Shown here piece by piece: positions 1 through 64,000 of a stretch of DNA of 64,000 nucleotides (positions within the stretch are counted from its first letter, which is position 1; each line of letters opens with the position of its first letter). A model generated the notes under the pieces. It made no database searches. It worked only from the letters and a program-made list of their open reading frames with translations, and was not told the DNA's origin. Position numbers and translations under genes: made by a program. Source of the stretch: Candidatus Kapaibacterium sp. (lineage in GTDB: Bacteria; Bacteroidota; Ignavibacteria; Kapaibacteriales; UBA2268); contig OY761611.1 in NCBI GenBank assembly GCA_963664875.1, positions 3,232,001 through 3,296,000 on the forward strand. Direction: 5' to 3'.

Positions 1-1
1 G

Positions 2-670
2 GTAACTGCTAAGCAGGTGCTAGGCGAAGATTATTCTAATTATTTTGATTCTCTCATGCTGAGCAATCCGTACCCCGAAATCAGAGAAGACTTCGTTTTT
101 CAAAGTTTGGTTTTTGCTTACACCAGAGGCGAAAAAACAAAGGTACGCAGCTTATACGAACATCTTTTTGTTTATTTTCCCGAATCACAATATCTAAGCT
201 CTGCTAAGCAGCTCTTGGATAAAATAGAAGATAGTATGGTAGGAGAAAAAGCACCCATATTTAATATAGATGCTTTAGACGACAGTAAGATAAAACTATC
301 AAATGAACATTTCAAAGGAAAATATCTTCTTATTGATTTCTGGGCTACTTGGTGCGGCCCCTGCGTCAGAGAAATGCCTCATTTACATGATGCCTACGAA
401 AAATACAATGGGAAAATTGAGTTTTTGAGTATGTCGCTCGACAAAACTACCGCTCAGATAGCAGAGTTCCGTGGCAAAAAGTGGAAAATGCCTTGGAATC
501 ACGCTTTTCTGCCGAGCGGTTTCAGTAATATAATAGCTACCAGATTTAAAGTAAAATCTATTCCGAAGCCGGTACTGATTAATCCTGATGGTATTATTGT
601 TGCCGAGGGTGCAGCACTACGAGGCGCTAATCTTATCAATACATTAAAGATGCACTTGGAAGGAAAATGA
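2..670 (+). CDS. TlpA/ResA-family thiol-disulfide oxidoreductase (5'-truncated by window edge)
   Basis: LIDFWATWCGPCVREMP motif and cis-Pro loop (SIPKPVLINPDG). The frame is open back to position 2, so the true start lies upstream. Confidence 0.9.
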   Translation, partial: VTAKQVLGEDYSNYFDSLMLSNPYPEIREDFVFQSLVFAYTRGEKTKVRSLYEHLFVYFPESQYLSSAKQLLDKIEDSMVGEKAPIFNIDALDDSKIKLSNEHFKGKYLLIDFWATWCGPCVREMPHLHDAYEKYNGKIEFLSMSLDKTTAQIAEFRGKKWKMPWNHAFLPSGFSNIIATRFKVKSIPKPVLINPDGIIVAEGAALRGANLINTLKMHLEGK

Positions 671-1215
671 GAATAATTAGTGGCATTTACGGTGGCAGAC
701 GTTACAAAGGTAAGATACCTGAAGGTGTACGCCCAACTTTGGATCAAGCTCGTGAAAGTATCTTTAATATTCTTACCGGTTTGACCGACACGGAAGATGC
801 AGTAATAGCAGACATCTGTGCAGGCACAGGAGCCTTAGGTTTGGAGGCACTCAGCAGAGGCGGAAAACATATAACTTTTGTTGAGAAAAGTAGAAAAGTA
901 ATAGATATGATTCGCAAAATCACAGAAGAGTTTAACGTCCCAAAAGAAGATTTTGAGATAATAAACGCTGATGCCCTTAAATTTTGCAAGCAAACAGAGA
1001 AAAAATTTGACATTATATTTTCAGACCCCCCTTACAAAGCAGGGTTTACAAATGAAATGCTTCAAATTATATCAGAAAGAAATATTCTTTCGACAAATGG
1101 TATAATGGTTCTGGAATACAGTAAAAATTACGGTATAGTGCTGCCGGAAAATATGTCTTTAATAAAAGAAAAATCCTTTGGTGAAACAATAGTAGCTTTC
1201 CTTGAGCAAAGTTAG
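667..1215 (+). CDS. rsmD: 16S rRNA (guanine966-N2)-methyltransferase RsmD
   Basis: MRIISG..GGR, VRPTLDQARESIFN, D.CAGTGALGLEALSRG, FSDPPY; ATGA overlap with the upstream stop. Confidence 0.93.
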   Translation: MRIISGIYGGRRYKGKIPEGVRPTLDQARESIFNILTGLTDTEDAVIADICAGTGALGLEALSRGGKHITFVEKSRKVIDMIRKITEEFNVPKEDFEIINADALKFCKQTEKKFDIIFSDPPYKAGFTNEMLQIISERNILSTNGIMVLEYSKNYGIVLPENMSLIKEKSFGETIVAFLEQS

Positions 1216-1230
1216 ACCTCTCGGGAGCAA

Positions 1231-1878
1231 TTATTTCAAAATCTCCCCAGTTTCATAGCTCCAGAAGAGCAAATCTAATTCATCTATTGGGATATTAACA
1301 TAAGCAGCAAATTCAAGGAATTTTTCTTCGACTTCAAGGTATCTCTTTTTTCCGGAGATATTTGGTACTTCGTCATATACATTGCAACTTACAAGGTGTT
1401 TTAGTATATGCCTGTCGAGTATTCCGAGTTCTCTGTATCCGATATTTCTTAGGTAATGTGCACTTTCTTTCAAGCCCATACCTTTGACATTATCAAAGAG
1501 CCAAAATCGCTTTTCTGTGGCTTTCATATTGCTATCTAACACAGATTTTATCTGGTTCCACTGTTCTCTTATCTCTAAAAGTCTTTTCGCCTTTTGGTTG
1601 TGAAACCTGATATAATGCTGCTTGTCATTTAGAATATCAACAGGATTAAATGGCTTCTCTAAAAAGTTGAGTTCGGTAAGTTTTTGCTGAACCTGCCATG
1701 CATGTGCTGCTTTTGACTGTGGCGTACAAATACAAAAACATAGCTCATAAAAATAATCACACTCAGGTACAGCGGCAAATTCTTCCAAACGCTTACGAAT
1801 AGCTTCTTTATTTCCTTCGTATCCTTTTTGTATTGCATCCGGCAATTTATACATTCTCTTTTCCATAATCGTTGTCAT
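1231..1878 (-). CDS. ogg: 8-oxoguanine DNA glycosylase/AP lyase, OGG2 (archaeal/Thermotoga) type
   Basis: ELCFCICTPQSKA, IRFHNQKAK, HhH VKGMGLKESAHYLRNIG, ILDRHIL, ELDLLFW..ETGEILK with C-terminal Lys. Confidence 0.85.
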   Translation of the reverse strand: MTTIMEKRMYKLPDAIQKGYEGNKEAIRKRLEEFAAVPECDYFYELCFCICTPQSKAAHAWQVQQKLTELNFLEKPFNPVDILNDKQHYIRFHNQKAKRLLEIREQWNQIKSVLDSNMKATEKRFWLFDNVKGMGLKESAHYLRNIGYRELGILDRHILKHLVSCNVYDEVPNISGKKRYLEVEEKFLEFAAYVNIPIDELDLLFWSYETGEILK

Positions 1879-1971
1879 AAAAAATCAAATAAAAGTCGTA
1901 TGATGATAAATAATATTTGCTTATATTCGCCATGTATTATAATCAGAATAATTTATCCGAAATAGGCACGT

Positions 1972-3504
1972 ATGAAGAAAATACATAAGTGGGTTGGTAT
2001 ATTTATTAGCTTGATAGTAATTTGGATGTCAGTCAGTGGTATAATGCTCAATCATCCTGAGCTAATCGATAAGTTTAGCATCGCCTCTGATTACATACCT
2101 GAACATTATAATCTTAAAAATTGGAATCGTTCAACTCTAGTTGGCAATTTGAACTTGGGCAATCATATTTATTTCTATGGCAGACAGGGGATTTATAGCA
2201 CAACAAATAATGGTAGAAGTTTTAAAGAATTATCTGTCAACGGTTATCCGGAATATGCACGCCTAAAAAGAACAAATCATCTTACAGCTTATATCGAAGC
2301 AAATGATACAAGTTTCCTAGCCTCAACCAACGGCGGTTTATACAAAATGAGCCAGCAGACAAACACTTGGCAGAGTGTTAAAGTGCCAACCGAAAGACCG
2401 ATATTGAAGGCTATATGCAAACAAGACGGCATTTATGTTTTTACTGATTCGGAAGCATTCAAGTATAACCCCAATACCCAAAATGTAGCTCCTTTAGAGT
2501 TGAAAAGGAACAATACCAAAGAATCAATGCCATTAGTAGATTTTTTCTTTCTACTTCACGACGGGAGTGCTTGGGGGCTTACGGGCAAATTGATATTTGA
2601 TTTTGCAGGTCTGGTACTTATTTTTCTATCTTTCAGCGGCATTTATATATGGCTCAAACCTAAAAGTATCAAAAAAAGAAAAAACAAAAAAGCAGTCAGC
2701 AGTTTACGCTTCTTTTTCAAAAATCATCTTAAATATGGTATATGGCTCGCACTTCCTATTTTAATTATTTCAACAACGGGAATTTTTATGAGACCCCCTT
2801 TGATTATGGTGCTAACCGGCGAAATTCCATTGAAATATTATCCGGGCATACAAAAAAACAACCCATGGCACCATAAAATTAGAAACATATTATGGGATAG
2901 CTCTCGAGATGTATTTGTAATTGATGCGAAAGACGGATACTATGTTGGACAATTCGGTAAAGGTTTTGACAAAACAAATCCTCCTGTTCCGATTTTCCCA
3001 ATGGGGGCTACCGTATTTGAGGAGAAAGACGGGAAATATATTATAGGTTCTTTTCTCGGACTTTTCGAATGCGACATTACAACAGGCTCTGTAAAGGATA
3101 TGGTAAGCATGGAAAACGCAAATATTATCAATCCTTTTATGCCCGGGAAAAATATGATAACGGGGGCAGCCTTTCTGCCAAACGGAGAAATTATAATAGC
3201 TACCCACGAAATTGGAGTAATCAATTCAGAAAAATATCAAATGCCGGAAGTTATCTCCAAAAATTACCGCATGCCTCTGTGGAATTTTATGTTCGAACTA
3301 CATAACGGAAGATTATTCAAATCTCTTATCGGCTCAGGATATATTTTACTTGTTCCTTTGAGTGGTATTTTGCTTTTGCTCGTCAGTCTAAGTGGAGTTT
3401 ACAGATACATCGTCAAAAAAGTGAGATTGAAAGGTAATAGCAAGTCGCCTGTAAAGAGGATAAAAAAACAGAAAGGAATTTCGATTGATAAAGAGCCGGT
3501 CTGA
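1972..3504 (+). CDS. PepSY-associated TM helix domain membrane protein
   Basis: KIHKWVGI..SGIMLNH, LHDGS, NHLKYG and ELHNGR His-containing TM motifs typical of PepSY_TM proteins. Confidence 0.8.
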   Translation: MKKIHKWVGIFISLIVIWMSVSGIMLNHPELIDKFSIASDYIPEHYNLKNWNRSTLVGNLNLGNHIYFYGRQGIYSTTNNGRSFKELSVNGYPEYARLKRTNHLTAYIEANDTSFLASTNGGLYKMSQQTNTWQSVKVPTERPILKAICKQDGIYVFTDSEAFKYNPNTQNVAPLELKRNNTKESMPLVDFFFLLHDGSAWGLTGKLIFDFAGLVLIFLSFSGIYIWLKPKSIKKRKNKKAVSSLRFFFKNHLKYGIWLALPILIISTTGIFMRPPLIMVLTGEIPLKYYPGIQKNNPWHHKIRNILWDSSRDVFVIDAKDGYYVGQFGKGFDKTNPPVPIFPMGATVFEEKDGKYIIGSFLGLFECDITTGSVKDMVSMENANIINPFMPGKNMITGAAFLPNGEIIIATHEIGVINSEKYQMPEVISKNYRMPLWNFMFELHNGRLFKSLIGSGYILLVPLSGILLLLVSLSGVYRYIVKKVRLKGNSKSPVKRIKKQKGISIDKEPV

Positions 3505-3652
3505 TATTAGCTCAAAGACAATGCTAAATAATACTCCAACTATTATTTATACCTCGTCAAAATATCAAAATACATTTTAAAAACTGTTAAAAAGTCAAGA
3601 ACGCATTGCCGACTCTGTCAAATTTCGTAACTACGCTTAAACTATTTATACT

Positions 3653-3660
3653 TATCTTTG
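3653..3660 (+). promoter_or_regulatory. Bacteroidota-type -7 promoter box (TATCTTTG)
   Basis: Matches TAnnTTTG 27 nt upstream of the SemiSWEET start. The same octamer recurs before nadE and rnhA. Confidence 0.55.
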
Positions 3661-3686
3661 CATTACAGTAATTGTGAGTTAGCTAA

Positions 3687-3938
3687 ATGACTATAGAGCT
3701 TTTCGGATATATCGCTGCTTTTTGTACAACTCTTGCTTTTGTGCCGCAGGCAGCAAAAACTATTAAAGAAAAGCAGACAAAAGATATTTCTCTGGCTATG
3801 TATGTCATTTTTACCATAGGCATTGCGTTTTGGCTGGTCTATGGATTGCTTATCAATTCTATGCCTATAATAGCAGCAAATATTGTTACATTGTTGCTCG
3901 CAGGCACTATCTTAATTATGAAAATCAAATATAAATAG
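3687..3938 (+). CDS. SemiSWEET (PQ-loop) transporter
   Basis: 83 aa, 3 TM helices, TTLAFVPQ..KT...K.TKDISL.MY, WLVYG, PIIAAN. Confidence 0.92.
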   Translation: MTIELFGYIAAFCTTLAFVPQAAKTIKEKQTKDISLAMYVIFTIGIAFWLVYGLLINSMPIIAANIVTLLLAGTILIMKIKYK

Positions 3939-3951
3939 GCAATACGCTAAT

Positions 3952-5121
3952 ATGTTTCCAAATCAAGAATCTTTCGATATAACTATCAAAACTCTTTCAG
4001 GATTGGAAGATGTGCTAATGCAGGAAATTGAAGAGCTCGGCGGAAAAGAAGTAGAAGTGCTCAATCGTGCTGTCAGATGCAAAGGCGATAAAGAATTTGT
4101 ATATCGGGCGAACTATCTTCTAAGGACAGCGCTACGTGTTCTAATCCCTTTCCACGAATTTGTTTGTACAGATGAAGATGAGCTATACAAAGGGATATAC
4201 GATATCGAATGGGAAAATATTTTTGAACTCGATATGACTTTTGCTATTGATAGTGTGATTAGCTATTCTGCTTTTAATCATACCAATTATGTAGCTCTAA
4301 AAGCGAAAGATGCTATTGTAGATAGATTTCGGGATAAGTTGGATAAACGACCTAACGTAGATAATTCTACCCCTGATATTAGATTGAATATCCACATATT
4401 TCGTGATAAATGTACTGTATCGCTGGACAGTAGCGGCGATTCTCTCCACAAAAGAGGATACAGAGAGGCACAAACTATTGCTCCTCTTAACGAAGTATTG
4501 GCTGCAGGAATGCTCTTGCTTGCGGGCTGGGGCAAAGAAGAAAAGGCTTTTATGGATCCAATGTGCGGAAGTGGCACTCTTGTAGTCGAAGCAGCTTTGA
4601 TTGCAAATAATATTGCATCTGGAAAGCTGAGGAGATTCGGATTCCAAACTTGGAACGACTACGACCGCAAAATGTTTAACGCTATCAAAGAAGAAGCAAA
4701 AAATGCCGAAAAAGAATATGCTTCTCAGATTATCGGTTCTGATAAAAGCAAAGACGCCATATTTATAGCTGCAAATAATGCTAAACGTGCCGGGTTGGCA
4801 GGAAAAATTGCTTTGGAGATTACAAAATTTGAGGATCAAACTAAGTCTGACGATGCCGGAATTATTGTTACAAATCCGCCTTATGGCGAACGTATCAAAG
4901 ATAATTCGATTTTGGATTTATACAAAATGATAGGCGACAAGCTAAAACAGGAATTTACAGGGTACGAAGCCTGGGTGATAAGCTCGAATGTGTCTGCTTT
5001 GAAAAACGTAGGTCTGAAGCCGGCTAAGAAATATACTCTTTTTAACGGTTCATTGGAGTGTAAGTACCACAAGTTTGAACTATATCAGGGAAGCAGAAAA
5101 ACTAAGTATCAAAATCAGTAA
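3952..5121 (+). CDS. rlmL: THUMP-domain rRNA m2G methyltransferase (RlmL-like)
   Basis: LRTALRVL, THUMP region, SLDSSGDSLHKRGYR, APLNEVLAA, DPMCGSGT, TNPPYGER. Confidence 0.85.
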   Translation: MFPNQESFDITIKTLSGLEDVLMQEIEELGGKEVEVLNRAVRCKGDKEFVYRANYLLRTALRVLIPFHEFVCTDEDELYKGIYDIEWENIFELDMTFAIDSVISYSAFNHTNYVALKAKDAIVDRFRDKLDKRPNVDNSTPDIRLNIHIFRDKCTVSLDSSGDSLHKRGYREAQTIAPLNEVLAAGMLLLAGWGKEEKAFMDPMCGSGTLVVEAALIANNIASGKLRRFGFQTWNDYDRKMFNAIKEEAKNAEKEYASQIIGSDKSKDAIFIAANNAKRAGLAGKIALEITKFEDQTKSDDAGIIVTNPPYGERIKDNSILDLYKMIGDKLKQEFTGYEAWVISSNVSALKNVGLKPAKKYTLFNGSLECKYHKFELYQGSRKTKYQNQ

Positions 5122-5780
5122 ACTGACGAATTGGAAAGAGTTCCTTCTTAAAAACTTTTTCCATTTTGAGCATGAATAAAAAAATTCTTCACAAGCTCGC
5201 AAAAAATATAAAAAAAACAAACAACTGCAAAGAAAACTTCTATTTTCTAATGAAATAAGCTGATTTTGTGTACAGTGTGTTGTTTTTTTGCTCAAATAAG
5301 TAACATCTATTCATCTGTATAATTGTAAAATTAGCCTTAAACTTTGCTAATTTATGCACACTCTTTATTAGTGCTTCTTTTATTGCATTACAATCTTTTT
5401 AATAGAGAAAAATTTCTCTACTTGCCAAAAATGCTATTCATAATCTTGTTTTCTGTAATATGCTTGAAATCTAAGAAATTACGGCATTTCTAAAAAAAAT
5501 ATAGTAACACTCGTTTTTTAAGTACTTGCATTATATGATATTTGAGACATAAAACTATCGGAAAACTTACTTGCCTCTTATTCGTTTTATATTAGGAAAT
5601 ATCTTGCGTAATAAATAAATTTGTTGAGTCGATTGAAAGATTGGTAAGCCTAAAAATGAGTTGTATAAAGTCTTTTTTCTCAGACGCTCTCATCTTCAAT
5701 GGCAATCCTGCTCCGAAAGAGACAAATCAGTATAAAAAGCATATTTTCAAACATTGATATCAATACAATCAATAAAAAAC

Positions 5781-7706
5781 ATGAGGCAGAAGATGCAAAA
5801 GAAAAAAGTTCAGTTTATGTGCACTGCATTCCGTGATGGTTTCCAGTCTGTTTACGGAGCAAGAGTTCAAACAAAAGACTTCTTGCCGGCAGTTGCAGCA
5901 GCTAAAGAGGCAGGTATCACATACTTCGAAGCAGGCGGTGGTGCCCGATTCCAATCTCTTTACTTCTATTGCCAGGAAGACGCATTTGACATGATGGATC
6001 AGTTTCGTGCTACTGCAGGGCCGGACGCCAATCTACAGACCCTTGCAAGAGGTGTGAATGTTGTTGGTTTAGATTCTCAATCAAGTGATATTATAGATTT
6101 GCATGCCAAAATGTTTAAAAAACACGGCATGACTACTATCAGAAACTTTGACGCTCTTAATGACGTTAACAACCTAATCTACAGCGGTCAGGCTATCACT
6201 GACGCAGGATTGAAACATCAGGTTTGCGTTACTCTTATGGCTTTGCCTCCGGGCTGCGAAGGTGCACACACTCCTGAGTTTTACGAAAAAACTTTGAGAG
6301 ACATTTTAGATGCTGAGGTGCCTTACGATTCTGTATGTTTCAAAGATGCATCTGGTACTGCTACGCCACGCGTGGTTTATGAAACTATAAAACGTGCAAG
6401 AAAAATGTTGCCGGAAGGCACTCAAATCTCTTACCACACTCATGACACAGCAGGCACTGCAGTGGCTTGTAATCTTGCTGCCTTAGATGCAGGTGCCGAT
6501 TTGATAGATTTGTCCATGAAACCTTGCTCCGGTGGTACTTGCCAACCTGACATACTGACTATGTGGCACGCTCTCAGAGGTAGCGATTACGAATTGGATG
6601 TGGATATTGACAAAGTTCTTGTAGCTGAGGATGTTTTTGTAGATTGTATGAAAGATTACTTCCTACCGCCTGAAGCTATTGCTGTCGAACCTCTTATTCC
6701 TTGGTCTCCAATGCCTGGTGGTGCTTTGACTGCAAATACTCAGATGATGCGCGATAATAACATCATGGATAGATACCCTGAAGTTATCAAAGCTATGGGC
6801 GAAGTTGTACGAAAGGGCGGTTTTGGCTCTTCTGTTACTCCTGTTTCACAATTCTATTTCCAACAGGCATTTAATAACGTATTTTTTGGTCCTTGGAAAA
6901 AAATTGCGGACAGCTATGGCAAAATGGTGCTTGGTTATTTCGGTAAAACTCCTGTTTCTCCGGATCCGCAAGTTGTTCAGATTGCAGCAGAACAGCTCAA
7001 TTTGGAACCAACAACAGAAAAAGTGCTTACTTTGAACGATCAAGACCCTAAAAAAGGTATTGCTCCTGCAAAACAAGCTCTTCAGGAAGCAAATCTGCCT
7101 ATGACTGACGAAAATATCTTTATCGCTGCTACATGTAAAGAAAAAGGTATTGCTTTCTTAAAAGGTGAAGCTCCTCTTGGTATTAGAAAGAAAGAGCCTG
7201 AAGCACCAAAAACTGCAGGTAAACTTTGCGATGTTAATTTGGAATCTGCAAGAATAGTCTTGACTGTTGGCGGTAAAGATTACTCAATAAATATCGGCGA
7301 AGGTATAATGGAAGGTGCTTTGATAGGCGGCCCTGTTTACCAAAGCGATAAACCAATGCCGGTGCCTAATGCAAAACGCAACCTTGTAAGAATAGCTAAT
7401 TCTGTGAATACTGCTGCTATGACAAAAGCTACAGGTGCTGCTAAAACTACTAAAAAAGCAAAAGATGAAGAGATTGCTGATTCAGGAAACGGAGAAGCTC
7501 TTACTTCACCTATGCCGGGCAAAATCTGGAAAGTTATGAAAAAAGCCGGAGATAAAGTTGCAGCAGGAGATGTAGTGCTTGTGCTTGAAGCTATGAAAAT
7601 GGAAAACGAAATCAAAGCCACAAAAGCAGGCACTGTTACCGAAGTGCTTGTCAAAGAAGGTGATGCCGTAGATGGCAATGCCGTTCTTGCAAGAATCGGT
7701 GACTAA
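5781..7706 (+). CDS. Biotin-dependent carboxyltransferase (pyruvate carboxylase B / oxaloacetate decarboxylase alpha type) with C-terminal biotinyl domain
   Basis: AFRDGFQS, EAGGGARF, FKDASG, HTHDTAG, MPGG, SVTPVSQ and EAMKM biotinylation site. Start at ATG 5781 or 5793 rather than TTG 5754. Confidence 0.88.
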   Translation: MRQKMQKKKVQFMCTAFRDGFQSVYGARVQTKDFLPAVAAAKEAGITYFEAGGGARFQSLYFYCQEDAFDMMDQFRATAGPDANLQTLARGVNVVGLDSQSSDIIDLHAKMFKKHGMTTIRNFDALNDVNNLIYSGQAITDAGLKHQVCVTLMALPPGCEGAHTPEFYEKTLRDILDAEVPYDSVCFKDASGTATPRVVYETIKRARKMLPEGTQISYHTHDTAGTAVACNLAALDAGADLIDLSMKPCSGGTCQPDILTMWHALRGSDYELDVDIDKVLVAEDVFVDCMKDYFLPPEAIAVEPLIPWSPMPGGALTANTQMMRDNNIMDRYPEVIKAMGEVVRKGGFGSSVTPVSQFYFQQAFNNVFFGPWKKIADSYGKMVLGYFGKTPVSPDPQVVQIAAEQLNLEPTTEKVLTLNDQDPKKGIAPAKQALQEANLPMTDENIFIAATCKEKGIAFLKGEAPLGIRKKEPEAPKTAGKLCDVNLESARIVLTVGGKDYSINIGEGIMEGALIGGPVYQSDKPMPVPNAKRNLVRIANSVNTAAMTKATGAAKTTKKAKDEEIADSGNGEALTSPMPGKIWKVMKKAGDKVAAGDVVLVLEAMKMENEIKATKAGTVTEVLVKEGDAVDGNAVLARIGD

Positions 7707-7736
7707 ATCTGACTAAACACTATTAATGCGTATATA

Positions 7737-7776
7737 AACAAGGGAGTCTGTTTTTTATTAAATAGACTCCCTTGTT
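7737..7776 (+). terminator. Intrinsic terminator-like hairpin
   Basis: Perfect 13-bp inverted repeat AACAAGGGAGTCT / AGACTCCCTTGTT 30 nt after the carboxyltransferase stop. Confidence 0.75.
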
Positions 7777-8001
7777 ATTTAGTATTCTAAACAGTTGTAG
7801 TAGATATAACAAGCTACCGAGGAGACAAATATTGTTAACTGTTGTGGCTCGCAACATAATATACATTGGACTCTTTATGGCAAAAACTATTCCCACCTTT
7901 TTCCATATCAAAATCTCCGCAAAAACAGGTATAAACAAATCTACACAAAACTTTAATAAAATATTATGCCTCAAAAGTGTGGTTTTTTCAATACATTGTT
8001 A

Positions 8002-8009
8002 TATCTTTG
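8002..8009 (+). promoter_or_regulatory. -7 promoter box (TATCTTTG) upstream of nadE
   Basis: TAnnTTTG match about 40 nt before ATG 8050. Confidence 0.5.
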
Positions 8010-8049
8010 CTATATGTACAGATGCAATCATATTTAAAGTGATACAATC

Positions 8050-9990
8050 ATGGCGTTGAGATTAGCAGATTTTGGAATTGTTCGTGTTGCGACTATAGCT
8101 CCGGAGCTTAAAGTTGCTGATATTGACTATAATATAGATAAGATAATGGAGGCAGCTTCGGATGCAGCCAATAACGGAGCAAACATTGTGCTGTTCCCTG
8201 AGTTAGCAGTTACAGGCTACACTTGCGGTGATTTGTTTTTCCAGCGCGATTTTGTGAAGGCAGCGGAGCAGTCTCTTTTAGACCTTGCTGAGTTCACATC
8301 CGGCAGCGGAGTTACTCTTATTGTCGGAGTGCCTGTGGAAGATAGTGGCAAGCTTTTTAACTGTGCTGCTGTTATTTCGCAGGGAAGCATTTTAGGGATC
8401 ATCCCAAAATCGTTTTTGTGCAATACATCACAATATTACGAAGAAAGATGGTTCTCTGCTGCACGCGATTCTGTCTCAACAGAGATAATTATCGGTGATT
8501 TTGATGTTCCATTTGGAACTGATATGCTGTTTGAAAACGAGCTTGTATCGGGATTGCGATTTGGAGTAGAAATATGCGAAGACCTTTGGGCAGTAACCCC
8601 ACCATCCAATTCGATGGCAGCTGCCGGAGCAACAGTCATCTTCAATCTTTCTGCCAGCGATGAATATATCGGCAAATATAGTAGCAGATTGGACATTGTA
8701 GCCCATCAGTCTATGCGTTGCATGGCAGCTTACGTGTATTCATCTTGCGGTGCTAATGAATCAACATCAGAACTGTTGTACTCCGGGGCGACTTTGGTTG
8801 CAGAAAACGGTGTAATAACAGCAGAAGGTGATAGATTTTCTTTCTCTACTGAGATATGCTATGCAGATATAGATATAGAAAGAATAATAAATCGAAGGAT
8901 GAAAAACAACACTTATGGTTCATCTCATCCTGATATAGATTATAGAATAATAGATGTAGAATTTTCCTATCGCGAGGTTAGCAAGCTGCTAAGCGAAGTG
9001 ACGCCCGATCCGTTTTTACCTAAGGAAGAAGATAAATCACAGTTTTTCGAAGAAATATTGAATATCCAATCCACAGCTTTGGCTCGTAGGATTCGTCATA
9101 TAGGAATAAAATCGGTAGTGGTGGGAGTTTCAGGCGGTTTGGATTCTACTATGGCTTTGCTGGCAATCTGTGCTGCATTCGATAAACTGGGGCTCGATAG
9201 AAAAGGCATTTATGCAGTTTCTATGCCCGGCTTTGGTACCAGCAACAGAACAAAAAGCAATGCTGAGATACTTTGCGAATGTTTGGAAGTAAACTACGAA
9301 CTGATAGATATTACTGACTCTACAAGTGTGCATTTCAAAGATATAAAACACGATGAAAGTAATATTAACGTCGTATTTGAGAATGCTCAGGCAAGACGCA
9401 GGACTCACATCTTGATGGACAAGTCAAATCAGGTTGGAGGCATAGTAATCGGCACAGGAGACTTGAGCGAAATTGCACAGGGTTGGAGTACCTACAACGG
9501 CGACCAAATGTCTATGTATGGTATCAATGCAGGTCTGCCAAAAACTTTGATTCAGGCACTGATTGCATGGATAGCAGAATCAAAATTTAAGGGAACAACA
9601 GCAAAAGTACTTAAAGATATAGTTGATACACCTGTCTCTCCTGAATTGCTTCCTTTGGACAAAGAAGGTGATATCGAACAAAAGACAGAAGAGAAGATAG
9701 GGCCTTACCGTCTGCATGACTTCTTCTTATACTATATGATTATGTATTCCTTTGCTCCCGATAAAATATTTTTGTACGCAAATGAAGCCTTTGATGGTAT
9801 ATATAGCAGAGCCGAAATTAAAAAATGGCTGGCGTCTTTTTATAGGCGGTTTTTCTCACAACAATTTAAGAGATCGAGCATGCCCGATGGTATCAAAATA
9901 TCGGAAGTTTCGCTTTCTCCGAAAGCTGATTGGAGAATGCCGAGCGATGCTTCTTTGAATTGGTGGATGAAAATAATTGAACAACTCTAA
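8050..9990 (+). CDS. nadE: Glutamine-dependent NAD+ synthetase
   Basis: N-terminal nitrilase-like domain (FPEL, IPKS, EICEDLW) followed by SGGLDST, ENAQARRR, GTGDLSE, FSQQFKRS. Confidence 0.95.
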   Translation: MALRLADFGIVRVATIAPELKVADIDYNIDKIMEAASDAANNGANIVLFPELAVTGYTCGDLFFQRDFVKAAEQSLLDLAEFTSGSGVTLIVGVPVEDSGKLFNCAAVISQGSILGIIPKSFLCNTSQYYEERWFSAARDSVSTEIIIGDFDVPFGTDMLFENELVSGLRFGVEICEDLWAVTPPSNSMAAAGATVIFNLSASDEYIGKYSSRLDIVAHQSMRCMAAYVYSSCGANESTSELLYSGATLVAENGVITAEGDRFSFSTEICYADIDIERIINRRMKNNTYGSSHPDIDYRIIDVEFSYREVSKLLSEVTPDPFLPKEEDKSQFFEEILNIQSTALARRIRHIGIKSVVVGVSGGLDSTMALLAICAAFDKLGLDRKGIYAVSMPGFGTSNRTKSNAEILCECLEVNYELIDITDSTSVHFKDIKHDESNINVVFENAQARRRTHILMDKSNQVGGIVIGTGDLSEIAQGWSTYNGDQMSMYGINAGLPKTLIQALIAWIAESKFKGTTAKVLKDIVDTPVSPELLPLDKEGDIEQKTEEKIGPYRLHDFFLYYMIMYSFAPDKIFLYANEAFDGIYSRAEIKKWLASFYRRFFSQQFKRSSMPDGIKISEVSLSPKADWRMPSDASLNWWMKIIEQL

Positions 9991-10020
9991 GATTATGGAA
10001 AAAAATGGAATAGGTGATTG

Positions 10021-10674
10021 ATGGAAATTTTTAGTGAAGAAAACCCTCTTAGAATTATATTAGCTGATGACCACGAAGTAGTCCGAGCAGGTTTGCGTAG
10101 GATACTGTCAATTGATAAATCTATAAAAATCATGGGTGAAGCCTCTAACGGTGCAGAAGCAGTCGAGCTGGTAAAATATCACAAACCTGATGTGGCTCTT
10201 CTGGATATACTTATGCCAGTGCAATCAGGAATAGAAGCAACTGAGGCAATCAAAAAATTAGTACCAGAGACATTGATTCTGATGTTGACTGCCTTTGAAG
10301 ATTCGCAACACGTAGAGCTTGCTGTGGCAGCAGGTGCTGACGGATATCTAACTAAAGATATCGACGCCAAAGAGCTTGTTCGCTCTATACACAGACTAAT
10401 CAAAGGCGAAAGGGTATTCAGCAAAAATATAATCAATATAATACAGAAGAAGTATATACCCGATTACGACACAACACCCGAAGCGATAGTAATCACAAAA
10501 CGTGAGCAGCAGGTACTTAATTTGGTTGCGGTCGGCAAAACTTCAGCAGAAATAGCAGATGAATTAAATGTTTCAATAAGGACTGTAGAATCACACAGAT
10601 ATAATCTGATGCAAAAACTCGGAGTAAAAAACACTGCAGGATTAGTTAGGTATGCTGTACTTAAAAGTACTTAG
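10021..10674 (+). CDS. NarL/FixJ-family response regulator (REC + LuxR HTH)
   Basis: ILADDHEVVRAG, LLDILMP, GYLTK; ITKREQQVL...TSAEIADELNVSIRTVESHRYNLMQKL. Confidence 0.95.
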   Translation: MEIFSEENPLRIILADDHEVVRAGLRRILSIDKSIKIMGEASNGAEAVELVKYHKPDVALLDILMPVQSGIEATEAIKKLVPETLILMLTAFEDSQHVELAVAAGADGYLTKDIDAKELVRSIHRLIKGERVFSKNIINIIQKKYIPDYDTTPEAIVITKREQQVLNLVAVGKTSAEIADELNVSIRTVESHRYNLMQKLGVKNTAGLVRYAVLKST

Positions 10675-10698
10675 CAAATGTTACGTAGTCTGCAAAAT

Positions 10699-10745
10699 TA
10701 GGTAGTATTACCTATTTTATCCTTGTATTGTAGTTACTATTTTTG
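10699..10745 (+). promoter_or_regulatory. Putative operator palindrome TAGGTA-N4-TACCTA plus -7 box TATTTTTG
   Basis: Perfect 6-4-6 inverted repeat at 10699-10714 and TAnnTTTG at 10738-10745, directly after the regulator gene and before the surface-protein cluster. Confidence 0.55.
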
Positions 10746-10888
10746 TAATGTCAGTAATTATTGTTCCTCTAAGTCAAAATTGCTGAAAACAAATAAAATT
10801 TTAGTCTATCTTAAATGGTGAATATAATTAGTGGCACGGTTTTTCGTCCATGTGTGTATTACTAAAACTACAAATCGGATAAATAGTG

Positions 10889-12376
10889 ATGAATAAGATA
10901 TTTACAGCTTTTATATTGTCTTTTTTTATGAGTGCATTGGCACATTCGCAGACGGAAAATGTAGGGATAGGCACTAACTCTCCGGACAATTCCGCCGTGT
11001 TGCATGTAGCTTTTGATGCCATCACCGGACCAAAAGGTTTGCTTATTCCTCGCATGTCCACTGCTCAAAGAACGTCAATTCCGGCACCTTTAGCAAACGG
11101 ACTTCTAATCTTTAATACTGATAATAATCAATTCGAATTTTACAACTCGTCAACAACAAGTTGGTTGCCTTTGCTAAGTACAAGTAATTTGGCCCTCCCT
11201 TCAGGTAATATTTTTGTCGGCAACGGATCAAATATTGCAACTGCAGTTTCTATGAGTGGCGACGCCGTGATTACAAATACAGGTGTGCTGACCATTCAGG
11301 ATAATTCAATCGACGGTAGCGATATTTCTATAGCTGGCGAAGCACTTGGCTCTTTAGCATATTATAATGGTACCGACTGGGTTACTCTTGCTGCAGGGAA
11401 TAATGGGGACTTACTTGCTGTTTCTGCAGGCGTACCCGCATGGCAGAATGATAATTCCGTATCTGCTACTCTCAGTGCAGGTAATATATATGTCGGTAAC
11501 GCAACAAATGTTGCCACCGGAGTCGCAATGAGTGGCGATATTTTAATGGATGCAACCGGGCTTACAACTATTCAGGATGGTTCAGTTGATGGTAATGATT
11601 TGAGTTTGGCAGCTCAGGCGAGTGGTTCTCTCACTTACTATAACGGGACAGAATGGGTAACTCTTGGAGTAGGTACAGATGGACAGTTTCTTTCTTTGTC
11701 AGGTGGCGGTGTTCCTGTCTGGGCAGATGTTGCAGGCGGGAGTGGAAGCTTAAATGATGCATATACAAACGGACAGTCTATAACCTTGGCTCCTGCAAAT
11801 GGGAGTGTAGTTATAGCCGGTACTCTCGATGGTGATGCTGCACTTGAGCTTTCTAACAATGGTACAAATGGTATTGGTTTATTAGTAACCGACGGACTTT
11901 CAAGGTTTGGCAATACATATACAGTTACTCAGGCTACAGGCACAGGAGATTTAGTAGTTGATAATGTTTTAGAAGTTGGTGCTGATGTTTATCTTCCCAA
12001 TACTCAAGTTGCACCAAATTTAAATAACGTGTCAATAGTAGTTGATAACGTAACCGGTATTTTATACAAAGAAGTTTCTTCTCGTCGCTATAAAGATAAT
12101 ATCAAAGAATATAAATTTGCTTTCGATAGAGTTTTAGATGCATCTGTGAAAGAATATACCATAAAAGGTAGCAAAGCAAAGCAGATTGGTCTTATTGCGG
12201 AAGAGTTGGACTCACTTGGGCTCAAATACCTCGTTGCCTACGACAAAGACGGCAGACCTGATGCGGTTCATTACTCTAAAGTGTCTTTATATCTATTAGA
12301 AGTAGTAAAACAACAGCAAAAAGAAATAGAATCTTTACGCTCAGAAATAGAAAGTATCAAAGAAAAGATTAAATAG
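10889..12376 (+). CDS. Secreted tail-fibre-like protein with C-terminal S74 intramolecular chaperone domain
   Basis: Signal peptide (AHS|Q), VGIGTNSPD..KGLLIPRM head, two ~85-aa repeats, C-terminal SSRRYKDNI..IGLIAEEL..VHYSK..LLEVVKQQQKEIESL coiled coil. No T9SS CTD. Confidence 0.8.
   Translation: MNKIFTAFILSFFMSALAHSQTENVGIGTNSPDNSAVLHVAFDAITGPKGLLIPRMSTAQRTSIPAPLANGLLIFNTDNNQFEFYNSSTTSWLPLLSTSNLALPSGNIFVGNGSNIATAVSMSGDAVITNTGVLTIQDNSIDGSDISIAGEALGSLAYYNGTDWVTLAAGNNGDLLAVSAGVPAWQNDNSVSATLSAGNIYVGNATNVATGVAMSGDILMDATGLTTIQDGSVDGNDLSLAAQASGSLTYYNGTEWVTLGVGTDGQFLSLSGGGVPVWADVAGGSGSLNDAYTNGQSITLAPANGSVVIAGTLDGDAALELSNNGTNGIGLLVTDGLSRFGNTYTVTQATGTGDLVVDNVLEVGADVYLPNTQVAPNLNNVSIVVDNVTGILYKEVSSRRYKDNIKEYKFAFDRVLDASVKEYTIKGSKAKQIGLIAEELDSLGLKYLVAYDKDGRPDAVHYSKVSLYLLEVVKQQQKEIESLRSEIESIKEKIK
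11195..11722 (+). repeat. Two intragenic ~85-aa repeats in the fibre protein
   Basis: LPSGNIFVGNGSNIATAVSMSGD..TIQD.S.DG.D....GSL.YYNGT.WVTL..G..G..L....GVP.W occurs starting at about 11195 and about 11471. Confidence 0.85.
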
Positions 12377-12398
12377 TACTTTTTGCACAAAAAAAAAT

Positions 12399-15300
12399 AT
12401 GCTAAAAAACAAAATAATATATATAATCATTATTTTGCTTATGCCTTTAGGTTTTCTCCAAGGCCAGAGCAATTTGATAAATCTTGGAAATAACGCCGTT
12501 GTTTCCGTGAGGGATAATGCCCTTATAAAAGTCAATGGCAATATAGTTGTTTCCACAGGTGCTGCTTTGACTGAAACTGGAGACAGCCGTATAAATGTAA
12601 CAGGTGACCTTGAAAATAACGGAACAATAGACTCCGATGCCGGCGAAATATCGTTTGTTGGTGCAGGCGATAGTGAAATCAAAGGAAGTGTCTCGCCAAA
12701 TTTGAATGATGTAACTTTAAATAAAGACAACTCTACAGACAATCTTTTTCTTGATAACAATGCAAATCTTACCGGAGATTTATCTGTAAATTCCGGTATT
12801 TTCCAGTTTGTCAATACTCAGGCAAGAGCACTCGATGTAGATGGGAGCTTGTCCATAGCGGCTGCAGGTCAGATAAATGTGCAGTCTTCTTTCAGGACGC
12901 ACAATTTCAATCTCGCAGGCAATTTGACTAACAACGGCATTTTAGACTTCCATGTTTTAAATGGCAACGTAACTCTCACTTTTGATGGCTCAGGAAATTC
13001 TATTATATCGGGTACGGGAGCTACAACTGATTTTGCATCCATTATTGTCAATAAGGCAAATCCTACTGACGAGGTACAGGTATCTCCTGCTGGTCAAAAT
13101 TTGACTAATTTCAATGCGATAGATGGATTTCTTACTTTGACACAGGGTATATTCCATTTTCTTGGTCAAGGTGTACTTTCCTTTACGAATTCGTTTTTTA
13201 CTCCGTCTGCCAATCTTTATTATGTACCTTCAGGTAGTGGACTTTGGATTGAAAATACAGGAGTAACTGTTTCTGCTCAAGATGCATCTTTAGTTCTTGG
13301 TGGATTGCTCCGCATGAATGGTGGTAACTTTAATGTTGGTGCCGGTAGCTCAGAAAGAAGTATATTTTATACCGACGGTTCAGAGTTGCATTTAGAAGCA
13401 GGGAATATATATATAAGTAATGCATTATGCCGTGATTTACTTCAGGATAATTCTGCAATTACTTTTACAATGTCGGGTGGCGACTTAAGCCTTGGCTATA
13501 ACAGGGCTGTTGTGAATACCCGTGCAATATTCGATATAGGCTATTCAAATTCGACATTCAACTGGTCAGGTGGTGATATTACCTTACCATTGAATTCAGG
13601 TATTTTTGCAAATGGCGATTTTTATGTAAAAACTGTAAACGGTACCGTAACAGGCGGTAGATTAGTAATCGAATCAGCCACTGCAAACGACCTTTTGCAA
13701 CAGTTCTCCATAAACAGCGATATGCCTATAGGCGAATTGCTAATGACTACAGATAATAACCCAAGAGTTGATTTATTAGATGACTTGGTTGTGCTGGGTA
13801 ATGTTACATTAACCAATAGAGCTATAAGAGCTTCTTCTTATTCTCTTACCGTTGGTGGACAGTGGATAAATAATTCTGCAACTCCGGCTTCATTTGATTA
13901 CGGCTCGGGGAATGTAATCTTTAACGGTTCAACAGATCAGACCATAGGCGGTTCACAAAGTACTGATTTTAATCAGCTTTCTGCCAACAAAACCGGTGGA
14001 AACCTTATTCTAAATCATGATGTGAATATTGCTTCTGCTTTGAGATTGGTTTCGAATACTATCTTAGATATGCAGTCAAATGATATTACTATTGCTCAGG
14101 GAGCTGATATCTTTTCAGATTTTTCTACAAATCAGGATTTTTCTGACACTAAATATATTATGAATTCAGGTGGTGCAACAGGTGGTAGGCTTATAAGAAA
14201 TCTTCAGAACAATCCTACTCTCCCTATGTCCGAGTTTATAATATTCCCTGTTGGTACTCCCGGGGCATATACATTTGCATGGGTCAGACTTTTAAGCGGT
14301 ACTTACAATTCTAATCCGGGAATTATAGTCCGACCGATAGCACAAGAGCATCCGCAAGTAAAGAAAAACAATGTCTCGCTCACAAAGTACTGGGAAATTT
14401 CTACATTTGGTAATTTCTCGCCCGGAGTAGAGGGCACTACACTAAGATTCCTTTATGATCAGGCAGAAGTGCAGGGCTCAGAAGGTAACTATCACATTAT
14501 CAAGTACCTTGGTGGTGGCTGGGACTTTGATCCGGCTTTGAGTAATAATATTGATTTTGGTAATAATTTTATCAAACCTGAACGATTTTCTAATGATATT
14601 TCAGGGGATTGGACTGCGGGCGAAGAAGACGCAGTAGCCGCAAAATATTACAGCATTGCTGATGGCAACTTCAGCGATCCTAATACATGGTCTCGAACTT
14701 CTTATGGTGATTTGACTCCTGCTACGACTGCACCAAACAGTAATACAGATTTGGTATTTATCGGAGATGGGAAAACAGTTACTCTTACTGCAAATACTTC
14801 GGCTGCAAGAAGAATTCAAATCGACAGTACCGGTACTCTAATGTGCAATGACTATTTAGTAAGTTCAACTGTAGATACTTTACTACTGAAAGCAGGTGGC
14901 GGCATTGGTATTGGACATTCCGGTAGTATTGCATTATCTGCAAATGACGGTAATGTACGTGCAGGTTACAGATTCTACAGCGATGATGCAATGTACATTT
15001 TTACCGGTAACAATAACCAAAGTGTAAGAGATATTCCTGCGAGAGTAAGTGCATTAGTATTAAATAAGACTCAAAACTCAAATATTGTTACCTTGAATAA
15101 GAGTATCGTTATAGGCGACTCTTTAATCATTAACGAAGGTACTTTAGATCAGGTTAATGACAGCTACTTTATAGATGGCGAAGCCCCGGGTAAATTCTTT
15201 ACTATGCGTGGCGGAACTCTTATACTTAAAGATGAATTTCCAACTAACTACCTTCCTGCAACTATGGAAGGCGGTACGCTTGATTTCTTCGGGATTTCCG

Positions 15301-18300
15301 GCATCAATGTTCCGAGCAATACCAGCAGTCCTGCTGTTTTAAGATACAATAATCTGACTTTCAGAGGTAACAGAGGTTATAATAAAATTACCTTTAGTCC
15401 TTCTGGTCAAATCAATATTGCCGGAAATCTAAGTATCACCGGAGCAACATTTTCCAACTTCCCTGAGACATGGATTGCTACAAACGGCTCGACCATTGCA
15501 TTTATCGGTGACGGCAATCAGAATATACCAAGACTTTCAGGATTAAATAATCAATGGGGAAGATTGAATTACTATAATCTTGTTATTGGCGGAACAGGTG
15601 TAAAAACTATCAATGATAATATTGATTATGTAGTTACAAATAATCTTACCATCAATTCTGCCACTTTAAGAATGGCAAATGGTGGAAACGAATTAGAAGT
15701 TTACGGGAACTGGTTAAATACCGGTGGTGGTTTTGATTATGGAAGCAATCAGACCGTTATATTTAAAACTATAAGCGGCGACGAAAACACTATTGCTCCG
15801 AACAATGTTCCATTCTACAGAGTTGAAATTGACGGTGCAGGTACTGCAAGATTTATTGATGAAATGACCGTTGAAAATGAGATTCAAATCAATTCCGGTG
15901 CTACTTTCGCAGGCGGTAATGCTGCAACCTTACATGTACTTGGGTTGTGGGATAATAATGGTAATCAATTCTCTCCGGGCAATTCGACTGTTTCATTCGA
16001 TGGTAATGCTGCCCAGATTATAGATATAGCAAACTCAACAGAAGAAAAATTTTATAATTTGACAATTAATTCCGGAAACAATGTAGGAGCTTTTACAAAT
16101 GGTACTCCTACTGCAAACAGACTTTGGGTAGAAAACAATCTTCATTTGGAGCGAGGTTATCTATATTTACCAAATTCAGATGATTATATAAGAGTTGATG
16201 GCAACGCTACCCGCAATGCAACCAATAACAGCTCTGCTTTTGTGCATGGTAATTACAGACAATATATTGAAAGAGATGCTGCCACTTATTTCATTCCTGT
16301 AGGTTACGAAGCAGGAACTGATGCATTTACCGGAATTGAATTAGAAATGACCGGCACAGGTGGCACAGAAGGATATTTGAATATTTATACTGACAATGTA
16401 GCTGCTAACTCACCTCGATTCAATGAAATAGACAGGAAATGGGAAATAACGATTCCAACCGGCTCTACTTTTGACCTTGGGGTTAGAAATTATGATGTGA
16501 TTTTTAATTTCCATCCTAATGATGCTGTAGGATTCAATACTGCTGTGTTTGAGACAAGAAGAAGAACTGACGGTATTAACTGGATAGCTCCAAATACCGG
16601 GGTTAGAACTGCAACTTCAACTGAGTCTCTAAATAATAATACTCTTGCCGCTATTGGTGGAGTTACAGAATTTATTGTAGGTGAATCATCTTATTCAATC
16701 TTCTATTCTGTTAATAATGGTAACTGGTCTAATCCTGCTACATGGTCAACAGTTGGTTGGGGAGGTGCTCCTGAGGCAGTTGTTACTCCATTATCTACAG
16801 ACAGCATTAGGATTGCAGATGGTTATACTGTAACATTAGATGTCAATTTTACTATAGACATTGACAAAGCGGTAGTGGTTGAAACTGCAGGTTTGACAAA
16901 TACTCCCGGCAAGTTAGAATTAGGGACAAATCAGATAAATGGTACAGGTGCATTTGTTGTCAAATCCGGTGGTATTCTCGGAATAGGCGATGCAAATGGT
17001 GTTACAGCAGCTTCAGCAAGTGGAAATATCAGAACTTCTATAAGAGATTACAACTACAACAATGCAAATAAATCATATTTTGTATATAACGGAAATGTAG
17101 CGCAGGTAACAGGTGACGGGATTCCCGATGTTGTTGGCGGATTAGTCGCAAATTCTTCAGTGGGAGTTACTCTATCTAAAGCTGTTGCTGTAGCCGATAG
17201 CTTCCTTATTCAATCGAATTATTTAGATGCAAGTGCTTCTAATTACAAACTTACGATAGGTGCGAACTGGATAAACCAAGGCACTTTTGTTCCTCGAGCC
17301 GGCACTGTCGAATTTAACGGTTCTGTCGGAAAAGAGATTACAAATACAAATATCGAAACATTTTATAATCTGATTATCAATAAAGCATCCGGAAATGTTA
17401 CTATCACTGACAACAGTGTTACTGTAACTAACAATCTAACCTTTACCAAAGGCAACTTAGATGCTCGAACTTACAGTCAGTTTGTAACTATAGATAATGG
17501 AGCAACTGTAAACAGAACCTCCGGTCATGTTGATGGAGAACTAAGAAAGTACTTAGCAACGGGCGATTTGCCGGTAGCTACCTACGAAGTAGGATTTGGT
17601 ACAGATTATACTCCTGTTGTTATTGATGTAAACGGTACGGGAGGCACTGCAGGTTTCGCAGGAGTAATATCCAATGACGGAGATCATCCTCAGTTTTTAA
17701 CTGCCGCACTCAACCCATCCAAAAATGTCCAGAGATATTGGTCTGTGAATACATACGGTTTTGACCTCGGTGCAGGCAGAACTTATGATATTACTTTAAA
17801 TTATCTTTATCCTGATGATATTAGAGGCGGGGCAGATCCTAATCTCTTTGAAGTGAGAAGATATAATCTCGGCTGGAATATACCGACTACAGGTATTAGA
17901 ACCAACTCATCAACACAGGGAACAGGAATAACTGATTTTGGTATAGATTTTATGGTAGGCGAACCGGGTGGAAGCGGTAGAGTGTTTTATTCTATTGCCT
18001 CAGGCGCTTGGAATACTGTCGGGAACTGGTCTGAAATAGGCTACGGCGGTGTAGCTTCTGCTAATTTCCCTGACTTAAATACAGATATTGTTTTTATAGG
18101 TGATAACAAATATATCGATTTGGATGCAAGCAGACAGCTGACTGCACTTACAGTTGAGAACGGTGGGAAGATTAATTTCTCCACGAATGTAATTACAGGC
18201 ACACAGTTTACATTGAAAAAAGATGGTATCATCGAAGTCGCTTCTGCTTCAGGCATTACAAATGCAACAGCTGCAGGCAATGTTCAAACTTCCATAAGAA

Positions 18301-21300
18301 ACTATAATCACTCAAATCATAATTCAGCAAGAATTATCTATTCAGGTAATGCAGCTACCACAGGTGATGGTATTCCAACTGCTTTAGCAGATGTGATTTT
18401 CAATACAAGTGGAACTATATTGCTTGAAAAGGACATTACAGTATCCGATTCTGTTTTGATTAGTTCAGGTACACTTTCTGCAAATAACTTTGATATTACT
18501 TTGAGTGGCAATTTTGTAAATAACTCTGGCTTTGTTCCTACAGCTTCGTCACTTATGTTTGAAGGTGGCAATACTCAATATTTGACAGGAAGTTCTGCCT
18601 CAGATTTGAATATATTAGAGCTCAACAAATCAGCAGGCAATCTTAATCTTGGCAATGATATTACAATAGCCTCGAATATCAATTTTACGAGCAACACTAA
18701 AATTATTCTGAATCAGAATGATATTACTATTGCTCCAAATGCCTTAATATTAGGTACTTCGCTTGGCTCAAACCAAATGATAGTTGCAGATGGTACTCTG
18801 ACTTCAGGTAGAATCATAAAGCTTTTTGCAGATGGCATTGCTGCTACAAGGAATATAGATATTCCGTTAGGAATTGGTAATGCTTACTACGGTGTTGAAA
18901 TAGATTTAGTAGCAGACTTTAGCTCTGCTCAGATGGATATCCGAGTAATAAACGGAAAGCATCCAAACAGAAGAGCAGGCTACGAAAATGTACTCAATAA
19001 ATATTGGACTATCAATACAAGTGGTATTTCAAATATACAAGAAGTTGCAGGTACAAATTATAAATTCAATTATCTACCGAGTGATGTAAATGGCACAGCT
19101 GCGTTATACGGTGCTGCCAGATATACAGGTTTTGGCTGGGATATAGATCTTGGAGCTACTTCTTCTGCCACCCCTTCACCAATAGATATTAAACAATATC
19201 AAACTCTAAATGGAGAGTGGACAGCAGGCTATCCAAATTCATTTAGATCCGGACAGATATACTATTCAATCGGCACAGGCGATTGGGACAATAACTTAGT
19301 TTGGTCTAATGTGTCACATTCCGGGGATGCGTCTCGTTTCTATCCGGGTAGATTGGAAAATGACACTGTATATATAGCCTCGAATGATTTGATATATTAT
19401 AATGTTTCCTCTTCTACGATTGGTATTTTGTCAATTGGTGATGGTTCACAAGGGCGATTAGATTTTAATGATTCACAAGATCAATCTCTTAGAATCAAAG
19501 AGGATTTTATTGTTGGAACATCAGGTCAGATGGAACAGTATAGTTCCGGCAATAGAAGAGATACTATTTATATCGAAGGTAATATTACTAATAATTCTAC
19601 CACATTAGTTAATTTTGACCATGGCGGTTCGGATTACACAATTCTCAAAATAGTAGGAACCGGCAATACGATAGTTTCAGGTACAGGGAATTGGAATTTT
19701 TACGATGTCTATCTTAACAAAACCGGAGGTCTTGCAGACACTCTTATCAATCAATCTTCCGGCTTCACCAATCAATTAGACTCTGATATTGACAATGGTA
19801 GATTTTTCTATCTGCAGTCAGGTGTCTTTAGGCATGATATAAATCTTTCTCTTCGTTTAGATGATAATAATATTACAAATGATCAGAACACATGGCCTGA
19901 TCCAGACCCCTTAGATTTCAGAATGGGTGATAATGCCGGTATAGATGTTAAACAAGGTACTATTCGTATCTGGGATGATTTGCACGCCGGCACAAACAAT
20001 AGCTTTTTGATAGATGGTGGCAGTCTTCTTGTGGGAAATGGTAATAACGAAAACTTTGTATATGGATTAAATAATAAGTTTGAAATCAGAAGCGGCACGT
20101 TTACAGTTCCAGCATGCTTCACACCAATTGTTGACCCTACTACTTATGAACCGCAGGGCACTTTGGATATGATAATAGCCGGCGGAACTATAACTGTTAT
20201 GGATATTTACTCCAATCAGACCAGAAACATTTATGGATTTGGTTTGCTTCAAAGTTCTTCTTTGACTTGGACCGGAGGAACTCTTATTTATTCTAATCCT
20301 ACAAATGGTGGTTTTGACTACGTTGTAAAAACGGGTACTTGGAGTGTTACAGGAGGGACTCTGCAGTTTGGTGAGCCGGGTAACTGGTTAGGTGCCGGAC
20401 AGAGACACTCTTGGGGCTCTGTAACTCCGGTTTACAACCTAGTGATTAACGAATGTCGCCAGAGTAGCACCGGTAACTATAGTTCGTGTATCCTTGTTGA
20501 AAACGATAATAATGTCCTCAATGATGTAATAATTGAAAGTAATGGTGTTTTGGATTTAGATGGTAATAATCTCTTTGTACAAGGTAATTTTATCAACAAT
20601 GGTAGATTTACTACTGATGGCAGGGAATGGAATTCGGGTGGTACAAAAACAGTTACTTTGAATGGTACAGGTGACCAAATATTCCAAAATGCAAATAACT
20701 ATGTAAACGCTCAATCTTCAAGCTCTATGAATAATGAGCCTTTTTATAACTTGGTTATTGATAAGCCTTCCGGTAATGTTATTCTTGGGGATTATGCAAA
20801 TTCCTATTTGAATATTAGAAATACTCTGATATTTGCTGAGAACAACACTGCTGTCATAGAGGCAAGAACAAACAGTCATTATGTTGCGATGACACCTCGA
20901 AGCTCTTCCGGTGATTTGGAAGAAGTAACAAGGCTGGGTCTTGGGCATGTAGATGGTACATTAATTCGCAATTTTTACAATGGTTCTGTAGATTACAGAT
21001 ACTTCTATGTCGGTGCAGGAGATGATTATACACCTGCGGAAGTAGAATTTAACGGTTCTTTTACAAGTGGTCCGATAGATGTTACGGCATTTGGCACTGA
21101 TCCTGCCGGATTGCCTGATAATGATGAAGATATTGATTTGACCAGAAATATTCAACGTTATTGGAGTGTTGAGGATAATGGCTCGTTCAATCTTGGCTCG
21201 GCTGATTTTGATTTGACTTTGCATTTTATAAATCCTACTGACTTTAGAAACAGTTCCAACTGGACTCTTTATAAACACTTTAGATTTCCTTTACCTCCGG

Positions 21301-24300
21301 GCCCTGCTCCGGTTAATTATGTGCAGTTAGATAATGTAGTCAGAACAGACACAACTACAAAATCGCTTGCTAATACCATATTTGGCAACTATATGATTGC
21401 CGAGCTTACAGGTACAAGATTTTATTCCATAGCTAATGGTGCGTGGGATGATCCTGCAACTTGGTCTAAAGCAGGCTATGGAGGTGTTCAGGAAACAATT
21501 GACTATCCGAATGATACAGGCGATGAAGCTTATATCGGAGATGGATTTACAGTTACTTTATCTAATCTTGTTCCTAATATCAAATCGACTGTTGTCGAAA
21601 CTCATAACGGTAAGCCGGGCTATCTTCAGATTGCTGACGATGCATGGGTAACAGGTCAATCTTTTGTCTTGAAAGACAGTTGCTATCTTGCGACTCAGCA
21701 TAATACAGGTTTGCAACCTGTAGGGATAAATGATGGATCAGTCAGAACTGTAGAAAGGATATTCGGAGTAGGGCACTATATCTTTAATTCCGATGTTGAC
21801 TTCCAGGTGACCGGTAACGCTCTACCTGACTTTATGCTTTCGTTTACAGTCAATAACACTGCTCCTTCAATTGGATTTAGAGTAGTTACAAATAATAACT
21901 CCAACGAGATTACCATATTTGATAGTTTAAATGTTGTTTCCGGTATGTTAGATGCCGGCAGCGGAATCGAAGCATTTAGTATCCGCGGAGGTATGTATTT
22001 TGGTGCTATGTCTGATTTGAGGACAAATACCAGAGTGTTTGATATCGAGGGCAACAGAACTCAATATATTACTTTAGATAAAGACGATAGCATCAGATTC
22101 AGACAGTTGAATATATATAAAACTTCTGCCCCTGATTCTGTTATCGTTTCTGCACTTGGCGATGACTCACACATCAGAGTTACAAACCGTCTTCGATTTG
22201 GTGGTGGCAACCGTGCTTTTATCAAAGTTCTTAATGATTCGCGTATCGTGATAAACGAAGGTGCATCTTTAGAACGTTTAGGAGCTACTCCATTTGGACA
22301 TATTGATGGCTATTTATCTAAGCCTATCGCTGCTGCTGCAGTTAATCAACAATTTGAAATCGGTTATGGTCTATCCTATGCTCCTGCTACTATACTATTA
22401 GATGCAGGCACTACCGGAGGCACTTACGGATTCCTAAATGCAAGAAATATTATGCCTGTACCTGATGAACCTTTCTATGGTAATAGAATGGATCCTAATG
22501 TCAGAGTACCAAGGTATTGGAATATTATAGCAGATCCTGATAACGGAATGCTGATGGGAGACAGAGAGCTCAATATTAGATTTGAAATGCCTTTGGCTGA
22601 AGCTGCTCTAATCAATCAGAATAACGGCGTTATCAGAAGAAGATCTATACCTACAGAAGTACCGGAATGGCAAGACAGAAGAGAAATTGACCTTGTATGG
22701 AGTCTTACAACTGTCGGTACAGTAGAATTGAAATCTAATCCGACTCAAAGCTGGCCGGGATTTGGTGACTTTTTCATTGGTGAAAAAGCCGCAAGGATAT
22801 TTTACAGCCAAGGCACTGGCGTTTGGAACGACCATAATTCTTGGGCTTTTGATGCTGCGGGTACTATTCCTGTTCCTGCCGGTGAATTCCCTAATCCTGA
22901 TTGGGATAGCCCTGAACTCTTTGAATTTGAATATAGAGATTCTGTAGTTATTCAAAATACTGATGTTATTACTCTAAATACTCAACCTCAGCTTGCTTAT
23001 GTTGACTTTAAAGATGACGGCAAGCTCGTAATAAGCCCGAACACATTTTTATCTCAAAGTGTTAGAGGCGAAAGTACTTTCAATATGGGTGATAATTTTA
23101 CTCTCGAGCTCAGAACTCCTGATGGAATAGAACCTTACACAGACGGAGGTGCCGGAGATGGTGTAGTCAGATTTGAAAACAGAACTTTCGAGCCGACTGT
23201 GAACTTTGGTTTTGCAGGTAATGGCAGTCACTACTTTGGTAGTGCATTCCCTGATGTGGTTAATAACATTTATGTAGATTCGGAAGGCGATGCTACATCT
23301 ATAACTGCCATAGCTCCTAAAGATGTTTCGATAAACGGCTCTCTTGACTTAATTTCAGGTAATCTCAGACCAAGGGATGCTTCAAGTGCTTTGCATTTTG
23401 CAGGAGATATTACTCTTGCTGCCGGGACAAGCTTTGATGCGACTCTTGACTATCTAAATAATCCGGTAACTACCACAAATTATATAGAAGGTAGTGGTGC
23501 AACTAATCAGACTATTTCAGGTGACGGATTTCTTGTGTTTAGTAATCTTGAGATGAATAGAGGAGCAGGCACAGGACTGCTTTATGCTGATAAAAGTCTC
23601 GAAATTGCAGGCGTTTTAGATATGCGTTCCGGAACAAATGCTAACCCGCAAATATTTGAAATAGGGAACAATGGAAATGTAAGCGTCAGCTCTGCAAATC
23701 CAAATGCGATAGTAGATTTTGGTGCAAATAATTATATACGAACTTCTGAAACTTCCGGTTCGCTCTGTAGAGAGATCACTACCGGAGAGACTTATGTATT
23801 TCCGCTTGGCTCATTAGATGCAGGTAGCAGCAACTATACGCCTGCTAACTTGATTTCCGGTGTGTCCGGCAATAACGGACAGGTATGTGTTCGCACATCA
23901 AGAGGCGCTCATGCCACTCTTGCAGGAGGGCATTCTGAATTGCCTGTAGAAAGGACGGAAGACTACCTTGCTCGCTACTGGGCAGTAACGGGAGTTACTA
24001 CTGATATTAGCGGAAGGTGGAATTTCAACTATGACAATAGTGACATTAGGACAGACGAAGCCAATATTGTCAGCATCGGCAGATGGAGCAATCCTTTTGA
24101 GACTACTCCGGGATCATGGCTTGCTGTGAGCGGCACTGTTAGCTTTGCTTCTAATATCTTTGATACTGATATAGAAATACCAAGTACTGATTTTGCAGGC
24201 GACTGGACAGCTGCAAATGAAGGTGCTTTCCGTTCAATTTTCTACAGCAGACAGTCCGGACTCTGGTCAAATGAGAACAGTTGGACTTATGCTAAAGATC

Positions 24301-25187
24301 ACATAGGACCAATTGCCGGAGTTGGATTATTCCCTGCTGCTGCAAAAGATTCAGTAGTCATAGGTGGAGGCAACAACGGCGTAGGCAATCATGTTATCAG
24401 ACTGGATGCAAATTACGAACTTGGTGGTGTACTTGTAGGTACAGGTACTTCTAACACAGGTACTCTTGATATGAGTGAATTTGTCATTACAGGTACTACT
24501 TTTAATGTTAGTCCTAATTCGACTATTAACATCGGTTCGCCTGCGGGTATCAATGCAATAGGTACCGATATTGGTAATGTGCAGACTACTGATACAAGAT
24601 ATTTTGGCGGTCTCGGCAGTGAAATCAATATAGTTATGAATGCAACGCAAGATCAGGCTCTGGGTAATGCTTTCCCTGTAGAAGTTAGGGATTTGACTAT
24701 TGCAAATACCGGTGCTGATGGCAATAATACTGTGCTTTTTGACAAAAATATCAGAATAAATAATGATTTGAACCTAAACAGCGGCACTGCAGATTTGCAA
24801 AACTTTTCGCTAAACACTGCAAACACAGGCACTGTCAATATGCTAAACGGTTCATGGCTAAGACTTAATAGTACAAACGATTTGTCCGGCGTAATCAATG
24901 GATATGCTGCTTATAACTTAGAGCTTGGTTCTGTGGTAGAATTTTACGGAGACAATCAGGTTATATCCAATCTACCTGCTAATCTTACTAATGGTTTAGC
25001 AACTGTTTGGGTAAATTTAAGCGGCACGAAATTTGTTACTTCCTCATTGCTTATTAGGGGCGATTTGTATATTCAGAATAGTGCGACTTTGCAAAATGAC
25101 CCAACAGTAGATGCACTGCAGATAAACGGAGATGTTTACAATGCAGCGCTGATAAATAACGACGGTGTGATTCAAATTTGCAATTAA
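12399..25187 (+). CDS. Giant (4262 aa) secreted beta-helix/Ig-like repeat protein, putative adhesin
   Basis: Signal peptide (LQG|Q); Asn/Gly/Thr-rich beta-solenoid text; seven [F/Y]YS..G.W....W caps; recurring GHVDG.L, F.VG...YTP, RYW, GDWTAGE motifs; ends NDGVIQICN with no T9SS CTD or autotransporter barrel. Confidence 0.85.
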   Translation: MLKNKIIYIIIILLMPLGFLQGQSNLINLGNNAVVSVRDNALIKVNGNIVVSTGAALTETGDSRINVTGDLENNGTIDSDAGEISFVGAGDSEIKGSVSPNLNDVTLNKDNSTDNLFLDNNANLTGDLSVNSGIFQFVNTQARALDVDGSLSIAAAGQINVQSSFRTHNFNLAGNLTNNGILDFHVLNGNVTLTFDGSGNSIISGTGATTDFASIIVNKANPTDEVQVSPAGQNLTNFNAIDGFLTLTQGIFHFLGQGVLSFTNSFFTPSANLYYVPSGSGLWIENTGVTVSAQDASLVLGGLLRMNGGNFNVGAGSSERSIFYTDGSELHLEAGNIYISNALCRDLLQDNSAITFTMSGGDLSLGYNRAVVNTRAIFDIGYSNSTFNWSGGDITLPLNSGIFANGDFYVKTVNGTVTGGRLVIESATANDLLQQFSINSDMPIGELLMTTDNNPRVDLLDDLVVLGNVTLTNRAIRASSYSLTVGGQWINNSATPASFDYGSGNVIFNGSTDQTIGGSQSTDFNQLSANKTGGNLILNHDVNIASALRLVSNTILDMQSNDITIAQGADIFSDFSTNQDFSDTKYIMNSGGATGGRLIRNLQNNPTLPMSEFIIFPVGTPGAYTFAWVRLLSGTYNSNPGIIVRPIAQEHPQVKKNNVSLTKYWEISTFGNFSPGVEGTTLRFLYDQAEVQGSEGNYHIIKYLGGGWDFDPALSNNIDFGNNFIKPERFSNDISGDWTAGEEDAVAAKYYSIADGNFSDPNTWSRTSYGDLTPATTAPNSNTDLVFIGDGKTVTLTANTSAARRIQIDSTGTLMCNDYLVSSTVDTLLLKAGGGIGIGHSGSIALSANDGNVRAGYRFYSDDAMYIFTGNNNQSVRDIPARVSALVLNKTQNSNIVTLNKSIVIGDSLIINEGTLDQVNDSYFIDGEAPGKFFTMRGGTLILKDEFPTNYLPATMEGGTLDFFGISGINVPSNTSSPAVLRYNNLTFRGNRGYNKITFSPSGQINIAGNLSITGATFSNFPETWIATNGSTIAFIGDGNQNIPRLSGLNNQWGRLNYYNLVIGGTGVKTINDNIDYVVTNNLTINSATLRMANGGNELEVYGNWLNTGGGFDYGSNQTVIFKTISGDENTIAPNNVPFYRVEIDGAGTARFIDEMTVENEIQINSGATFAGGNAATLHVLGLWDNNGNQFSPGNSTVSFDGNAAQIIDIANSTEEKFYNLTINSGNNVGAFTNGTPTANRLWVENNLHLERGYLYLPNSDDYIRVDGNATRNATNNSSAFVHGNYRQYIERDAATYFIPVGYEAGTDAFTGIELEMTGTGGTEGYLNIYTDNVAANSPRFNEIDRKWEITIPTGSTFDLGVRNYDVIFNFHPNDAVGFNTAVFETRRRTDGINWIAPNTGVRTATSTESLNNNTLAAIGGVTEFIVGESSYSIFYSVNNGNWSNPATWSTVGWGGAPEAVVTPLSTDSIRIADGYTVTLDVNFTIDIDKAVVVETAGLTNTPGKLELGTNQINGTGAFVVKSGGILGIGDANGVTAASASGNIRTSIRDYNYNNANKSYFVYNGNVAQVTGDGIPDVVGGLVANSSVGVTLSKAVAVADSFLIQSNYLDASASNYKLTIGANWINQGTFVPRAGTVEFNGSVGKEITNTNIETFYNLIINKASGNVTITDNSVTVTNNLTFTKGNLDARTYSQFVTIDNGATVNRTSGHVDGELRKYLATGDLPVATYEVGFGTDYTPVVIDVNGTGGTAGFAGVISNDGDHPQFLTAALNPSKNVQRYWSVNTYGFDLGAGRTYDITLNYLYPDDIRGGADPNLFEVRRYNLGWNIPTTGIRTNSSTQGTGITDFGIDFMVGEPGGSGRVFYSIASGAWNTVGNWSEIGYGGVASANFPDLNTDIVFIGDNKYIDLDASRQLTALTVENGGKINFSTNVITGTQFTLKKDGIIEVASASGITNATAAGNVQTSIRNYNHSNHNSARIIYSGNAATTGDGIPTALADVIFNTSGTILLEKDITVSDSVLISSGTLSANNFDITLSGNFVNNSGFVPTASSLMFEGGNTQYLTGSSASDLNILELNKSAGNLNLGNDITIASNINFTSNTKIILNQNDITIAPNALILGTSLGSNQMIVADGTLTSGRIIKLFADGIAATRNIDIPLGIGNAYYGVEIDLVADFSSAQMDIRVINGKHPNRRAGYENVLNKYWTINTSGISNIQEVAGTNYKFNYLPSDVNGTAALYGAARYTGFGWDIDLGATSSATPSPIDIKQYQTLNGEWTAGYPNSFRSGQIYYSIGTGDWDNNLVWSNVSHSGDASRFYPGRLENDTVYIASNDLIYYNVSSSTIGILSIGDGSQGRLDFNDSQDQSLRIKEDFIVGTSGQMEQYSSGNRRDTIYIEGNITNNSTTLVNFDHGGSDYTILKIVGTGNTIVSGTGNWNFYDVYLNKTGGLADTLINQSSGFTNQLDSDIDNGRFFYLQSGVFRHDINLSLRLDDNNITNDQNTWPDPDPLDFRMGDNAGIDVKQGTIRIWDDLHAGTNNSFLIDGGSLLVGNGNNENFVYGLNNKFEIRSGTFTVPACFTPIVDPTTYEPQGTLDMIIAGGTITVMDIYSNQTRNIYGFGLLQSSSLTWTGGTLIYSNPTNGGFDYVVKTGTWSVTGGTLQFGEPGNWLGAGQRHSWGSVTPVYNLVINECRQSSTGNYSSCILVENDNNVLNDVIIESNGVLDLDGNNLFVQGNFINNGRFTTDGREWNSGGTKTVTLNGTGDQIFQNANNYVNAQSSSSMNNEPFYNLVIDKPSGNVILGDYANSYLNIRNTLIFAENNTAVIEARTNSHYVAMTPRSSSGDLEEVTRLGLGHVDGTLIRNFYNGSVDYRYFYVGAGDDYTPAEVEFNGSFTSGPIDVTAFGTDPAGLPDNDEDIDLTRNIQRYWSVEDNGSFNLGSADFDLTLHFINPTDFRNSSNWTLYKHFRFPLPPGPAPVNYVQLDNVVRTDTTTKSLANTIFGNYMIAELTGTRFYSIANGAWDDPATWSKAGYGGVQETIDYPNDTGDEAYIGDGFTVTLSNLVPNIKSTVVETHNGKPGYLQIADDAWVTGQSFVLKDSCYLATQHNTGLQPVGINDGSVRTVERIFGVGHYIFNSDVDFQVTGNALPDFMLSFTVNNTAPSIGFRVVTNNNSNEITIFDSLNVVSGMLDAGSGIEAFSIRGGMYFGAMSDLRTNTRVFDIEGNRTQYITLDKDDSIRFRQLNIYKTSAPDSVIVSALGDDSHIRVTNRLRFGGGNRAFIKVLNDSRIVINEGASLERLGATPFGHIDGYLSKPIAAAAVNQQFEIGYGLSYAPATILLDAGTTGGTYGFLNARNIMPVPDEPFYGNRMDPNVRVPRYWNIIADPDNGMLMGDRELNIRFEMPLAEAALINQNNGVIRRRSIPTEVPEWQDRREIDLVWSLTTVGTVELKSNPTQSWPGFGDFFIGEKAARIFYSQGTGVWNDHNSWAFDAAGTIPVPAGEFPNPDWDSPELFEFEYRDSVVIQNTDVITLNTQPQLAYVDFKDDGKLVISPNTFLSQSVRGESTFNMGDNFTLELRTPDGIEPYTDGGAGDGVVRFENRTFEPTVNFGFAGNGSHYFGSAFPDVVNNIYVDSEGDATSITAIAPKDVSINGSLDLISGNLRPRDASSALHFAGDITLAAGTSFDATLDYLNNPVTTTNYIEGSGATNQTISGDGFLVFSNLEMNRGAGTGLLYADKSLEIAGVLDMRSGTNANPQIFEIGNNGNVSVSSANPNAIVDFGANNYIRTSETSGSLCREITTGETYVFPLGSLDAGSSNYTPANLISGVSGNNGQVCVRTSRGAHATLAGGHSELPVERTEDYLARYWAVTGVTTDISGRWNFNYDNSDIRTDEANIVSIGRWSNPFETTPGSWLAVSGTVSFASNIFDTDIEIPSTDFAGDWTAANEGAFRSIFYSRQSGLWSNENSWTYAKDHIGPIAGVGLFPAAAKDSVVIGGGNNGVGNHVIRLDANYELGGVLVGTGTSNTGTLDMSEFVITGTTFNVSPNSTINIGSPAGINAIGTDIGNVQTTDTRYFGGLGSEINIVMNATQDQALGNAFPVEVRDLTIANTGADGNNTVLFDKNIRINNDLNLNSGTADLQNFSLNTANTGTVNMLNGSWLRLNSTNDLSGVINGYAAYNLELGSVVEFYGDNQVISNLPANLTNGLATVWVNLSGTKFVTSSLLIRGDLYIQNSATLQNDPTVDALQINGDVYNAALINNDGVIQICN
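14646..24290 (+). repeat. Seven diverged protein-level modules (about 425-720 aa) in the giant gene
   Basis: [F/Y]YS-x3-G-x-W-x5-W caps begin at about 14646, 16701, 17985, 19260, 21420, 22800 and 24240 (first W is F in the 14646 copy). DNA identity between modules is low. Confidence 0.8.
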
Positions 25188-25310
25188 ATAGTATAACAAT
25201 GACTAAGATATGATTTAAAGATATTAAGATATACAATAAACTAACAATACGTACTTTTGACAAGAGTCTGTATTATTACTGTAAGTATTTGAAATCAAAA
25301 GGATTAGAAA

Positions 25311-25355
25311 TAAGTAGAACTACTGAATTTTAAATAGAAAACTATCGTTACATTG
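25311..25355 (+). promoter_or_regulatory. Putative internal promoter/operator: TAAGTA-N4-TACTGA plus TACATTG
   Basis: Imperfect copy of the 10699 palindrome, with a -7-like box 38 nt downstream of its start (39 nt at the first site). Confidence 0.45.
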
Positions 25356-25407
25356 TATTACGTATAAAAACCGAAGTTGACTAATTTTACGTATATATTC
25401 AATAAAT

Positions 25408-25414
25408 AGGGAGA
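25408..25414 (+). promoter_or_regulatory. Shine-Dalgarno-like RBS (AGGGAGA)
   Basis: 6 nt upstream of ATG 25421. Confidence 0.6.
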
Positions 25415-25420
25415 TATCCT

Positions 25421-27709
25421 ATGAAATTTTTTACAAAAAACTGGCGAAGGTACAGTGCTATAGCTGCTTTAGCACTTGGTCTTCTCGTAGTTGACGGCCA
25501 GTCTCAGACTTTGAAAAATCAAAGTACTGGTCGTATCGTTAATAATGGTTCAATCAAGTTTACTTGTGAGGCAGGTCAATTCCAAAATGCAGCAGATCCT
25601 ACAGTTGCTACCACTTTGGTAAACAATGGTACAATTGAATTTGAAGAAAATGCATCTGCAACAGGTAAATTACAATTTACAGATTTGACCGGTGCAGCTG
25701 CAGGCAATTCTTTTGGATTGGCACCTACAAGCAGAGTACCCGGTACTGTTATTTTCAATGGTGGTGGTGCTCAGGTAATTCAGTCAGACTTATACTTAAC
25801 CAACTTAGATTTAGGTGGTTCAGGAAATAAGACTTATGATGGCGACATCTATGTTGCAGGAGCTTATACTGTTACTACAGGTACCCCTGTTTACGCCAAT
25901 GCAGGCGGAAGCGGTGGCGGAATGACTTTCTATTATGATGGTGCTACTGATCAGACTATCTATGCAACTGCCGGCGGACACACATACTATAACTTAGGTT
26001 TCTTAGATGCGGGTGTTAAAACTTTAGCCGGTGCTACGCTTGCTACTACAACAAATGACGCAACAATTGGTGGTACTCCTAGTACTCGTGCTTCCGGAAA
26101 TGTTATAATCGATGGTCAGTTAACAGTCAACCATTCTTTACTTCAAGAAGCAGGTGCAGGTAACTTGATTATTGATAATATCACAGATGCAAACACAGGT
26201 ACTGTTCTATTAGCAGGTACTAATGCAGGAACAGGTAACTCACTATTAGAAGCAACTACCAATATCGGAAATGGTGGTGTTTTGAGAACTACAGGTGACG
26301 GTGTTTTGACTGTAGCAACCGGAGCTAATTTGAATGTTAATGCCGGTACATTTAACTTAAATGCAGGTAATGCTGATATTGACGGTACTTTAGCTGCTGC
26401 TGCTACTGCAGGTGTCATTGATGTAGATCAATCAAGAACTTTAACAATATCCGGTACATTTACAAATGCAGGTGATGGCACAAACTTACTGTTTGCTGAT
26501 GAAACAGTAGCAGGTGATGGACTTGCTTCTACAGTAATTTATGATGGCGGTGCGGCTCAAGCTGTTGTTACTACTATCGCATCTAATCCTTATGCTAACT
26601 TGCAGGTAATAAATGCTGGTGCTAAAGTTCCGGGTGGAAATATTTATGTAGCTAACGACTGGACTCTTGGCGATGCTGACTTTGCAATGGGTGCTAACAC
26701 TTTATTTATGACAGATAATGCTGCAACAGCAACATACAATACCGATCACGAGGTTACAGGTCGTATGAATCGTACTATGGGTGTTGGTGGTCCTTTGACA
26801 TTCAACAACTCATCTACAACTGTAGCTGTTACTGCTAATACTGCAAGCTTGACTGACTTGACATTAAATGTTCAACCGGGAGGCTATTCAACAGACGCAA
26901 CTTATTCTGCGCATTATGATGGTACAACTGACGTTGACCGTTTGATTACTTATGATTATTCTCAAACAGCTGCAGACTGGGTAGCTATATTTGAATTTGG
27001 TTACAAGAAAGCTGAAGAACCTGCTTACGCTCCAAATCCAGCTGGTGGTAACTACGACCACACTTCTCTTCGCTTCCGTGAGTTGACAGCTGCTGATGTT
27101 TCTGAAAAAGTTGCAACAGGTTCTGCTACTGGTGACGATTATGCTGCTGCAGTCTTTGCTTCCAGATCATTGCCGGGCATCCAACCGGGTACTGCAACAT
27201 TAGCCCAGATTGATGATCCTGCTCCGTTATTCCTACGTGGCGGTCCAACAACTTTCATCTCTATCACAGATGGTCGTTGGTCTAACCCTAATACTTGGGA
27301 TGAAGGTGCTGAACCTGGACCAGGTGACTTTACAATCATCGCTACAGGTACTCAGGTACACGCAGGTGGTATAGGTTCCGGTGGACGTGACCCTTTTGCA
27401 GGCGATGAAACATACCCTGATGAATTAACAGCTGGCTGTACAGTTCAGACAGGAGCTGCTTTGATCTTTGGTAATAATATCAATCAGAATTTTGCTTTAA
27501 GTACAGGTGCTTCTATGACAATCGAATCAGGTGCAGATGCTGATCCAAATCAGGCAACATTTGCAACATTCTTGTCTTCAACACCTGCATCTTATACTGG
27601 TAGAGGTTTGTTCATCTATGAAGGTACAAACCCAACTGTTTTAAAAACTCCATTATTTGATAACGCCGGTTTATTCTATAACGACGGCGAACTTCAAGTG
27701 TGCGACTAA
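25421..27709 (+). CDS. Secreted 762-aa single-module beta-helix/Ig protein, putative major filament subunit
   Basis: Signal peptide (GQS|Q), Ala/Gly/Thr-rich, one FISITDGRWSNPNTW cap near the C-terminus, ends NDGELQVCD; GGT/GCT/ACT-rich codons. No CTD. Confidence 0.75.
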   Translation: MKFFTKNWRRYSAIAALALGLLVVDGQSQTLKNQSTGRIVNNGSIKFTCEAGQFQNAADPTVATTLVNNGTIEFEENASATGKLQFTDLTGAAAGNSFGLAPTSRVPGTVIFNGGGAQVIQSDLYLTNLDLGGSGNKTYDGDIYVAGAYTVTTGTPVYANAGGSGGGMTFYYDGATDQTIYATAGGHTYYNLGFLDAGVKTLAGATLATTTNDATIGGTPSTRASGNVIIDGQLTVNHSLLQEAGAGNLIIDNITDANTGTVLLAGTNAGTGNSLLEATTNIGNGGVLRTTGDGVLTVATGANLNVNAGTFNLNAGNADIDGTLAAAATAGVIDVDQSRTLTISGTFTNAGDGTNLLFADETVAGDGLASTVIYDGGAAQAVVTTIASNPYANLQVINAGAKVPGGNIYVANDWTLGDADFAMGANTLFMTDNAATATYNTDHEVTGRMNRTMGVGGPLTFNNSSTTVAVTANTASLTDLTLNVQPGGYSTDATYSAHYDGTTDVDRLITYDYSQTAADWVAIFEFGYKKAEEPAYAPNPAGGNYDHTSLRFRELTAADVSEKVATGSATGDDYAAAVFASRSLPGIQPGTATLAQIDDPAPLFLRGGPTTFISITDGRWSNPNTWDEGAEPGPGDFTIIATGTQVHAGGIGSGGRDPFAGDETYPDELTAGCTVQTGAALIFGNNINQNFALSTGASMTIESGADADPNQATFATFLSSTPASYTGRGLFIYEGTNPTVLKTPLFDNAGLFYNDGELQVCD

Positions 27710-27716
27710 TATATTT

Positions 27717-27752
27717 TATAAAGAGGCAAGCCTATCGGCTTGTCTCTTTATA
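27717..27752 (+). terminator. Strong stem-loop after the 762-aa gene (terminator or mRNA stabiliser)
   Basis: 16-bp stem TATAAAGAGGCAAGCC-tatc-GGCTTGTCTCTTTATA with one G-U pair; weak U tract. Confidence 0.7.
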
Positions 27753-27811
27753 TATAATACAAAATATTCATGATTTAAGAACTTTAAAAATATACCAAAA
27801 ATATAGTAAAA

Positions 27812-29911
27812 ATGACTACCCGAATATACATATTGATTTTGATGTTTGTAATGCTTTTTGGCTCTGTTGATGCACAGAGACTTAAAAGCACGGGTACGAT
27901 ACGTAATAACGGAAAAGGCAAGATTAAAGTAGAAGGTGCTCTCCAATCTAAAGATAATGGGGCTGTCATAGAGAACGAAGGCAAAATCATCATAGAGGGC
28001 AATGCTGAAATCAATCAGGACACTCTTGGTGGGTATGTCGAATATAATTGGAATGAAAATGTAGCTTATCAGTATGTACCGTCTTTGCATTATAAAAATG
28101 TGCATTTTTACGGTACAACTAAGAAACTACTGGATACCACCTACAAGAGAAATTTTGTAGCTATGGATACATTTTTTGTGAATAATGATGTGGAGATTCG
28201 TACTGATTCTTCGCATTATATCTATACTCAAGGCAGAGTAACACACAACGGATACATCAATAAAACAAGTCTGAAAGGTAAGCTGATTTACAAAGGCGAC
28301 GAAGTTCAAAATGTGGATGGTAAAGGCGAATACAAAGAGCTTGTTTTAGATAACCCCACATCCGCCAAGGTTATAAATGAGGGTGGCTTTAAAGTGGTTA
28401 CCTCTCTCGAATTGAAACAAGGTGAATTCCAAAATACAGATTCTACTAATTTCATTATGGGCAATAAAAGCAATCTTATCCGACATGTCGGTGCTTCTAT
28501 CGCTTATGAGCCGCAATTAGAAGGGCAACTTTCTGTAACGTACAAAGGTCAGGGCTCGCTTATCACTGGTGCCGAAATACCGAAAGGTACAAACGACCTT
28601 GCAAATCTGGAAATAAGTAATACGGATACTTTGTTTTTAGATAGAAATGTGGATGTGAATGACTCTCTATGGGTCAATGCTAATGTTGTAACAAACGATG
28701 ATACGCTTTCTCTCAGAAACAGAGTTAATCCGTTTTATGGTGCTTCTCCTGATTTAGAGATAGCAGGTAATTTCAGAAGAACTGTCATTGAAGTTGGTGA
28801 CACAATCCTTCTCAATAACAAATACACCTTTGCATTGTTTGAGTCTTTAGAAGACAAAGGCGATGTGGCTGAACTTACATTCCATATTTTACCATTAACT
28901 CAGCCTGATAACGGCAAAAAAAAGGTTAGTAGGCGTATAAATATTTCCGGTAGAGATTTAGCCGGAAATGAAATAGCAGACAAATTTAAAATGCAGTTCC
29001 GTTATGCATGGAGACATGCTCCGGGCGAAGATTATGATGAAACAAATAATCTAAAAGTAAGCGAACTTGTGCTTCAGAGGTGGAAAGATAATAACTGGAT
29101 TAATTTCCAATCCGACGAGCCTTTTATTTTGTCTGATGAATCTTGGGCTTATGGCTTTAGCAGTGTAGTAAATTCTACAGGTGTATTTGCCATAGGCGGG
29201 CCGGACTTCGAGTTGCTTGTTTTCAGAGCTAAAGTAATGCTGGAAGGTGCTTACCGCACCGGTAAATTTGCAACAATGGCTATGGATTTGAATAAGCGAA
29301 ACGAGATTCCATTGACTCCTCCGTCAAATTCTTATCCTTACAATTTAGATCCAAAACTTCCGACCTTGTCAGCAATTCCTGATTCTGTAGTGGACTGGGT
29401 TGTGCTCGAATTTAGAAAAGAAAAAGTAAATGCTGCAGAAAGATTTTTCAAAACTGCGTTTATCCGTTATGACGGTAGTATAGTCGGCATAGACGGCAAA
29501 AACGATATAGTGTTTGATTATGCAGATGGCATAGATTCCGGTGGCGGAGATTATTATGTATTTATTCGTCATAGAAATCACTTAATGCTTAGGTCTAAAA
29601 ATCCGTTACCGATTTACCCTGACAGCAATAACGTACTTTATGATTTCACTTCTAACAGTGATTTGATAGAGGGCGGTGTGCAGTCACTCAAACTGCTTGA
29701 TATTGACAAAGACGGCAATAGACTTTTTGGTTTGCGGGGTGGGTATAAGTTTGACCAAGTCGAAGACGATTTTAGATTCACATTAGATCCGGACAGATTG
29801 GCTGCCTATAAAGAATTTACTCTAATCGGTTATCTTTGGGGCGATTACAATATGGACGGTATAGTAAACACTAAAGATTTTAATATTAGCTGGAATAATA
29901 GACTCAAATAG
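27812..29911 (+). CDS. Secreted beta-helix/Ig protein with VMLEGAY..VVDWV..HRNHL domain and C-terminal dockerin-like EF-hand
   Basis: Signal peptide (VDA|Q); N-terminal two thirds align by eye with the 762-aa protein; ends GDYNMDGIVNTKDFNISWNNRLK. Confidence 0.75.
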   Translation: MTTRIYILILMFVMLFGSVDAQRLKSTGTIRNNGKGKIKVEGALQSKDNGAVIENEGKIIIEGNAEINQDTLGGYVEYNWNENVAYQYVPSLHYKNVHFYGTTKKLLDTTYKRNFVAMDTFFVNNDVEIRTDSSHYIYTQGRVTHNGYINKTSLKGKLIYKGDEVQNVDGKGEYKELVLDNPTSAKVINEGGFKVVTSLELKQGEFQNTDSTNFIMGNKSNLIRHVGASIAYEPQLEGQLSVTYKGQGSLITGAEIPKGTNDLANLEISNTDTLFLDRNVDVNDSLWVNANVVTNDDTLSLRNRVNPFYGASPDLEIAGNFRRTVIEVGDTILLNNKYTFALFESLEDKGDVAELTFHILPLTQPDNGKKKVSRRINISGRDLAGNEIADKFKMQFRYAWRHAPGEDYDETNNLKVSELVLQRWKDNNWINFQSDEPFILSDESWAYGFSSVVNSTGVFAIGGPDFELLVFRAKVMLEGAYRTGKFATMAMDLNKRNEIPLTPPSNSYPYNLDPKLPTLSAIPDSVVDWVVLEFRKEKVNAAERFFKTAFIRYDGSIVGIDGKNDIVFDYADGIDSGGGDYYVFIRHRNHLMLRSKNPLPIYPDSNNVLYDFTSNSDLIEGGVQSLKLLDIDKDGNRLFGLRGGYKFDQVEDDFRFTLDPDRLAAYKEFTLIGYLWGDYNMDGIVNTKDFNISWNNRLK

Positions 29912-29950
29912 AAAAATGAAGCTACAATATCTATTGAGTAATATAATGAA

Positions 29951-31231
29951 ATGAAAAAACTTCTCCTCTACATATTGGCATTTTTTGCATTCATTGGCAG
30001 CTTGCGTTCGCAAGAGCAGGCAGCTTTTGTGCAAATATATAATACATACAGAATATCTTCTGATGTACTCTCTTTCCAATTAATCATGGGTAGAAGCAAT
30101 GAAAACTGGTACAAATTTGCAAACGGCACTTATCAGCTACAGTTTTCAGACGGCTCTCTAATAAATTCGACTTTGTACAGAATCGATTTGATATCATCGG
30201 ATCTTAAGCTTGCAACAGTAGCCGGTGGAGATGATTTGCAAAAAGATGCTTACACGATTGATCCGGTAGTCTTTAATGACAGATTCAGCATTACAATAGT
30301 CGGACCTGAAACATTAGATGATTGTGCTACCATACCTACTGATGAGACAGTGTTGCTCGGCGAATTTCAAATCTCTTCCAAAGATGGTGCGACTGTTCCT
30401 GATGTATTAGTCTGGAAAACACCTTTGCTTTTTTATCAGGCTTGTGCTTACAAAACTGATAAAGATTCACTTGATGGTTTTATCACACGCTTTACCATCG
30501 AGGACAATATAGAGATGCACGACGAAATTTCGTCTTATGTAGATTTTAAAACTGATGATTCTGAGCGGCCTGCCATGCGTCTTGTCGAATTTACTGCACA
30601 GTATGTAGGTGGTAAAAATGTAAAATTAGATTGGAGAACTGACGAAGAAGCATATAACAAAGGCTTTATAGTCAGAAGAGCTCCAAGACCTGATATGTTC
30701 CAGCAGAGCAATGAACTGGTTTATAATCATGAAGTCTCCTCTTTTACTTATGATAATCGTTTGCTTGGAGCCGGCACGACAAAGCAGCCTCAGACTTACG
30801 AATATTATTATGATTCTGTCGAATATAGAGGTGGCGATTATTGCTATGAGTTGCTATATGAAGATTTCGAAGGCAATGTAACTACTTTGGCTTATGCCTG
30901 TGCACCTGTGCCGAATGCAGTAATCGTATATGCAGCACCTTCGGAAAATCCATTTAGAGAATCAACACGAATAGATTATATTGTAGATGATGATGTTACG
31001 ATGACCGTAACAGTCTATGAGCTTGGTGGCAAAGAGATTACCAAACTTTCCGACGAATCAGGTCAATTGTTAGATGGTGTAGTTGTCAAAAAAGGAGAAC
31101 ACAGCACCACCTTTAATGCGTCAGAATTATCATCGCAGGGTATGTATGATGTAATATTTATAGCATATCCGATAGACGACCCATCGGTAGAACTCTCAAG
31201 AGCGGTTGTAAAACTTCAACTAATGAGGTAG
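29951..31231 (+). CDS. T9SS type-A CTD protein with N-terminal cohesin-like beta-sandwich
   Basis: Signal peptide (LRS|Q); MRLVEFTA..VKLDWRT.EE.YNKGF.V.R Ig domain; ENPFRESTRIDY..VYELGGKEI..GMY..KLQLMR sorting domain. The cohesin assignment is inferred. Confidence 0.7.
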   Translation: MKKLLLYILAFFAFIGSLRSQEQAAFVQIYNTYRISSDVLSFQLIMGRSNENWYKFANGTYQLQFSDGSLINSTLYRIDLISSDLKLATVAGGDDLQKDAYTIDPVVFNDRFSITIVGPETLDDCATIPTDETVLLGEFQISSKDGATVPDVLVWKTPLLFYQACAYKTDKDSLDGFITRFTIEDNIEMHDEISSYVDFKTDDSERPAMRLVEFTAQYVGGKNVKLDWRTDEEAYNKGFIVRRAPRPDMFQQSNELVYNHEVSSFTYDNRLLGAGTTKQPQTYEYYYDSVEYRGGDYCYELLYEDFEGNVTTLAYACAPVPNAVIVYAAPSENPFRESTRIDYIVDDDVTMTVTVYELGGKEITKLSDESGQLLDGVVVKKGEHSTTFNASELSSQGMYDVIFIAYPIDDPSVELSRAVVKLQLMR

Positions 31232-31236
31232 CCGGC

Positions 31237-33120
31237 ATGTTGCTCAAAAATATCGCATTATTATTTTTAGTTTTAGCAAGTACTAAGTTACTTGCTATTG
31301 ATTTTATTACTCCGCAAGCAGATGAAACAATAATCGCAGGCAGTACCTATAAGCTGACTTGGGAGGAAAAACCCGGTTCCTCGTACAACTTATTCTACTC
31401 TGAAGACGGCGGTGAAAATTATACCCAAATTGCCGAAAATGTAACTACCAACGAATATGATTGGCAAGTTCCCGAATTGAACGAATTGAATATTAAACTA
31501 CTTTGTGTAGCTAATTATTTTGTAGAACCACAGCTTTTGTATTCAGAAGATTTGCAATCGGGTAGAGTAAACTCCATATCTTATTCAGAAGATGGTAAGC
31601 AAATACTGATTACTACATTTGATAATAATATCTACGTCTATTCTCCAACATTTACGAGAGTGCAAGTCTTTCCGTTCCCTACTTTAGAAACCATTTTTGA
31701 TGCTGATTTCATAGGGCACGGCACAATAATATTTAGTTCCGGTGGCAGAGTATATTCTTTTCAAATAATGGATGGCATACCACATGAAATTGCAGCAGGG
31801 AATTTTGATATAAACGAAAACATAGAAAAACTGGAATATGGCAGTTCTCGTTTGGAAATTGCGGCAGCTTCTTATGACGGATCTTTCAAAGTGATAGATT
31901 ATCTGACAGGTATTGCAAAAAAAAGCTTTAATTCGGTAGATGGGCATGAATTTTATAGCCTGAAATATTCAAAATACGAAAAATACATTGCTGCCGGCGA
32001 TAAGGCAGGCAGAGTTTATATTTATGATTTTGACAATGATGTACTTAGTACAATCGAACCAAAAGTAAATCCAAATATTACATGGAATATCGCAAGAGCT
32101 ATAGATTTCAGTTCAGATAATTCCGAAATAGTAGTTGCCTATGCAGATGGTAGTTTCTCTGTTTATGATAGGTCTTCTCATGCTGAAATAAGAAGCATAG
32201 ATGCACATACTTCACAAATCAGAGCAATAGAATATCATCCGATAGATCAGCACATCTTTGCAGCTTCGATGGATATGACTTTTTCTCAATGGGAGAGCAC
32301 AAAATCTTTACATGTGCCGTCATATACAGGGCAATCTAATATTGATGCCGATTACTCACAAACCGGCGATACTATTGCACTATCAACATATCAGGGTAGT
32401 ATCCAATTTTGGAAAAACTTTGTATCGGATATAGATACTGCAGAAACAGAATTCAATTTGAAATATAAATTGAAAGTTTATTATGATGATTATGCCGTTG
32501 GGTATGACACAAAGCTAAGCATAACGCCTAAAATAGAATATAATCATCAAAATCAAATCCCTTTGCAGGGGATAGATGCAGCAAAAATATATGTCAGAAT
32601 GCCATCAAGGATGCTTTATCCATTGAGCAAAATTACAATCGAAAGAATGGGAGAGAGATTTGCCTTTACTGAAACCATCGGCAAAGATGATAAAGATGAG
32701 AATGTGTTTTTAGCTCTACACAATCCCTACACTTCCATCGATACTCTATTTGTGGACAGCGTGAGCTATAGCGGGTCTAATTTGGAAATAGAGCTACAAA
32801 ACGGAAGCATCATCACTCAAGATAATTGCTTATTGCATCCGTCAAAAATGTATTTTGCAGGCGAAGCTGAGCTAAAGATATATCCTAATCCGGCTGAGAA
32901 TTTCATAAAAATTGACTGCAAACTACCTGAAAATACTTTACACGAATATTACGTGTATGATATAGACGGGAGCGAATTGCCGGCTATGAACGGAGAAATT
33001 GAGCATGATGCCAAGGAAAAAGAAATAAATATCTCAAAACTTTCGAGTGGATTATATACATTTGAGATAGTATCAGAGAGCGGAAAAAAATATTACGCAC
33101 GCTTTTTCATAATAAAATAA
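31237..33120 (+). CDS. WD40-repeat protein with T9SS C-terminal sorting domain
   Basis: N-terminal Ig (YSEDGGENY..YDWQVP), WD-like repeats (AHTSQIRAIEYHP..SMDMTFSQW), CTD IYPNPAENFIKI..LSSGLYTF..RFFIIK. Confidence 0.8.
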   Translation: MLLKNIALLFLVLASTKLLAIDFITPQADETIIAGSTYKLTWEEKPGSSYNLFYSEDGGENYTQIAENVTTNEYDWQVPELNELNIKLLCVANYFVEPQLLYSEDLQSGRVNSISYSEDGKQILITTFDNNIYVYSPTFTRVQVFPFPTLETIFDADFIGHGTIIFSSGGRVYSFQIMDGIPHEIAAGNFDINENIEKLEYGSSRLEIAAASYDGSFKVIDYLTGIAKKSFNSVDGHEFYSLKYSKYEKYIAAGDKAGRVYIYDFDNDVLSTIEPKVNPNITWNIARAIDFSSDNSEIVVAYADGSFSVYDRSSHAEIRSIDAHTSQIRAIEYHPIDQHIFAASMDMTFSQWESTKSLHVPSYTGQSNIDADYSQTGDTIALSTYQGSIQFWKNFVSDIDTAETEFNLKYKLKVYYDDYAVGYDTKLSITPKIEYNHQNQIPLQGIDAAKIYVRMPSRMLYPLSKITIERMGERFAFTETIGKDDKDENVFLALHNPYTSIDTLFVDSVSYSGSNLEIELQNGSIITQDNCLLHPSKMYFAGEAELKIYPNPAENFIKIDCKLPENTLHEYYVYDIDGSELPAMNGEIEHDAKEKEINISKLSSGLYTFEIVSESGKKYYARFFIIK

Positions 33121-33124
33121 AACT

Positions 33125-34558
33125 GTGGGTAGCGTTTTGAGACAAAAGAAGTTAATAAATTCGATAATGATAGTTACTATGATATTCCTATGTGTCTATT
33201 CCGGATTCTCGCAGGCAGATGAAGGTTATGAAAGAGATATAAGAATACTTAAAAGCAACGATACGCTTGTAGTACATAGAAAATTTGGTGATTTTTGGTT
33301 TGGAGCATTTTCAGGCGTATCTCTCAATTCATATTTTGGAGATTTGATCATTAAGCCAAGTGCCGAAGGCTTGATGAATCCTTTTGCTCAAACTACAGTA
33401 TATCCTCCGGGTTCAGGTAGCGGCTTATTTATAGGTGTGATGGGCGAATGGGTGCCTATCAATGAAAACTGGGGGGCTTGGCTAAAGGTGAGGTTTTACG
33501 ACAGCAGATTTAGCTCTACTCAGACTCAAATAGCTACAGACAGCTTAGATACATATTGGAAAGCAGAAACTTCGCTTCAATATATCACAATAAGCCCGGG
33601 AGCGAGATATAATACTTCTATTTCGGGGCTTTATCTTACCGCAGGTCTTGATTTCGAGTTAAATAGCTCTACGGATGTGAAAGTTGGTAAAGCATTTGAA
33701 AATGGCTCTCCTATTGATGAATTAAAGATAGTACAAATTGACAAAGCTAAAGCAAGATATGGGATAAATCTCGGTGTCGGTTACGAATTTGTTATTGCAG
33801 ATATCAACCGAAAATACAGAGCAAGAATATCTCCGTATTTTTCTCTTCATGCCGGTTCTAATATTTTAACAGATTATGGTTCTTCATGGAATGCTGTCAT
33901 GGCGAGAGCCGGTCTGCAAATTAAAATCGGAAAAGACAGGCAGACATTCGACACGCTTCCTTTTAATCCTGCTTATCAAGAGCCTCCTCGCTATTATGCT
34001 TCGGTCAAGTCTGATGCAGGAATACAGGTAGATTTATCAGATTTCAGAAGCACTCTTGTTTCCGCATGGCTGACTCAGGTAGAAGTTCCTGCTATACAAG
34101 AAGAAATCAGAGAAGAACCAATTTTAGATTTGGCAGATGTAAGGTCTGAAAGACCGGAAGAGCAGTTAGTGGTAACTAAGCCGGTACCTGTCCAGAAAAA
34201 AATAGACGTAGTGCCGGGCGATACTGTAAACTTCTCTTTCCGAACTTCTGCATCATCTGAACTTACTACTGACGCAAAAGCATATCTAAATGCAGTAGCA
34301 GAAGTGCTAAAAGGCGATCCTAATAAAATTGTTAGAATAAGAGGTCACTCAGATAACCGTGGTACATTACCTCAAAACACTCAGAGATCAAATGCAAGAG
34401 CAGACGAAGCCAGAAAATATCTAATCAGCCGAGGGGTACCTGCGGGTAGAGTATTTGCTGCAGGGGTCGGTTCTCTTTATCCGATCGGAGATAACAATGT
34501 TGAATCAGGCAGACGAAAAAACAGAAGGATAGAGGTAATAGTTGTAAGTACGAGGTAA
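33125..34558 (+). CDS. OmpA-family outer-membrane protein (N-terminal beta-barrel plus peptidoglycan-binding domain)
   Basis: Amphipathic beta-strands, then IRGHSDNRG..N..RS.ARA, NRRIEV. Start may be ATG 33167. Confidence 0.85.
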   Translation: MGSVLRQKKLINSIMIVTMIFLCVYSGFSQADEGYERDIRILKSNDTLVVHRKFGDFWFGAFSGVSLNSYFGDLIIKPSAEGLMNPFAQTTVYPPGSGSGLFIGVMGEWVPINENWGAWLKVRFYDSRFSSTQTQIATDSLDTYWKAETSLQYITISPGARYNTSISGLYLTAGLDFELNSSTDVKVGKAFENGSPIDELKIVQIDKAKARYGINLGVGYEFVIADINRKYRARISPYFSLHAGSNILTDYGSSWNAVMARAGLQIKIGKDRQTFDTLPFNPAYQEPPRYYASVKSDAGIQVDLSDFRSTLVSAWLTQVEVPAIQEEIREEPILDLADVRSERPEEQLVVTKPVPVQKKIDVVPGDTVNFSFRTSASSELTTDAKAYLNAVAEVLKGDPNKIVRIRGHSDNRGTLPQNTQRSNARADEARKYLISRGVPAGRVFAAGVGSLYPIGDNNVESGRRKNRRIEVIVVSTR

Positions 34559-34639
34559 AAAAAATTGGTTTATTTATCAAAAATTAAATATATTTCCCTA
34601 TGTTTACAAATACTCGAAAACTAAAATACGGATTTCAAT

Positions 34640-35020
34640 ATGGACAAGACTTTACCTATTTGCATAATTGAAGATAGTGCTCCAATCAGAAAACTTTTTA
34701 GTGCACTTTTAAAAAAATCAGGATATGAAGTAAAAGATTTTGAAGATGCCTTTTCGAGTCTCGAATGGCTCAAAGTGAATAAGGCAATGGGTATTATTAT
34801 GGATATACTTTTGCCGGATATGAACGGTACAGATTTACTTAAAAAAGTTAAAGAAGTACCTGAACATAAAGATACACCGGTAATTGCTGTTACAGGATTT
34901 GCCACAGCAAACGACAAAGAACGCTTTACTAACTTAGGATTTACTTCCTATATAGCTAAGCCGGTTGTTACTGCTACTTTTGTAGATGATGTGCTTAAAG
35001 GTTTTCAGGAAAAAAATTGA
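34640..35020 (+). CDS. Single-domain response regulator (CheY/DivK-like)
   Basis: IIEDS, MDILLPDMNG, VIAVTG, YIAKPV. Confidence 0.9.
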   Translation: MDKTLPICIIEDSAPIRKLFSALLKKSGYEVKDFEDAFSSLEWLKVNKAMGIIMDILLPDMNGTDLLKKVKEVPEHKDTPVIAVTGFATANDKERFTNLGFTSYIAKPVVTATFVDDVLKGFQEKN

Positions 35021-35034
35021 GATAAATCGACAAT

Positions 35035-37293
35035 ATGGACTACAACAACAACTTAAATAATAACTCTTTTGAGTCATTAGTATCGAATATGACCAAAAAG
35101 GATAAGTCGGTCTATTCGATAAAAAAGACTTATCCTGCACTAATTGTTTTGATTGTTGCATTGACATTGTCATGGATTGCTTACAATTATGTTGATCAGC
35201 AAATAATTGATGATAGAAATGAGCTTTATGAAGAGGCAACCGGTTCGGTAGTAAAAAGATTTGAAAAATCTTACTCTGCCGACTTGCAGATAACTCATTC
35301 AATGACAGGGATTTATGACCAACTGTTTGAAGTAGTAAGAGATTACTTCGAATTGTATGGCAATACTCCTGTGAAAACTGATACTTCTATGCTAAGCATG
35401 ATTTATGCCCAAAAGGTGGCTAATGCTGAACGTGGGCAGTATATTCATGATGTTATGTCTCAGGGTTACTGGTCTTATCAGATTTTCCCGGAAGGAGAAA
35501 GAGAAGAATACTTCCCTGTGCAGTATATAGTCCCGTTTGATGAAACTACTAATCACAAGCATGGATTTGATCTTAAGACCGATCCGCGAATATACTCAGC
35601 TATCGAAAAAGCAAGAGATAACCGCAGTGCAACTGCTACTGAATTTTTTGAAATTCGCAAACCGGATACTCTTGGTTTTTATATTGTTATGCCAATTTAT
35701 AAAAAAGATACACCAAGAGAAACTCTCGAAGATAGAAGAGCCAACCATCAGGGGGCTGTTCTTATGGAAATCAATTCTGCTTTGTTTTTCGAAACAGCTC
35801 TTGGCAAATCAGTTGCTTCTGACTCGACCATAGCTTTCGAATGCTTCGGAGTTAGTGATAAAGGTGATAGATATTCTATATATAAATCAAAAAACTTTGA
35901 TGAAATTCCGCAAAGCTATCAGCCGGTTATAACTTCTGAGTACGAATTGCCTCATGTTGATAAAAGTATTATTATTGCTTTCAAAACCAGCGATAAATTC
36001 GGAGCTGATTTATCAGCGGATATGCCAAATATTGTTTTAGCTTTACTGTCGGTACTGAGTTTTGCAGGTGCATTTTTGATGTTCTTGATTTTGACTTCAC
36101 GTGAAAGAGCTGAAATCAGAGCTAAAAAAATCTCCCGTTCACAGACGCGAATTACAGATTCATCGAAAGATATAATTGCTACTTTAAGTTTGGAAGGTGT
36201 TTTTGTTACAGCAAACCCTGCCGTAGCTGAAATTTTGGATATATCGCCGGAACAGCTTTTAGGTTTGAATATCTCTTCTCTTTTGATTAGAGAAAAAGAT
36301 ATTAATACATTCAACGAATTAGCAAAATCCGTAGTAGAAGAATATACAGAGCGTTTCGATTTTGAAGTTCATAAACATGGTGCTACCGATGAGTCTGTTT
36401 GGATTAACTGGAGCTTTACCGTTTCAAAAGAAGACGGCTATATTTATGCGATTGGTCGAGATGTAACGGAACAAATACTTACAGCTAAACGCGAACGAAT
36501 TAAGAGCAAAGAAGTAGAAATTGCAGAGCTTATTGCAAACAAATCTACTGCATATATTGCTCACTTTATGACCGAACTTTCGCACAGCATCAGGAACTCA
36601 CTAACGGGTGCTATCGGTTATATAGAATTGTTGCAGCTTGGCGTCTATGAAAATGAAGAAGAGTTCCAGTCATACCTCGAAATGGCACACGAATCTTCAC
36701 AGGAAATTTTCAACTATATAGCAAGTATTGTTGATGCTGCTCTTGAGTCTTACAATGGACTGCTTAAAGAAAAAAGGATGAATGATCCTGAGCTTTCTGA
36801 TACTTTACCGGAATTATCTGTAATATCAATTAGTGAGATTATGGATAATTTGAATGAGAGAATGAAAGATAAATCGGGAATTGATTTTGATATCAGATTT
36901 ACCAGCGAAAACCCGGATGTGAAGGTAATATCCTACAAAGAAAGTATTGACAAAATTCTTTTTGATATTTCTAAAGTGCTATCCTACAATTTGGAAAGGC
37001 TTGTTCTTAACATCAACGCAGAAGACAATACTGCTGAGGGAGCAATTTTAATCCAGATAATGGATGATGGCAATGATGATTTGCCTGATTTGATTGAGGT
37101 ATTCAGACATAATAGCTCAAATCTGATTAAAAATATCGCACTGGATAAAGATGATATATTGCTCAATTTCTCTAAAATTAAATTGCTTGCTGAACAGATT
37201 GATTGCCAACTTACAGTAGAAACCTTCGGTAAAGGAGATTCTAACTTAGTGCAGTTAAACATTCCTTTGAAAGGAAAAATGTCCGGAAAGTAG
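35035..37293 (+). CDS. CHASE + PAS sensor with degenerate histidine kinase module
   Basis: Two TM helices flanking a CHASE domain (YFPVQYIVP..GFDL..AIEKARD), PAS (ANPA..IGRDVTE), H-box ELSHSIRNSL; HATPase boxes eroded. Confidence 0.8.
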   Translation: MDYNNNLNNNSFESLVSNMTKKDKSVYSIKKTYPALIVLIVALTLSWIAYNYVDQQIIDDRNELYEEATGSVVKRFEKSYSADLQITHSMTGIYDQLFEVVRDYFELYGNTPVKTDTSMLSMIYAQKVANAERGQYIHDVMSQGYWSYQIFPEGEREEYFPVQYIVPFDETTNHKHGFDLKTDPRIYSAIEKARDNRSATATEFFEIRKPDTLGFYIVMPIYKKDTPRETLEDRRANHQGAVLMEINSALFFETALGKSVASDSTIAFECFGVSDKGDRYSIYKSKNFDEIPQSYQPVITSEYELPHVDKSIIIAFKTSDKFGADLSADMPNIVLALLSVLSFAGAFLMFLILTSRERAEIRAKKISRSQTRITDSSKDIIATLSLEGVFVTANPAVAEILDISPEQLLGLNISSLLIREKDINTFNELAKSVVEEYTERFDFEVHKHGATDESVWINWSFTVSKEDGYIYAIGRDVTEQILTAKRERIKSKEVEIAELIANKSTAYIAHFMTELSHSIRNSLTGAIGYIELLQLGVYENEEEFQSYLEMAHESSQEIFNYIASIVDAALESYNGLLKEKRMNDPELSDTLPELSVISISEIMDNLNERMKDKSGIDFDIRFTSENPDVKVISYKESIDKILFDISKVLSYNLERLVLNINAEDNTAEGAILIQIMDDGNDDLPDLIEVFRHNSSNLIKNIALDKDDILLNFSKIKLLAEQIDCQLTVETFGKGDSNLVQLNIPLKGKMSGK

Positions 37294-37328
37294 AGCATAC
37301 TAGATGTAAATATTAAAACGACTTGATT

Positions 37329-37363
37329 AAAGCCGCCGACTTAGAAATTCGACGGCTTTTTTT
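37329..37363 (+). terminator. Intrinsic terminator
   Basis: AAAGCCGCCGA / TCGACGGCTTT stem (one mismatch) ending in a T7 run. Confidence 0.7.
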
Positions 37364-37488
37364 GGAAACTGCAAATTATATGATTCCGATTTTGTCATTA
37401 GAACTCAAAAATACTTGCAACTTCCATGATTTACGAAAAGAATTAAATTCGAAAGTGTAAAAAAAACTTACATTTTGAATCGTTGAAT

Positions 37489-37707
37489 GGGCTGTATCAT
37501 AATCAAGTTAAGATATTTAAAATTCAACAAATACACTAATGTTACCTTGTATTTTAACTGCTTTTATTTGAAGTATTTACAAATTCCCCTCTTGAGCGTC
37601 GTGCTGAGCGAGCGTAGCTAGTCGAAGTAGGGTGGCATGCGTAGCATGACGGGGTGGAAAAAAAGCTCTACAATTAATAATGCACATTGTGACTTCTGAG
37701 ACAGCCT
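37489..37707. mobile_element. Possible ~220-bp MITE-like non-autonomous element
   Basis: Imperfect terminal inverted repeats GGGCTGTATCATAA (37489-37502) and TTCTGAGACAGCCT (37694-37707; 11/14 match) enclosing a GC-rich palindromic core; no transposase. Confidence 0.4.
37584..37657. repeat. GC-rich REP-like palindromic element
   Basis: TTCCCCTCTTGAG..GTGCTGAGCGAGCGTAGCTAGTCGAAGT..AGGGTGGCATGCGTAGCATGACGGGGTGG in an AT-rich spacer; two GCGTAGC mini-hairpins. Confidence 0.55.
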
Positions 37708-37867
37708 ATACAAGAAACAAGATAACGACATGAATCGATTATAAATGACATTTTAAGATAAATTGATATTTGAGAAAGTGATTATGTACCTAACAAATCA
37801 AATGAGAGACAGAATTTCAAAAAAAACGGTATATTGTACTTCTACATACAAGTCTCGGAACTAAGTG

Positions 37868-38902
37868 ATGGATAATACTTCAAAAAACATACTGTTAGTG
37901 TTCCTTTTTGTTCTGATATTTTATATCATGTCAGTGTTGTCGTCATTGTTGATTCCATTAGCAGTGGCATTTTTGATGGCTTCAATTTTTTCGCCTCTGA
38001 TTACTTATTTAACTAAACGCAAAATTCCCAATTTTATAATCTTGCCAATAATCTCAATTATAACTTTAGGGGTTATTTATGGCATTGCTAATATAATAAT
38101 CGATACCTTCGATTCTATAGCGATGCAGCAAGACTACCTTCTCGCAAAATTGCAGGCAAAGTTTCAGGATATAGTTCTATGGCTCAAAGATGTAACCGGT
38201 ACAGATTTGAGACGTATTAATTTTGTTGCAGAGTTTGAAGATATGCTAAGCACGGAGAGAATATCTATCCTAATAAGTAGAGTTCTTAAAAGTCTTGGTT
38301 CGTTTACCGGTTCGTTTTTTATGTTTGCGTTGTATTATGTCGTGCTGCTTGCCGGCATGGCTTCTACAGAAAAGTACATCCGATATGTCGGCGGACAAAA
38401 AGGAGAAGAAGCATTTAGCAAGTATCTCCAAGTGCAAAAATCAATAATATCATATATGATTTGGAAGACATTAGTGAGCCTCTTGACAGGCGGATTAGTC
38501 GCTTTAGTATGCTATTTGTTTGATATTAAGTTTTATGTTTTTTGGGGATTTATTGCATTTATTTTAAATTACATACCTTCAATAGGTTCGATTGCTGCAA
38601 CTATTCCTCCTATAATCATGGGAATAATTGAGCTGGAAACATTAAATGCAATATTGATACTTACTATACTTTTAGCAGCCATACAGTTTGCTATCGGAAA
38701 TATCCTTGAACCGATGGTTATGGGCAATCGATTGAAGCTAAATACAATTACCGTACTATTCGGGCTTGTATTTTGGGGTTATCTATGGGGTGTAACGGGA
38801 ATGATGCTTTCAGTGCCGCTTATGGTTGTTTTGAAATTAGTGCTTGAGCAAACCAGCTCATTAAAGTTTTTAGCAAGAATGATGGAATCTCCGGAAGGAT
38901 AA
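37868..38902 (+). CDS. AI-2E family transporter
   Basis: Multi-TM; LNYIPSIGS, GNILEPMVMGNRLKLN, FWGYLWGVTGMMLSVPL. Confidence 0.9.
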   Translation: MDNTSKNILLVFLFVLIFYIMSVLSSLLIPLAVAFLMASIFSPLITYLTKRKIPNFIILPIISIITLGVIYGIANIIIDTFDSIAMQQDYLLAKLQAKFQDIVLWLKDVTGTDLRRINFVAEFEDMLSTERISILISRVLKSLGSFTGSFFMFALYYVVLLAGMASTEKYIRYVGGQKGEEAFSKYLQVQKSIISYMIWKTLVSLLTGGLVALVCYLFDIKFYVFWGFIAFILNYIPSIGSIAATIPPIIMGIIELETLNAILILTILLAAIQFAIGNILEPMVMGNRLKLNTITVLFGLVFWGYLWGVTGMMLSVPLMVVLKLVLEQTSSLKFLARMMESPEG

Positions 38903-38930
38903 ATATGTTACACAAAATTTTGGATTTGAT

Positions 38931-39470
38931 ATGAGAAACATTTTATTGATCGTGTTAGTTTTAGTATTTAGTACTGTTTGTTCCAGAGCTCAAAATACAG
39001 ATGAGGTAAAACCCGGTCAAAATCAGGAGATGTTTTCTGCATATATAGGCACTTGGAAGATACTTTCTCAAAGCTATGATTTGGGTGGAAGCCTTACTAA
39101 TACCACTAATGGTGTAGCAGAAATTAAAACTGTTTTTGAAAATCGCTATTTAGATATAGATTTCAAATTCAAGGACGATAAATCAGAATTTGATATGTTT
39201 TGGACTTTGTCTTATAATTGCATAGATAATAAATATTTTCTGTTTTCGAGGAACAGCTCCTATACTTTTCCATACTACGGAAACGGCGAGTACGATGCTA
39301 AAGCAAAGTCTTTTGCATTTCTTGTAAATCAATACGATACATACGGCAACAGATACAAAATTGTATTCAAATGGGAGAGAGAAGATAAGTTTGTTATAGA
39401 GATGTACAATTTCTCCATAAAAGGTGCAGAAATACTAAAGAATAAGTTTACTCTGATAAAATTGGATTAA
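38931..39470 (+). CDS. Secreted hypothetical protein (DUF1579/lipocalin-like beta-barrel)
   Basis: Signal peptide (SRA|Q), YIGTWK near the N-terminus, beta-rich. Confidence 0.55.
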   Translation: MRNILLIVLVLVFSTVCSRAQNTDEVKPGQNQEMFSAYIGTWKILSQSYDLGGSLTNTTNGVAEIKTVFENRYLDIDFKFKDDKSEFDMFWTLSYNCIDNKYFLFSRNSSYTFPYYGNGEYDAKAKSFAFLVNQYDTYGNRYKIVFKWEREDKFVIEMYNFSIKGAEILKNKFTLIKLD

Positions 39471-39491
39471 ATGCTTAATTTTGTACATTCT

Positions 39492-39499
39492 TATCTTTG
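39492..39499 (+). promoter_or_regulatory. -7 promoter box (TATCTTTG) upstream of rnhA
   Basis: TAnnTTTG match that overlaps the ORF-track TTG, supporting the downstream ATG 39569 as the start. Confidence 0.45.
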
Positions 39500-39568
39500 A
39501 TTCAAATGCACTGTGCAATATGTTCGGTAGCAGTTTCTCCTCATTTGCTAACTATACAAGAGACTTTA

Positions 39569-40303
39569 ATGAACCAATATATTGTTTATACTGACGGCAG
39601 CAGTCTTGGCAATCCGGGCCCCGGAGGCTACGGAGTTGTAATTAAAAAAGGGGGAGACCGAAAAGAGCTCTCTGATGGTTACAGAAAAACGACAAATAAC
39701 AGAATGGAAATGCTTGCCGCAGCCGTTGCATTGGAGTCTATTCCCGAAGGCAGTGAAGTGGTTTTACACTCAGATTCTAAATTACTTATAGATGCTTTCA
39801 ATCAATATTGGATAAAAAGCTGGCAGGCAAAAGGCTGGAGAAAAGCCGACAAATCTGCTGTGCTAAATGTAGATCTTTGGAAAAGAATCTTATCAGCAAT
39901 GGCAGGAAAAAAGGTCAAATACGTTTGGGTAAAAGGGCATGACGGCATACCTGAAAATGAAAGGTGTGATATATTAGGCAGAGATGCGGCTTCAGCAAAT
40001 CCTCAAAAGATAGACTTAGAGTACGAAAAGCAAAATGATACATCTTCTTTGTTTCGGGATAATACTGTGGAAAGTAGTCCTGCTGCGGAAGAAAATACAA
40101 TGCCAACTCAGGATACTCGCATAGTTGAAACAAATTATGCTTTTGAGGGAGAGGATAGGGAGTATGTTTTTGCTGCAAAAGAAGTTGAAGGAATAGGCAC
40201 ATTTATTGAAGTAAAAATCAGAAAATCTGGTAAAGAAAAAGTATTTTATATTGGTAAAGGTGACTTGCAGGGAGTTATCGATATTTTATCAAAATTTTTA
40301 TAA
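39569..40303 (+). CDS. rnhA: Ribonuclease HI with C-terminal extension
   Basis: VYTDGSSLGNPGPGGYG, TTNNRME, SDS, WVKGH...NERCD catalytic motifs, plus about 95 extra C-terminal residues. Confidence 0.92.
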   Translation: MNQYIVYTDGSSLGNPGPGGYGVVIKKGGDRKELSDGYRKTTNNRMEMLAAAVALESIPEGSEVVLHSDSKLLIDAFNQYWIKSWQAKGWRKADKSAVLNVDLWKRILSAMAGKKVKYVWVKGHDGIPENERCDILGRDAASANPQKIDLEYEKQNDTSSLFRDNTVESSPAAEENTMPTQDTRIVETNYAFEGEDREYVFAAKEVEGIGTFIEVKIRKSGKEKVFYIGKGDLQGVIDILSKFL

Positions 40304-40315
40304 AAGAGCGTAATC

Positions 40316-41197
40316 ATGGATCGCAGAAGCTTTTTAAGACTTGCAGCATTTGCGGTAGCTTTTTCAGGCACCGGGCTAAAAGCTGCCATGCAAGCTACCG
40401 ACTACTCTAAATTTAGCGAATCTGATGCTATCAAGTTCGACTCAATAGTTAAAAAATATTCGACTCCGAAGTATCGCAAGATGAAAATCGGAGATTTGAT
40501 TGCAGCAATAGCACAGGAGTTTTTAGGAACCCAGTATGTTGGAGGCACTTTGGAAGTCGCACAGAGCGAATCCTGTGTGCTCAATCTCAATGGATTGGAT
40601 TGTGTTACATTTTATGAGAATGCTCTTGCTTTTGCCAGAATAATCAAGCAGAACAAGAAAACTGAAGCAGATTTCAGAAATGAATTAATACGCCTTAGAT
40701 ATAGAGCCGGAATCATAGAAGATTATGTTTCACGTTTGCATTATACATCTGATTGGATAAATGACAATGTATTGAAAGGTGTGGTGCAAGACATTACTCC
40801 AAATTTTAAGCCATTAAAATCTGTGAACGAAGTTGGATTTATGAGTGCTAACCCTAAGTACTACAAACAACTCAGCAATAACGAGGATTTCGTAGCCCGC
40901 ATCGAAGAAATTGAACGCAATTTGAACATGGTAAGGAAAGTATTTGTGCCTCAAAATAGTGTTCCTGAAATAGAAAAAGAGCTCAAATCAGGGGATATAA
41001 TTGCAATAGCTACTTCTGTGAAAGGATTGGATTATTCGCACACAGGCATCATAGTTAGAGTAAAAAAAGAAGCAAGGTTTATGCACGCTTCTACCAAAGA
41101 AAAAAAAGTTATCCTCGATAACAAAATCTCTGATTATCTAAAAGCAAATAATAAAGCGATAGGGATAACTATAGCCAGACCACTTGAGATAAAATAG
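40316..41197 (+). CDS. DUF1460 N-acetylmuramoyl-L-alanine amidase-like (NlpC/P60 permuted) protein with Tat signal
   Basis: MDRRSFL twin-Arg signal; FLGTQY..GTLE, LDCVTFYE, RLHYTSDW, GLDYSHTG, HAS. Confidence 0.85.
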   Translation: MDRRSFLRLAAFAVAFSGTGLKAAMQATDYSKFSESDAIKFDSIVKKYSTPKYRKMKIGDLIAAIAQEFLGTQYVGGTLEVAQSESCVLNLNGLDCVTFYENALAFARIIKQNKKTEADFRNELIRLRYRAGIIEDYVSRLHYTSDWINDNVLKGVVQDITPNFKPLKSVNEVGFMSANPKYYKQLSNNEDFVARIEEIERNLNMVRKVFVPQNSVPEIEKELKSGDIIAIATSVKGLDYSHTGIIVRVKKEARFMHASTKEKKVILDNKISDYLKANNKAIGITIARPLEIK

Positions 41198-41220
41198 AAG
41201 TTTGATATTGGTAATATTTA

Positions 41221-41259
41221 CAACAAAACCCGTGATATTTTCTTTCACGGGTTTTGTTG
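41221..41259. terminator. Bidirectional intrinsic terminator between convergent genes
   Basis: Perfect 15-bp inverted repeat CAACAAAACCCGTGA / TCACGGGTTTTGTTG. Confidence 0.85.
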
Positions 41260-41292
41260 CATGTAAGCAATAACTAATTCGAGATACTAAGC

Positions 41293-43623
41293 TTAGAAAT
41301 CATCTTCCCATGATTTAGAAGAAGTTTTGCTAAGAACTGAATAATTTGGATTGAAAATTACTTCTTTAGGCTCGGTTTCAAACGGACCAATTTCAAATTT
41401 GATTTTCTCGCCTTTTATCATCGCACGGGTGTAATAAACAGAATTGTCGTCGAATACTACTTTCACAGGTACCGGCATAAAGAAGTTTTCGCTCACATCT
41501 TCCTGCACTACCTGACAATAAACCACATAATGACCATTCTCGTTAACAACTGTTTTAGAAGCAAATTCGTAAGATGGAATCTCGTAGCCATCTACCCACT
41601 GCTCGAAGAACCAACTCAGCTGAGCTCCAAAATGTTTTTCTAAAATGGCACGAAAATCATTTACTGAGTATTTGGAGTGTTTGTAAGTGCTGTAAAATTC
41701 TCGTAACATTGATTCGAAAGCAACTTCTCTCTTATCTGCTGCTGCGTTATAATCGATAAACAAGTTCCTCAGCATGTGAAATACGAATAAACTCTTGATA
41801 TTCATAGCTCTCGAATCTGCTCTGAATCTGCTGCCGCCAATCGATCCGTGCGACAAGCAACCATAATCCTCAAAATCTTTTGAAACGTCATCTAAAGACA
41901 AAAAGTAGTTATGCAAATCTCTCCAATTTTTTTCTGAGATACTTTTGTCCTCCAAAAAGACTTCCATATAGACAGACAAAAGGAATTGACGCAAACCAAA
42001 AGACAACCAATAATCTCTGTTGCTTTTCGCTTCCATGCCATCAAACCACAGACTACTCATATAGTGGACAAATTGAATCATAGCAGATATACCCGGCTCT
42101 TCAAATATTTCGGTTGGAATAGCCAACTCTCTATTGCAAAGGAAGAAACCTGCAGAGGATGTATATTCAGTTGTGAAATCAAGGAAGTAATAACTGCTTC
42201 CGGTCAATCTTTTTTCTTTAGGAGTTTGTAAGATTTTCAAAGAGTTTTCCGGCAATTTGCCTAAAATGTAGCTAAAGTATTGATAAGCAATCTGATAGTT
42301 TAGTTTAATAGCATCGAGATTGGAGGTGCTGTTGTATTGAAATATTAGCTCTTTATGTCCTATTTCAGGTTTTATTTCTTTTGTTTTATAATTATTGAAA
42401 ATTACAGCAATACTCTCGAGAGAATCTGGGTACTCCCATTCTGTGATATTATATCCTTCGCTTGATTTTTCATCTTTCACTTTATTTCCAAAGGCATAAA
42501 CATCCTTGCCTTGGTTGGATTTGACTCTAAGAGAAAATTTCATGTGTTTATATTGGTCACCATCGACAGGATAAAGCGAAGATGCGAATAGCATATCTGA
42601 GATTTTAATTTTGCTTTTCATAACAAAAGTTAAAGTTAAAGTGTCGCCTGCAGGTACTACCTCAGGTAAGTTGACCCAAACTGAGTAATAATCAGTAGGT
42701 TTTTGGTGATAAAAGTTTACTGACCTGCCTTTGTTATCTTTGACAGATACGAGCTCACTTTGGGGATTTATAGCGAGTTTTAACCATTGTAGATTGTCAA
42801 GAGCTGCGATTTTGAGGGAAGAAGTAGAAGTATATTTTTTTTCAAAAGAGAACTCCAAATTGATATCTATTGCTTCGACTGAGAACTTCTGTTTTAGCTT
42901 TGAACGCTCCAACTCTGACAATAGGTAATCCTCAGCTCTGTCAAATGATAGAATAATTTCCATATCTCTTTCGCTATTGCCTGTGCTGATATTAGTTCTG
43001 TAGAAATTACACTCTTCAATATCTGCCGGGTTAAAAATCCAAACATACTGGTCTTGAATTCCGGTAAAAAACTCAGCTAAGAAAAATTCGGATTTACCTT
43101 TTTCCAATATGGCATAAGCAATTCCTGAATAAACATTTTCTATCTGAGGTTGTACAAAGCTTTTCCAAGTATCAGAGAATAACTCTTCAATCTGTTTTTT
43201 ATCAGAGAAACTCGTTTTTGGGAAATCAGTAGAAATTGTTTCAAAGAAATCATCATCAAAAATAAAGCTTGCTTTCGAAAAAGTTGTAGTATAGTAATCG
43301 TTTCCAAAATGTCTTCTGCAAAGCTGTTTTTCGGGTTCTATAGGTGGGCTCAATTCAAAAGAGCCGTGCCCTAAAAAGATGGCGACATGCCTACCCTCGC
43401 CAATATCCTGCATAAAATAGACAATACCGCTGTCAAGTATTGTGGTTGCGGCATCTTGGGAAATAAACACATCTCTTACTTTATAGATATGCTCAGAATC
43501 CGGTTTGAGACTGGCGAAACTGTCATAAAAATCCTTGTAATTTTTGAAGTCTTTTGCTTCAGTTGACATAGCAAAAACAAGAGAAAAAAGAAACGTCAAG
43601 AGAAAGAAATTTTTCATGGTCAT
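41293..43623 (-). CDS. M1 aminopeptidase-fold secreted protein lacking Zn ligands
   Basis: M1-like layout (KSLFVFHMLR, FESMLREF, LSWFFEQWV.G..IP), but HExxH reads HYMSS and WLSEG reads WLSFG. Start probably ATG 43623 or 43617. Confidence 0.7.
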   Translation of the reverse strand: MTMKNFFLLTFLFSLVFAMSTEAKDFKNYKDFYDSFASLKPDSEHIYKVRDVFISQDAATTILDSGIVYFMQDIGEGRHVAIFLGHGSFELSPPIEPEKQLCRRHFGNDYYTTTFSKASFIFDDDFFETISTDFPKTSFSDKKQIEELFSDTWKSFVQPQIENVYSGIAYAILEKGKSEFFLAEFFTGIQDQYVWIFNPADIEECNFYRTNISTGNSERDMEIILSFDRAEDYLLSELERSKLKQKFSVEAIDINLEFSFEKKYTSTSSLKIAALDNLQWLKLAINPQSELVSVKDNKGRSVNFYHQKPTDYYSVWVNLPEVVPAGDTLTLTFVMKSKIKISDMLFASSLYPVDGDQYKHMKFSLRVKSNQGKDVYAFGNKVKDEKSSEGYNITEWEYPDSLESIAVIFNNYKTKEIKPEIGHKELIFQYNSTSNLDAIKLNYQIAYQYFSYILGKLPENSLKILQTPKEKRLTGSSYYFLDFTTEYTSSAGFFLCNRELAIPTEIFEEPGISAMIQFVHYMSSLWFDGMEAKSNRDYWLSFGLRQFLLSVYMEVFLEDKSISEKNWRDLHNYFLSLDDVSKDFEDYGCLSHGSIGGSRFRADSRAMNIKSLFVFHMLRNLFIDYNAAADKREVAFESMLREFYSTYKHSKYSVNDFRAILEKHFGAQLSWFFEQWVDGYEIPSYEFASKTVVNENGHYVVYCQVVQEDVSENFFMPVPVKVVFDDNSVYYTRAMIKGEKIKFEIGPFETEPKEVIFNPNYSVLSKTSSKSWEDDF

Positions 43624-43735
43624 AATACTAACATTAAAATAAGACATAAATTTTAAAGACAAATATAATAAGAGTATTATTCATAATTACAAAAATTCTC
43701 ACCCCTCTCTTTCTAATCCCAACACACCCTGGCAC

Positions 43736-43779
43736 AAAAAAAAAGCCGGCACTTTATTTTTGAGGTAAAGTGCCGGCTT
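43736..43779 (-). terminator. Intrinsic terminator of the 1853-aa gene
   Basis: 14-bp perfect stem AAGCCGGCACTTTA / TAAAGTGCCGGCTT with a T9 run on the minus strand. Confidence 0.85.
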
Positions 43780-43826
43780 CGGTGAGTTAGCGTTTGCTTC
43801 GTTTGGCAAATGCGGTGTTTTTTGGA

Positions 43827-46800
43827 TTATTTCACTACATTTACTTTACGTGTGATTACGTAGCCGTCTAATTCGATTACCAATGTGTAGCTGCCGCTTG
43901 TCAAGTTTGATGCGTCGATTGTTACTTCGCTGCCGTCAAAGTTGCCGTTTGCGTATTCTACTACTTTGCGTCCGCTCATGTCGCTTAAGTAAATGTTTGC
44001 TGTGCTTGCGCCGCTTACTTTTACTTTAGACTGTGCACTTACAGGATTTGGTGTTACTTCGCCTACCATCAAGTTGTTTGGTGCGCTTAGTTCCACTTCT
44101 TCGATTTCGCTGTATTCGAATTTTCCGCTGCGTTCTATCATTTTTAGTCTGTATGCATATTTTTTGCCTAATTCTACGCCGTAATCTGCTGTGTTGTAGT
44201 TGCGTACTGAGTGGCTTGTGCCGCTTGCGCTTACTTCTGATACTTTGCTGAATAGGTCTGCATAGCCGTCTGTGATTTCTGTTCTTTCTACTTCGAAGCG
44301 GTCACTTTCGATTTCTGATAAAGTTGACCAGTTCAAATCTACTCGGTTGCCTACTGCTTTTGCATCAAATGTTGCCAATTCGATTGGAATTATGATGCCG
44401 CCGTTTGCTTCTGCGAAGTCAAATACGCTTCTTAGCATTTTTTCGATGTCTGCTATGTGGCGCCAGTCTGCTCCTAAGTAGCATATATTTGTTCCGATTG
44501 TTGTTGTGGCTACACCCATGATTTTTTCTTCCGGTAACAATGTGCTTGTGCCGTTTAGTTCATTTGTGTAGTAGTATGCCAACTTAACTCTACCTTCGCC
44601 GCCGTCCCACATGTCAACTAATGCTGGGTTTGGTGCTGCGTCGCCTACGAAGTTTGTTGGTGCTATTATGTTTGTTAGGTTTCTGCCTACGCTGCTGCCG
44701 GTTACTTCTGTGTAGTCGATTACTTCAGGATTTGCTTTTACGCGGTCTGTAGCTCTGAATAAATCGCGTGCTACTACGCCGTTGTTTCTGATCATTTCCT
44801 GTGATGCTAAGATCAGGTTCTTCTTATCGATTGAAGTTCCGTTTGCAAAGTAGTTTTCTATGTCTAATTCTTCGTAACGTGATAATTTTACATCTGCATC
44901 GCCCATCACATCGTGTGCGTCTGACCATACTACTGTGCGGTAGTGACCATAATCTATGGCTCTTGCTTCCCAGTTGTTTCTGTCTAATACGTCATAGTCG
45001 ATTGTGTCGTTGGCGATTGTTGTTGCTGTCGGATTGATTGCTACTTTCCAGCCTACAAAGCTCAAACCGTTTACTACGCGGTCGTGGTTCAATTTACCTG
45101 CGATTTCTGTTAGGCTTGGTGTGTTGCTCAAGTCTGCATTTACATATTGGCTGCTTACCAACATGTTCATCCATGAGCGGCGAATGAAGAATCTTACGAT
45201 TTTTGATGCTTCGTTGTTTGTGTTGTCTTCATCGCTTTCTGTTACTATCATTATTTTGTAGCGTGGTGTTACGTTTGCTGTCATTTCTGAATATACTTCA
45301 GGTACTGATGCTGCATAGCTTGGGTTCAAACGCAAGTCTGCATACGTTTCTGGTACAAATTCCAAGCCTTTGCCATCGGCAAGGTTGAAGTTTACATCAA
45401 CGTATTCGTAGGTTGTTGCATCTACTTTTACTGTTTGTTCGTAGTCCGGTGCTGCACCGAATGTACCGTTTGGCAATTCACGATAGATTTTTACTGTTAC
45501 TTCTGAGCCTGTTTGGAATAAGCTACCGTTGTTTCTCAAACGTGCACTTACTTCTACAGGGGCTTCTGTCATGATGTGTTCTGCATCTGCAAAGATACCT
45601 TCTGTTGCGCGGTATGATGCAGGTGCTGTGATTGTAGTTGATTCCATATCGCTTACATATACGCGTCCGTTAAATTCTAACGCACCGATGTCGTATCTCT
45701 GACCTGCTTCGCCGCGTACTTTGCCTGTGATGTCGCTTGTTGTTACATCTAGGATATCGCCGCGGTTATTTAGTACTGAGTTCAATGGCATTGGGTTTGA
45801 TTTAACGCGTAAGTTCTGTGGATTTGTTCCTACAAATGCGTAATCTGTCATAAATTTTGAATATACTGAGTATTTGTCTGCTCCTGCCCATGCTTGCCAT
45901 TGTGCCAATGTTTTGTATTCATTGATTGCTGCATCTGACAATTTGTTGCCGGCTGCATCTGTTTCGATCCAACGGTAAACTGATGATGCTGAGTTTTCTG
46001 TCCAATATACGTTGCGGTCAGAAATTACGCCTGCCTCTTCCATTGAAGGTCCTTGGTAGAACACGCATGCTGATACAGGGCAAGTTGCTGCATAGTCGTT
46101 ATCCATTGCTGCGATTGCGTTGTTTTTGAGTACTGTACCCATTACGTTTTGAAGACCTACGCCCATTACTGCACGTGTGTTCATTACGCCGTCATCGCCG
46201 TTTACTATGATTGTATTGTTTACGATTGCGTCATTTCTTGAGAAGTAATCTGACTGCAATGGTGAGTCAAAACTGTTGCGTTGTGTGAATACGTAAATAC
46301 CTGCTCTTGCTGTATTTGCGTCGTTTGGCAACAATTCCCATACGATGTTACCTGCGATTACCATTGATTCAGGATTTACCGGGAATGTTGTCAGCAAGCT
46401 ACCTTCGATTAGCTGTTGTGGTGATTGCTCTACGCGAATACCACTTACCATGCCTGTACCGCTGATGCTGCTGATTTCGTTGTTCAATATGTTTACCATA
46501 CGGTTGTTGTAGCCGAAATAGCCACGTGCTGACTGACCGCCTGCCATGATACCTGCTGCGTCAAGACCTGTGCAACCGCCTTCGATGTCATATATTCTGT
46601 TACCGCTGATTTCTGTATGTTTTTCATGACCTACAAAAACGCCTGCGCGGCCTACATTATGAATTACGTTGTTGCTGATTACGTTGTTTTCGTTGAAATG
46701 CTCTACGTTATGGCCTAAACCTTGTACGAGCAACTGACCGATACCCATAGAAGCAACACCATAAGCGAATCCGCTGATTTCGTTGTTCATGATTACGTTG

Positions 46801-49388
46801 TTTGCATTTACAAGGGTATCAAGACCGTCTGTGTTTGCATTGAATTTTTCGTTAATCGGTGCTTTACTGCGCATCACGATACCGGCTGTGTAAGCCAATG
46901 TATTTGAGCGTTTGTCTGCTTCGTATTTGAAGCCGCCCTGTGCTGCTGAATATACTGTCAATGGCAATGAGCATTTAAAGCTGCCTGCATCTGTACCTTC
47001 GATTATACAATTTTTGATTGTATTGTTTGATGCACCGTTACCCAAATAGAACACTGCTTTGAATGGTTCGTCTGTGTCTAATGTGAATTTTATTGATTTC
47101 TGGCTGCCACCATCAAATGTGATGTAACCGTCAGAGTTAGAATAATTTCTTTTTGTGCTTGCAGACATCATGTAAACAGCTGCATTTGGTTGTGCAGGTT
47201 CGACGTTTTGTGCGATATATACACCGATACCGTTACCGCTGTGCAAGTTGATATTGATAGACCCTTTGTTTACTGCTTTACTTTGTGCAGGTTTGAAAGT
47301 GATTGTGTTTTCTTCGCTGACACCGATAATTTTAGAAGAAATATCTAAAGCAGGAAGAGTTGGATTTGCTTTTGAGCCTATGTTATAAGTAGGATCAGTA
47401 AGTTCAAATACAACAGGACCGCTAACACCTTTAAGATATACATCATTAAGAGCTGCTTCTACAGTGGCATAGTTACGAGTACCGGAAACTGTGTTGCCGA
47501 TAGTATAAGTGCCTGACATTGCAGCAATTGCAGTGAAATAAGATGTTATTGAGTTGTTTGTCAAATCTTTGTCACCAGGGTGAGTACAAAGAACTGTTAC
47601 TTTATACTGACCTGGTTCATTCAAAATGAGTGGATCAGGGAAAGGCACTGAAGTAGTGTTATAAGTACCATATTGCAACTCAGGAACTAATGTATTGCTT
47701 TGGTAAACAATATTTGTGCTTGGAGTAGGACCTGTGATTACCATGGATGCACCAACGTTTGTCAAATCGAGTACACCGTTGTTGATAAAACGTGCTCTTG
47801 GTTGTGTAGGTCTGCCTACATAAACGCCACTTGTCGGTGCTTCGATTGCCAAAGCTGCCGGTTCGTTGTTGTATGCTACTTCAAAAATCAAGTCACTTTG
47901 ATAAGCATTAGGAACTATATTATTGATAGGTTCATCGTCAATAACTGTTTTCTGAGAAACTGAGTATTCGACTCTATATTCGCCAATCTGAACAAGAGGT
48001 TGTTTTGTTCTGAATGGAGAGAAATCAACACTATAGTATTCGCCTGTGCTCATTGGATTAGTAGTATTAGACCAGCTAAATTCATCTTCATAAACCAATG
48101 TGCCGGTGTCGTGTCTGTAAACTTTAACAAATGCGTCAAAAGAATATACATCATTCAAGCCAATATTGGTAACTCTGATGTCCAAAGGAACAACGTTGTC
48201 TATCAAATATTTGATTCTTGTTTTTGGTTTCGGATTGCCAACAGTAGTGATTGACAAATCGTTTTCCAAAGCGATGATAAATTTTTTCTGTATTGTTTCT
48301 TCGTAGTCTTCTGCAGGAACAATCAATTTTGCTATAGCGATATATTCGCCACCGGGGATAGTTGCTGCATTTGTTTCTAGGTCAAACTGACCTGTGTTAT
48401 TGGCATCGTCAGGGCTTGCAGGATTCATTTTAGCTGCAATACCTGTTGCATGAGTGAACGTGTAAACAAAACCTTTTCCTTCAGGTTGTGGAGCAGGATT
48501 GATTGTTGTTGTAGTAACGTCGCCTTCTTTAGTGGCTGTATAAATCGGAACTTGTGTTTTCAAGTCAATTATTTTGTATTCCAAACGGATATCAGGTTGT
48601 CCAGCCTCTCTATCTAGAGTGATAGTTGGAGCAGGGAAGACAGAACCGCGTGGGAAAATCTGGCCTTCTAATGGAGTAATGTTAGTAAGAGTAGGTAAAG
48701 GTTTTTTAGTAGAGTAAGTTTTACCACTTGGTAAAAACGGAGCAACTGCAGTTGTTAAAAAGCGTGCAGGATTTGCATTTACATTGCTGTAATAAAATGT
48801 AGATGGGCTACCCGGTTCTATATTGATATAGTTTGCAGTAGAAGCACCTGTCATAAATGCTATTGAATTACCACCTAAAGCTACATCATTCATCCCACTA
48901 CCATAAACAAAAGATACTACTCCATCTTCGCTTATTTTAACTTGGAAATTCATTTGGACACCATTTTGACCAAAATATGCTGTATTTTTCCATTGTACAG
49001 TCAAAACACGACTTGGAGCTGTGCCTTCAACCGTCCAACTTAAATTACCGCCATTTTGATCAGTACGTAAATCTTCTGCACATGGAGTAACTACTAATGC
49101 AGATGTTGTAGGAGTTATCGATAAACTACCAAGAGTAGTATTGTTGAAAGCTAACCAGCCGTTTGATGATGGTCTTAATGTGGTTACTAATACATCATCA
49201 AAATAGATAGGAAATGGAGCGTCAAAGTTATATTGAACATCGTCGCCTGAGCCGAGTACTGTACCGCTTATTGGTACATAAGATTGAGTGCTTTCGCTAA
49301 TCGTCTGAGTCAATAATGGATCAGCTTTAGCACTAACAATTAGAATTACTGCAGCAATAAGTACTGCAAAAAGGTTTTTAAGACGCAT
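43827..49388 (-). CDS. 1853-aa T9SS-secreted surface protein (Ig/CARDB-like domains, right-handed beta-helix, type-A CTD)
   Basis: Signal peptide, MSGTYTIG..NYAT..GVSGPVVF beta-helix entry, DIGALEF, PIELATFDA..LNWST.SE, CTD TPNPV..DMSGRKV..LTSGSY..RKVNVVK. Confidence 0.88.
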   Translation of the reverse strand: MRLKNLFAVLIAAVILIVSAKADPLLTQTISESTQSYVPISGTVLGSGDDVQYNFDAPFPIYFDDVLVTTLRPSSNGWLAFNNTTLGSLSITPTTSALVVTPCAEDLRTDQNGGNLSWTVEGTAPSRVLTVQWKNTAYFGQNGVQMNFQVKISEDGVVSFVYGSGMNDVALGGNSIAFMTGASTANYINIEPGSPSTFYYSNVNANPARFLTTAVAPFLPSGKTYSTKKPLPTLTNITPLEGQIFPRGSVFPAPTITLDREAGQPDIRLEYKIIDLKTQVPIYTATKEGDVTTTTINPAPQPEGKGFVYTFTHATGIAAKMNPASPDDANNTGQFDLETNAATIPGGEYIAIAKLIVPAEDYEETIQKKFIIALENDLSITTVGNPKPKTRIKYLIDNVVPLDIRVTNIGLNDVYSFDAFVKVYRHDTGTLVYEDEFSWSNTTNPMSTGEYYSVDFSPFRTKQPLVQIGEYRVEYSVSQKTVIDDEPINNIVPNAYQSDLIFEVAYNNEPAALAIEAPTSGVYVGRPTQPRARFINNGVLDLTNVGASMVITGPTPSTNIVYQSNTLVPELQYGTYNTTSVPFPDPLILNEPGQYKVTVLCTHPGDKDLTNNSITSYFTAIAAMSGTYTIGNTVSGTRNYATVEAALNDVYLKGVSGPVVFELTDPTYNIGSKANPTLPALDISSKIIGVSEENTITFKPAQSKAVNKGSININLHSGNGIGVYIAQNVEPAQPNAAVYMMSASTKRNYSNSDGYITFDGGSQKSIKFTLDTDEPFKAVFYLGNGASNNTIKNCIIEGTDAGSFKCSLPLTVYSAAQGGFKYEADKRSNTLAYTAGIVMRSKAPINEKFNANTDGLDTLVNANNVIMNNEISGFAYGVASMGIGQLLVQGLGHNVEHFNENNVISNNVIHNVGRAGVFVGHEKHTEISGNRIYDIEGGCTGLDAAGIMAGGQSARGYFGYNNRMVNILNNEISSISGTGMVSGIRVEQSPQQLIEGSLLTTFPVNPESMVIAGNIVWELLPNDANTARAGIYVFTQRNSFDSPLQSDYFSRNDAIVNNTIIVNGDDGVMNTRAVMGVGLQNVMGTVLKNNAIAAMDNDYAATCPVSACVFYQGPSMEEAGVISDRNVYWTENSASSVYRWIETDAAGNKLSDAAINEYKTLAQWQAWAGADKYSVYSKFMTDYAFVGTNPQNLRVKSNPMPLNSVLNNRGDILDVTTSDITGKVRGEAGQRYDIGALEFNGRVYVSDMESTTITAPASYRATEGIFADAEHIMTEAPVEVSARLRNNGSLFQTGSEVTVKIYRELPNGTFGAAPDYEQTVKVDATTYEYVDVNFNLADGKGLEFVPETYADLRLNPSYAASVPEVYSEMTANVTPRYKIMIVTESDEDNTNNEASKIVRFFIRRSWMNMLVSSQYVNADLSNTPSLTEIAGKLNHDRVVNGLSFVGWKVAINPTATTIANDTIDYDVLDRNNWEARAIDYGHYRTVVWSDAHDVMGDADVKLSRYEELDIENYFANGTSIDKKNLILASQEMIRNNGVVARDLFRATDRVKANPEVIDYTEVTGSSVGRNLTNIIAPTNFVGDAAPNPALVDMWDGGEGRVKLAYYYTNELNGTSTLLPEEKIMGVATTTIGTNICYLGADWRHIADIEKMLRSVFDFAEANGGIIIPIELATFDAKAVGNRVDLNWSTLSEIESDRFEVERTEITDGYADLFSKVSEVSASGTSHSVRNYNTADYGVELGKKYAYRLKMIERSGKFEYSEIEEVELSAPNNLMVGEVTPNPVSAQSKVKVSGASTANIYLSDMSGRKVVEYANGNFDGSEVTIDASNLTSGSYTLVIELDGYVITRKVNVVK

Positions 49389-49393
49389 GTCTT

Positions 49394-49399
49394 CCTCCT
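49394..49399 (-). promoter_or_regulatory. Canonical Shine-Dalgarno AGGAGG
   Basis: Minus strand reads AAAAGGAGGAAGAC-ATG at the start of the 1853-aa gene. Confidence 0.7.
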
Positions 49400-50055
49400 T
49401 TTGTTGTTATATATTGGATAACTATTATTATAAGAACTCTCTTGAATAAATCTTTTAATGAAATCGAGTATTCATTAAAGGTATCATATTATGTGTATTT
49501 TTAACATTTCTCTATATAAAAGTTAAAAGTAACACTGTATATGAACGTAATTGTATAGCATTATTGTCAATATAATATAATTACAGAACAATATCCATCA
49601 ATATAGTAAACTTCTATTATAGATAACAAAAATATTTGCAAATTGTTACATATAAAGACGAAGATAAATGAAGTTGTGATTCTCTATAGCTATAATATCT
49701 TTAAAATCAAGAAATTAGAATGTGTGTTAAAATATTGTAAATATGTCAACAAAGTAGATAGACACTATAACATAAAAACTATTGAGGGCTGCTCAAATTT
49801 TCGATTGCCATTATTATTTGTAGCTAAAGCATTAAAATGCTCAAATCCAATACCAAAAATTTACATTTTTCTTGATTTATCTTAATAACAATTGACTTAA
49901 ATCAAAAACCGTGCTAAATCAAGCAAAATTTGCAAAAAGTCTTAAACCAAGATTCCTTATTTTGAGTCTTAAATAGAATAGTTTTTATTGAAACAAAATT
50001 TGTTTTTTTACGTAGCAGACAGAGAATTTTTAACTAATACTAAAGAATTATTTTT

Positions 50056-51183
50056 ATGTCTAAGAGAAAAATTTCAATAGTTCTGGCAATAGTTGCCACC
50101 CTCATCATTGCTTTTGCGGGTTTCAGTTTTTTTGCCGGCATGAAAGAATCCCCAACTAAACAGTTGCCTCCCGATAGAGTGCTCAAAGTATCTGTAGCTG
50201 AAGTAGCATACGACACTATGACTACTAATATTGTATCTACCGGTAGATTGGATTCTAAAAGTTTTGTAGATATGATCTCAGAGGTTTCCGGAAAAATATT
50301 GCCGGGTGATGTGCCTTTGAAAAAGGGACAAAGTTTCCGTCAGGGGCAGTTGCTTGCTAAGATATATTCCGAAGAAGCAGAGCTTGCCCTCAAAGGAAGA
50401 AAAAGTCGCTATCTGACTACCTTAGCAAATATGCTCCCTGATATGCAAATTGATTTTCCGGGTGCGTACCCTTCATGGGAAAAATTCTTTAATTCCATAG
50501 AATTAGATAAGAATTTACCTGAAATGCCTAAAGTTGCAAACAGTAAAGAAAAAATATTTCTTTCTGCTCGTAATATAATTAGTGAATATTTCGGAATACA
50601 AAGCGACGAAATAAGGCTAACAAAATATATGCTTTATGCTCCGTTTAACGGTTCTTTTAATGAAGTTTATTTAGAGATAGGAGCTGTTGCTAATACAGGT
50701 TCGAAACTTGCAAAACTTATCAGAACTGATATGTTAGAACTCGAAGTGCCGGTCAACTATGATTTATCCAGAAAAATCAGTAACGGTCACAAGGTAACAG
50801 TTAGCTCTGATGACAATAAATATACATGGACAGGTACTGTTAATCGCAAATCTGAATTTATCGATCCTAACACTCAGTCAGTTAGTGTTTTTGTAACATT
50901 AGCTGCCGGAAACACATCTTTATATAAAGGTATGTATCTAAAAGCTCAGTTTGGTTCGATAACTTATAAAGATGTAATGGAACTTCCGAGAAATGCAGTC
51001 TTTAATCAGGATGAAGTATATTATGTAGATTCTGAAATGAAATTGCGAAAAGCCCAAATTCAAATAGTTAAATACAATGACAAGACTCTTCTATTACAAG
51101 GACTGCCTGAGGGCATGAAGGTTGTAGATGAGCCATTAATTAATGTAACAGAGAATTTGCCTGTCGAAATTATAAACAAGTAA
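50056..51183 (+). CDS. RND efflux periplasmic adaptor subunit
   Basis: N-terminal anchor, SEVSGKI, YAPFNG, IDPNTQS, ELPRNAV. Confidence 0.88.
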   Translation: MSKRKISIVLAIVATLIIAFAGFSFFAGMKESPTKQLPPDRVLKVSVAEVAYDTMTTNIVSTGRLDSKSFVDMISEVSGKILPGDVPLKKGQSFRQGQLLAKIYSEEAELALKGRKSRYLTTLANMLPDMQIDFPGAYPSWEKFFNSIELDKNLPEMPKVANSKEKIFLSARNIISEYFGIQSDEIRLTKYMLYAPFNGSFNEVYLEIGAVANTGSKLAKLIRTDMLELEVPVNYDLSRKISNGHKVTVSSDDNKYTWTGTVNRKSEFIDPNTQSVSVFVTLAAGNTSLYKGMYLKAQFGSITYKDVMELPRNAVFNQDEVYYVDSEMKLRKAQIQIVKYNDKTLLLQGLPEGMKVVDEPLINVTENLPVEIINK

Positions 51184-51206
51184 TATCCAGAATACGAATC
51201 TAAAAC

Positions 51207-54200
51207 ATGAGAAAAATAGTAGAACAATTTGTCAAATATCCTTTTTATGCAAATATTTTCCTTGCTTCATTGATTATTGGCGGTATCATTGCCATGCTCT
51301 CGATGAAGATGTCGATGTTTCCTGAAACAACACCGAAGGATATATTTGTTACTGTTGCTTACCCCGGAGCTTCCCCTAAAGAGATGGAAGAAGGGGTTAC
51401 AGTCAGAGTCGAAGAAGCTGTCAGAGGCATTGTCGGCATTAAAGAAATCAGATCTACATCATCTGAGAATGTGAGCTCAGTTCATATCGTTACAACAGGT
51501 GAATATGATTTGGATGAAACTTTGATGGAAGTTAAAAATGCTGTTGACGGTATTTCTTCATTCCCGGTTGATGCCGAAAGGCCAATAGTTTATAAACAAA
51601 AAGCTACTACAAAAGCTATGTTTATGGCTCTGTATGGCGATATAGATCTGATGTATCTCAAAAAATTGGCTTACACTGTCGAAGAAGACCTCCGATCTTC
51701 GGGTATTGTCAGCCAACTTTCAGTCATGGGTTATCCTGCAACTGAGCTTTCCATCGAAGTAAAAGAAAACGAACTTCTTCGCTATGGAATCACTTTCGAC
51801 CAGATTTCCAGTGCCATAACAAGAAATAATATTGATATATCAGCCGGTATGATCAAATCTCCTCAGGAAGAAATTTTAATAAGGTCGCGTTCGAGAAGTG
51901 TTGATCCTAACAAGGTAGGCGAATTGGTAGTGGCTGCAGCTGCTGATGGTAGTCTGATCAAAATTCGTGATATAGCTGATGTTAAGATAAAATTTGCAGA
52001 TGTAACAAGTGGTGCCACTCTCAATGGGAAACCAAGTATATCTTTTGATATTACAAAGCTACCCGAAGAAGATTTGAGTGAAATAACTGATTTTATTGAA
52101 AATTATGTTGAAGAGTTTAATCGCAAGCATCCGCAGGCAACTTTAGAAATCACATGGAACTTCATGACATTATTGGAACAGCGACTTCAGTTGCTAATCA
52201 ATAATGGTGGTATGGGGCTGATTCTTGTAGTGTTGTCGTTGACATTTTTCTTGAGATTTGGTCTTTCTTTCTGGGTTGCCATGGGGATTCCTGCCTCATT
52301 TTTAGCTATGTTTATGGCTGCCAGTTTTTATGATGTTACGATAAATATGATTTCTCTGTTTGGTATGATACTGGTCATCGGGATTTTGGTTGATGATGGT
52401 ATCGTGATAGGGGAGAATATTTTTACACATTTTGAAAAAGGCAAATCCAGAAAACAGGCTGCTGTAGATGGCACTATGGAAGTTCTTCCTGCTGTTATTA
52501 CTTCGGTAACGACTACAGTGGTAGCTTTTGTGCCTGTGCTCCTTATTACCCAAGGTGGCTTGGAGTTTATGAAAGAAATGGCAATAGTCGTAATCTTTTC
52601 GCTACTGTTTTCTTTATTCGAAGCATTTTTCGTTTTGCCTGCACACTTGGCCCACAAATGGGTTTTAAATAACAATGAAAAAGAAACTCCTGTACAAAAA
52701 TTCCGAAGAAAACTTGAAAGAGGAATTGATAAGTTCAGAATAAACATCTATGGTAGGCTACTCAAAAAAATTATCACATGGCGCTGGTTTGTAGTTACTA
52801 TTCCGGTTGCATTGTTTGTGATTACTATTGGGATGGTGTTCGGTGGAGTTATACGTGCAACGTTTTTCCCTGCTATTCCTTTTGATACTTTCAATGTGAA
52901 CATTGCTTTCAAACCTGGAACAGGTGAGCAGATTACTCGTGAGTATTTGGAAAAATATGAGAAAGTAGTTTGGGAAATTGCTGATTCGATAAAAACTACA
53001 GGCGACACTTTACCTTACATCAAATATACAAGTTTGCAGATGGGTAATGCCTTTGCAGGCACAGAGTCCGGTTCTCATACAGGTAAGGTAGATGTCTGGT
53101 TCCATGAGATAGACAATCGCAAGCTGACATCAAATATGATTGCTGAGATGGTAAGAAAAAGGATTGGAGCAGTGCCGGAAGCAGAGAAATTTGTTGTAGG
53201 CGGTTCAGACAGATGGGGTAAACCTGTATCTGTTTCGCTATTGAGTAAAAACTCTATAGAGATGTCTCATGCAAAGGAAATGCTTGAAAAAGAACTCGAA
53301 ACTATTGCAGCGTTGACAAATATTTCCGATAACTCTCCGATTGGAAAGCAGGAAATCAGAATTAAGTTAAAACCAAAGGCTTATGCTCTTGGTCTCAATC
53401 AGATTTATATAGCCAACCAAGTGCGTCAGGGTTTTTATGGCGGACAGGCTCAGAGATTGCAGGAAGGTAAAGACGAGATTCGCGTTTGGGTTCGTTATCC
53501 TAAAGAAGGAAGACAAACCATGTCACAGTTCGAAAACATGAGAATTAAGACAGCTCAGGGAGAATTCCCTTTACTTGAACTTATAGATTATGATATCGAA
53601 CGTGGTCCTGTAAGCATTAAACGCTACAACCTTCAAAAAGAAATCACAGTTGAAGCGGATTTAAAAGATCCGAATGATGATGTGCCTCCAATTCTTGAAA
53701 AAATTGAAAATGATATAATGCCTAAAATTCAGGCAAAATATCCGGGTGTTAAGTATGAATTTATGGGGCAGATGAAAAGCTCAAAAGAAAGTGCGGGAGA
53801 GATGGGATTCTACTTCATGATTGCTTTCTTTGTGATTCTTTTGATCATCATGATTCACTTCAAATCATACATACAGTCTTTACTTATCATCAGTATGGTT
53901 CCTATAGGCTGGATGGGTTCTGCTTGGGGGCATGGTTTGGAAGGAGTGCCTATTTCGATGCTATCTGTATGGGGTATGGTTGCTCTCGCAGGTGTGATTG
54001 TTAATGATGCGGTCGTATTTCTATCAAAATACAATGATTTGATAGTAGAAGGCGATAAAGTTGAAACTGCAGCTTACAATGCAGGTATCGCACGCTTTAG
54101 AGCTATTATGCTAACTACTATTACTACGTCAATTGGTCTTTATCCTTTGATATTAGAGACGAGCTTCCAAGCGCAGTTCCTGATACCTATGGCGATAGCT

Positions 54201-54371
54201 CTTGCTTATGGTGTGCTTTTTGGTACAATGTTTATCCTGATATTCTTCCCTGCACTTATTGTCTGCATTAATGACATAAACTGCATGATTTATAGGATAT
54301 GGACAGGCAAACAATGTTCTAAAGAAGAGTTAGAACCGGCTATGAAAAACTATAACAGATCTTTAGGTTAA
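51207..54371 (+). CDS. RND efflux permease (AcrB/AcrD/AcrF family)
   Basis: YPGASP.EMEE, GILVDDGIVIGENI, GVIVNDAVV, RFRAIMLTT.TT..GL.PL. Confidence 0.93.
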   Translation: MRKIVEQFVKYPFYANIFLASLIIGGIIAMLSMKMSMFPETTPKDIFVTVAYPGASPKEMEEGVTVRVEEAVRGIVGIKEIRSTSSENVSSVHIVTTGEYDLDETLMEVKNAVDGISSFPVDAERPIVYKQKATTKAMFMALYGDIDLMYLKKLAYTVEEDLRSSGIVSQLSVMGYPATELSIEVKENELLRYGITFDQISSAITRNNIDISAGMIKSPQEEILIRSRSRSVDPNKVGELVVAAAADGSLIKIRDIADVKIKFADVTSGATLNGKPSISFDITKLPEEDLSEITDFIENYVEEFNRKHPQATLEITWNFMTLLEQRLQLLINNGGMGLILVVLSLTFFLRFGLSFWVAMGIPASFLAMFMAASFYDVTINMISLFGMILVIGILVDDGIVIGENIFTHFEKGKSRKQAAVDGTMEVLPAVITSVTTTVVAFVPVLLITQGGLEFMKEMAIVVIFSLLFSLFEAFFVLPAHLAHKWVLNNNEKETPVQKFRRKLERGIDKFRINIYGRLLKKIITWRWFVVTIPVALFVITIGMVFGGVIRATFFPAIPFDTFNVNIAFKPGTGEQITREYLEKYEKVVWEIADSIKTTGDTLPYIKYTSLQMGNAFAGTESGSHTGKVDVWFHEIDNRKLTSNMIAEMVRKRIGAVPEAEKFVVGGSDRWGKPVSVSLLSKNSIEMSHAKEMLEKELETIAALTNISDNSPIGKQEIRIKLKPKAYALGLNQIYIANQVRQGFYGGQAQRLQEGKDEIRVWVRYPKEGRQTMSQFENMRIKTAQGEFPLLELIDYDIERGPVSIKRYNLQKEITVEADLKDPNDDVPPILEKIENDIMPKIQAKYPGVKYEFMGQMKSSKESAGEMGFYFMIAFFVILLIIMIHFKSYIQSLLIISMVPIGWMGSAWGHGLEGVPISMLSVWGMVALAGVIVNDAVVFLSKYNDLIVEGDKVETAAYNAGIARFRAIMLTTITTSIGLYPLILETSFQAQFLIPMAIALAYGVLFGTMFILIFFPALIVCINDINCMIYRIWTGKQCSKEELEPAMKNYNRSLG

Positions 54372-54388
54372 TAATCAGAAGTAGTCAA

Positions 54389-55693
54389 ATGAAATTAAAC
54401 AAAAAAATATTCTTTATTATTGCCTTGTGCAGCTCTTTTTCGTTTGTATCTGCGACAGAGATTAGTCTGGAAGATGCCATTATAATCGGGCTTGACAATA
54501 ATCATCAGGTAAAAATTGCAGGTGCTTCCAGCAGACTTGCAGGTATTAATAATGCCTGGGGAGCTGCCGGCAGATATCCTACTATCGATGCTTCCATCAC
54601 TCAAGGTAATAGATTTGATAATCGCCCGAGTACAGTTTTCCCGGACGAAAGCACAAGTACATCTGTTTCAGCTTCTGTTGGTTTGAACTGGATGATTTTT
54701 GACGGTTTTGCAATAGCAGACAGAAAAGAGAAATTGGAATACTATGACAAGATTGCTCAAAATCAGGAGTACGATATTAAAGAATCGCTTGTCAGAGATA
54801 TTACTCTTGCATATCATCAGGCTCAGATTGATCAGGAAAAACTTGTGGTGCTTCATAAAGTTATGGCACTTTCTGCGGACAGATACCGTAGGGTAAATCT
54901 TGCCAAGGAGCTTGGTAATGCTGTAACATTTGATGTCTTACAACTCAAAAACAATTACCTGCGGGATTCTACTAATGTACTCTACCAAGAGATTGGCTAC
55001 CGCAATTCGCTTCGAGAGCTCAATTTGCTTCTGGGAGAATCAGACGATACAAAATATGAGCCGGTAGGGCAGCTTGTTCCCGATAATTTGGAAACTTCGC
55101 TTGCTGAGCTTCGCTCTCTAATGCTTGAAAACAATAAATCATTGAAGTCTCTAAGGTATAATCAAAATATATTAAAATCCGAACTTAATATAAATGAAAA
55201 TACCTGGCTACCAAAGCTGTCTCTCTCTTCCGGTGTTGATTATAATACTACAAGGACAAAGTATCAGGGATTTGATGCTTCTTCTTCGGACTACTATGAC
55301 TATTACGCAAATCTGAGACTTTCTGTTAACATTTTTAATGGTGGAAATACAGAAAGAGCATTGGAAAAAGCAAAAATAGATGTAGAAAAAGGTGAATACC
55401 AGATTAGCGAAACACAAATCAGATTGGAAAATAGCCTTAAAAGTTTAGTTGAGCTTTACAAGCTAAGAAATGAATTGTACAATGTGTCTCTGGAAAATCT
55501 TAAAAGTGCTGAGCTGAATTTGCAGATTGCAGAGCAAAAGTTCGACTCAGGAGCTATAAGTTCATTTAATTTTAGAGATATACAGCTTGTTTATCTAAAC
55601 GCTGCGTTTGATAAAATCCAGGCAACTTATAACCTGATAGACACTGAACAGGCTATCAAAAAGCTGACCGGTCAGATAGTTTACAGAAGATAG
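54389..55693 (+). CDS. TolC-family outer membrane efflux protein
   Basis: ISLEDAI..GLDNN, YPTI, WLPKL, two OEP repeats; follows the RND genes. Confidence 0.88.
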   Translation: MKLNKKIFFIIALCSSFSFVSATEISLEDAIIIGLDNNHQVKIAGASSRLAGINNAWGAAGRYPTIDASITQGNRFDNRPSTVFPDESTSTSVSASVGLNWMIFDGFAIADRKEKLEYYDKIAQNQEYDIKESLVRDITLAYHQAQIDQEKLVVLHKVMALSADRYRRVNLAKELGNAVTFDVLQLKNNYLRDSTNVLYQEIGYRNSLRELNLLLGESDDTKYEPVGQLVPDNLETSLAELRSLMLENNKSLKSLRYNQNILKSELNINENTWLPKLSLSSGVDYNTTRTKYQGFDASSSDYYDYYANLRLSVNIFNGGNTERALEKAKIDVEKGEYQISETQIRLENSLKSLVELYKLRNELYNVSLENLKSAELNLQIAEQKFDSGAISSFNFRDIQLVYLNAAFDKIQATYNLIDTEQAIKKLTGQIVYRR

Positions 55694-55720
55694 TCAGTTG
55701 TCAGATATGATAATAATTGC

Positions 55721-55754
55721 AAAAGAGGCTCGAGTAATTGGGTCTCTTTTTTTT
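55721..55754 (+). terminator. Intrinsic terminator after the RND operon
   Basis: AAAAGAGGCTCGA / TTGGGTCTCTTTT stem with G-U pairs, then a T run. Confidence 0.65.
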
Positions 55755-55820
55755 ATTAAATATTTGAAATTAAAAATATTTATGTTATATTCAGCTATCT
55801 GTCAATTATAAGTTATGAAA

Positions 55821-55883
55821 AATGAGAACTCTACTTTTTGCATTTATTTATGTTATGTTTTTGGGTGTGGCTGCGACTTCCAA
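55821..55883 (+). repeat. 63-bp direct repeat (signal-peptide coding), copy 1; copy 2 at 59438-59500
   Basis: 60/63 identical between the starts of paralogs 1 and 2. Confidence 0.95.
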
Positions 55884-58800
55884 TGCAGCTAATTTGCAAA
55901 CTCTTTCTGAAGATGATATTATTGAGTTTAAGCTGGACTCTTTGGAAGCAATGTTAAATCGCGGAGATAAAACTGCTTTGCTTCAATTAGAGGGAATGAT
56001 AAGTAGCGATAAAAATCTGACTCGCGATACATGGTATGGAAGTAATAATCAATCTATAAATGCATTTGCTGCAGAAATATTAAAAAAATATTGTTCTTTT
56101 GAGCATATGCCAATCCTGAGAGAGATTGAACCGGAAGAATACAAAGTTTTCCTAAGAACATACTATGATAGCATCAGGTATATTCCAAGTTTATTATCTT
56201 TTTCAGATGTTAATTCAGATTATCAAGCCAGTTATAGAGCATTCGACCTTATAGCACAAGATAAACCTGATATTTCATTTCGTCATTTTTCAGATTTGAA
56301 TTCAATTTTCAAAATAAAAAATCCCAACTTATTTCCTAAGTTTTCACTTACAGATGCAAAGAAGAATAAAAAGCTTCTGGAAAGCATTTCTTCTGCACCT
56401 GAAATGGAAGCAGAAGAAGAAAAATACAATAACGATTACACTATTTTTCAGCTTGGATGCTATCCTAGTGATCAGTCATTAGGACTTATTCTGCATATTT
56501 TACGGACAAAAGAAATAAATGATATACAAGCAGCTATTAATAGCTTAGCTATGATTACCAACTTCAAACTTTTTCAGGATTCTGTTCCGGATAAATTCGT
56601 CCTCGCTCAAGCTTATGAAGATTTAAGATTCCAGTACGAGTCTTTTGAAGATATGCAATTTAACGGTTACAAGCACTTGAACATAGCAACTACTGACTCT
56701 GTCCAATTTTATTCAGCTTTATTAGATTTAGAAGATATTCCATGGTGGAATAGGATAAATGCACTTCCTACGGTGCTTAAAATTAAAGATTCAAGAGTAT
56801 TACCATTTTTAGCCGATTTGTCTTTGCTTTATAACATTCTTACAGATAGGACTCTTAAGTATAACATACACTCCTACTATCTTGATACACTTAAAGCGAT
56901 GACTCAAACAGCATTCCAATTTAAGAATGAAAATGGTGGTTATTCAGAATTTCCAGGTTCATACGAAATCAAATGGGGTATCAATCTTTCCAGATACTGG
57001 CATCAACATTATAGAGAATGGAGTTGGAGCGATGCAGAAAATTGTTTTGTTAATCCAACAATAGACTACTACGAGCCTGTTGGGCTAGAAAAACTAGTTA
57101 AAGAAATGGCATCAAAAGACAAAAAAACTGCTATCAATGGATTGATAGAGTTTGTCAGTCAGTTTAATCTCGAAGATGAAGCTATAATAAATAGGGATTG
57201 GTATAATTTGCTTGTATATGAAGAGATTAATAAATGCATCAGTTCAAGTTTCCCTCGCCACAATTTATTACAATTCAAAGTATTTTTGAAGTATTGTGAT
57301 GATTACGAATTTGATTATAAAATTGACAAGGATTTATGTAATGGAGTAGCAAAACTATTGGGATATGAAGAGTTTGGACAAGATAACAATTTAACAGACT
57401 TAATGTTGTTCAAAGTTAAAGAGAAAGGCATAAATCCTGACCAGAAGGTAGAACTGAAACTTTTATCGACTATTGGAATTAATCAAATTCCAAAACTGAT
57501 ATATCTTCAGTACATAAGTAAAAATGTATCTTGGGGCTATTCTAAATTTATAGAAGAATTGACAGACAAAGCTTTTCAAAAGCATATGGATTCTATTTTA
57601 ACAACAGAACGGTATCTAAAGCTCTATTTAAAGTATTTGGCAAATTATGAGCCTATTTCAGATAAAAGAGTTCAGCCTTATGTACTGTATGAAAACTTTA
57701 ACAATTTGAAGGATATTACCGAAAAATTACTTTTAAAGATTGTCCAAAGTAGCGTAGATAGAGAACTACAAACGGTTGCTCTTAATATATTGGTAAATAA
57801 CATTGATCCAGATTTTATTTTTGAAGATTTACCTTTGGTATATATAGATCAGATAACTGGAAACGCTGCAGAGAAACTAAAATTTGTGCCCAAAGCTGAA
57901 AACTACGAAAGGATTGTAAATGCTATCCAAAATACAGATGAAATGGCTAAGTTGCGAAATTACTGTACTTTGTTGGAAAGACACACTTCAATAGAAATGG
58001 TGCCTTCAATTATGCGAATAGTTGATGACTTCAGAGTACATTCTATTTCTATTTCTCATTCACAAAGTGTTGATTTTTCATCCCATTGGTCTGAGGAGAA
58101 AGATTATGTTTCAACTGCTGTTATCTCAATTTTGGAAGATTTGTATGAGTATAGTTATAATTACAACTATGGTACTCAAGAAGTAAACAAAAAATTTATA
58201 CTATTTGCTCAGAAATGCTGGAAGCCGGAAGAAGTAGCTCCGTATTGGAAAAATCAATGGCACAAAGACAGTTTAAATTATAGAGATTGGGGTGTATTTT
58301 ATCATCAAGAAGTGATAGATACTATCAAAGAGAAATACAATAATTCTGATTCTTTAACCTGGCTGGAACTAAATATTATTTCCAAATCAAAATTTAGGAA
58401 AGATTCTGACACTCTAATATGGAAAAAATTACTCTCAAATCTTTATAAAGATGATGTAGAATTTTTATACACTGATAGTATATTCAAACTTAGCTCTTTT
58501 GAAAATATACAACAATATTTTACCAATAAAGAAGCATTTTTCGAGATTTACGAGCATATCTCAGATACTACCTTAATATCATTGGACAAGATATATCAAG
58601 ATTTGCAGAACTTTAATGAGGTAGATCAAGGAGAGATTATTAGTGAATTGTTAGAGCTCGATGTTATTAGAAAAGCTATCATAAATCACCCCAAAAGGGA
58701 TGGTTTTACCAATGATTATATTATTGAGAAAGTTAGTAAATTTAGGGAATATTATTCGAAAATTATCAATACTAAAGATACTTATGCCTATGGCCAAAGT

Positions 58801-59439
58801 GAACTGGAAATAAAAGGGAATCGCTCGATTGGATATAATATAACTAATCCTCCACTTTATTTTATTGAAATGAATGGAATGGATTATTCAAAGAAACTAG
58901 AGTACACTATACTAAATCTAAGAGGCAGAGAACAAAGAAATTACTTAAGGACTTTAGTTGATTCTGTAGAATATAAAGATTTGCCATTGGTCTGTAAATA
59001 TGCTCAACAAATTGATTCCATTTCCAGTTTGAATTATCTACTGGAAAAATTATCTATAAAACTAGGAATCCCATTATTCATGTACTCATTAGAAAACATC
59101 GATTCTTTAGATCAAATTTTAGCATCTCACTCTGAAGAAGAGTATATCCGCACGAGTGCAATGGAATTCTATCCTGATTTATTTGCAGATCAAAAATTAA
59201 ACTATTCTATAGTCGCAGACAATCTAAGATCCCCTTTAGCTTTAAATTACGACAATAAGAATCACTTAGAGTTTTCTCCTATCCTAACACTAATCAGAAT
59301 CCTCGAACTCGAGCACAACACAAGACTTGGCTATGAATACCAATTTGACAGGTATGATGCTAAACAAGTGCAAAGTAGAATTGATGCATGGTTGAAGTTT
59401 TTGGAAGAGAAAGGTTTGATTCATAAGGAGCAAAAGTAA
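55822..59439 (+). CDS. Secreted hypothetical alpha-helical protein, paralog 1 (long form)
   Basis: Signal peptide; C-terminal ~540 aa homologous to the next two ORFs (M.P.I..IVDD, WK..W....NY..WG..FY, SRIDAWL.FLEEKGLI). Confidence 0.8.
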   Translation: MRTLLFAFIYVMFLGVAATSNAANLQTLSEDDIIEFKLDSLEAMLNRGDKTALLQLEGMISSDKNLTRDTWYGSNNQSINAFAAEILKKYCSFEHMPILREIEPEEYKVFLRTYYDSIRYIPSLLSFSDVNSDYQASYRAFDLIAQDKPDISFRHFSDLNSIFKIKNPNLFPKFSLTDAKKNKKLLESISSAPEMEAEEEKYNNDYTIFQLGCYPSDQSLGLILHILRTKEINDIQAAINSLAMITNFKLFQDSVPDKFVLAQAYEDLRFQYESFEDMQFNGYKHLNIATTDSVQFYSALLDLEDIPWWNRINALPTVLKIKDSRVLPFLADLSLLYNILTDRTLKYNIHSYYLDTLKAMTQTAFQFKNENGGYSEFPGSYEIKWGINLSRYWHQHYREWSWSDAENCFVNPTIDYYEPVGLEKLVKEMASKDKKTAINGLIEFVSQFNLEDEAIINRDWYNLLVYEEINKCISSSFPRHNLLQFKVFLKYCDDYEFDYKIDKDLCNGVAKLLGYEEFGQDNNLTDLMLFKVKEKGINPDQKVELKLLSTIGINQIPKLIYLQYISKNVSWGYSKFIEELTDKAFQKHMDSILTTERYLKLYLKYLANYEPISDKRVQPYVLYENFNNLKDITEKLLLKIVQSSVDRELQTVALNILVNNIDPDFIFEDLPLVYIDQITGNAAEKLKFVPKAENYERIVNAIQNTDEMAKLRNYCTLLERHTSIEMVPSIMRIVDDFRVHSISISHSQSVDFSSHWSEEKDYVSTAVISILEDLYEYSYNYNYGTQEVNKKFILFAQKCWKPEEVAPYWKNQWHKDSLNYRDWGVFYHQEVIDTIKEKYNNSDSLTWLELNIISKSKFRKDSDTLIWKKLLSNLYKDDVEFLYTDSIFKLSSFENIQQYFTNKEAFFEIYEHISDTTLISLDKIYQDLQNFNEVDQGEIISELLELDVIRKAIINHPKRDGFTNDYIIEKVSKFREYYSKIINTKDTYAYGQSELEIKGNRSIGYNITNPPLYFIEMNGMDYSKKLEYTILNLRGREQRNYLRTLVDSVEYKDLPLVCKYAQQIDSISSLNYLLEKLSIKLGIPLFMYSLENIDSLDQILASHSEEEYIRTSAMEFYPDLFADQKLNYSIVADNLRSPLALNYDNKNHLEFSPILTLIRILELEHNTRLGYEYQFDRYDAKQVQSRIDAWLKFLEEKGLIHKEQK
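59275..59420 (+). repeat. 3'-end identity patches shared among paralogs
   Basis: 59275-59324 = 62638-62687 (50/50); 59350-59420 vs 60990-61060 (70/71). Confidence 0.95.
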
Positions 59440-61073
59440 TGAGAACTCTACTTTTTGCATTTATTTGCGTTATATTTTTGGGTGTGGCTGCGACTTCCAA
59501 AGAAAAAAAATCAGTCTATTTTGAAAAGATCCCTAAGGCGTATTTAGAAAACAATAAATCAGTGAGAGTGGAAGTACTAAAGTTTGCACCTACTCTTGAA
59601 AACTATAATACAATAGTAGGTTTAATTGAGAAAGGTGACACCAATAATATTTCATATCTGTGTTCAATTCTTGATTCAAATAAATCTATCAAAATGGTAC
59701 CGGCAATCATGCGAATTGTAGATGACCATAGATTAGCATACACAACCTTTAGTATGTGGGATGGACCATCCGGTTCAGGTACATTTGAAGACGAGTACTA
59801 TGTTTCAACCCTAATGATTGCTATTTTGGAAAAGATATACCATTTCAAATTTGTTTATGATGAAGAACATGAGACTATAAGGAAAGAACCAAATACTTAT
59901 TTCCATTCTCATGTAGTTAGAAAACGCAAACAAATTGCTGCTGCCTGGAAAAAGCTGTGGCAAACAAATGGTAGGAACTACAAAAACTGGGGACAAGAAT
60001 TTTACAAAGATAAACTGAAAGAATTGCAAAATTCAGATTATGTAGAATATTATCAATTGAATTTTATTGTAGAGTCTCCTTATAGAAGAACAAAAGATAC
60101 AACTATATGGAAATCATTACTTCCAAAAATTAAGAATGATGGTTTTTTATATTTAAAAACTGATGATATATTCAAAGTTGAGACAATGGAGCAGTTAGAG
60201 CACTTGATTTTTGATAAGCAAAGCTTTATTGAGATGTTTAAGTATATATCTGATTCCAAAAGTATTTCCTTTGAAATAATACAAAAAGCTTTACAGGTTT
60301 ATGCTGATAATGAACAAGGGGAGATTATCACTGCTCTGCTGACCCATGAAGTAATCAAAACTGCAATTATGGAAAATCCTAAAAGAAGCTTTTTCACAGA
60401 TTCTTATATCTTAGATAAAATCAAGGCTTATCGAAAAAATCCGACCCAAACTGATGCATTCTTTGATTTGCTTTATTTAGCTAACAGAGAGGACAATCCT
60501 CAATACTTTATAGCAATGTCTCAAATGAAATTTTCAGAAAAATTAAGCTACATCTTAGATACCCTAAAAGATAAATTGCAGAATAGAGCCGGGATTAAAC
60601 TGATAGAGTCAGCTACATACGAGGATTTGATATTCATTTTTAAAAATACTTCAGATGTGTACAAAATTTGTTTATCTAAAAGTGTATTTGAAACACTTTC
60701 ATTTTCTATTGGGATTCCATTGTATAAATATAATCATAACGATATTCCTACTATACTTAGAATTCTCGAAAGATACGATGAAGAGCTTCTGTATAAACGC
60801 TATGCAAAGCGTATTTACCCTAAACTATACAATGGTGATAAACTCAACTATGAACTTGTAGGAAAAGAGCTGAAATCCCCTTTGAAGTACGAATATAATG
60901 ATGTGCTTGAATTTTCGCCTGTCTTTACTCTTATCAGAGCATTGGAGGTAGAGCACAACACAAGACTGGGCTATTCATATCAATTCCCAAGGTATGATGC
61001 TAAACAAGTGCAAAGTAGAATTGATGCATGGTTGAAGTATTTGGAAGAGAAAGGTTTGATAAACAGGAATTAA
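59439..61073 (+). CDS. Secreted hypothetical protein, paralog 2
   Basis: TAATG overlap with paralog 1; near-identical signal peptide; same family motifs. Confidence 0.8.
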   Translation: MRTLLFAFICVIFLGVAATSKEKKSVYFEKIPKAYLENNKSVRVEVLKFAPTLENYNTIVGLIEKGDTNNISYLCSILDSNKSIKMVPAIMRIVDDHRLAYTTFSMWDGPSGSGTFEDEYYVSTLMIAILEKIYHFKFVYDEEHETIRKEPNTYFHSHVVRKRKQIAAAWKKLWQTNGRNYKNWGQEFYKDKLKELQNSDYVEYYQLNFIVESPYRRTKDTTIWKSLLPKIKNDGFLYLKTDDIFKVETMEQLEHLIFDKQSFIEMFKYISDSKSISFEIIQKALQVYADNEQGEIITALLTHEVIKTAIMENPKRSFFTDSYILDKIKAYRKNPTQTDAFFDLLYLANREDNPQYFIAMSQMKFSEKLSYILDTLKDKLQNRAGIKLIESATYEDLIFIFKNTSDVYKICLSKSVFETLSFSIGIPLYKYNHNDIPTILRILERYDEELLYKRYAKRIYPKLYNGDKLNYELVGKELKSPLKYEYNDVLEFSPVFTLIRALEVEHNTRLGYSYQFPRYDAKQVQSRIDAWLKYLEEKGLINRN

Positions 61074-61077
61074 AAGC

Positions 61078-62796
61078 ATGAAATACATATTCACCATATT
61101 TGTTTTCTTATTACTATCAATATCACACTCCTCTGCTGAAAAATCTAAAGATATTTATTTTGATAAGATACCGGCTGAATTGCTCACTAATCTTAAATAT
61201 GAAGATGTATGCAAACTCAAATTTGCAAAGACTCTTGAAAATTATAATCTTATTGTGGATTCAATAAAAGCTGCAGAAGAAAATTCGTCAGATCTCTTGT
61301 TTCTATGTTCCCTGCTTGACAGCAATGCAAGTTTTGAAATGATACCCGCTATTATAAAAATTGTAGATGACAATAAGAGCAATGCTAGTGATGGTATTTA
61401 CTGTTTTACGTGGTTTGTACCAGATACTGTAAATACAGTTTCAAATAATATAATACACTTGCTGGAAAACTTCTATTGTTTTCGTTATAATTATAATGAA
61501 GAATTTGGCACTGTCACTAAAGAACCCGCCAATTCATATAAATGGAAACAATATGATTCATTAGTAGCACCTTATTGGAAGAAGCTTTGGGAAAATGACA
61601 GTATTAACTATAGAAATTGGGGGAAATCCTTTTATGATGAAACCTTGCTAAAAATGCAGGAAGCAGATTCTTTGGATTTTTCTGAGTTAAACTACATACT
61701 TGAGACTAAGTATCGACAAGACAAAGACTCCTCTATCTGGAAAAACTTCTTAAGTAAAATTAAGGCTTCCAGAGTTTTTTATTTGAGCACAGATAGCATT
61801 TTTAAAGTAGATTCACTAGCTCAGATAGAGCACCTTATGAATTGCAAAGATATGTTCTCTCGTATTTTTAGGTATCTGAGTGATTATAATCAGGTTCAGT
61901 TTGAAAAAATATATCCAGCATTACAGCAGTATAACGAAGTGGATCAAGGTGAGATTATTAGTGAGATATTAGAGTATGAAGTAATACGCACAGCAATAAT
62001 AAAAAAACCGGACAGAACCATATTTACCAATCAATACATACAAAATATGGTAAAAGAGTATAGGAATCACTACTCTCAAATTGTTAATTCAGATAAGTCT
62101 TTTGCCCAGGGCAAAACAGAGTTGGACAGGAGAAGTGGTAGTTATGTAAGAGGATATAATGTCTATAATGATCCGCTTTACTTTCTAGATATGCAAGACA
62201 TGAATTATGAGCAGCAATTAGAGTTTATTATTTCAAAACTCAAGAAGCGAGAGCAAAGAAAGTGTTTGTCAAAATTACTAGATACTACTAAATTCAAAAA
62301 CTTAGTTACAATTTGTAAATATGCAAAAGAAATCGATACCGTTGATAATATTGAATTTATTATGGATGGGTTGTCTGTTAAATTAGGTATTCCACTTATT
62401 AGGTATTCAATCGATAATATAAGTTCTTTAGAAAATATTTGTTCCAATAAGACAGATGAAGAAATCATAAATTATTTTGCAGTTGACTTATACCCTGAGT
62501 TATTCAATAATCAAAAATTGAATTATAAGCTAATATCTAAAGAATTGGAATCGGTTTTGGTGCAAAATAATGAGAAATATAAATTAGATGCAACTCAATA
62601 TGCCTGGAGTAATTCTATATTGAGGTTTATTGAATACTCTCCTATCCTAACACTAATCAGAATCCTCGAACTCGAGCACAACACAAGTCTCGGCTTTGAG
62701 TATATATTTAACAGGTATAATCCTGAAAAGCTTCAAAGCCGAATAAATGCTTGGGTAGAATATTTAGAGGAAAAGGGATTGATACACAGGAACTAA
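61078..62796 (+). CDS. Secreted hypothetical protein, paralog 3
   Basis: Distinct signal peptide; same family motifs; ends SRINAWVEYLEEKGLIHRN. Confidence 0.8.
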   Translation: MKYIFTIFVFLLLSISHSSAEKSKDIYFDKIPAELLTNLKYEDVCKLKFAKTLENYNLIVDSIKAAEENSSDLLFLCSLLDSNASFEMIPAIIKIVDDNKSNASDGIYCFTWFVPDTVNTVSNNIIHLLENFYCFRYNYNEEFGTVTKEPANSYKWKQYDSLVAPYWKKLWENDSINYRNWGKSFYDETLLKMQEADSLDFSELNYILETKYRQDKDSSIWKNFLSKIKASRVFYLSTDSIFKVDSLAQIEHLMNCKDMFSRIFRYLSDYNQVQFEKIYPALQQYNEVDQGEIISEILEYEVIRTAIIKKPDRTIFTNQYIQNMVKEYRNHYSQIVNSDKSFAQGKTELDRRSGSYVRGYNVYNDPLYFLDMQDMNYEQQLEFIISKLKKREQRKCLSKLLDTTKFKNLVTICKYAKEIDTVDNIEFIMDGLSVKLGIPLIRYSIDNISSLENICSNKTDEEIINYFAVDLYPELFNNQKLNYKLISKELESVLVQNNEKYKLDATQYAWSNSILRFIEYSPILTLIRILELEHNTSLGFEYIFNRYNPEKLQSRINAWVEYLEEKGLIHRN

Positions 62797-63587
62797 AAAC
62801 TATATACCATACCCACTGCACCGGGAACAGCGTAGAAAGACAAAGAATTGGATTTATTTTTATCTTTTTCGTGTGCATTGAGAACTGCTAAACCACTTAG
62901 TGTGCCTATTGCTGCTCCCAAAACTACATCGCTGAACCAGTGTCGGTTTTTGTACATTCTTGCGTAAGCGGTGGAGGCAGATAGTCCGTAAGCTCCTATA
63001 TAAGCCCACCAGCGGTCTATCCTTCCGGCAATTACTGACGATATAGCAAAAGCAATGGTTGTATGTCCAGATGGAAAGGAGTTGAAATCATCATCAAATT
63101 CGAAATACTGAAAATTGTAATTGTCATCCTGATTTGTGGGTCTTGCTCTTCCGAGTATAATTTTAAGCGAACCGGTAACAGCCCCTGCTAGAAGTATAGA
63201 TTCTCCAACCATTCTACCGGTAACTCTGACATATTCGTCGCCCGCAATCAAACCATATAAGTAAGTGCCACCCGAAAAAACGGCAGCACTCGTTTTTAAT
63301 CCGTAATTATCTACGAAATCAATATAGTCACTTGTAAACTTCGAAGTGTTTCGAAGTGAAAAGTCCTGCACTTGCTGATCTGCCGACATAGCAGCTAAGC
63401 TGATTAGAGCACTTCCACCAAGGTAGTATAGCTCATTTGCAGAATTGCTGCAGAGCGATTTCCCGATTCGTACATAATCATTCCCTATGCCTTTTATGTC
63501 CTGCCATAAAATAGAATCGAGTTCGGCAGAGAGGGCAGACACGGCAAATGATACAAAAAAGCTAAATACTATTATATATCTTTTCAA
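62793..63587 (-). CDS. PAP2-family phosphatase
   Basis: KIILGRARP, SFPSGHT, ARMYKNRHWFSDV; its 3' end overlaps paralog 3 by 4 nt. Confidence 0.9.
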   Translation of the reverse strand: MKRYIIVFSFFVSFAVSALSAELDSILWQDIKGIGNDYVRIGKSLCSNSANELYYLGGSALISLAAMSADQQVQDFSLRNTSKFTSDYIDFVDNYGLKTSAAVFSGGTYLYGLIAGDEYVRVTGRMVGESILLAGAVTGSLKIILGRARPTNQDDNYNFQYFEFDDDFNSFPSGHTTIAFAISSVIAGRIDRWWAYIGAYGLSASTAYARMYKNRHWFSDVVLGAAIGTLSGLAVLNAHEKDKNKSNSLSFYAVPGAVGMVYSF

Positions 63588-63809
63588 GTTTTATTCCTAT
63601 TTTTGAGATGTCTGATACTTTAGTATTTCTTTTGTTCGATATTTTGGTCTATCAAGAGATAGACGAGTGAGAATGTCGCTAAAGAAAAATGACTATATTT
63701 ATTTTGTACTCTGGCTTTGACGTTTAAGACAGCTTCTATATATTGCTATTTGTTACGCGTCAGTCTGAGTAGCTGAAACAACTTAATTTACAAAAAAAAT
63801 TGAAATAAT

Positions 63810-63817
63810 TATATTTG
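63810..63817 (+). promoter_or_regulatory. -7 promoter box (TATATTTG)
   Basis: TAnnTTTG 12 nt before ATG 63830. Confidence 0.4.
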
Positions 63818-63829
63818 GGATATTTACCT

Positions 63830-64000
63830 ATGAAACTATTTGAGTCAGTATTCAGAGATATAAACATTATAGTGCAAAAAGGTTCAGTGCCAAGCCACAT
63901 TAATAAGGTATGCTATGATTCTCGTAAGTGCGATAAAGGTGATGTCTTTGTTGCTATGCACGGAGAGCTCACAGATGGCCATCTTTTCATTGATAAAGCC
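63830..64000 (+). CDS. murE: Mur ligase N-terminus, probably MurE (3'-truncated by window edge; not in ORF track)
   Basis: My translation: MKLFESVFRDINIIVQKGSVPSHINKVCYDSRKCDKGDVFVAMHGELTDGHLFIDKA (YDSR..GDVFVA..G..DGH.FI..A). Confidence 0.75.
   Translation, partial: MKLFESVFRDINIIVQKGSVPSHINKVCYDSRKCDKGDVFVAMHGELTDGHLFIDKA

Follow-up and report, generated by a model that had tools for sequence, protein, structure and literature searches.

A conserved gene cluster of Kapaibacteriales predicted to encode a surface chain of stacked beta-helix rods

Main finding

The genome of Candidatus Kapaibacterium sp. contains a gene cluster whose products probably form a filament. Separately made beta-helix rods would stack into a chain of adapter, shafts and base, likely locked by disulfides and likely fixed at the cell surface by a dockerin-cohesin bond with an anchor. 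The chain likely serves to attach the cell over long distances to other cells, particles or surfaces. The first-pass annotation had proposed a filament made of the giant protein, n copies of the 762-aa protein and the 699-aa protein. A model of the joint, natural gene fusions and Cys pairs all support this proposal, but the polymer does not extend to all relatives: the shaft is missing in one family, fused to the base in another and possibly limited to one copy per chain in a third.

The gene cluster and its products

The cluster spans positions 10889..34558 of the window, by which we mean the whole stretch of 64,000 nt that was analysed (assembly GCA_963664875.1, contig OY761611.1, 3,232,001-3,296,000 of the forward strand; GTDB lineage Bacteria; Bacteroidota; Ignavibacteria; Kapaibacteriales; UBA2268). 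The whole genome is a single contig with a completeness score of 100%. The features of the cluster are given in Table 1.

Table 1 Features of the cluster, in window positions
Feature	Position	Strand	Description
Fibre-type protein, 496 aa, candidate tip fibre	10886(10889)..12376	+	C-terminal Peptidase_S74, intramolecular chaperone
Giant adapter, 4262 aa	12399..25187	+	Series of cap / beta-helix / Ig-like modules; C-terminal rung open and ending in Cys
Shaft, 762 aa	25421..27709	+	Single module cut out of phase; open rung at each end
Shaft first rung, acceptor face	25505..25576	+	Mature residues 1-24, including Cys21; predicted interface
Shaft last rung, donor face	27650..27706	+	Mature residues 716-734, including Cys733; predicted interface
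Strong hairpin directly 3' of shaft stop codon	27717..27752	+	-24 kcal/mol
Base, 699 aa	27812..29911	+	Open first rung as in the shaft, then helix and Ig-like part and a 234-aa domain with dockerin-like end
Anchor, 426 aa	29951..31231	+	Cohesin-fold domain, FN3-like domain, T9SS type A-like C-terminal domain
WD40 propeller with T9SS CTD	31237..33120	+	Optional operon passenger
Outer-membrane barrel with OmpA peptidoglycan-binding domain, 477 aa	33125..34558	+	PF13568 E 5e-5, PF00691 E 2e-18

All seven open reading frames are co-oriented, and every motif quoted in the first-pass annotation is present in their translations. Its description of all seven products as secreted fails for the last one, an outer-membrane protein that is possibly a membrane/wall tether. 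All subunits have Sec-type leaders. For the first four (fibre, giant, shaft and base) no other export feature had been noted, and this was borne out: none matched a family of C-terminal sorting domains (CTD) or, by Pfam, an autotransporter barrel, and their signal regions show no lipobox Cys. A CTD is found only on the anchor and the optional WD40 protein.

BLAST among the seven proteins returned nothing beyond self matches, and shaft, base and anchor matched no family and no solved structure at the sequence level. Atlas look-ups for the cluster's proteins led to unnamed clusters only, apart from a weak cohesin lead (0.84, 13% share), and a sigma-70 scan stayed at chance level. In one wastewater metatranscriptome, contigs of a related strain matched the shaft in four listed pieces and the base in two short ones; such contigs are unable to rank genes and were left out of the evidence.

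The fibre protein matched PF13884 (Peptidase_S74; E 8.8e-6, 26.4 bits against a cut-off of 22), and its position in relatives is taken by unrelated fibre-like genes. The giant is built of cap, beta-helix and Ig modules, as had been proposed: it holds seven FYS..W..W caps (residues 750, 1435, 1863, 2288, 3008, 3468 and 3948), its modules are mutually homologous (E down to 1e-45), and it carries a G8-like signal (E 5e-10). Its N-terminus is open and of a type distinct from that of the shaft. In 34 relatives the giant is replaced by a mini adapter (125-170 aa, ~130 aa) with the same C-terminal rung, and the two never occur together in one relative. Self-polymerisation of the adapter was rejected because the N-terminus of the mini adapter is unlike that of the shaft (prob 2.4 by profile comparison).

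The shaft gene is present in a single copy. Its AF2 model (pLDDT 86, pTM 0.82) matched parallel beta-helix folds from residue 1 to ~430 (best Z 13.8, rmsd 4.2, 264 aligned), while Foldseek, with the Ig-like and cap domains not queried separately, gave no match at E<=0.001. Profile comparison corroborated the proposal that the shaft is a circularly permuted giant module: its C-terminal part corresponds to module positions 3-156 (prob 94.5, E 8e-8) and its residues 302-505 to positions 175-376 (prob 92, E 6e-7). By the same method, the giant ends like the shaft, with homologous C-termini (94%, E 1e-7), and the base starts like it, with homologous N-termini (98%, E 9e-14), both as first suggested; overall, base and shaft are homologous at E 5e-25. 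The C-terminal rung motif terminates 5/4706 ORFs in this genome, including the giant and the shaft, and is present in 68/77 shafts (strict regex) and in 0/87 bases. The first-rung motif of the shaft is conserved among relatives, and mature shafts start with Gln in 76/77 cases.

Conservation across the order

The shaft was found in 106/151 genomes of the order and the full-length anchor (E<1e-50) in 110, with both together in 105. These genomes come from wastewater, groundwater, lake and mat among other sources. Gene order was counted in 99 loci fetched from relatives, where it typically runs adapter (giant or mini), shaft, dockerin-ended base, cohesin-fold/T9SS-CTD anchor and barrel. The base was followed by the anchor in 85/85 cases and a separate shaft by the base in 76/82. 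The barrel gene is the conserved last gene (81/99), reduced to ~270 aa in family f2. The WD40 gene, listed initially as a cluster member, is indeed present here but optional (23/99). Nine loci of family f10 have a base and lack a shaft. In other orders of the class, the same chain terminates in a subunit whose first rung is open and which has a CTD-like end of its own. Comparison of relatives showed both the gene order and the termini to be kept in homologous loci, as the proposal of a filament had it.

The predicted head-to-tail joint

Models and sequence comparison predict that shafts stack head to tail via their open end rungs. In complex predictions, a free shaft C-terminus docked onto a full-length shaft, at the first rung, with a score of 0.88, compared with 0.00 for the best control, although beta-helices, whose edges might stack in a non-specific way, were not among the controls. 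The mark for this score is reached by 116/157 solved complexes and 2/215 mismatched pairs. The runs agreed in at least 96% of contacts, with a partner pLDDT of at least 82, in line with the head-to-tail 762:762 interface suggested at the outset; this shaft-shaft joint was the sole joint modelled. The predicted interface comprises acceptor residues 1-21 and 24 and donor residues 716-734. It is in register with pairs of cysteines at the two ends, although the model and these pairs are not independent, as the underlying alignment contains the Cys covariation.

Among 76 shafts, with end zones drawn after the data were seen, Cys was present at both ends in 28, at neither in 45 and at one end only in 3 (lone C-terminal in G023 and G061, lone N-terminal in G128). 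The pairs occur in about 10 clades with offsets of 712-714, 667 or 646-648, mostly in one register. A held-out set comprised 78 shafts below 60% identity, with positions counted from the mature Gln. Here, a first-rung Cys without an internal partner was accompanied by a C-terminal Cys in 12/12 shafts, and one with an internal partner by none in 22/22. Seven of the 19 C-terminal Cys had no first-rung partner; six of these shafts have a Cys at residues 50-96 and one has none. An automated register test, HMM-mapped and with mis-mapped N-termini, matched in 4/12 (null mean 0.57, p 0.0014).

The predicted disulfides would join Cys21 to Cys733 between shafts, and the Cys of the giant to Cys21 of the shaft. 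A matching Cys recurs in the base or adapter in several clades, sometimes as the sole Cys of the base. Meanwhile, in G009 and G020 the only two Cys of the shaft are those at its ends, and the base and adapter tail have none; the base of the present genome also has no Cys. Where base and adapter have no matching Cys, the partner would have to be another shaft, implying a homopolymer. In addition, natural shaft-base fusions join the last rung to the first rung with no linker in 8/8 genomes.

The Cys pairs sit in one polypeptide, and they could be self-caps if the two ends of the shaft met within one molecule or a small closed ring, leaving no open chain. We consider this very unlikely: in the model, the first-rung site is occupied by the free fragment and not by the chain's own C-terminus, the two ends are ~400 residues of helix apart, partner Cys recur in separate proteins and the fusions are linear. 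Modelling excludes self-closure of the shaft only indirectly. The same joints would also be expected of a giant adhesin split over several genes, with one copy per subunit, forming a fixed rod that amounts to a single-chain T9SS adhesin in pieces. Single-chain versions do exist, such as the 3590-aa protein of G236, which combines a cap, helix modules and a CTD-like end, and the shaft-base fusions and shaft-less loci fit this reading as well. Further support comes from family f2, in which genes overlap, no shaft has the end-to-end Cys pair and codon bias gives the shaft no advantage (9/20), so that one shaft per chain is possible there. Likewise, the codon-bias rank of the shaft in this genome is moderate (381 of 1781), which is not like that of a bulk pilin. 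On the other hand, shafts with end-Cys pairs occur where base and adapter have no partner Cys, and a shaft-shaft joint is predicted. In giant-bearing lineages, moreover, there is a hairpin after the shaft and the shaft has the higher codon bias. Hairpins like the one in Table 1 occur in most family-f1 loci, as compared with a lenient control (the 60 nt after the base, often coding sequence), and likely step expression down from shaft to base. The codon bias of the shaft exceeds that of the giant in 28/28 and that of the base in 25/31 comparisons in family f1. We therefore regard the split adhesin as unlikely as a general account, while for family f2 it may still be right.

The putative link to the anchor

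The base was first annotated as ending with a dockerin domain. Its end is dockerin-like, but the first calcium loop is degenerate here, as it is lost in the genus, only the second is kept, and there is no Pfam match for this genome's protein. Dockerin_1 was matched by 12/42 homologues of this end domain (best E 7.4e-6). The top PDB match of the base family was also a dockerin chain, at E 0.4-0.7, which is too weak to stand alone; two better-scoring PDB rows were due to His tags. The anchor was modelled with a pLDDT of 93. Fold comparison of its first domain ranked cohesins at positions 1-4 (Z 11.1-10.7; top rmsd 3.4, 134/144 aligned), while at the sequence level there was no cohesin match and Foldseek returned generic Ig/FN3 tandems only. 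Its last domain resembles the CTD regions of PorU (Z 9.5) and mirolase (Z 8.8). Its earlier assignment as a CTD anchor agrees with this fold and with Por_Secre_tail matches in 25/62 homologues, but the protein itself scored below cut-off (TIGR04183, E 0.016). Structural models and family profiles together suggest that the base is likely tied to the anchor by a dockerin-cohesin pair.

A proposed mechanism of assembly and export

We postulate that the first rung of each shaft or base extends the last rung of the adapter or shaft before it, as predicted by the model and supported by the comparisons, and that each joint rebuilds the cap-helix-Ig module that is covalent within the giant. As shaft would bind shaft, the number of shafts per chain could vary. 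Lacking a donor rung, the base would end the chain on the cell side; the adapter, with an N-terminus of another type, would do so on the far side, and this N-terminus would carry the exchangeable fibre. Assembly would take place in the periplasm, an environment that permits disulfide formation. Led by the anchor and travelling as a passenger of its CTD, the chain would then be threaded through the SprA pore, and PorU would fix the anchor to the surface. These export steps are the weakest of the scheme.

SprA, PorU and four PorV were found in the genome, all over cut-off. The two GldK matches were both below cut-off, and GldM had no match, but the GldM control also matched nowhere. In the literature searched, we found no paper on T9SS export of passengers without a CTD. 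The chain might instead stay in the periplasm or leave by another, unknown route, with the T9SS anchor merely co-regulated or holding a different partner. This would be in keeping with four upstream proteins that have no recognised outer-membrane export signal, with a peptidoglycan-binding barrel protein as the last gene of the operon, and with GldK and GldM not being over cut-off. We judge it improbable, given that base and anchor are adjacent wherever counted, that dockerin-like and cohesin-fold domains lie in these adjacent genes, and that the terminal subunit of other orders has its own CTD-like end. Phage-fibre-like proteins and a 4,000-residue rod would also suit the outside of the cell better.

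The putative surface chain may represent a new class of pilus, a proposal to which we give an even chance. In such a pilus, folded beta-helix rods would complete each other's split module, be locked by disulfides and be exported as signal-less type IX passengers behind a single CTD-bearing anchor, with the length set by the shafts added before the fibre-bearing adapter caps the chain. Judging by the number of rungs, such a filament would be thin, with a repeat of very roughly 10-15 nm. If true, the short list of pilus classes known so far would gain a hitherto undescribed kind of surface filament, conserved across an uncultured environmental order whose surface biology is little known. The type IX system would then export proteins that lack their own signal, a point relevant to how substrates are recognised and threaded. 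Beta-helical proteins as a rule block their ends against polymerising; these would do the reverse, and they would offer a naturally modular rod whose joints are defined and can be cross-linked.

Comparison with known systems

We found no description of this locus in the literature; subscription papers and bioRxiv supplements were outside the search. The cluster had been said to match none of the chaperone-usher, type IV, type V and curli systems. Membership tests for curli, chaperone-usher and type IV systems failed, in agreement with that statement, but the junction does resemble the solenoid augmentation of curli. Chaperone-usher, type IV and Bacteroidetes type V pili follow a tip/shaft/base gene logic with an over-stoichiometric shaft. 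The cluster shares this logic, but is without usher, secretin, lipoprotein precursor or donor-strand pilin domains. Usher (PF00577) and secretin (PF00263) had 0 matches in the genome (controls positive in 1/14 and 6/14), and the cluster's proteins contain no donor-strand pilin domains by Pfam, nor the fimbrillin families or lipobox Cys of Bacteroidetes type V pili. TpsB (PF03865) had no match in the genome, but its control also matched nowhere.

Two curli papers describe CsgA and CsgB with open terminal rungs, head-to-tail beta-solenoid augmentation and a matching minor subunit at the cell (PMC10192328, PMC13721041). The likeness to curli (type VIII secretion) lies in the predicted head-to-tail augmentation through open rungs. 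However, the subunits here are multidomain rods of 700-4,800 aa with pectate-lyase/autotransporter-type helices, whereas those of curli are short amyloid repeats, and cross-joint Cys pairs, dedicated chain ends and a putative dockerin/cohesin tie to T9SS cargo set the cluster further apart. CsgG (PF03783) had 0 matches in the genome (control positive in 4/14), and no curlin repeats were matched by Pfam in the seven proteins.

Type V beta-helical adhesins (Ag43, pertactin, FHA/EtpA) are alike in their parallel beta-helix fold (Z ~9-12.5). Those described so far are monomers whose ends are blocked (capping is discussed in PMC10192328), whereas the cluster has no autotransporter barrel and its open ends are conserved. 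Cellulosomal and non-cellulosomal cohesin-dockerin systems resemble it in the anchor's cohesin fold and the base family's dockerin signature, but here one putative pair, with the first calcium loop lost in the genus, would tether a rod and there is no enzyme scaffold. SprB is a T9SS adhesin of 6497 aa (PMC9251779). With such single-chain adhesins (type B cargo, PorP/PorE partners) the cluster would share the export machine and a very large cargo. Those adhesins carry their own CTD in one chain, whereas CTD-less subunits are here combined with the type A-like CTD of a terminal anchor. Operons that pair T9SS cargo with a barrel and a peptidoglycan binder are also described (PMC12618676).

Subunits of the locus

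Sequence comparisons and structure models suggest that the locus encodes a chain with a repeated shaft, anchored outside. We consider this core model fairly probable as a whole, a grade set by the fact that its steps are not independent.

The seven co-oriented ORFs encode a 496-aa fibre-type protein, a giant adapter, a 762-aa shaft, a 699-aa base, a 426-aa anchor, a 627-aa WD40 protein and a 477-aa barrel-OmpA protein; every length and motif quoted in the first-pass annotation was confirmed. Pfam and NCBIfam searches recognised an S74 chaperone in the fibre-type protein and gave a G8-like signal for the giant; the 627-aa protein matched WD40 and a T9SS C-terminal sorting domain (CTD), the 477-aa protein matched a barrel and OmpA, and no further domain was named in the seven. 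Homologues that carry names are almost all annotated as 'hypothetical protein'.

The giant is built of tandem homologous modules, each with cap, beta-helix and Ig-like parts. Profile comparison bore out the proposal that the shaft is one such module cut out of phase: its C-terminal 150 residues resemble the opening part of a giant module, and its residues 302-505 resemble the later part. The shaft and base have their N-terminal rung (first rung, an open, predicted acceptor face) in common. The C-terminal rung (last rung, an open, predicted donor face) is common to the shaft, the giant and the small adapter of relatives, and its motif ends 5 of the 4706 ORFs in the genome.

The predicted head-to-tail joint

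Family f8 of the same order carries a shaft-base fusion in eight genomes, and in 8/8 the last rung of the shaft is continuous with the first rung of the base. Cysteines near the shaft ends (n = 76) occur at both ends in 28 shafts, at neither in 45, at the C-terminal end only in two and at the N-terminal end only in one. The 28 two-ended shafts represent ten clades; the offset is 712-714 in six of them, 667 in two and 646-648 in two. Since the zones were fixed after the data had been seen, and N-terminal cysteines with a known internal partner were excluded from the count, held-out shafts were tested. These comprised 137 full-length representatives, reduced to 79 rung-ended sequences with <60% identity to the first set and to 78 with a callable mature start. 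Among the 34 with a first-rung cysteine, a C-terminal cysteine was present in 0/22 with an internal partner and in 12/12 without one. The 19 C-terminal cysteines were accompanied by a first-rung cysteine in 12 shafts, by one at residues 50-96 in six and by none in one. A cruder automated test on these shafts matched 4/12 (null mean 0.57). The partner cysteine recurs in base first rungs, where in several cases the base has no other cysteine (families f3 and f4; seven f1 genomes), and in the adapter tail of this genus, G143 and f3.

Complex prediction of the full-length shaft together with a separate fragment made of the shaft's last 158 residues docked that fragment on the first rung, as the proposed stacking of open rungs had it, with a score of 0.88 (best control 0.00); the mark for this score is reached by 116/157 solved complexes and 2/215 mismatched pairs. 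The predicted interface sets shaft residues 1-21 and 24 against fragment residues 716-734 and a patch at 673-680, with contact agreement of at least 96% and partner pLDDT of at least 82. Its register (11:724, 14:727, 17:730) is that of the cysteine pairs 14:727, 13:727, 2:716, 20:733 and 21:733 (mature residues, N-terminal:C-terminal), and the second patch contains the pair 8:675 and adjoins 12:679. This support is coherent but not independent, because the model was built from the same alignment as the cysteine pairs. We regard head-to-tail joints between subunits as very probable.

Likely chain length

In G009 and G020 the sole two cysteines of the shaft lie at its ends, and the base and adapter tail have none; the base of this genome also lacks cysteine. 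The partner of a shaft end cysteine is therefore either another shaft or the same shaft. Closure of the shaft on itself, with the pair within one molecule, is unlikely, since the chain's own C-terminus left the site free in the complex model and the two ends are separated by about 400 residues of helix. In this genome and across most of f1, a strong hairpin lies downstream of the shaft gene. By a codon measure that places EF-Tu and GroEL at the top, the shaft exceeds the giant in 28/28 genomes and, in f1, the base in 25/31. Repeated shafts are likely in this genome.

A long, abundant pilus is disfavoured by the codon rank of the shaft here (381 of 1781) and by family f2, in which genes overlap, the shaft has no codon advantage (9/20) and the end-to-end cysteine pair is absent from the shafts. 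The best fit for this genome is a short chain whose length varies, and a single shaft copy may be the rule in f2.

Proposed anchoring and export

The anchor was modelled with pLDDT 93. Of its three domains, the first has cohesins as its best fold matches (ranks 1-4, Z 11.1), the second resembles FN3, and the third is similar in fold to the CTD regions of both PorU and mirolase. Por_Secre_tail was matched by 25/62 anchor homologues. The dockerin end proposed for the base held in part: the signature occurs in the base family (12/42) and is degenerate in this genus.

The genome encodes SprA, PorU and four PorV, and no secretin, CsgG or usher was found in it. GldM was likewise not found and GldK fell under the cut-off; possibly its T9SS has a divergent or different motor. 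In the accessible text of PMC9251779 and PMC10994853, T9SS transports folded, very large CTD-bearing cargo. We propose that the CTD-less subunits would pass through the pore behind the anchor, an arrangement for which the literature searched offered no precedent. Surface display via the T9SS anchor is probable, and placement of the fibre at the tip of the chain is slightly favoured. For what the barrel-OmpA protein at the end of the locus may do, PorP/PorE-type tethers (PMC12618676) are by analogy no more than a lead.

Relation to known systems

As first proposed, the features that mark membership of the curli, chaperone-usher, type IV and type V systems were not found; the claimed mismatch fails at the joint, which is predicted to work like the solenoid augmentation of curli (PMC10192328 and PMC13721041, as far as accessible). 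As to two-partner secretion and autotransporters, the first four proteins showed no barrel, and PF03865 gave no match either in the genome or in its control. Each part is a known fold; the literature searched, which misses most subscription papers, held no description of their proposed union in one chain.

Distribution and gene order

The shaft is present in 106/151 genomes of the order and a full-length anchor in 110/151, with both in 105 (anchor and joint counts from search tables at E<1e-50). The comparison of loci covered 99 relatives, out of 105 in which the shaft was matched. Gene order is kept, with base then anchor in 85/85 and a separate shaft then base in 76/82; of the six shafts without a downstream base, five are at the end of a contig and the sixth (G058) is solitary. 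Family f10 has a base without a shaft in nine genomes. Upstream of the shaft, 30 genomes have the giant and 34 a mini adapter of 125-170 aa; the two never occur together, and fibre-like genes often stand ahead of them. The giant is unlinked to the locus in some genomes, and in some other relatives no adapter was found.

In G135, G092 and G131 the giant is apparently broken into at least two frames, a split that may reflect assembly errors or decay, and G144 has the locus twice. In two f2 loci (L021, L023) the mini adapter is preceded by an array of at least five fibre-like genes, possibly a set of exchangeable tips; one of these genes encodes a Phage_depo_C domain. The flanking response regulator and receiver/CHASE kinase pair (table) accompany the locus in many relatives and likely regulate it; in five (G009, G011, G020, G028, G035) a regulator gene stands between giant and shaft.

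In 13 sampled genomes from other orders of the class (families f14, f17, f18), most loci combine a giant with between one and three paralogues of the shaft type, which have the same last rung throughout; the terminal subunit of these loci has an open first rung and itself carries a CTD-like end. Where its start is in view, the giant begins with a cap and has no fibre gene ahead in G255, G304, G183 and G344; those of G324 and G397 start differently. In L143 (G324), L145 and L146 as many as four distinct paralogues of the shaft type are arranged in tandem, each ending in a donor rung, possibly an ordered heteropolymer. Outside the class, in the same phylum, compact loci of family f23 encode a 540-aa protein that combines an open first rung with a dockerin, then a CTD protein of about 390 aa; L158 has a fibre-like gene ahead. 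The dockerin/CTD-protein tether may be widespread in Bacteroidota.

Other features of the window

Downstream of an RND efflux operon, three ORFs in a stretch of low GC (0.31-0.32) had no Pfam or NCBIfam match. The 1853-aa T9SS-CTD protein and its paralogues have near-identical C-termini; three paralogues have codon-bias ranks of 9, 11 and 16 (of 1781) and so may be the abundant surface-layer proteins.

Locations of the locus, its neighbours and related features
Feature	Location	Strand
Response regulator gene, upstream of locus	window 10018-10674	
Seven-gene locus	window 10889-34558	+
Receiver and CHASE kinase pair, downstream of locus	window 34640-37293	
1853-aa T9SS-CTD protein	window 43827-49388	-
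ORFs of 1205, 544 and 572 aa	window 55822-62796	+
Paralogues of 1853-aa protein	genome C1 798028-803484, 2692713-2704189	
Compact f23 locus	L158:6470-11416	
Compact f23 locus	L159:9798-12534
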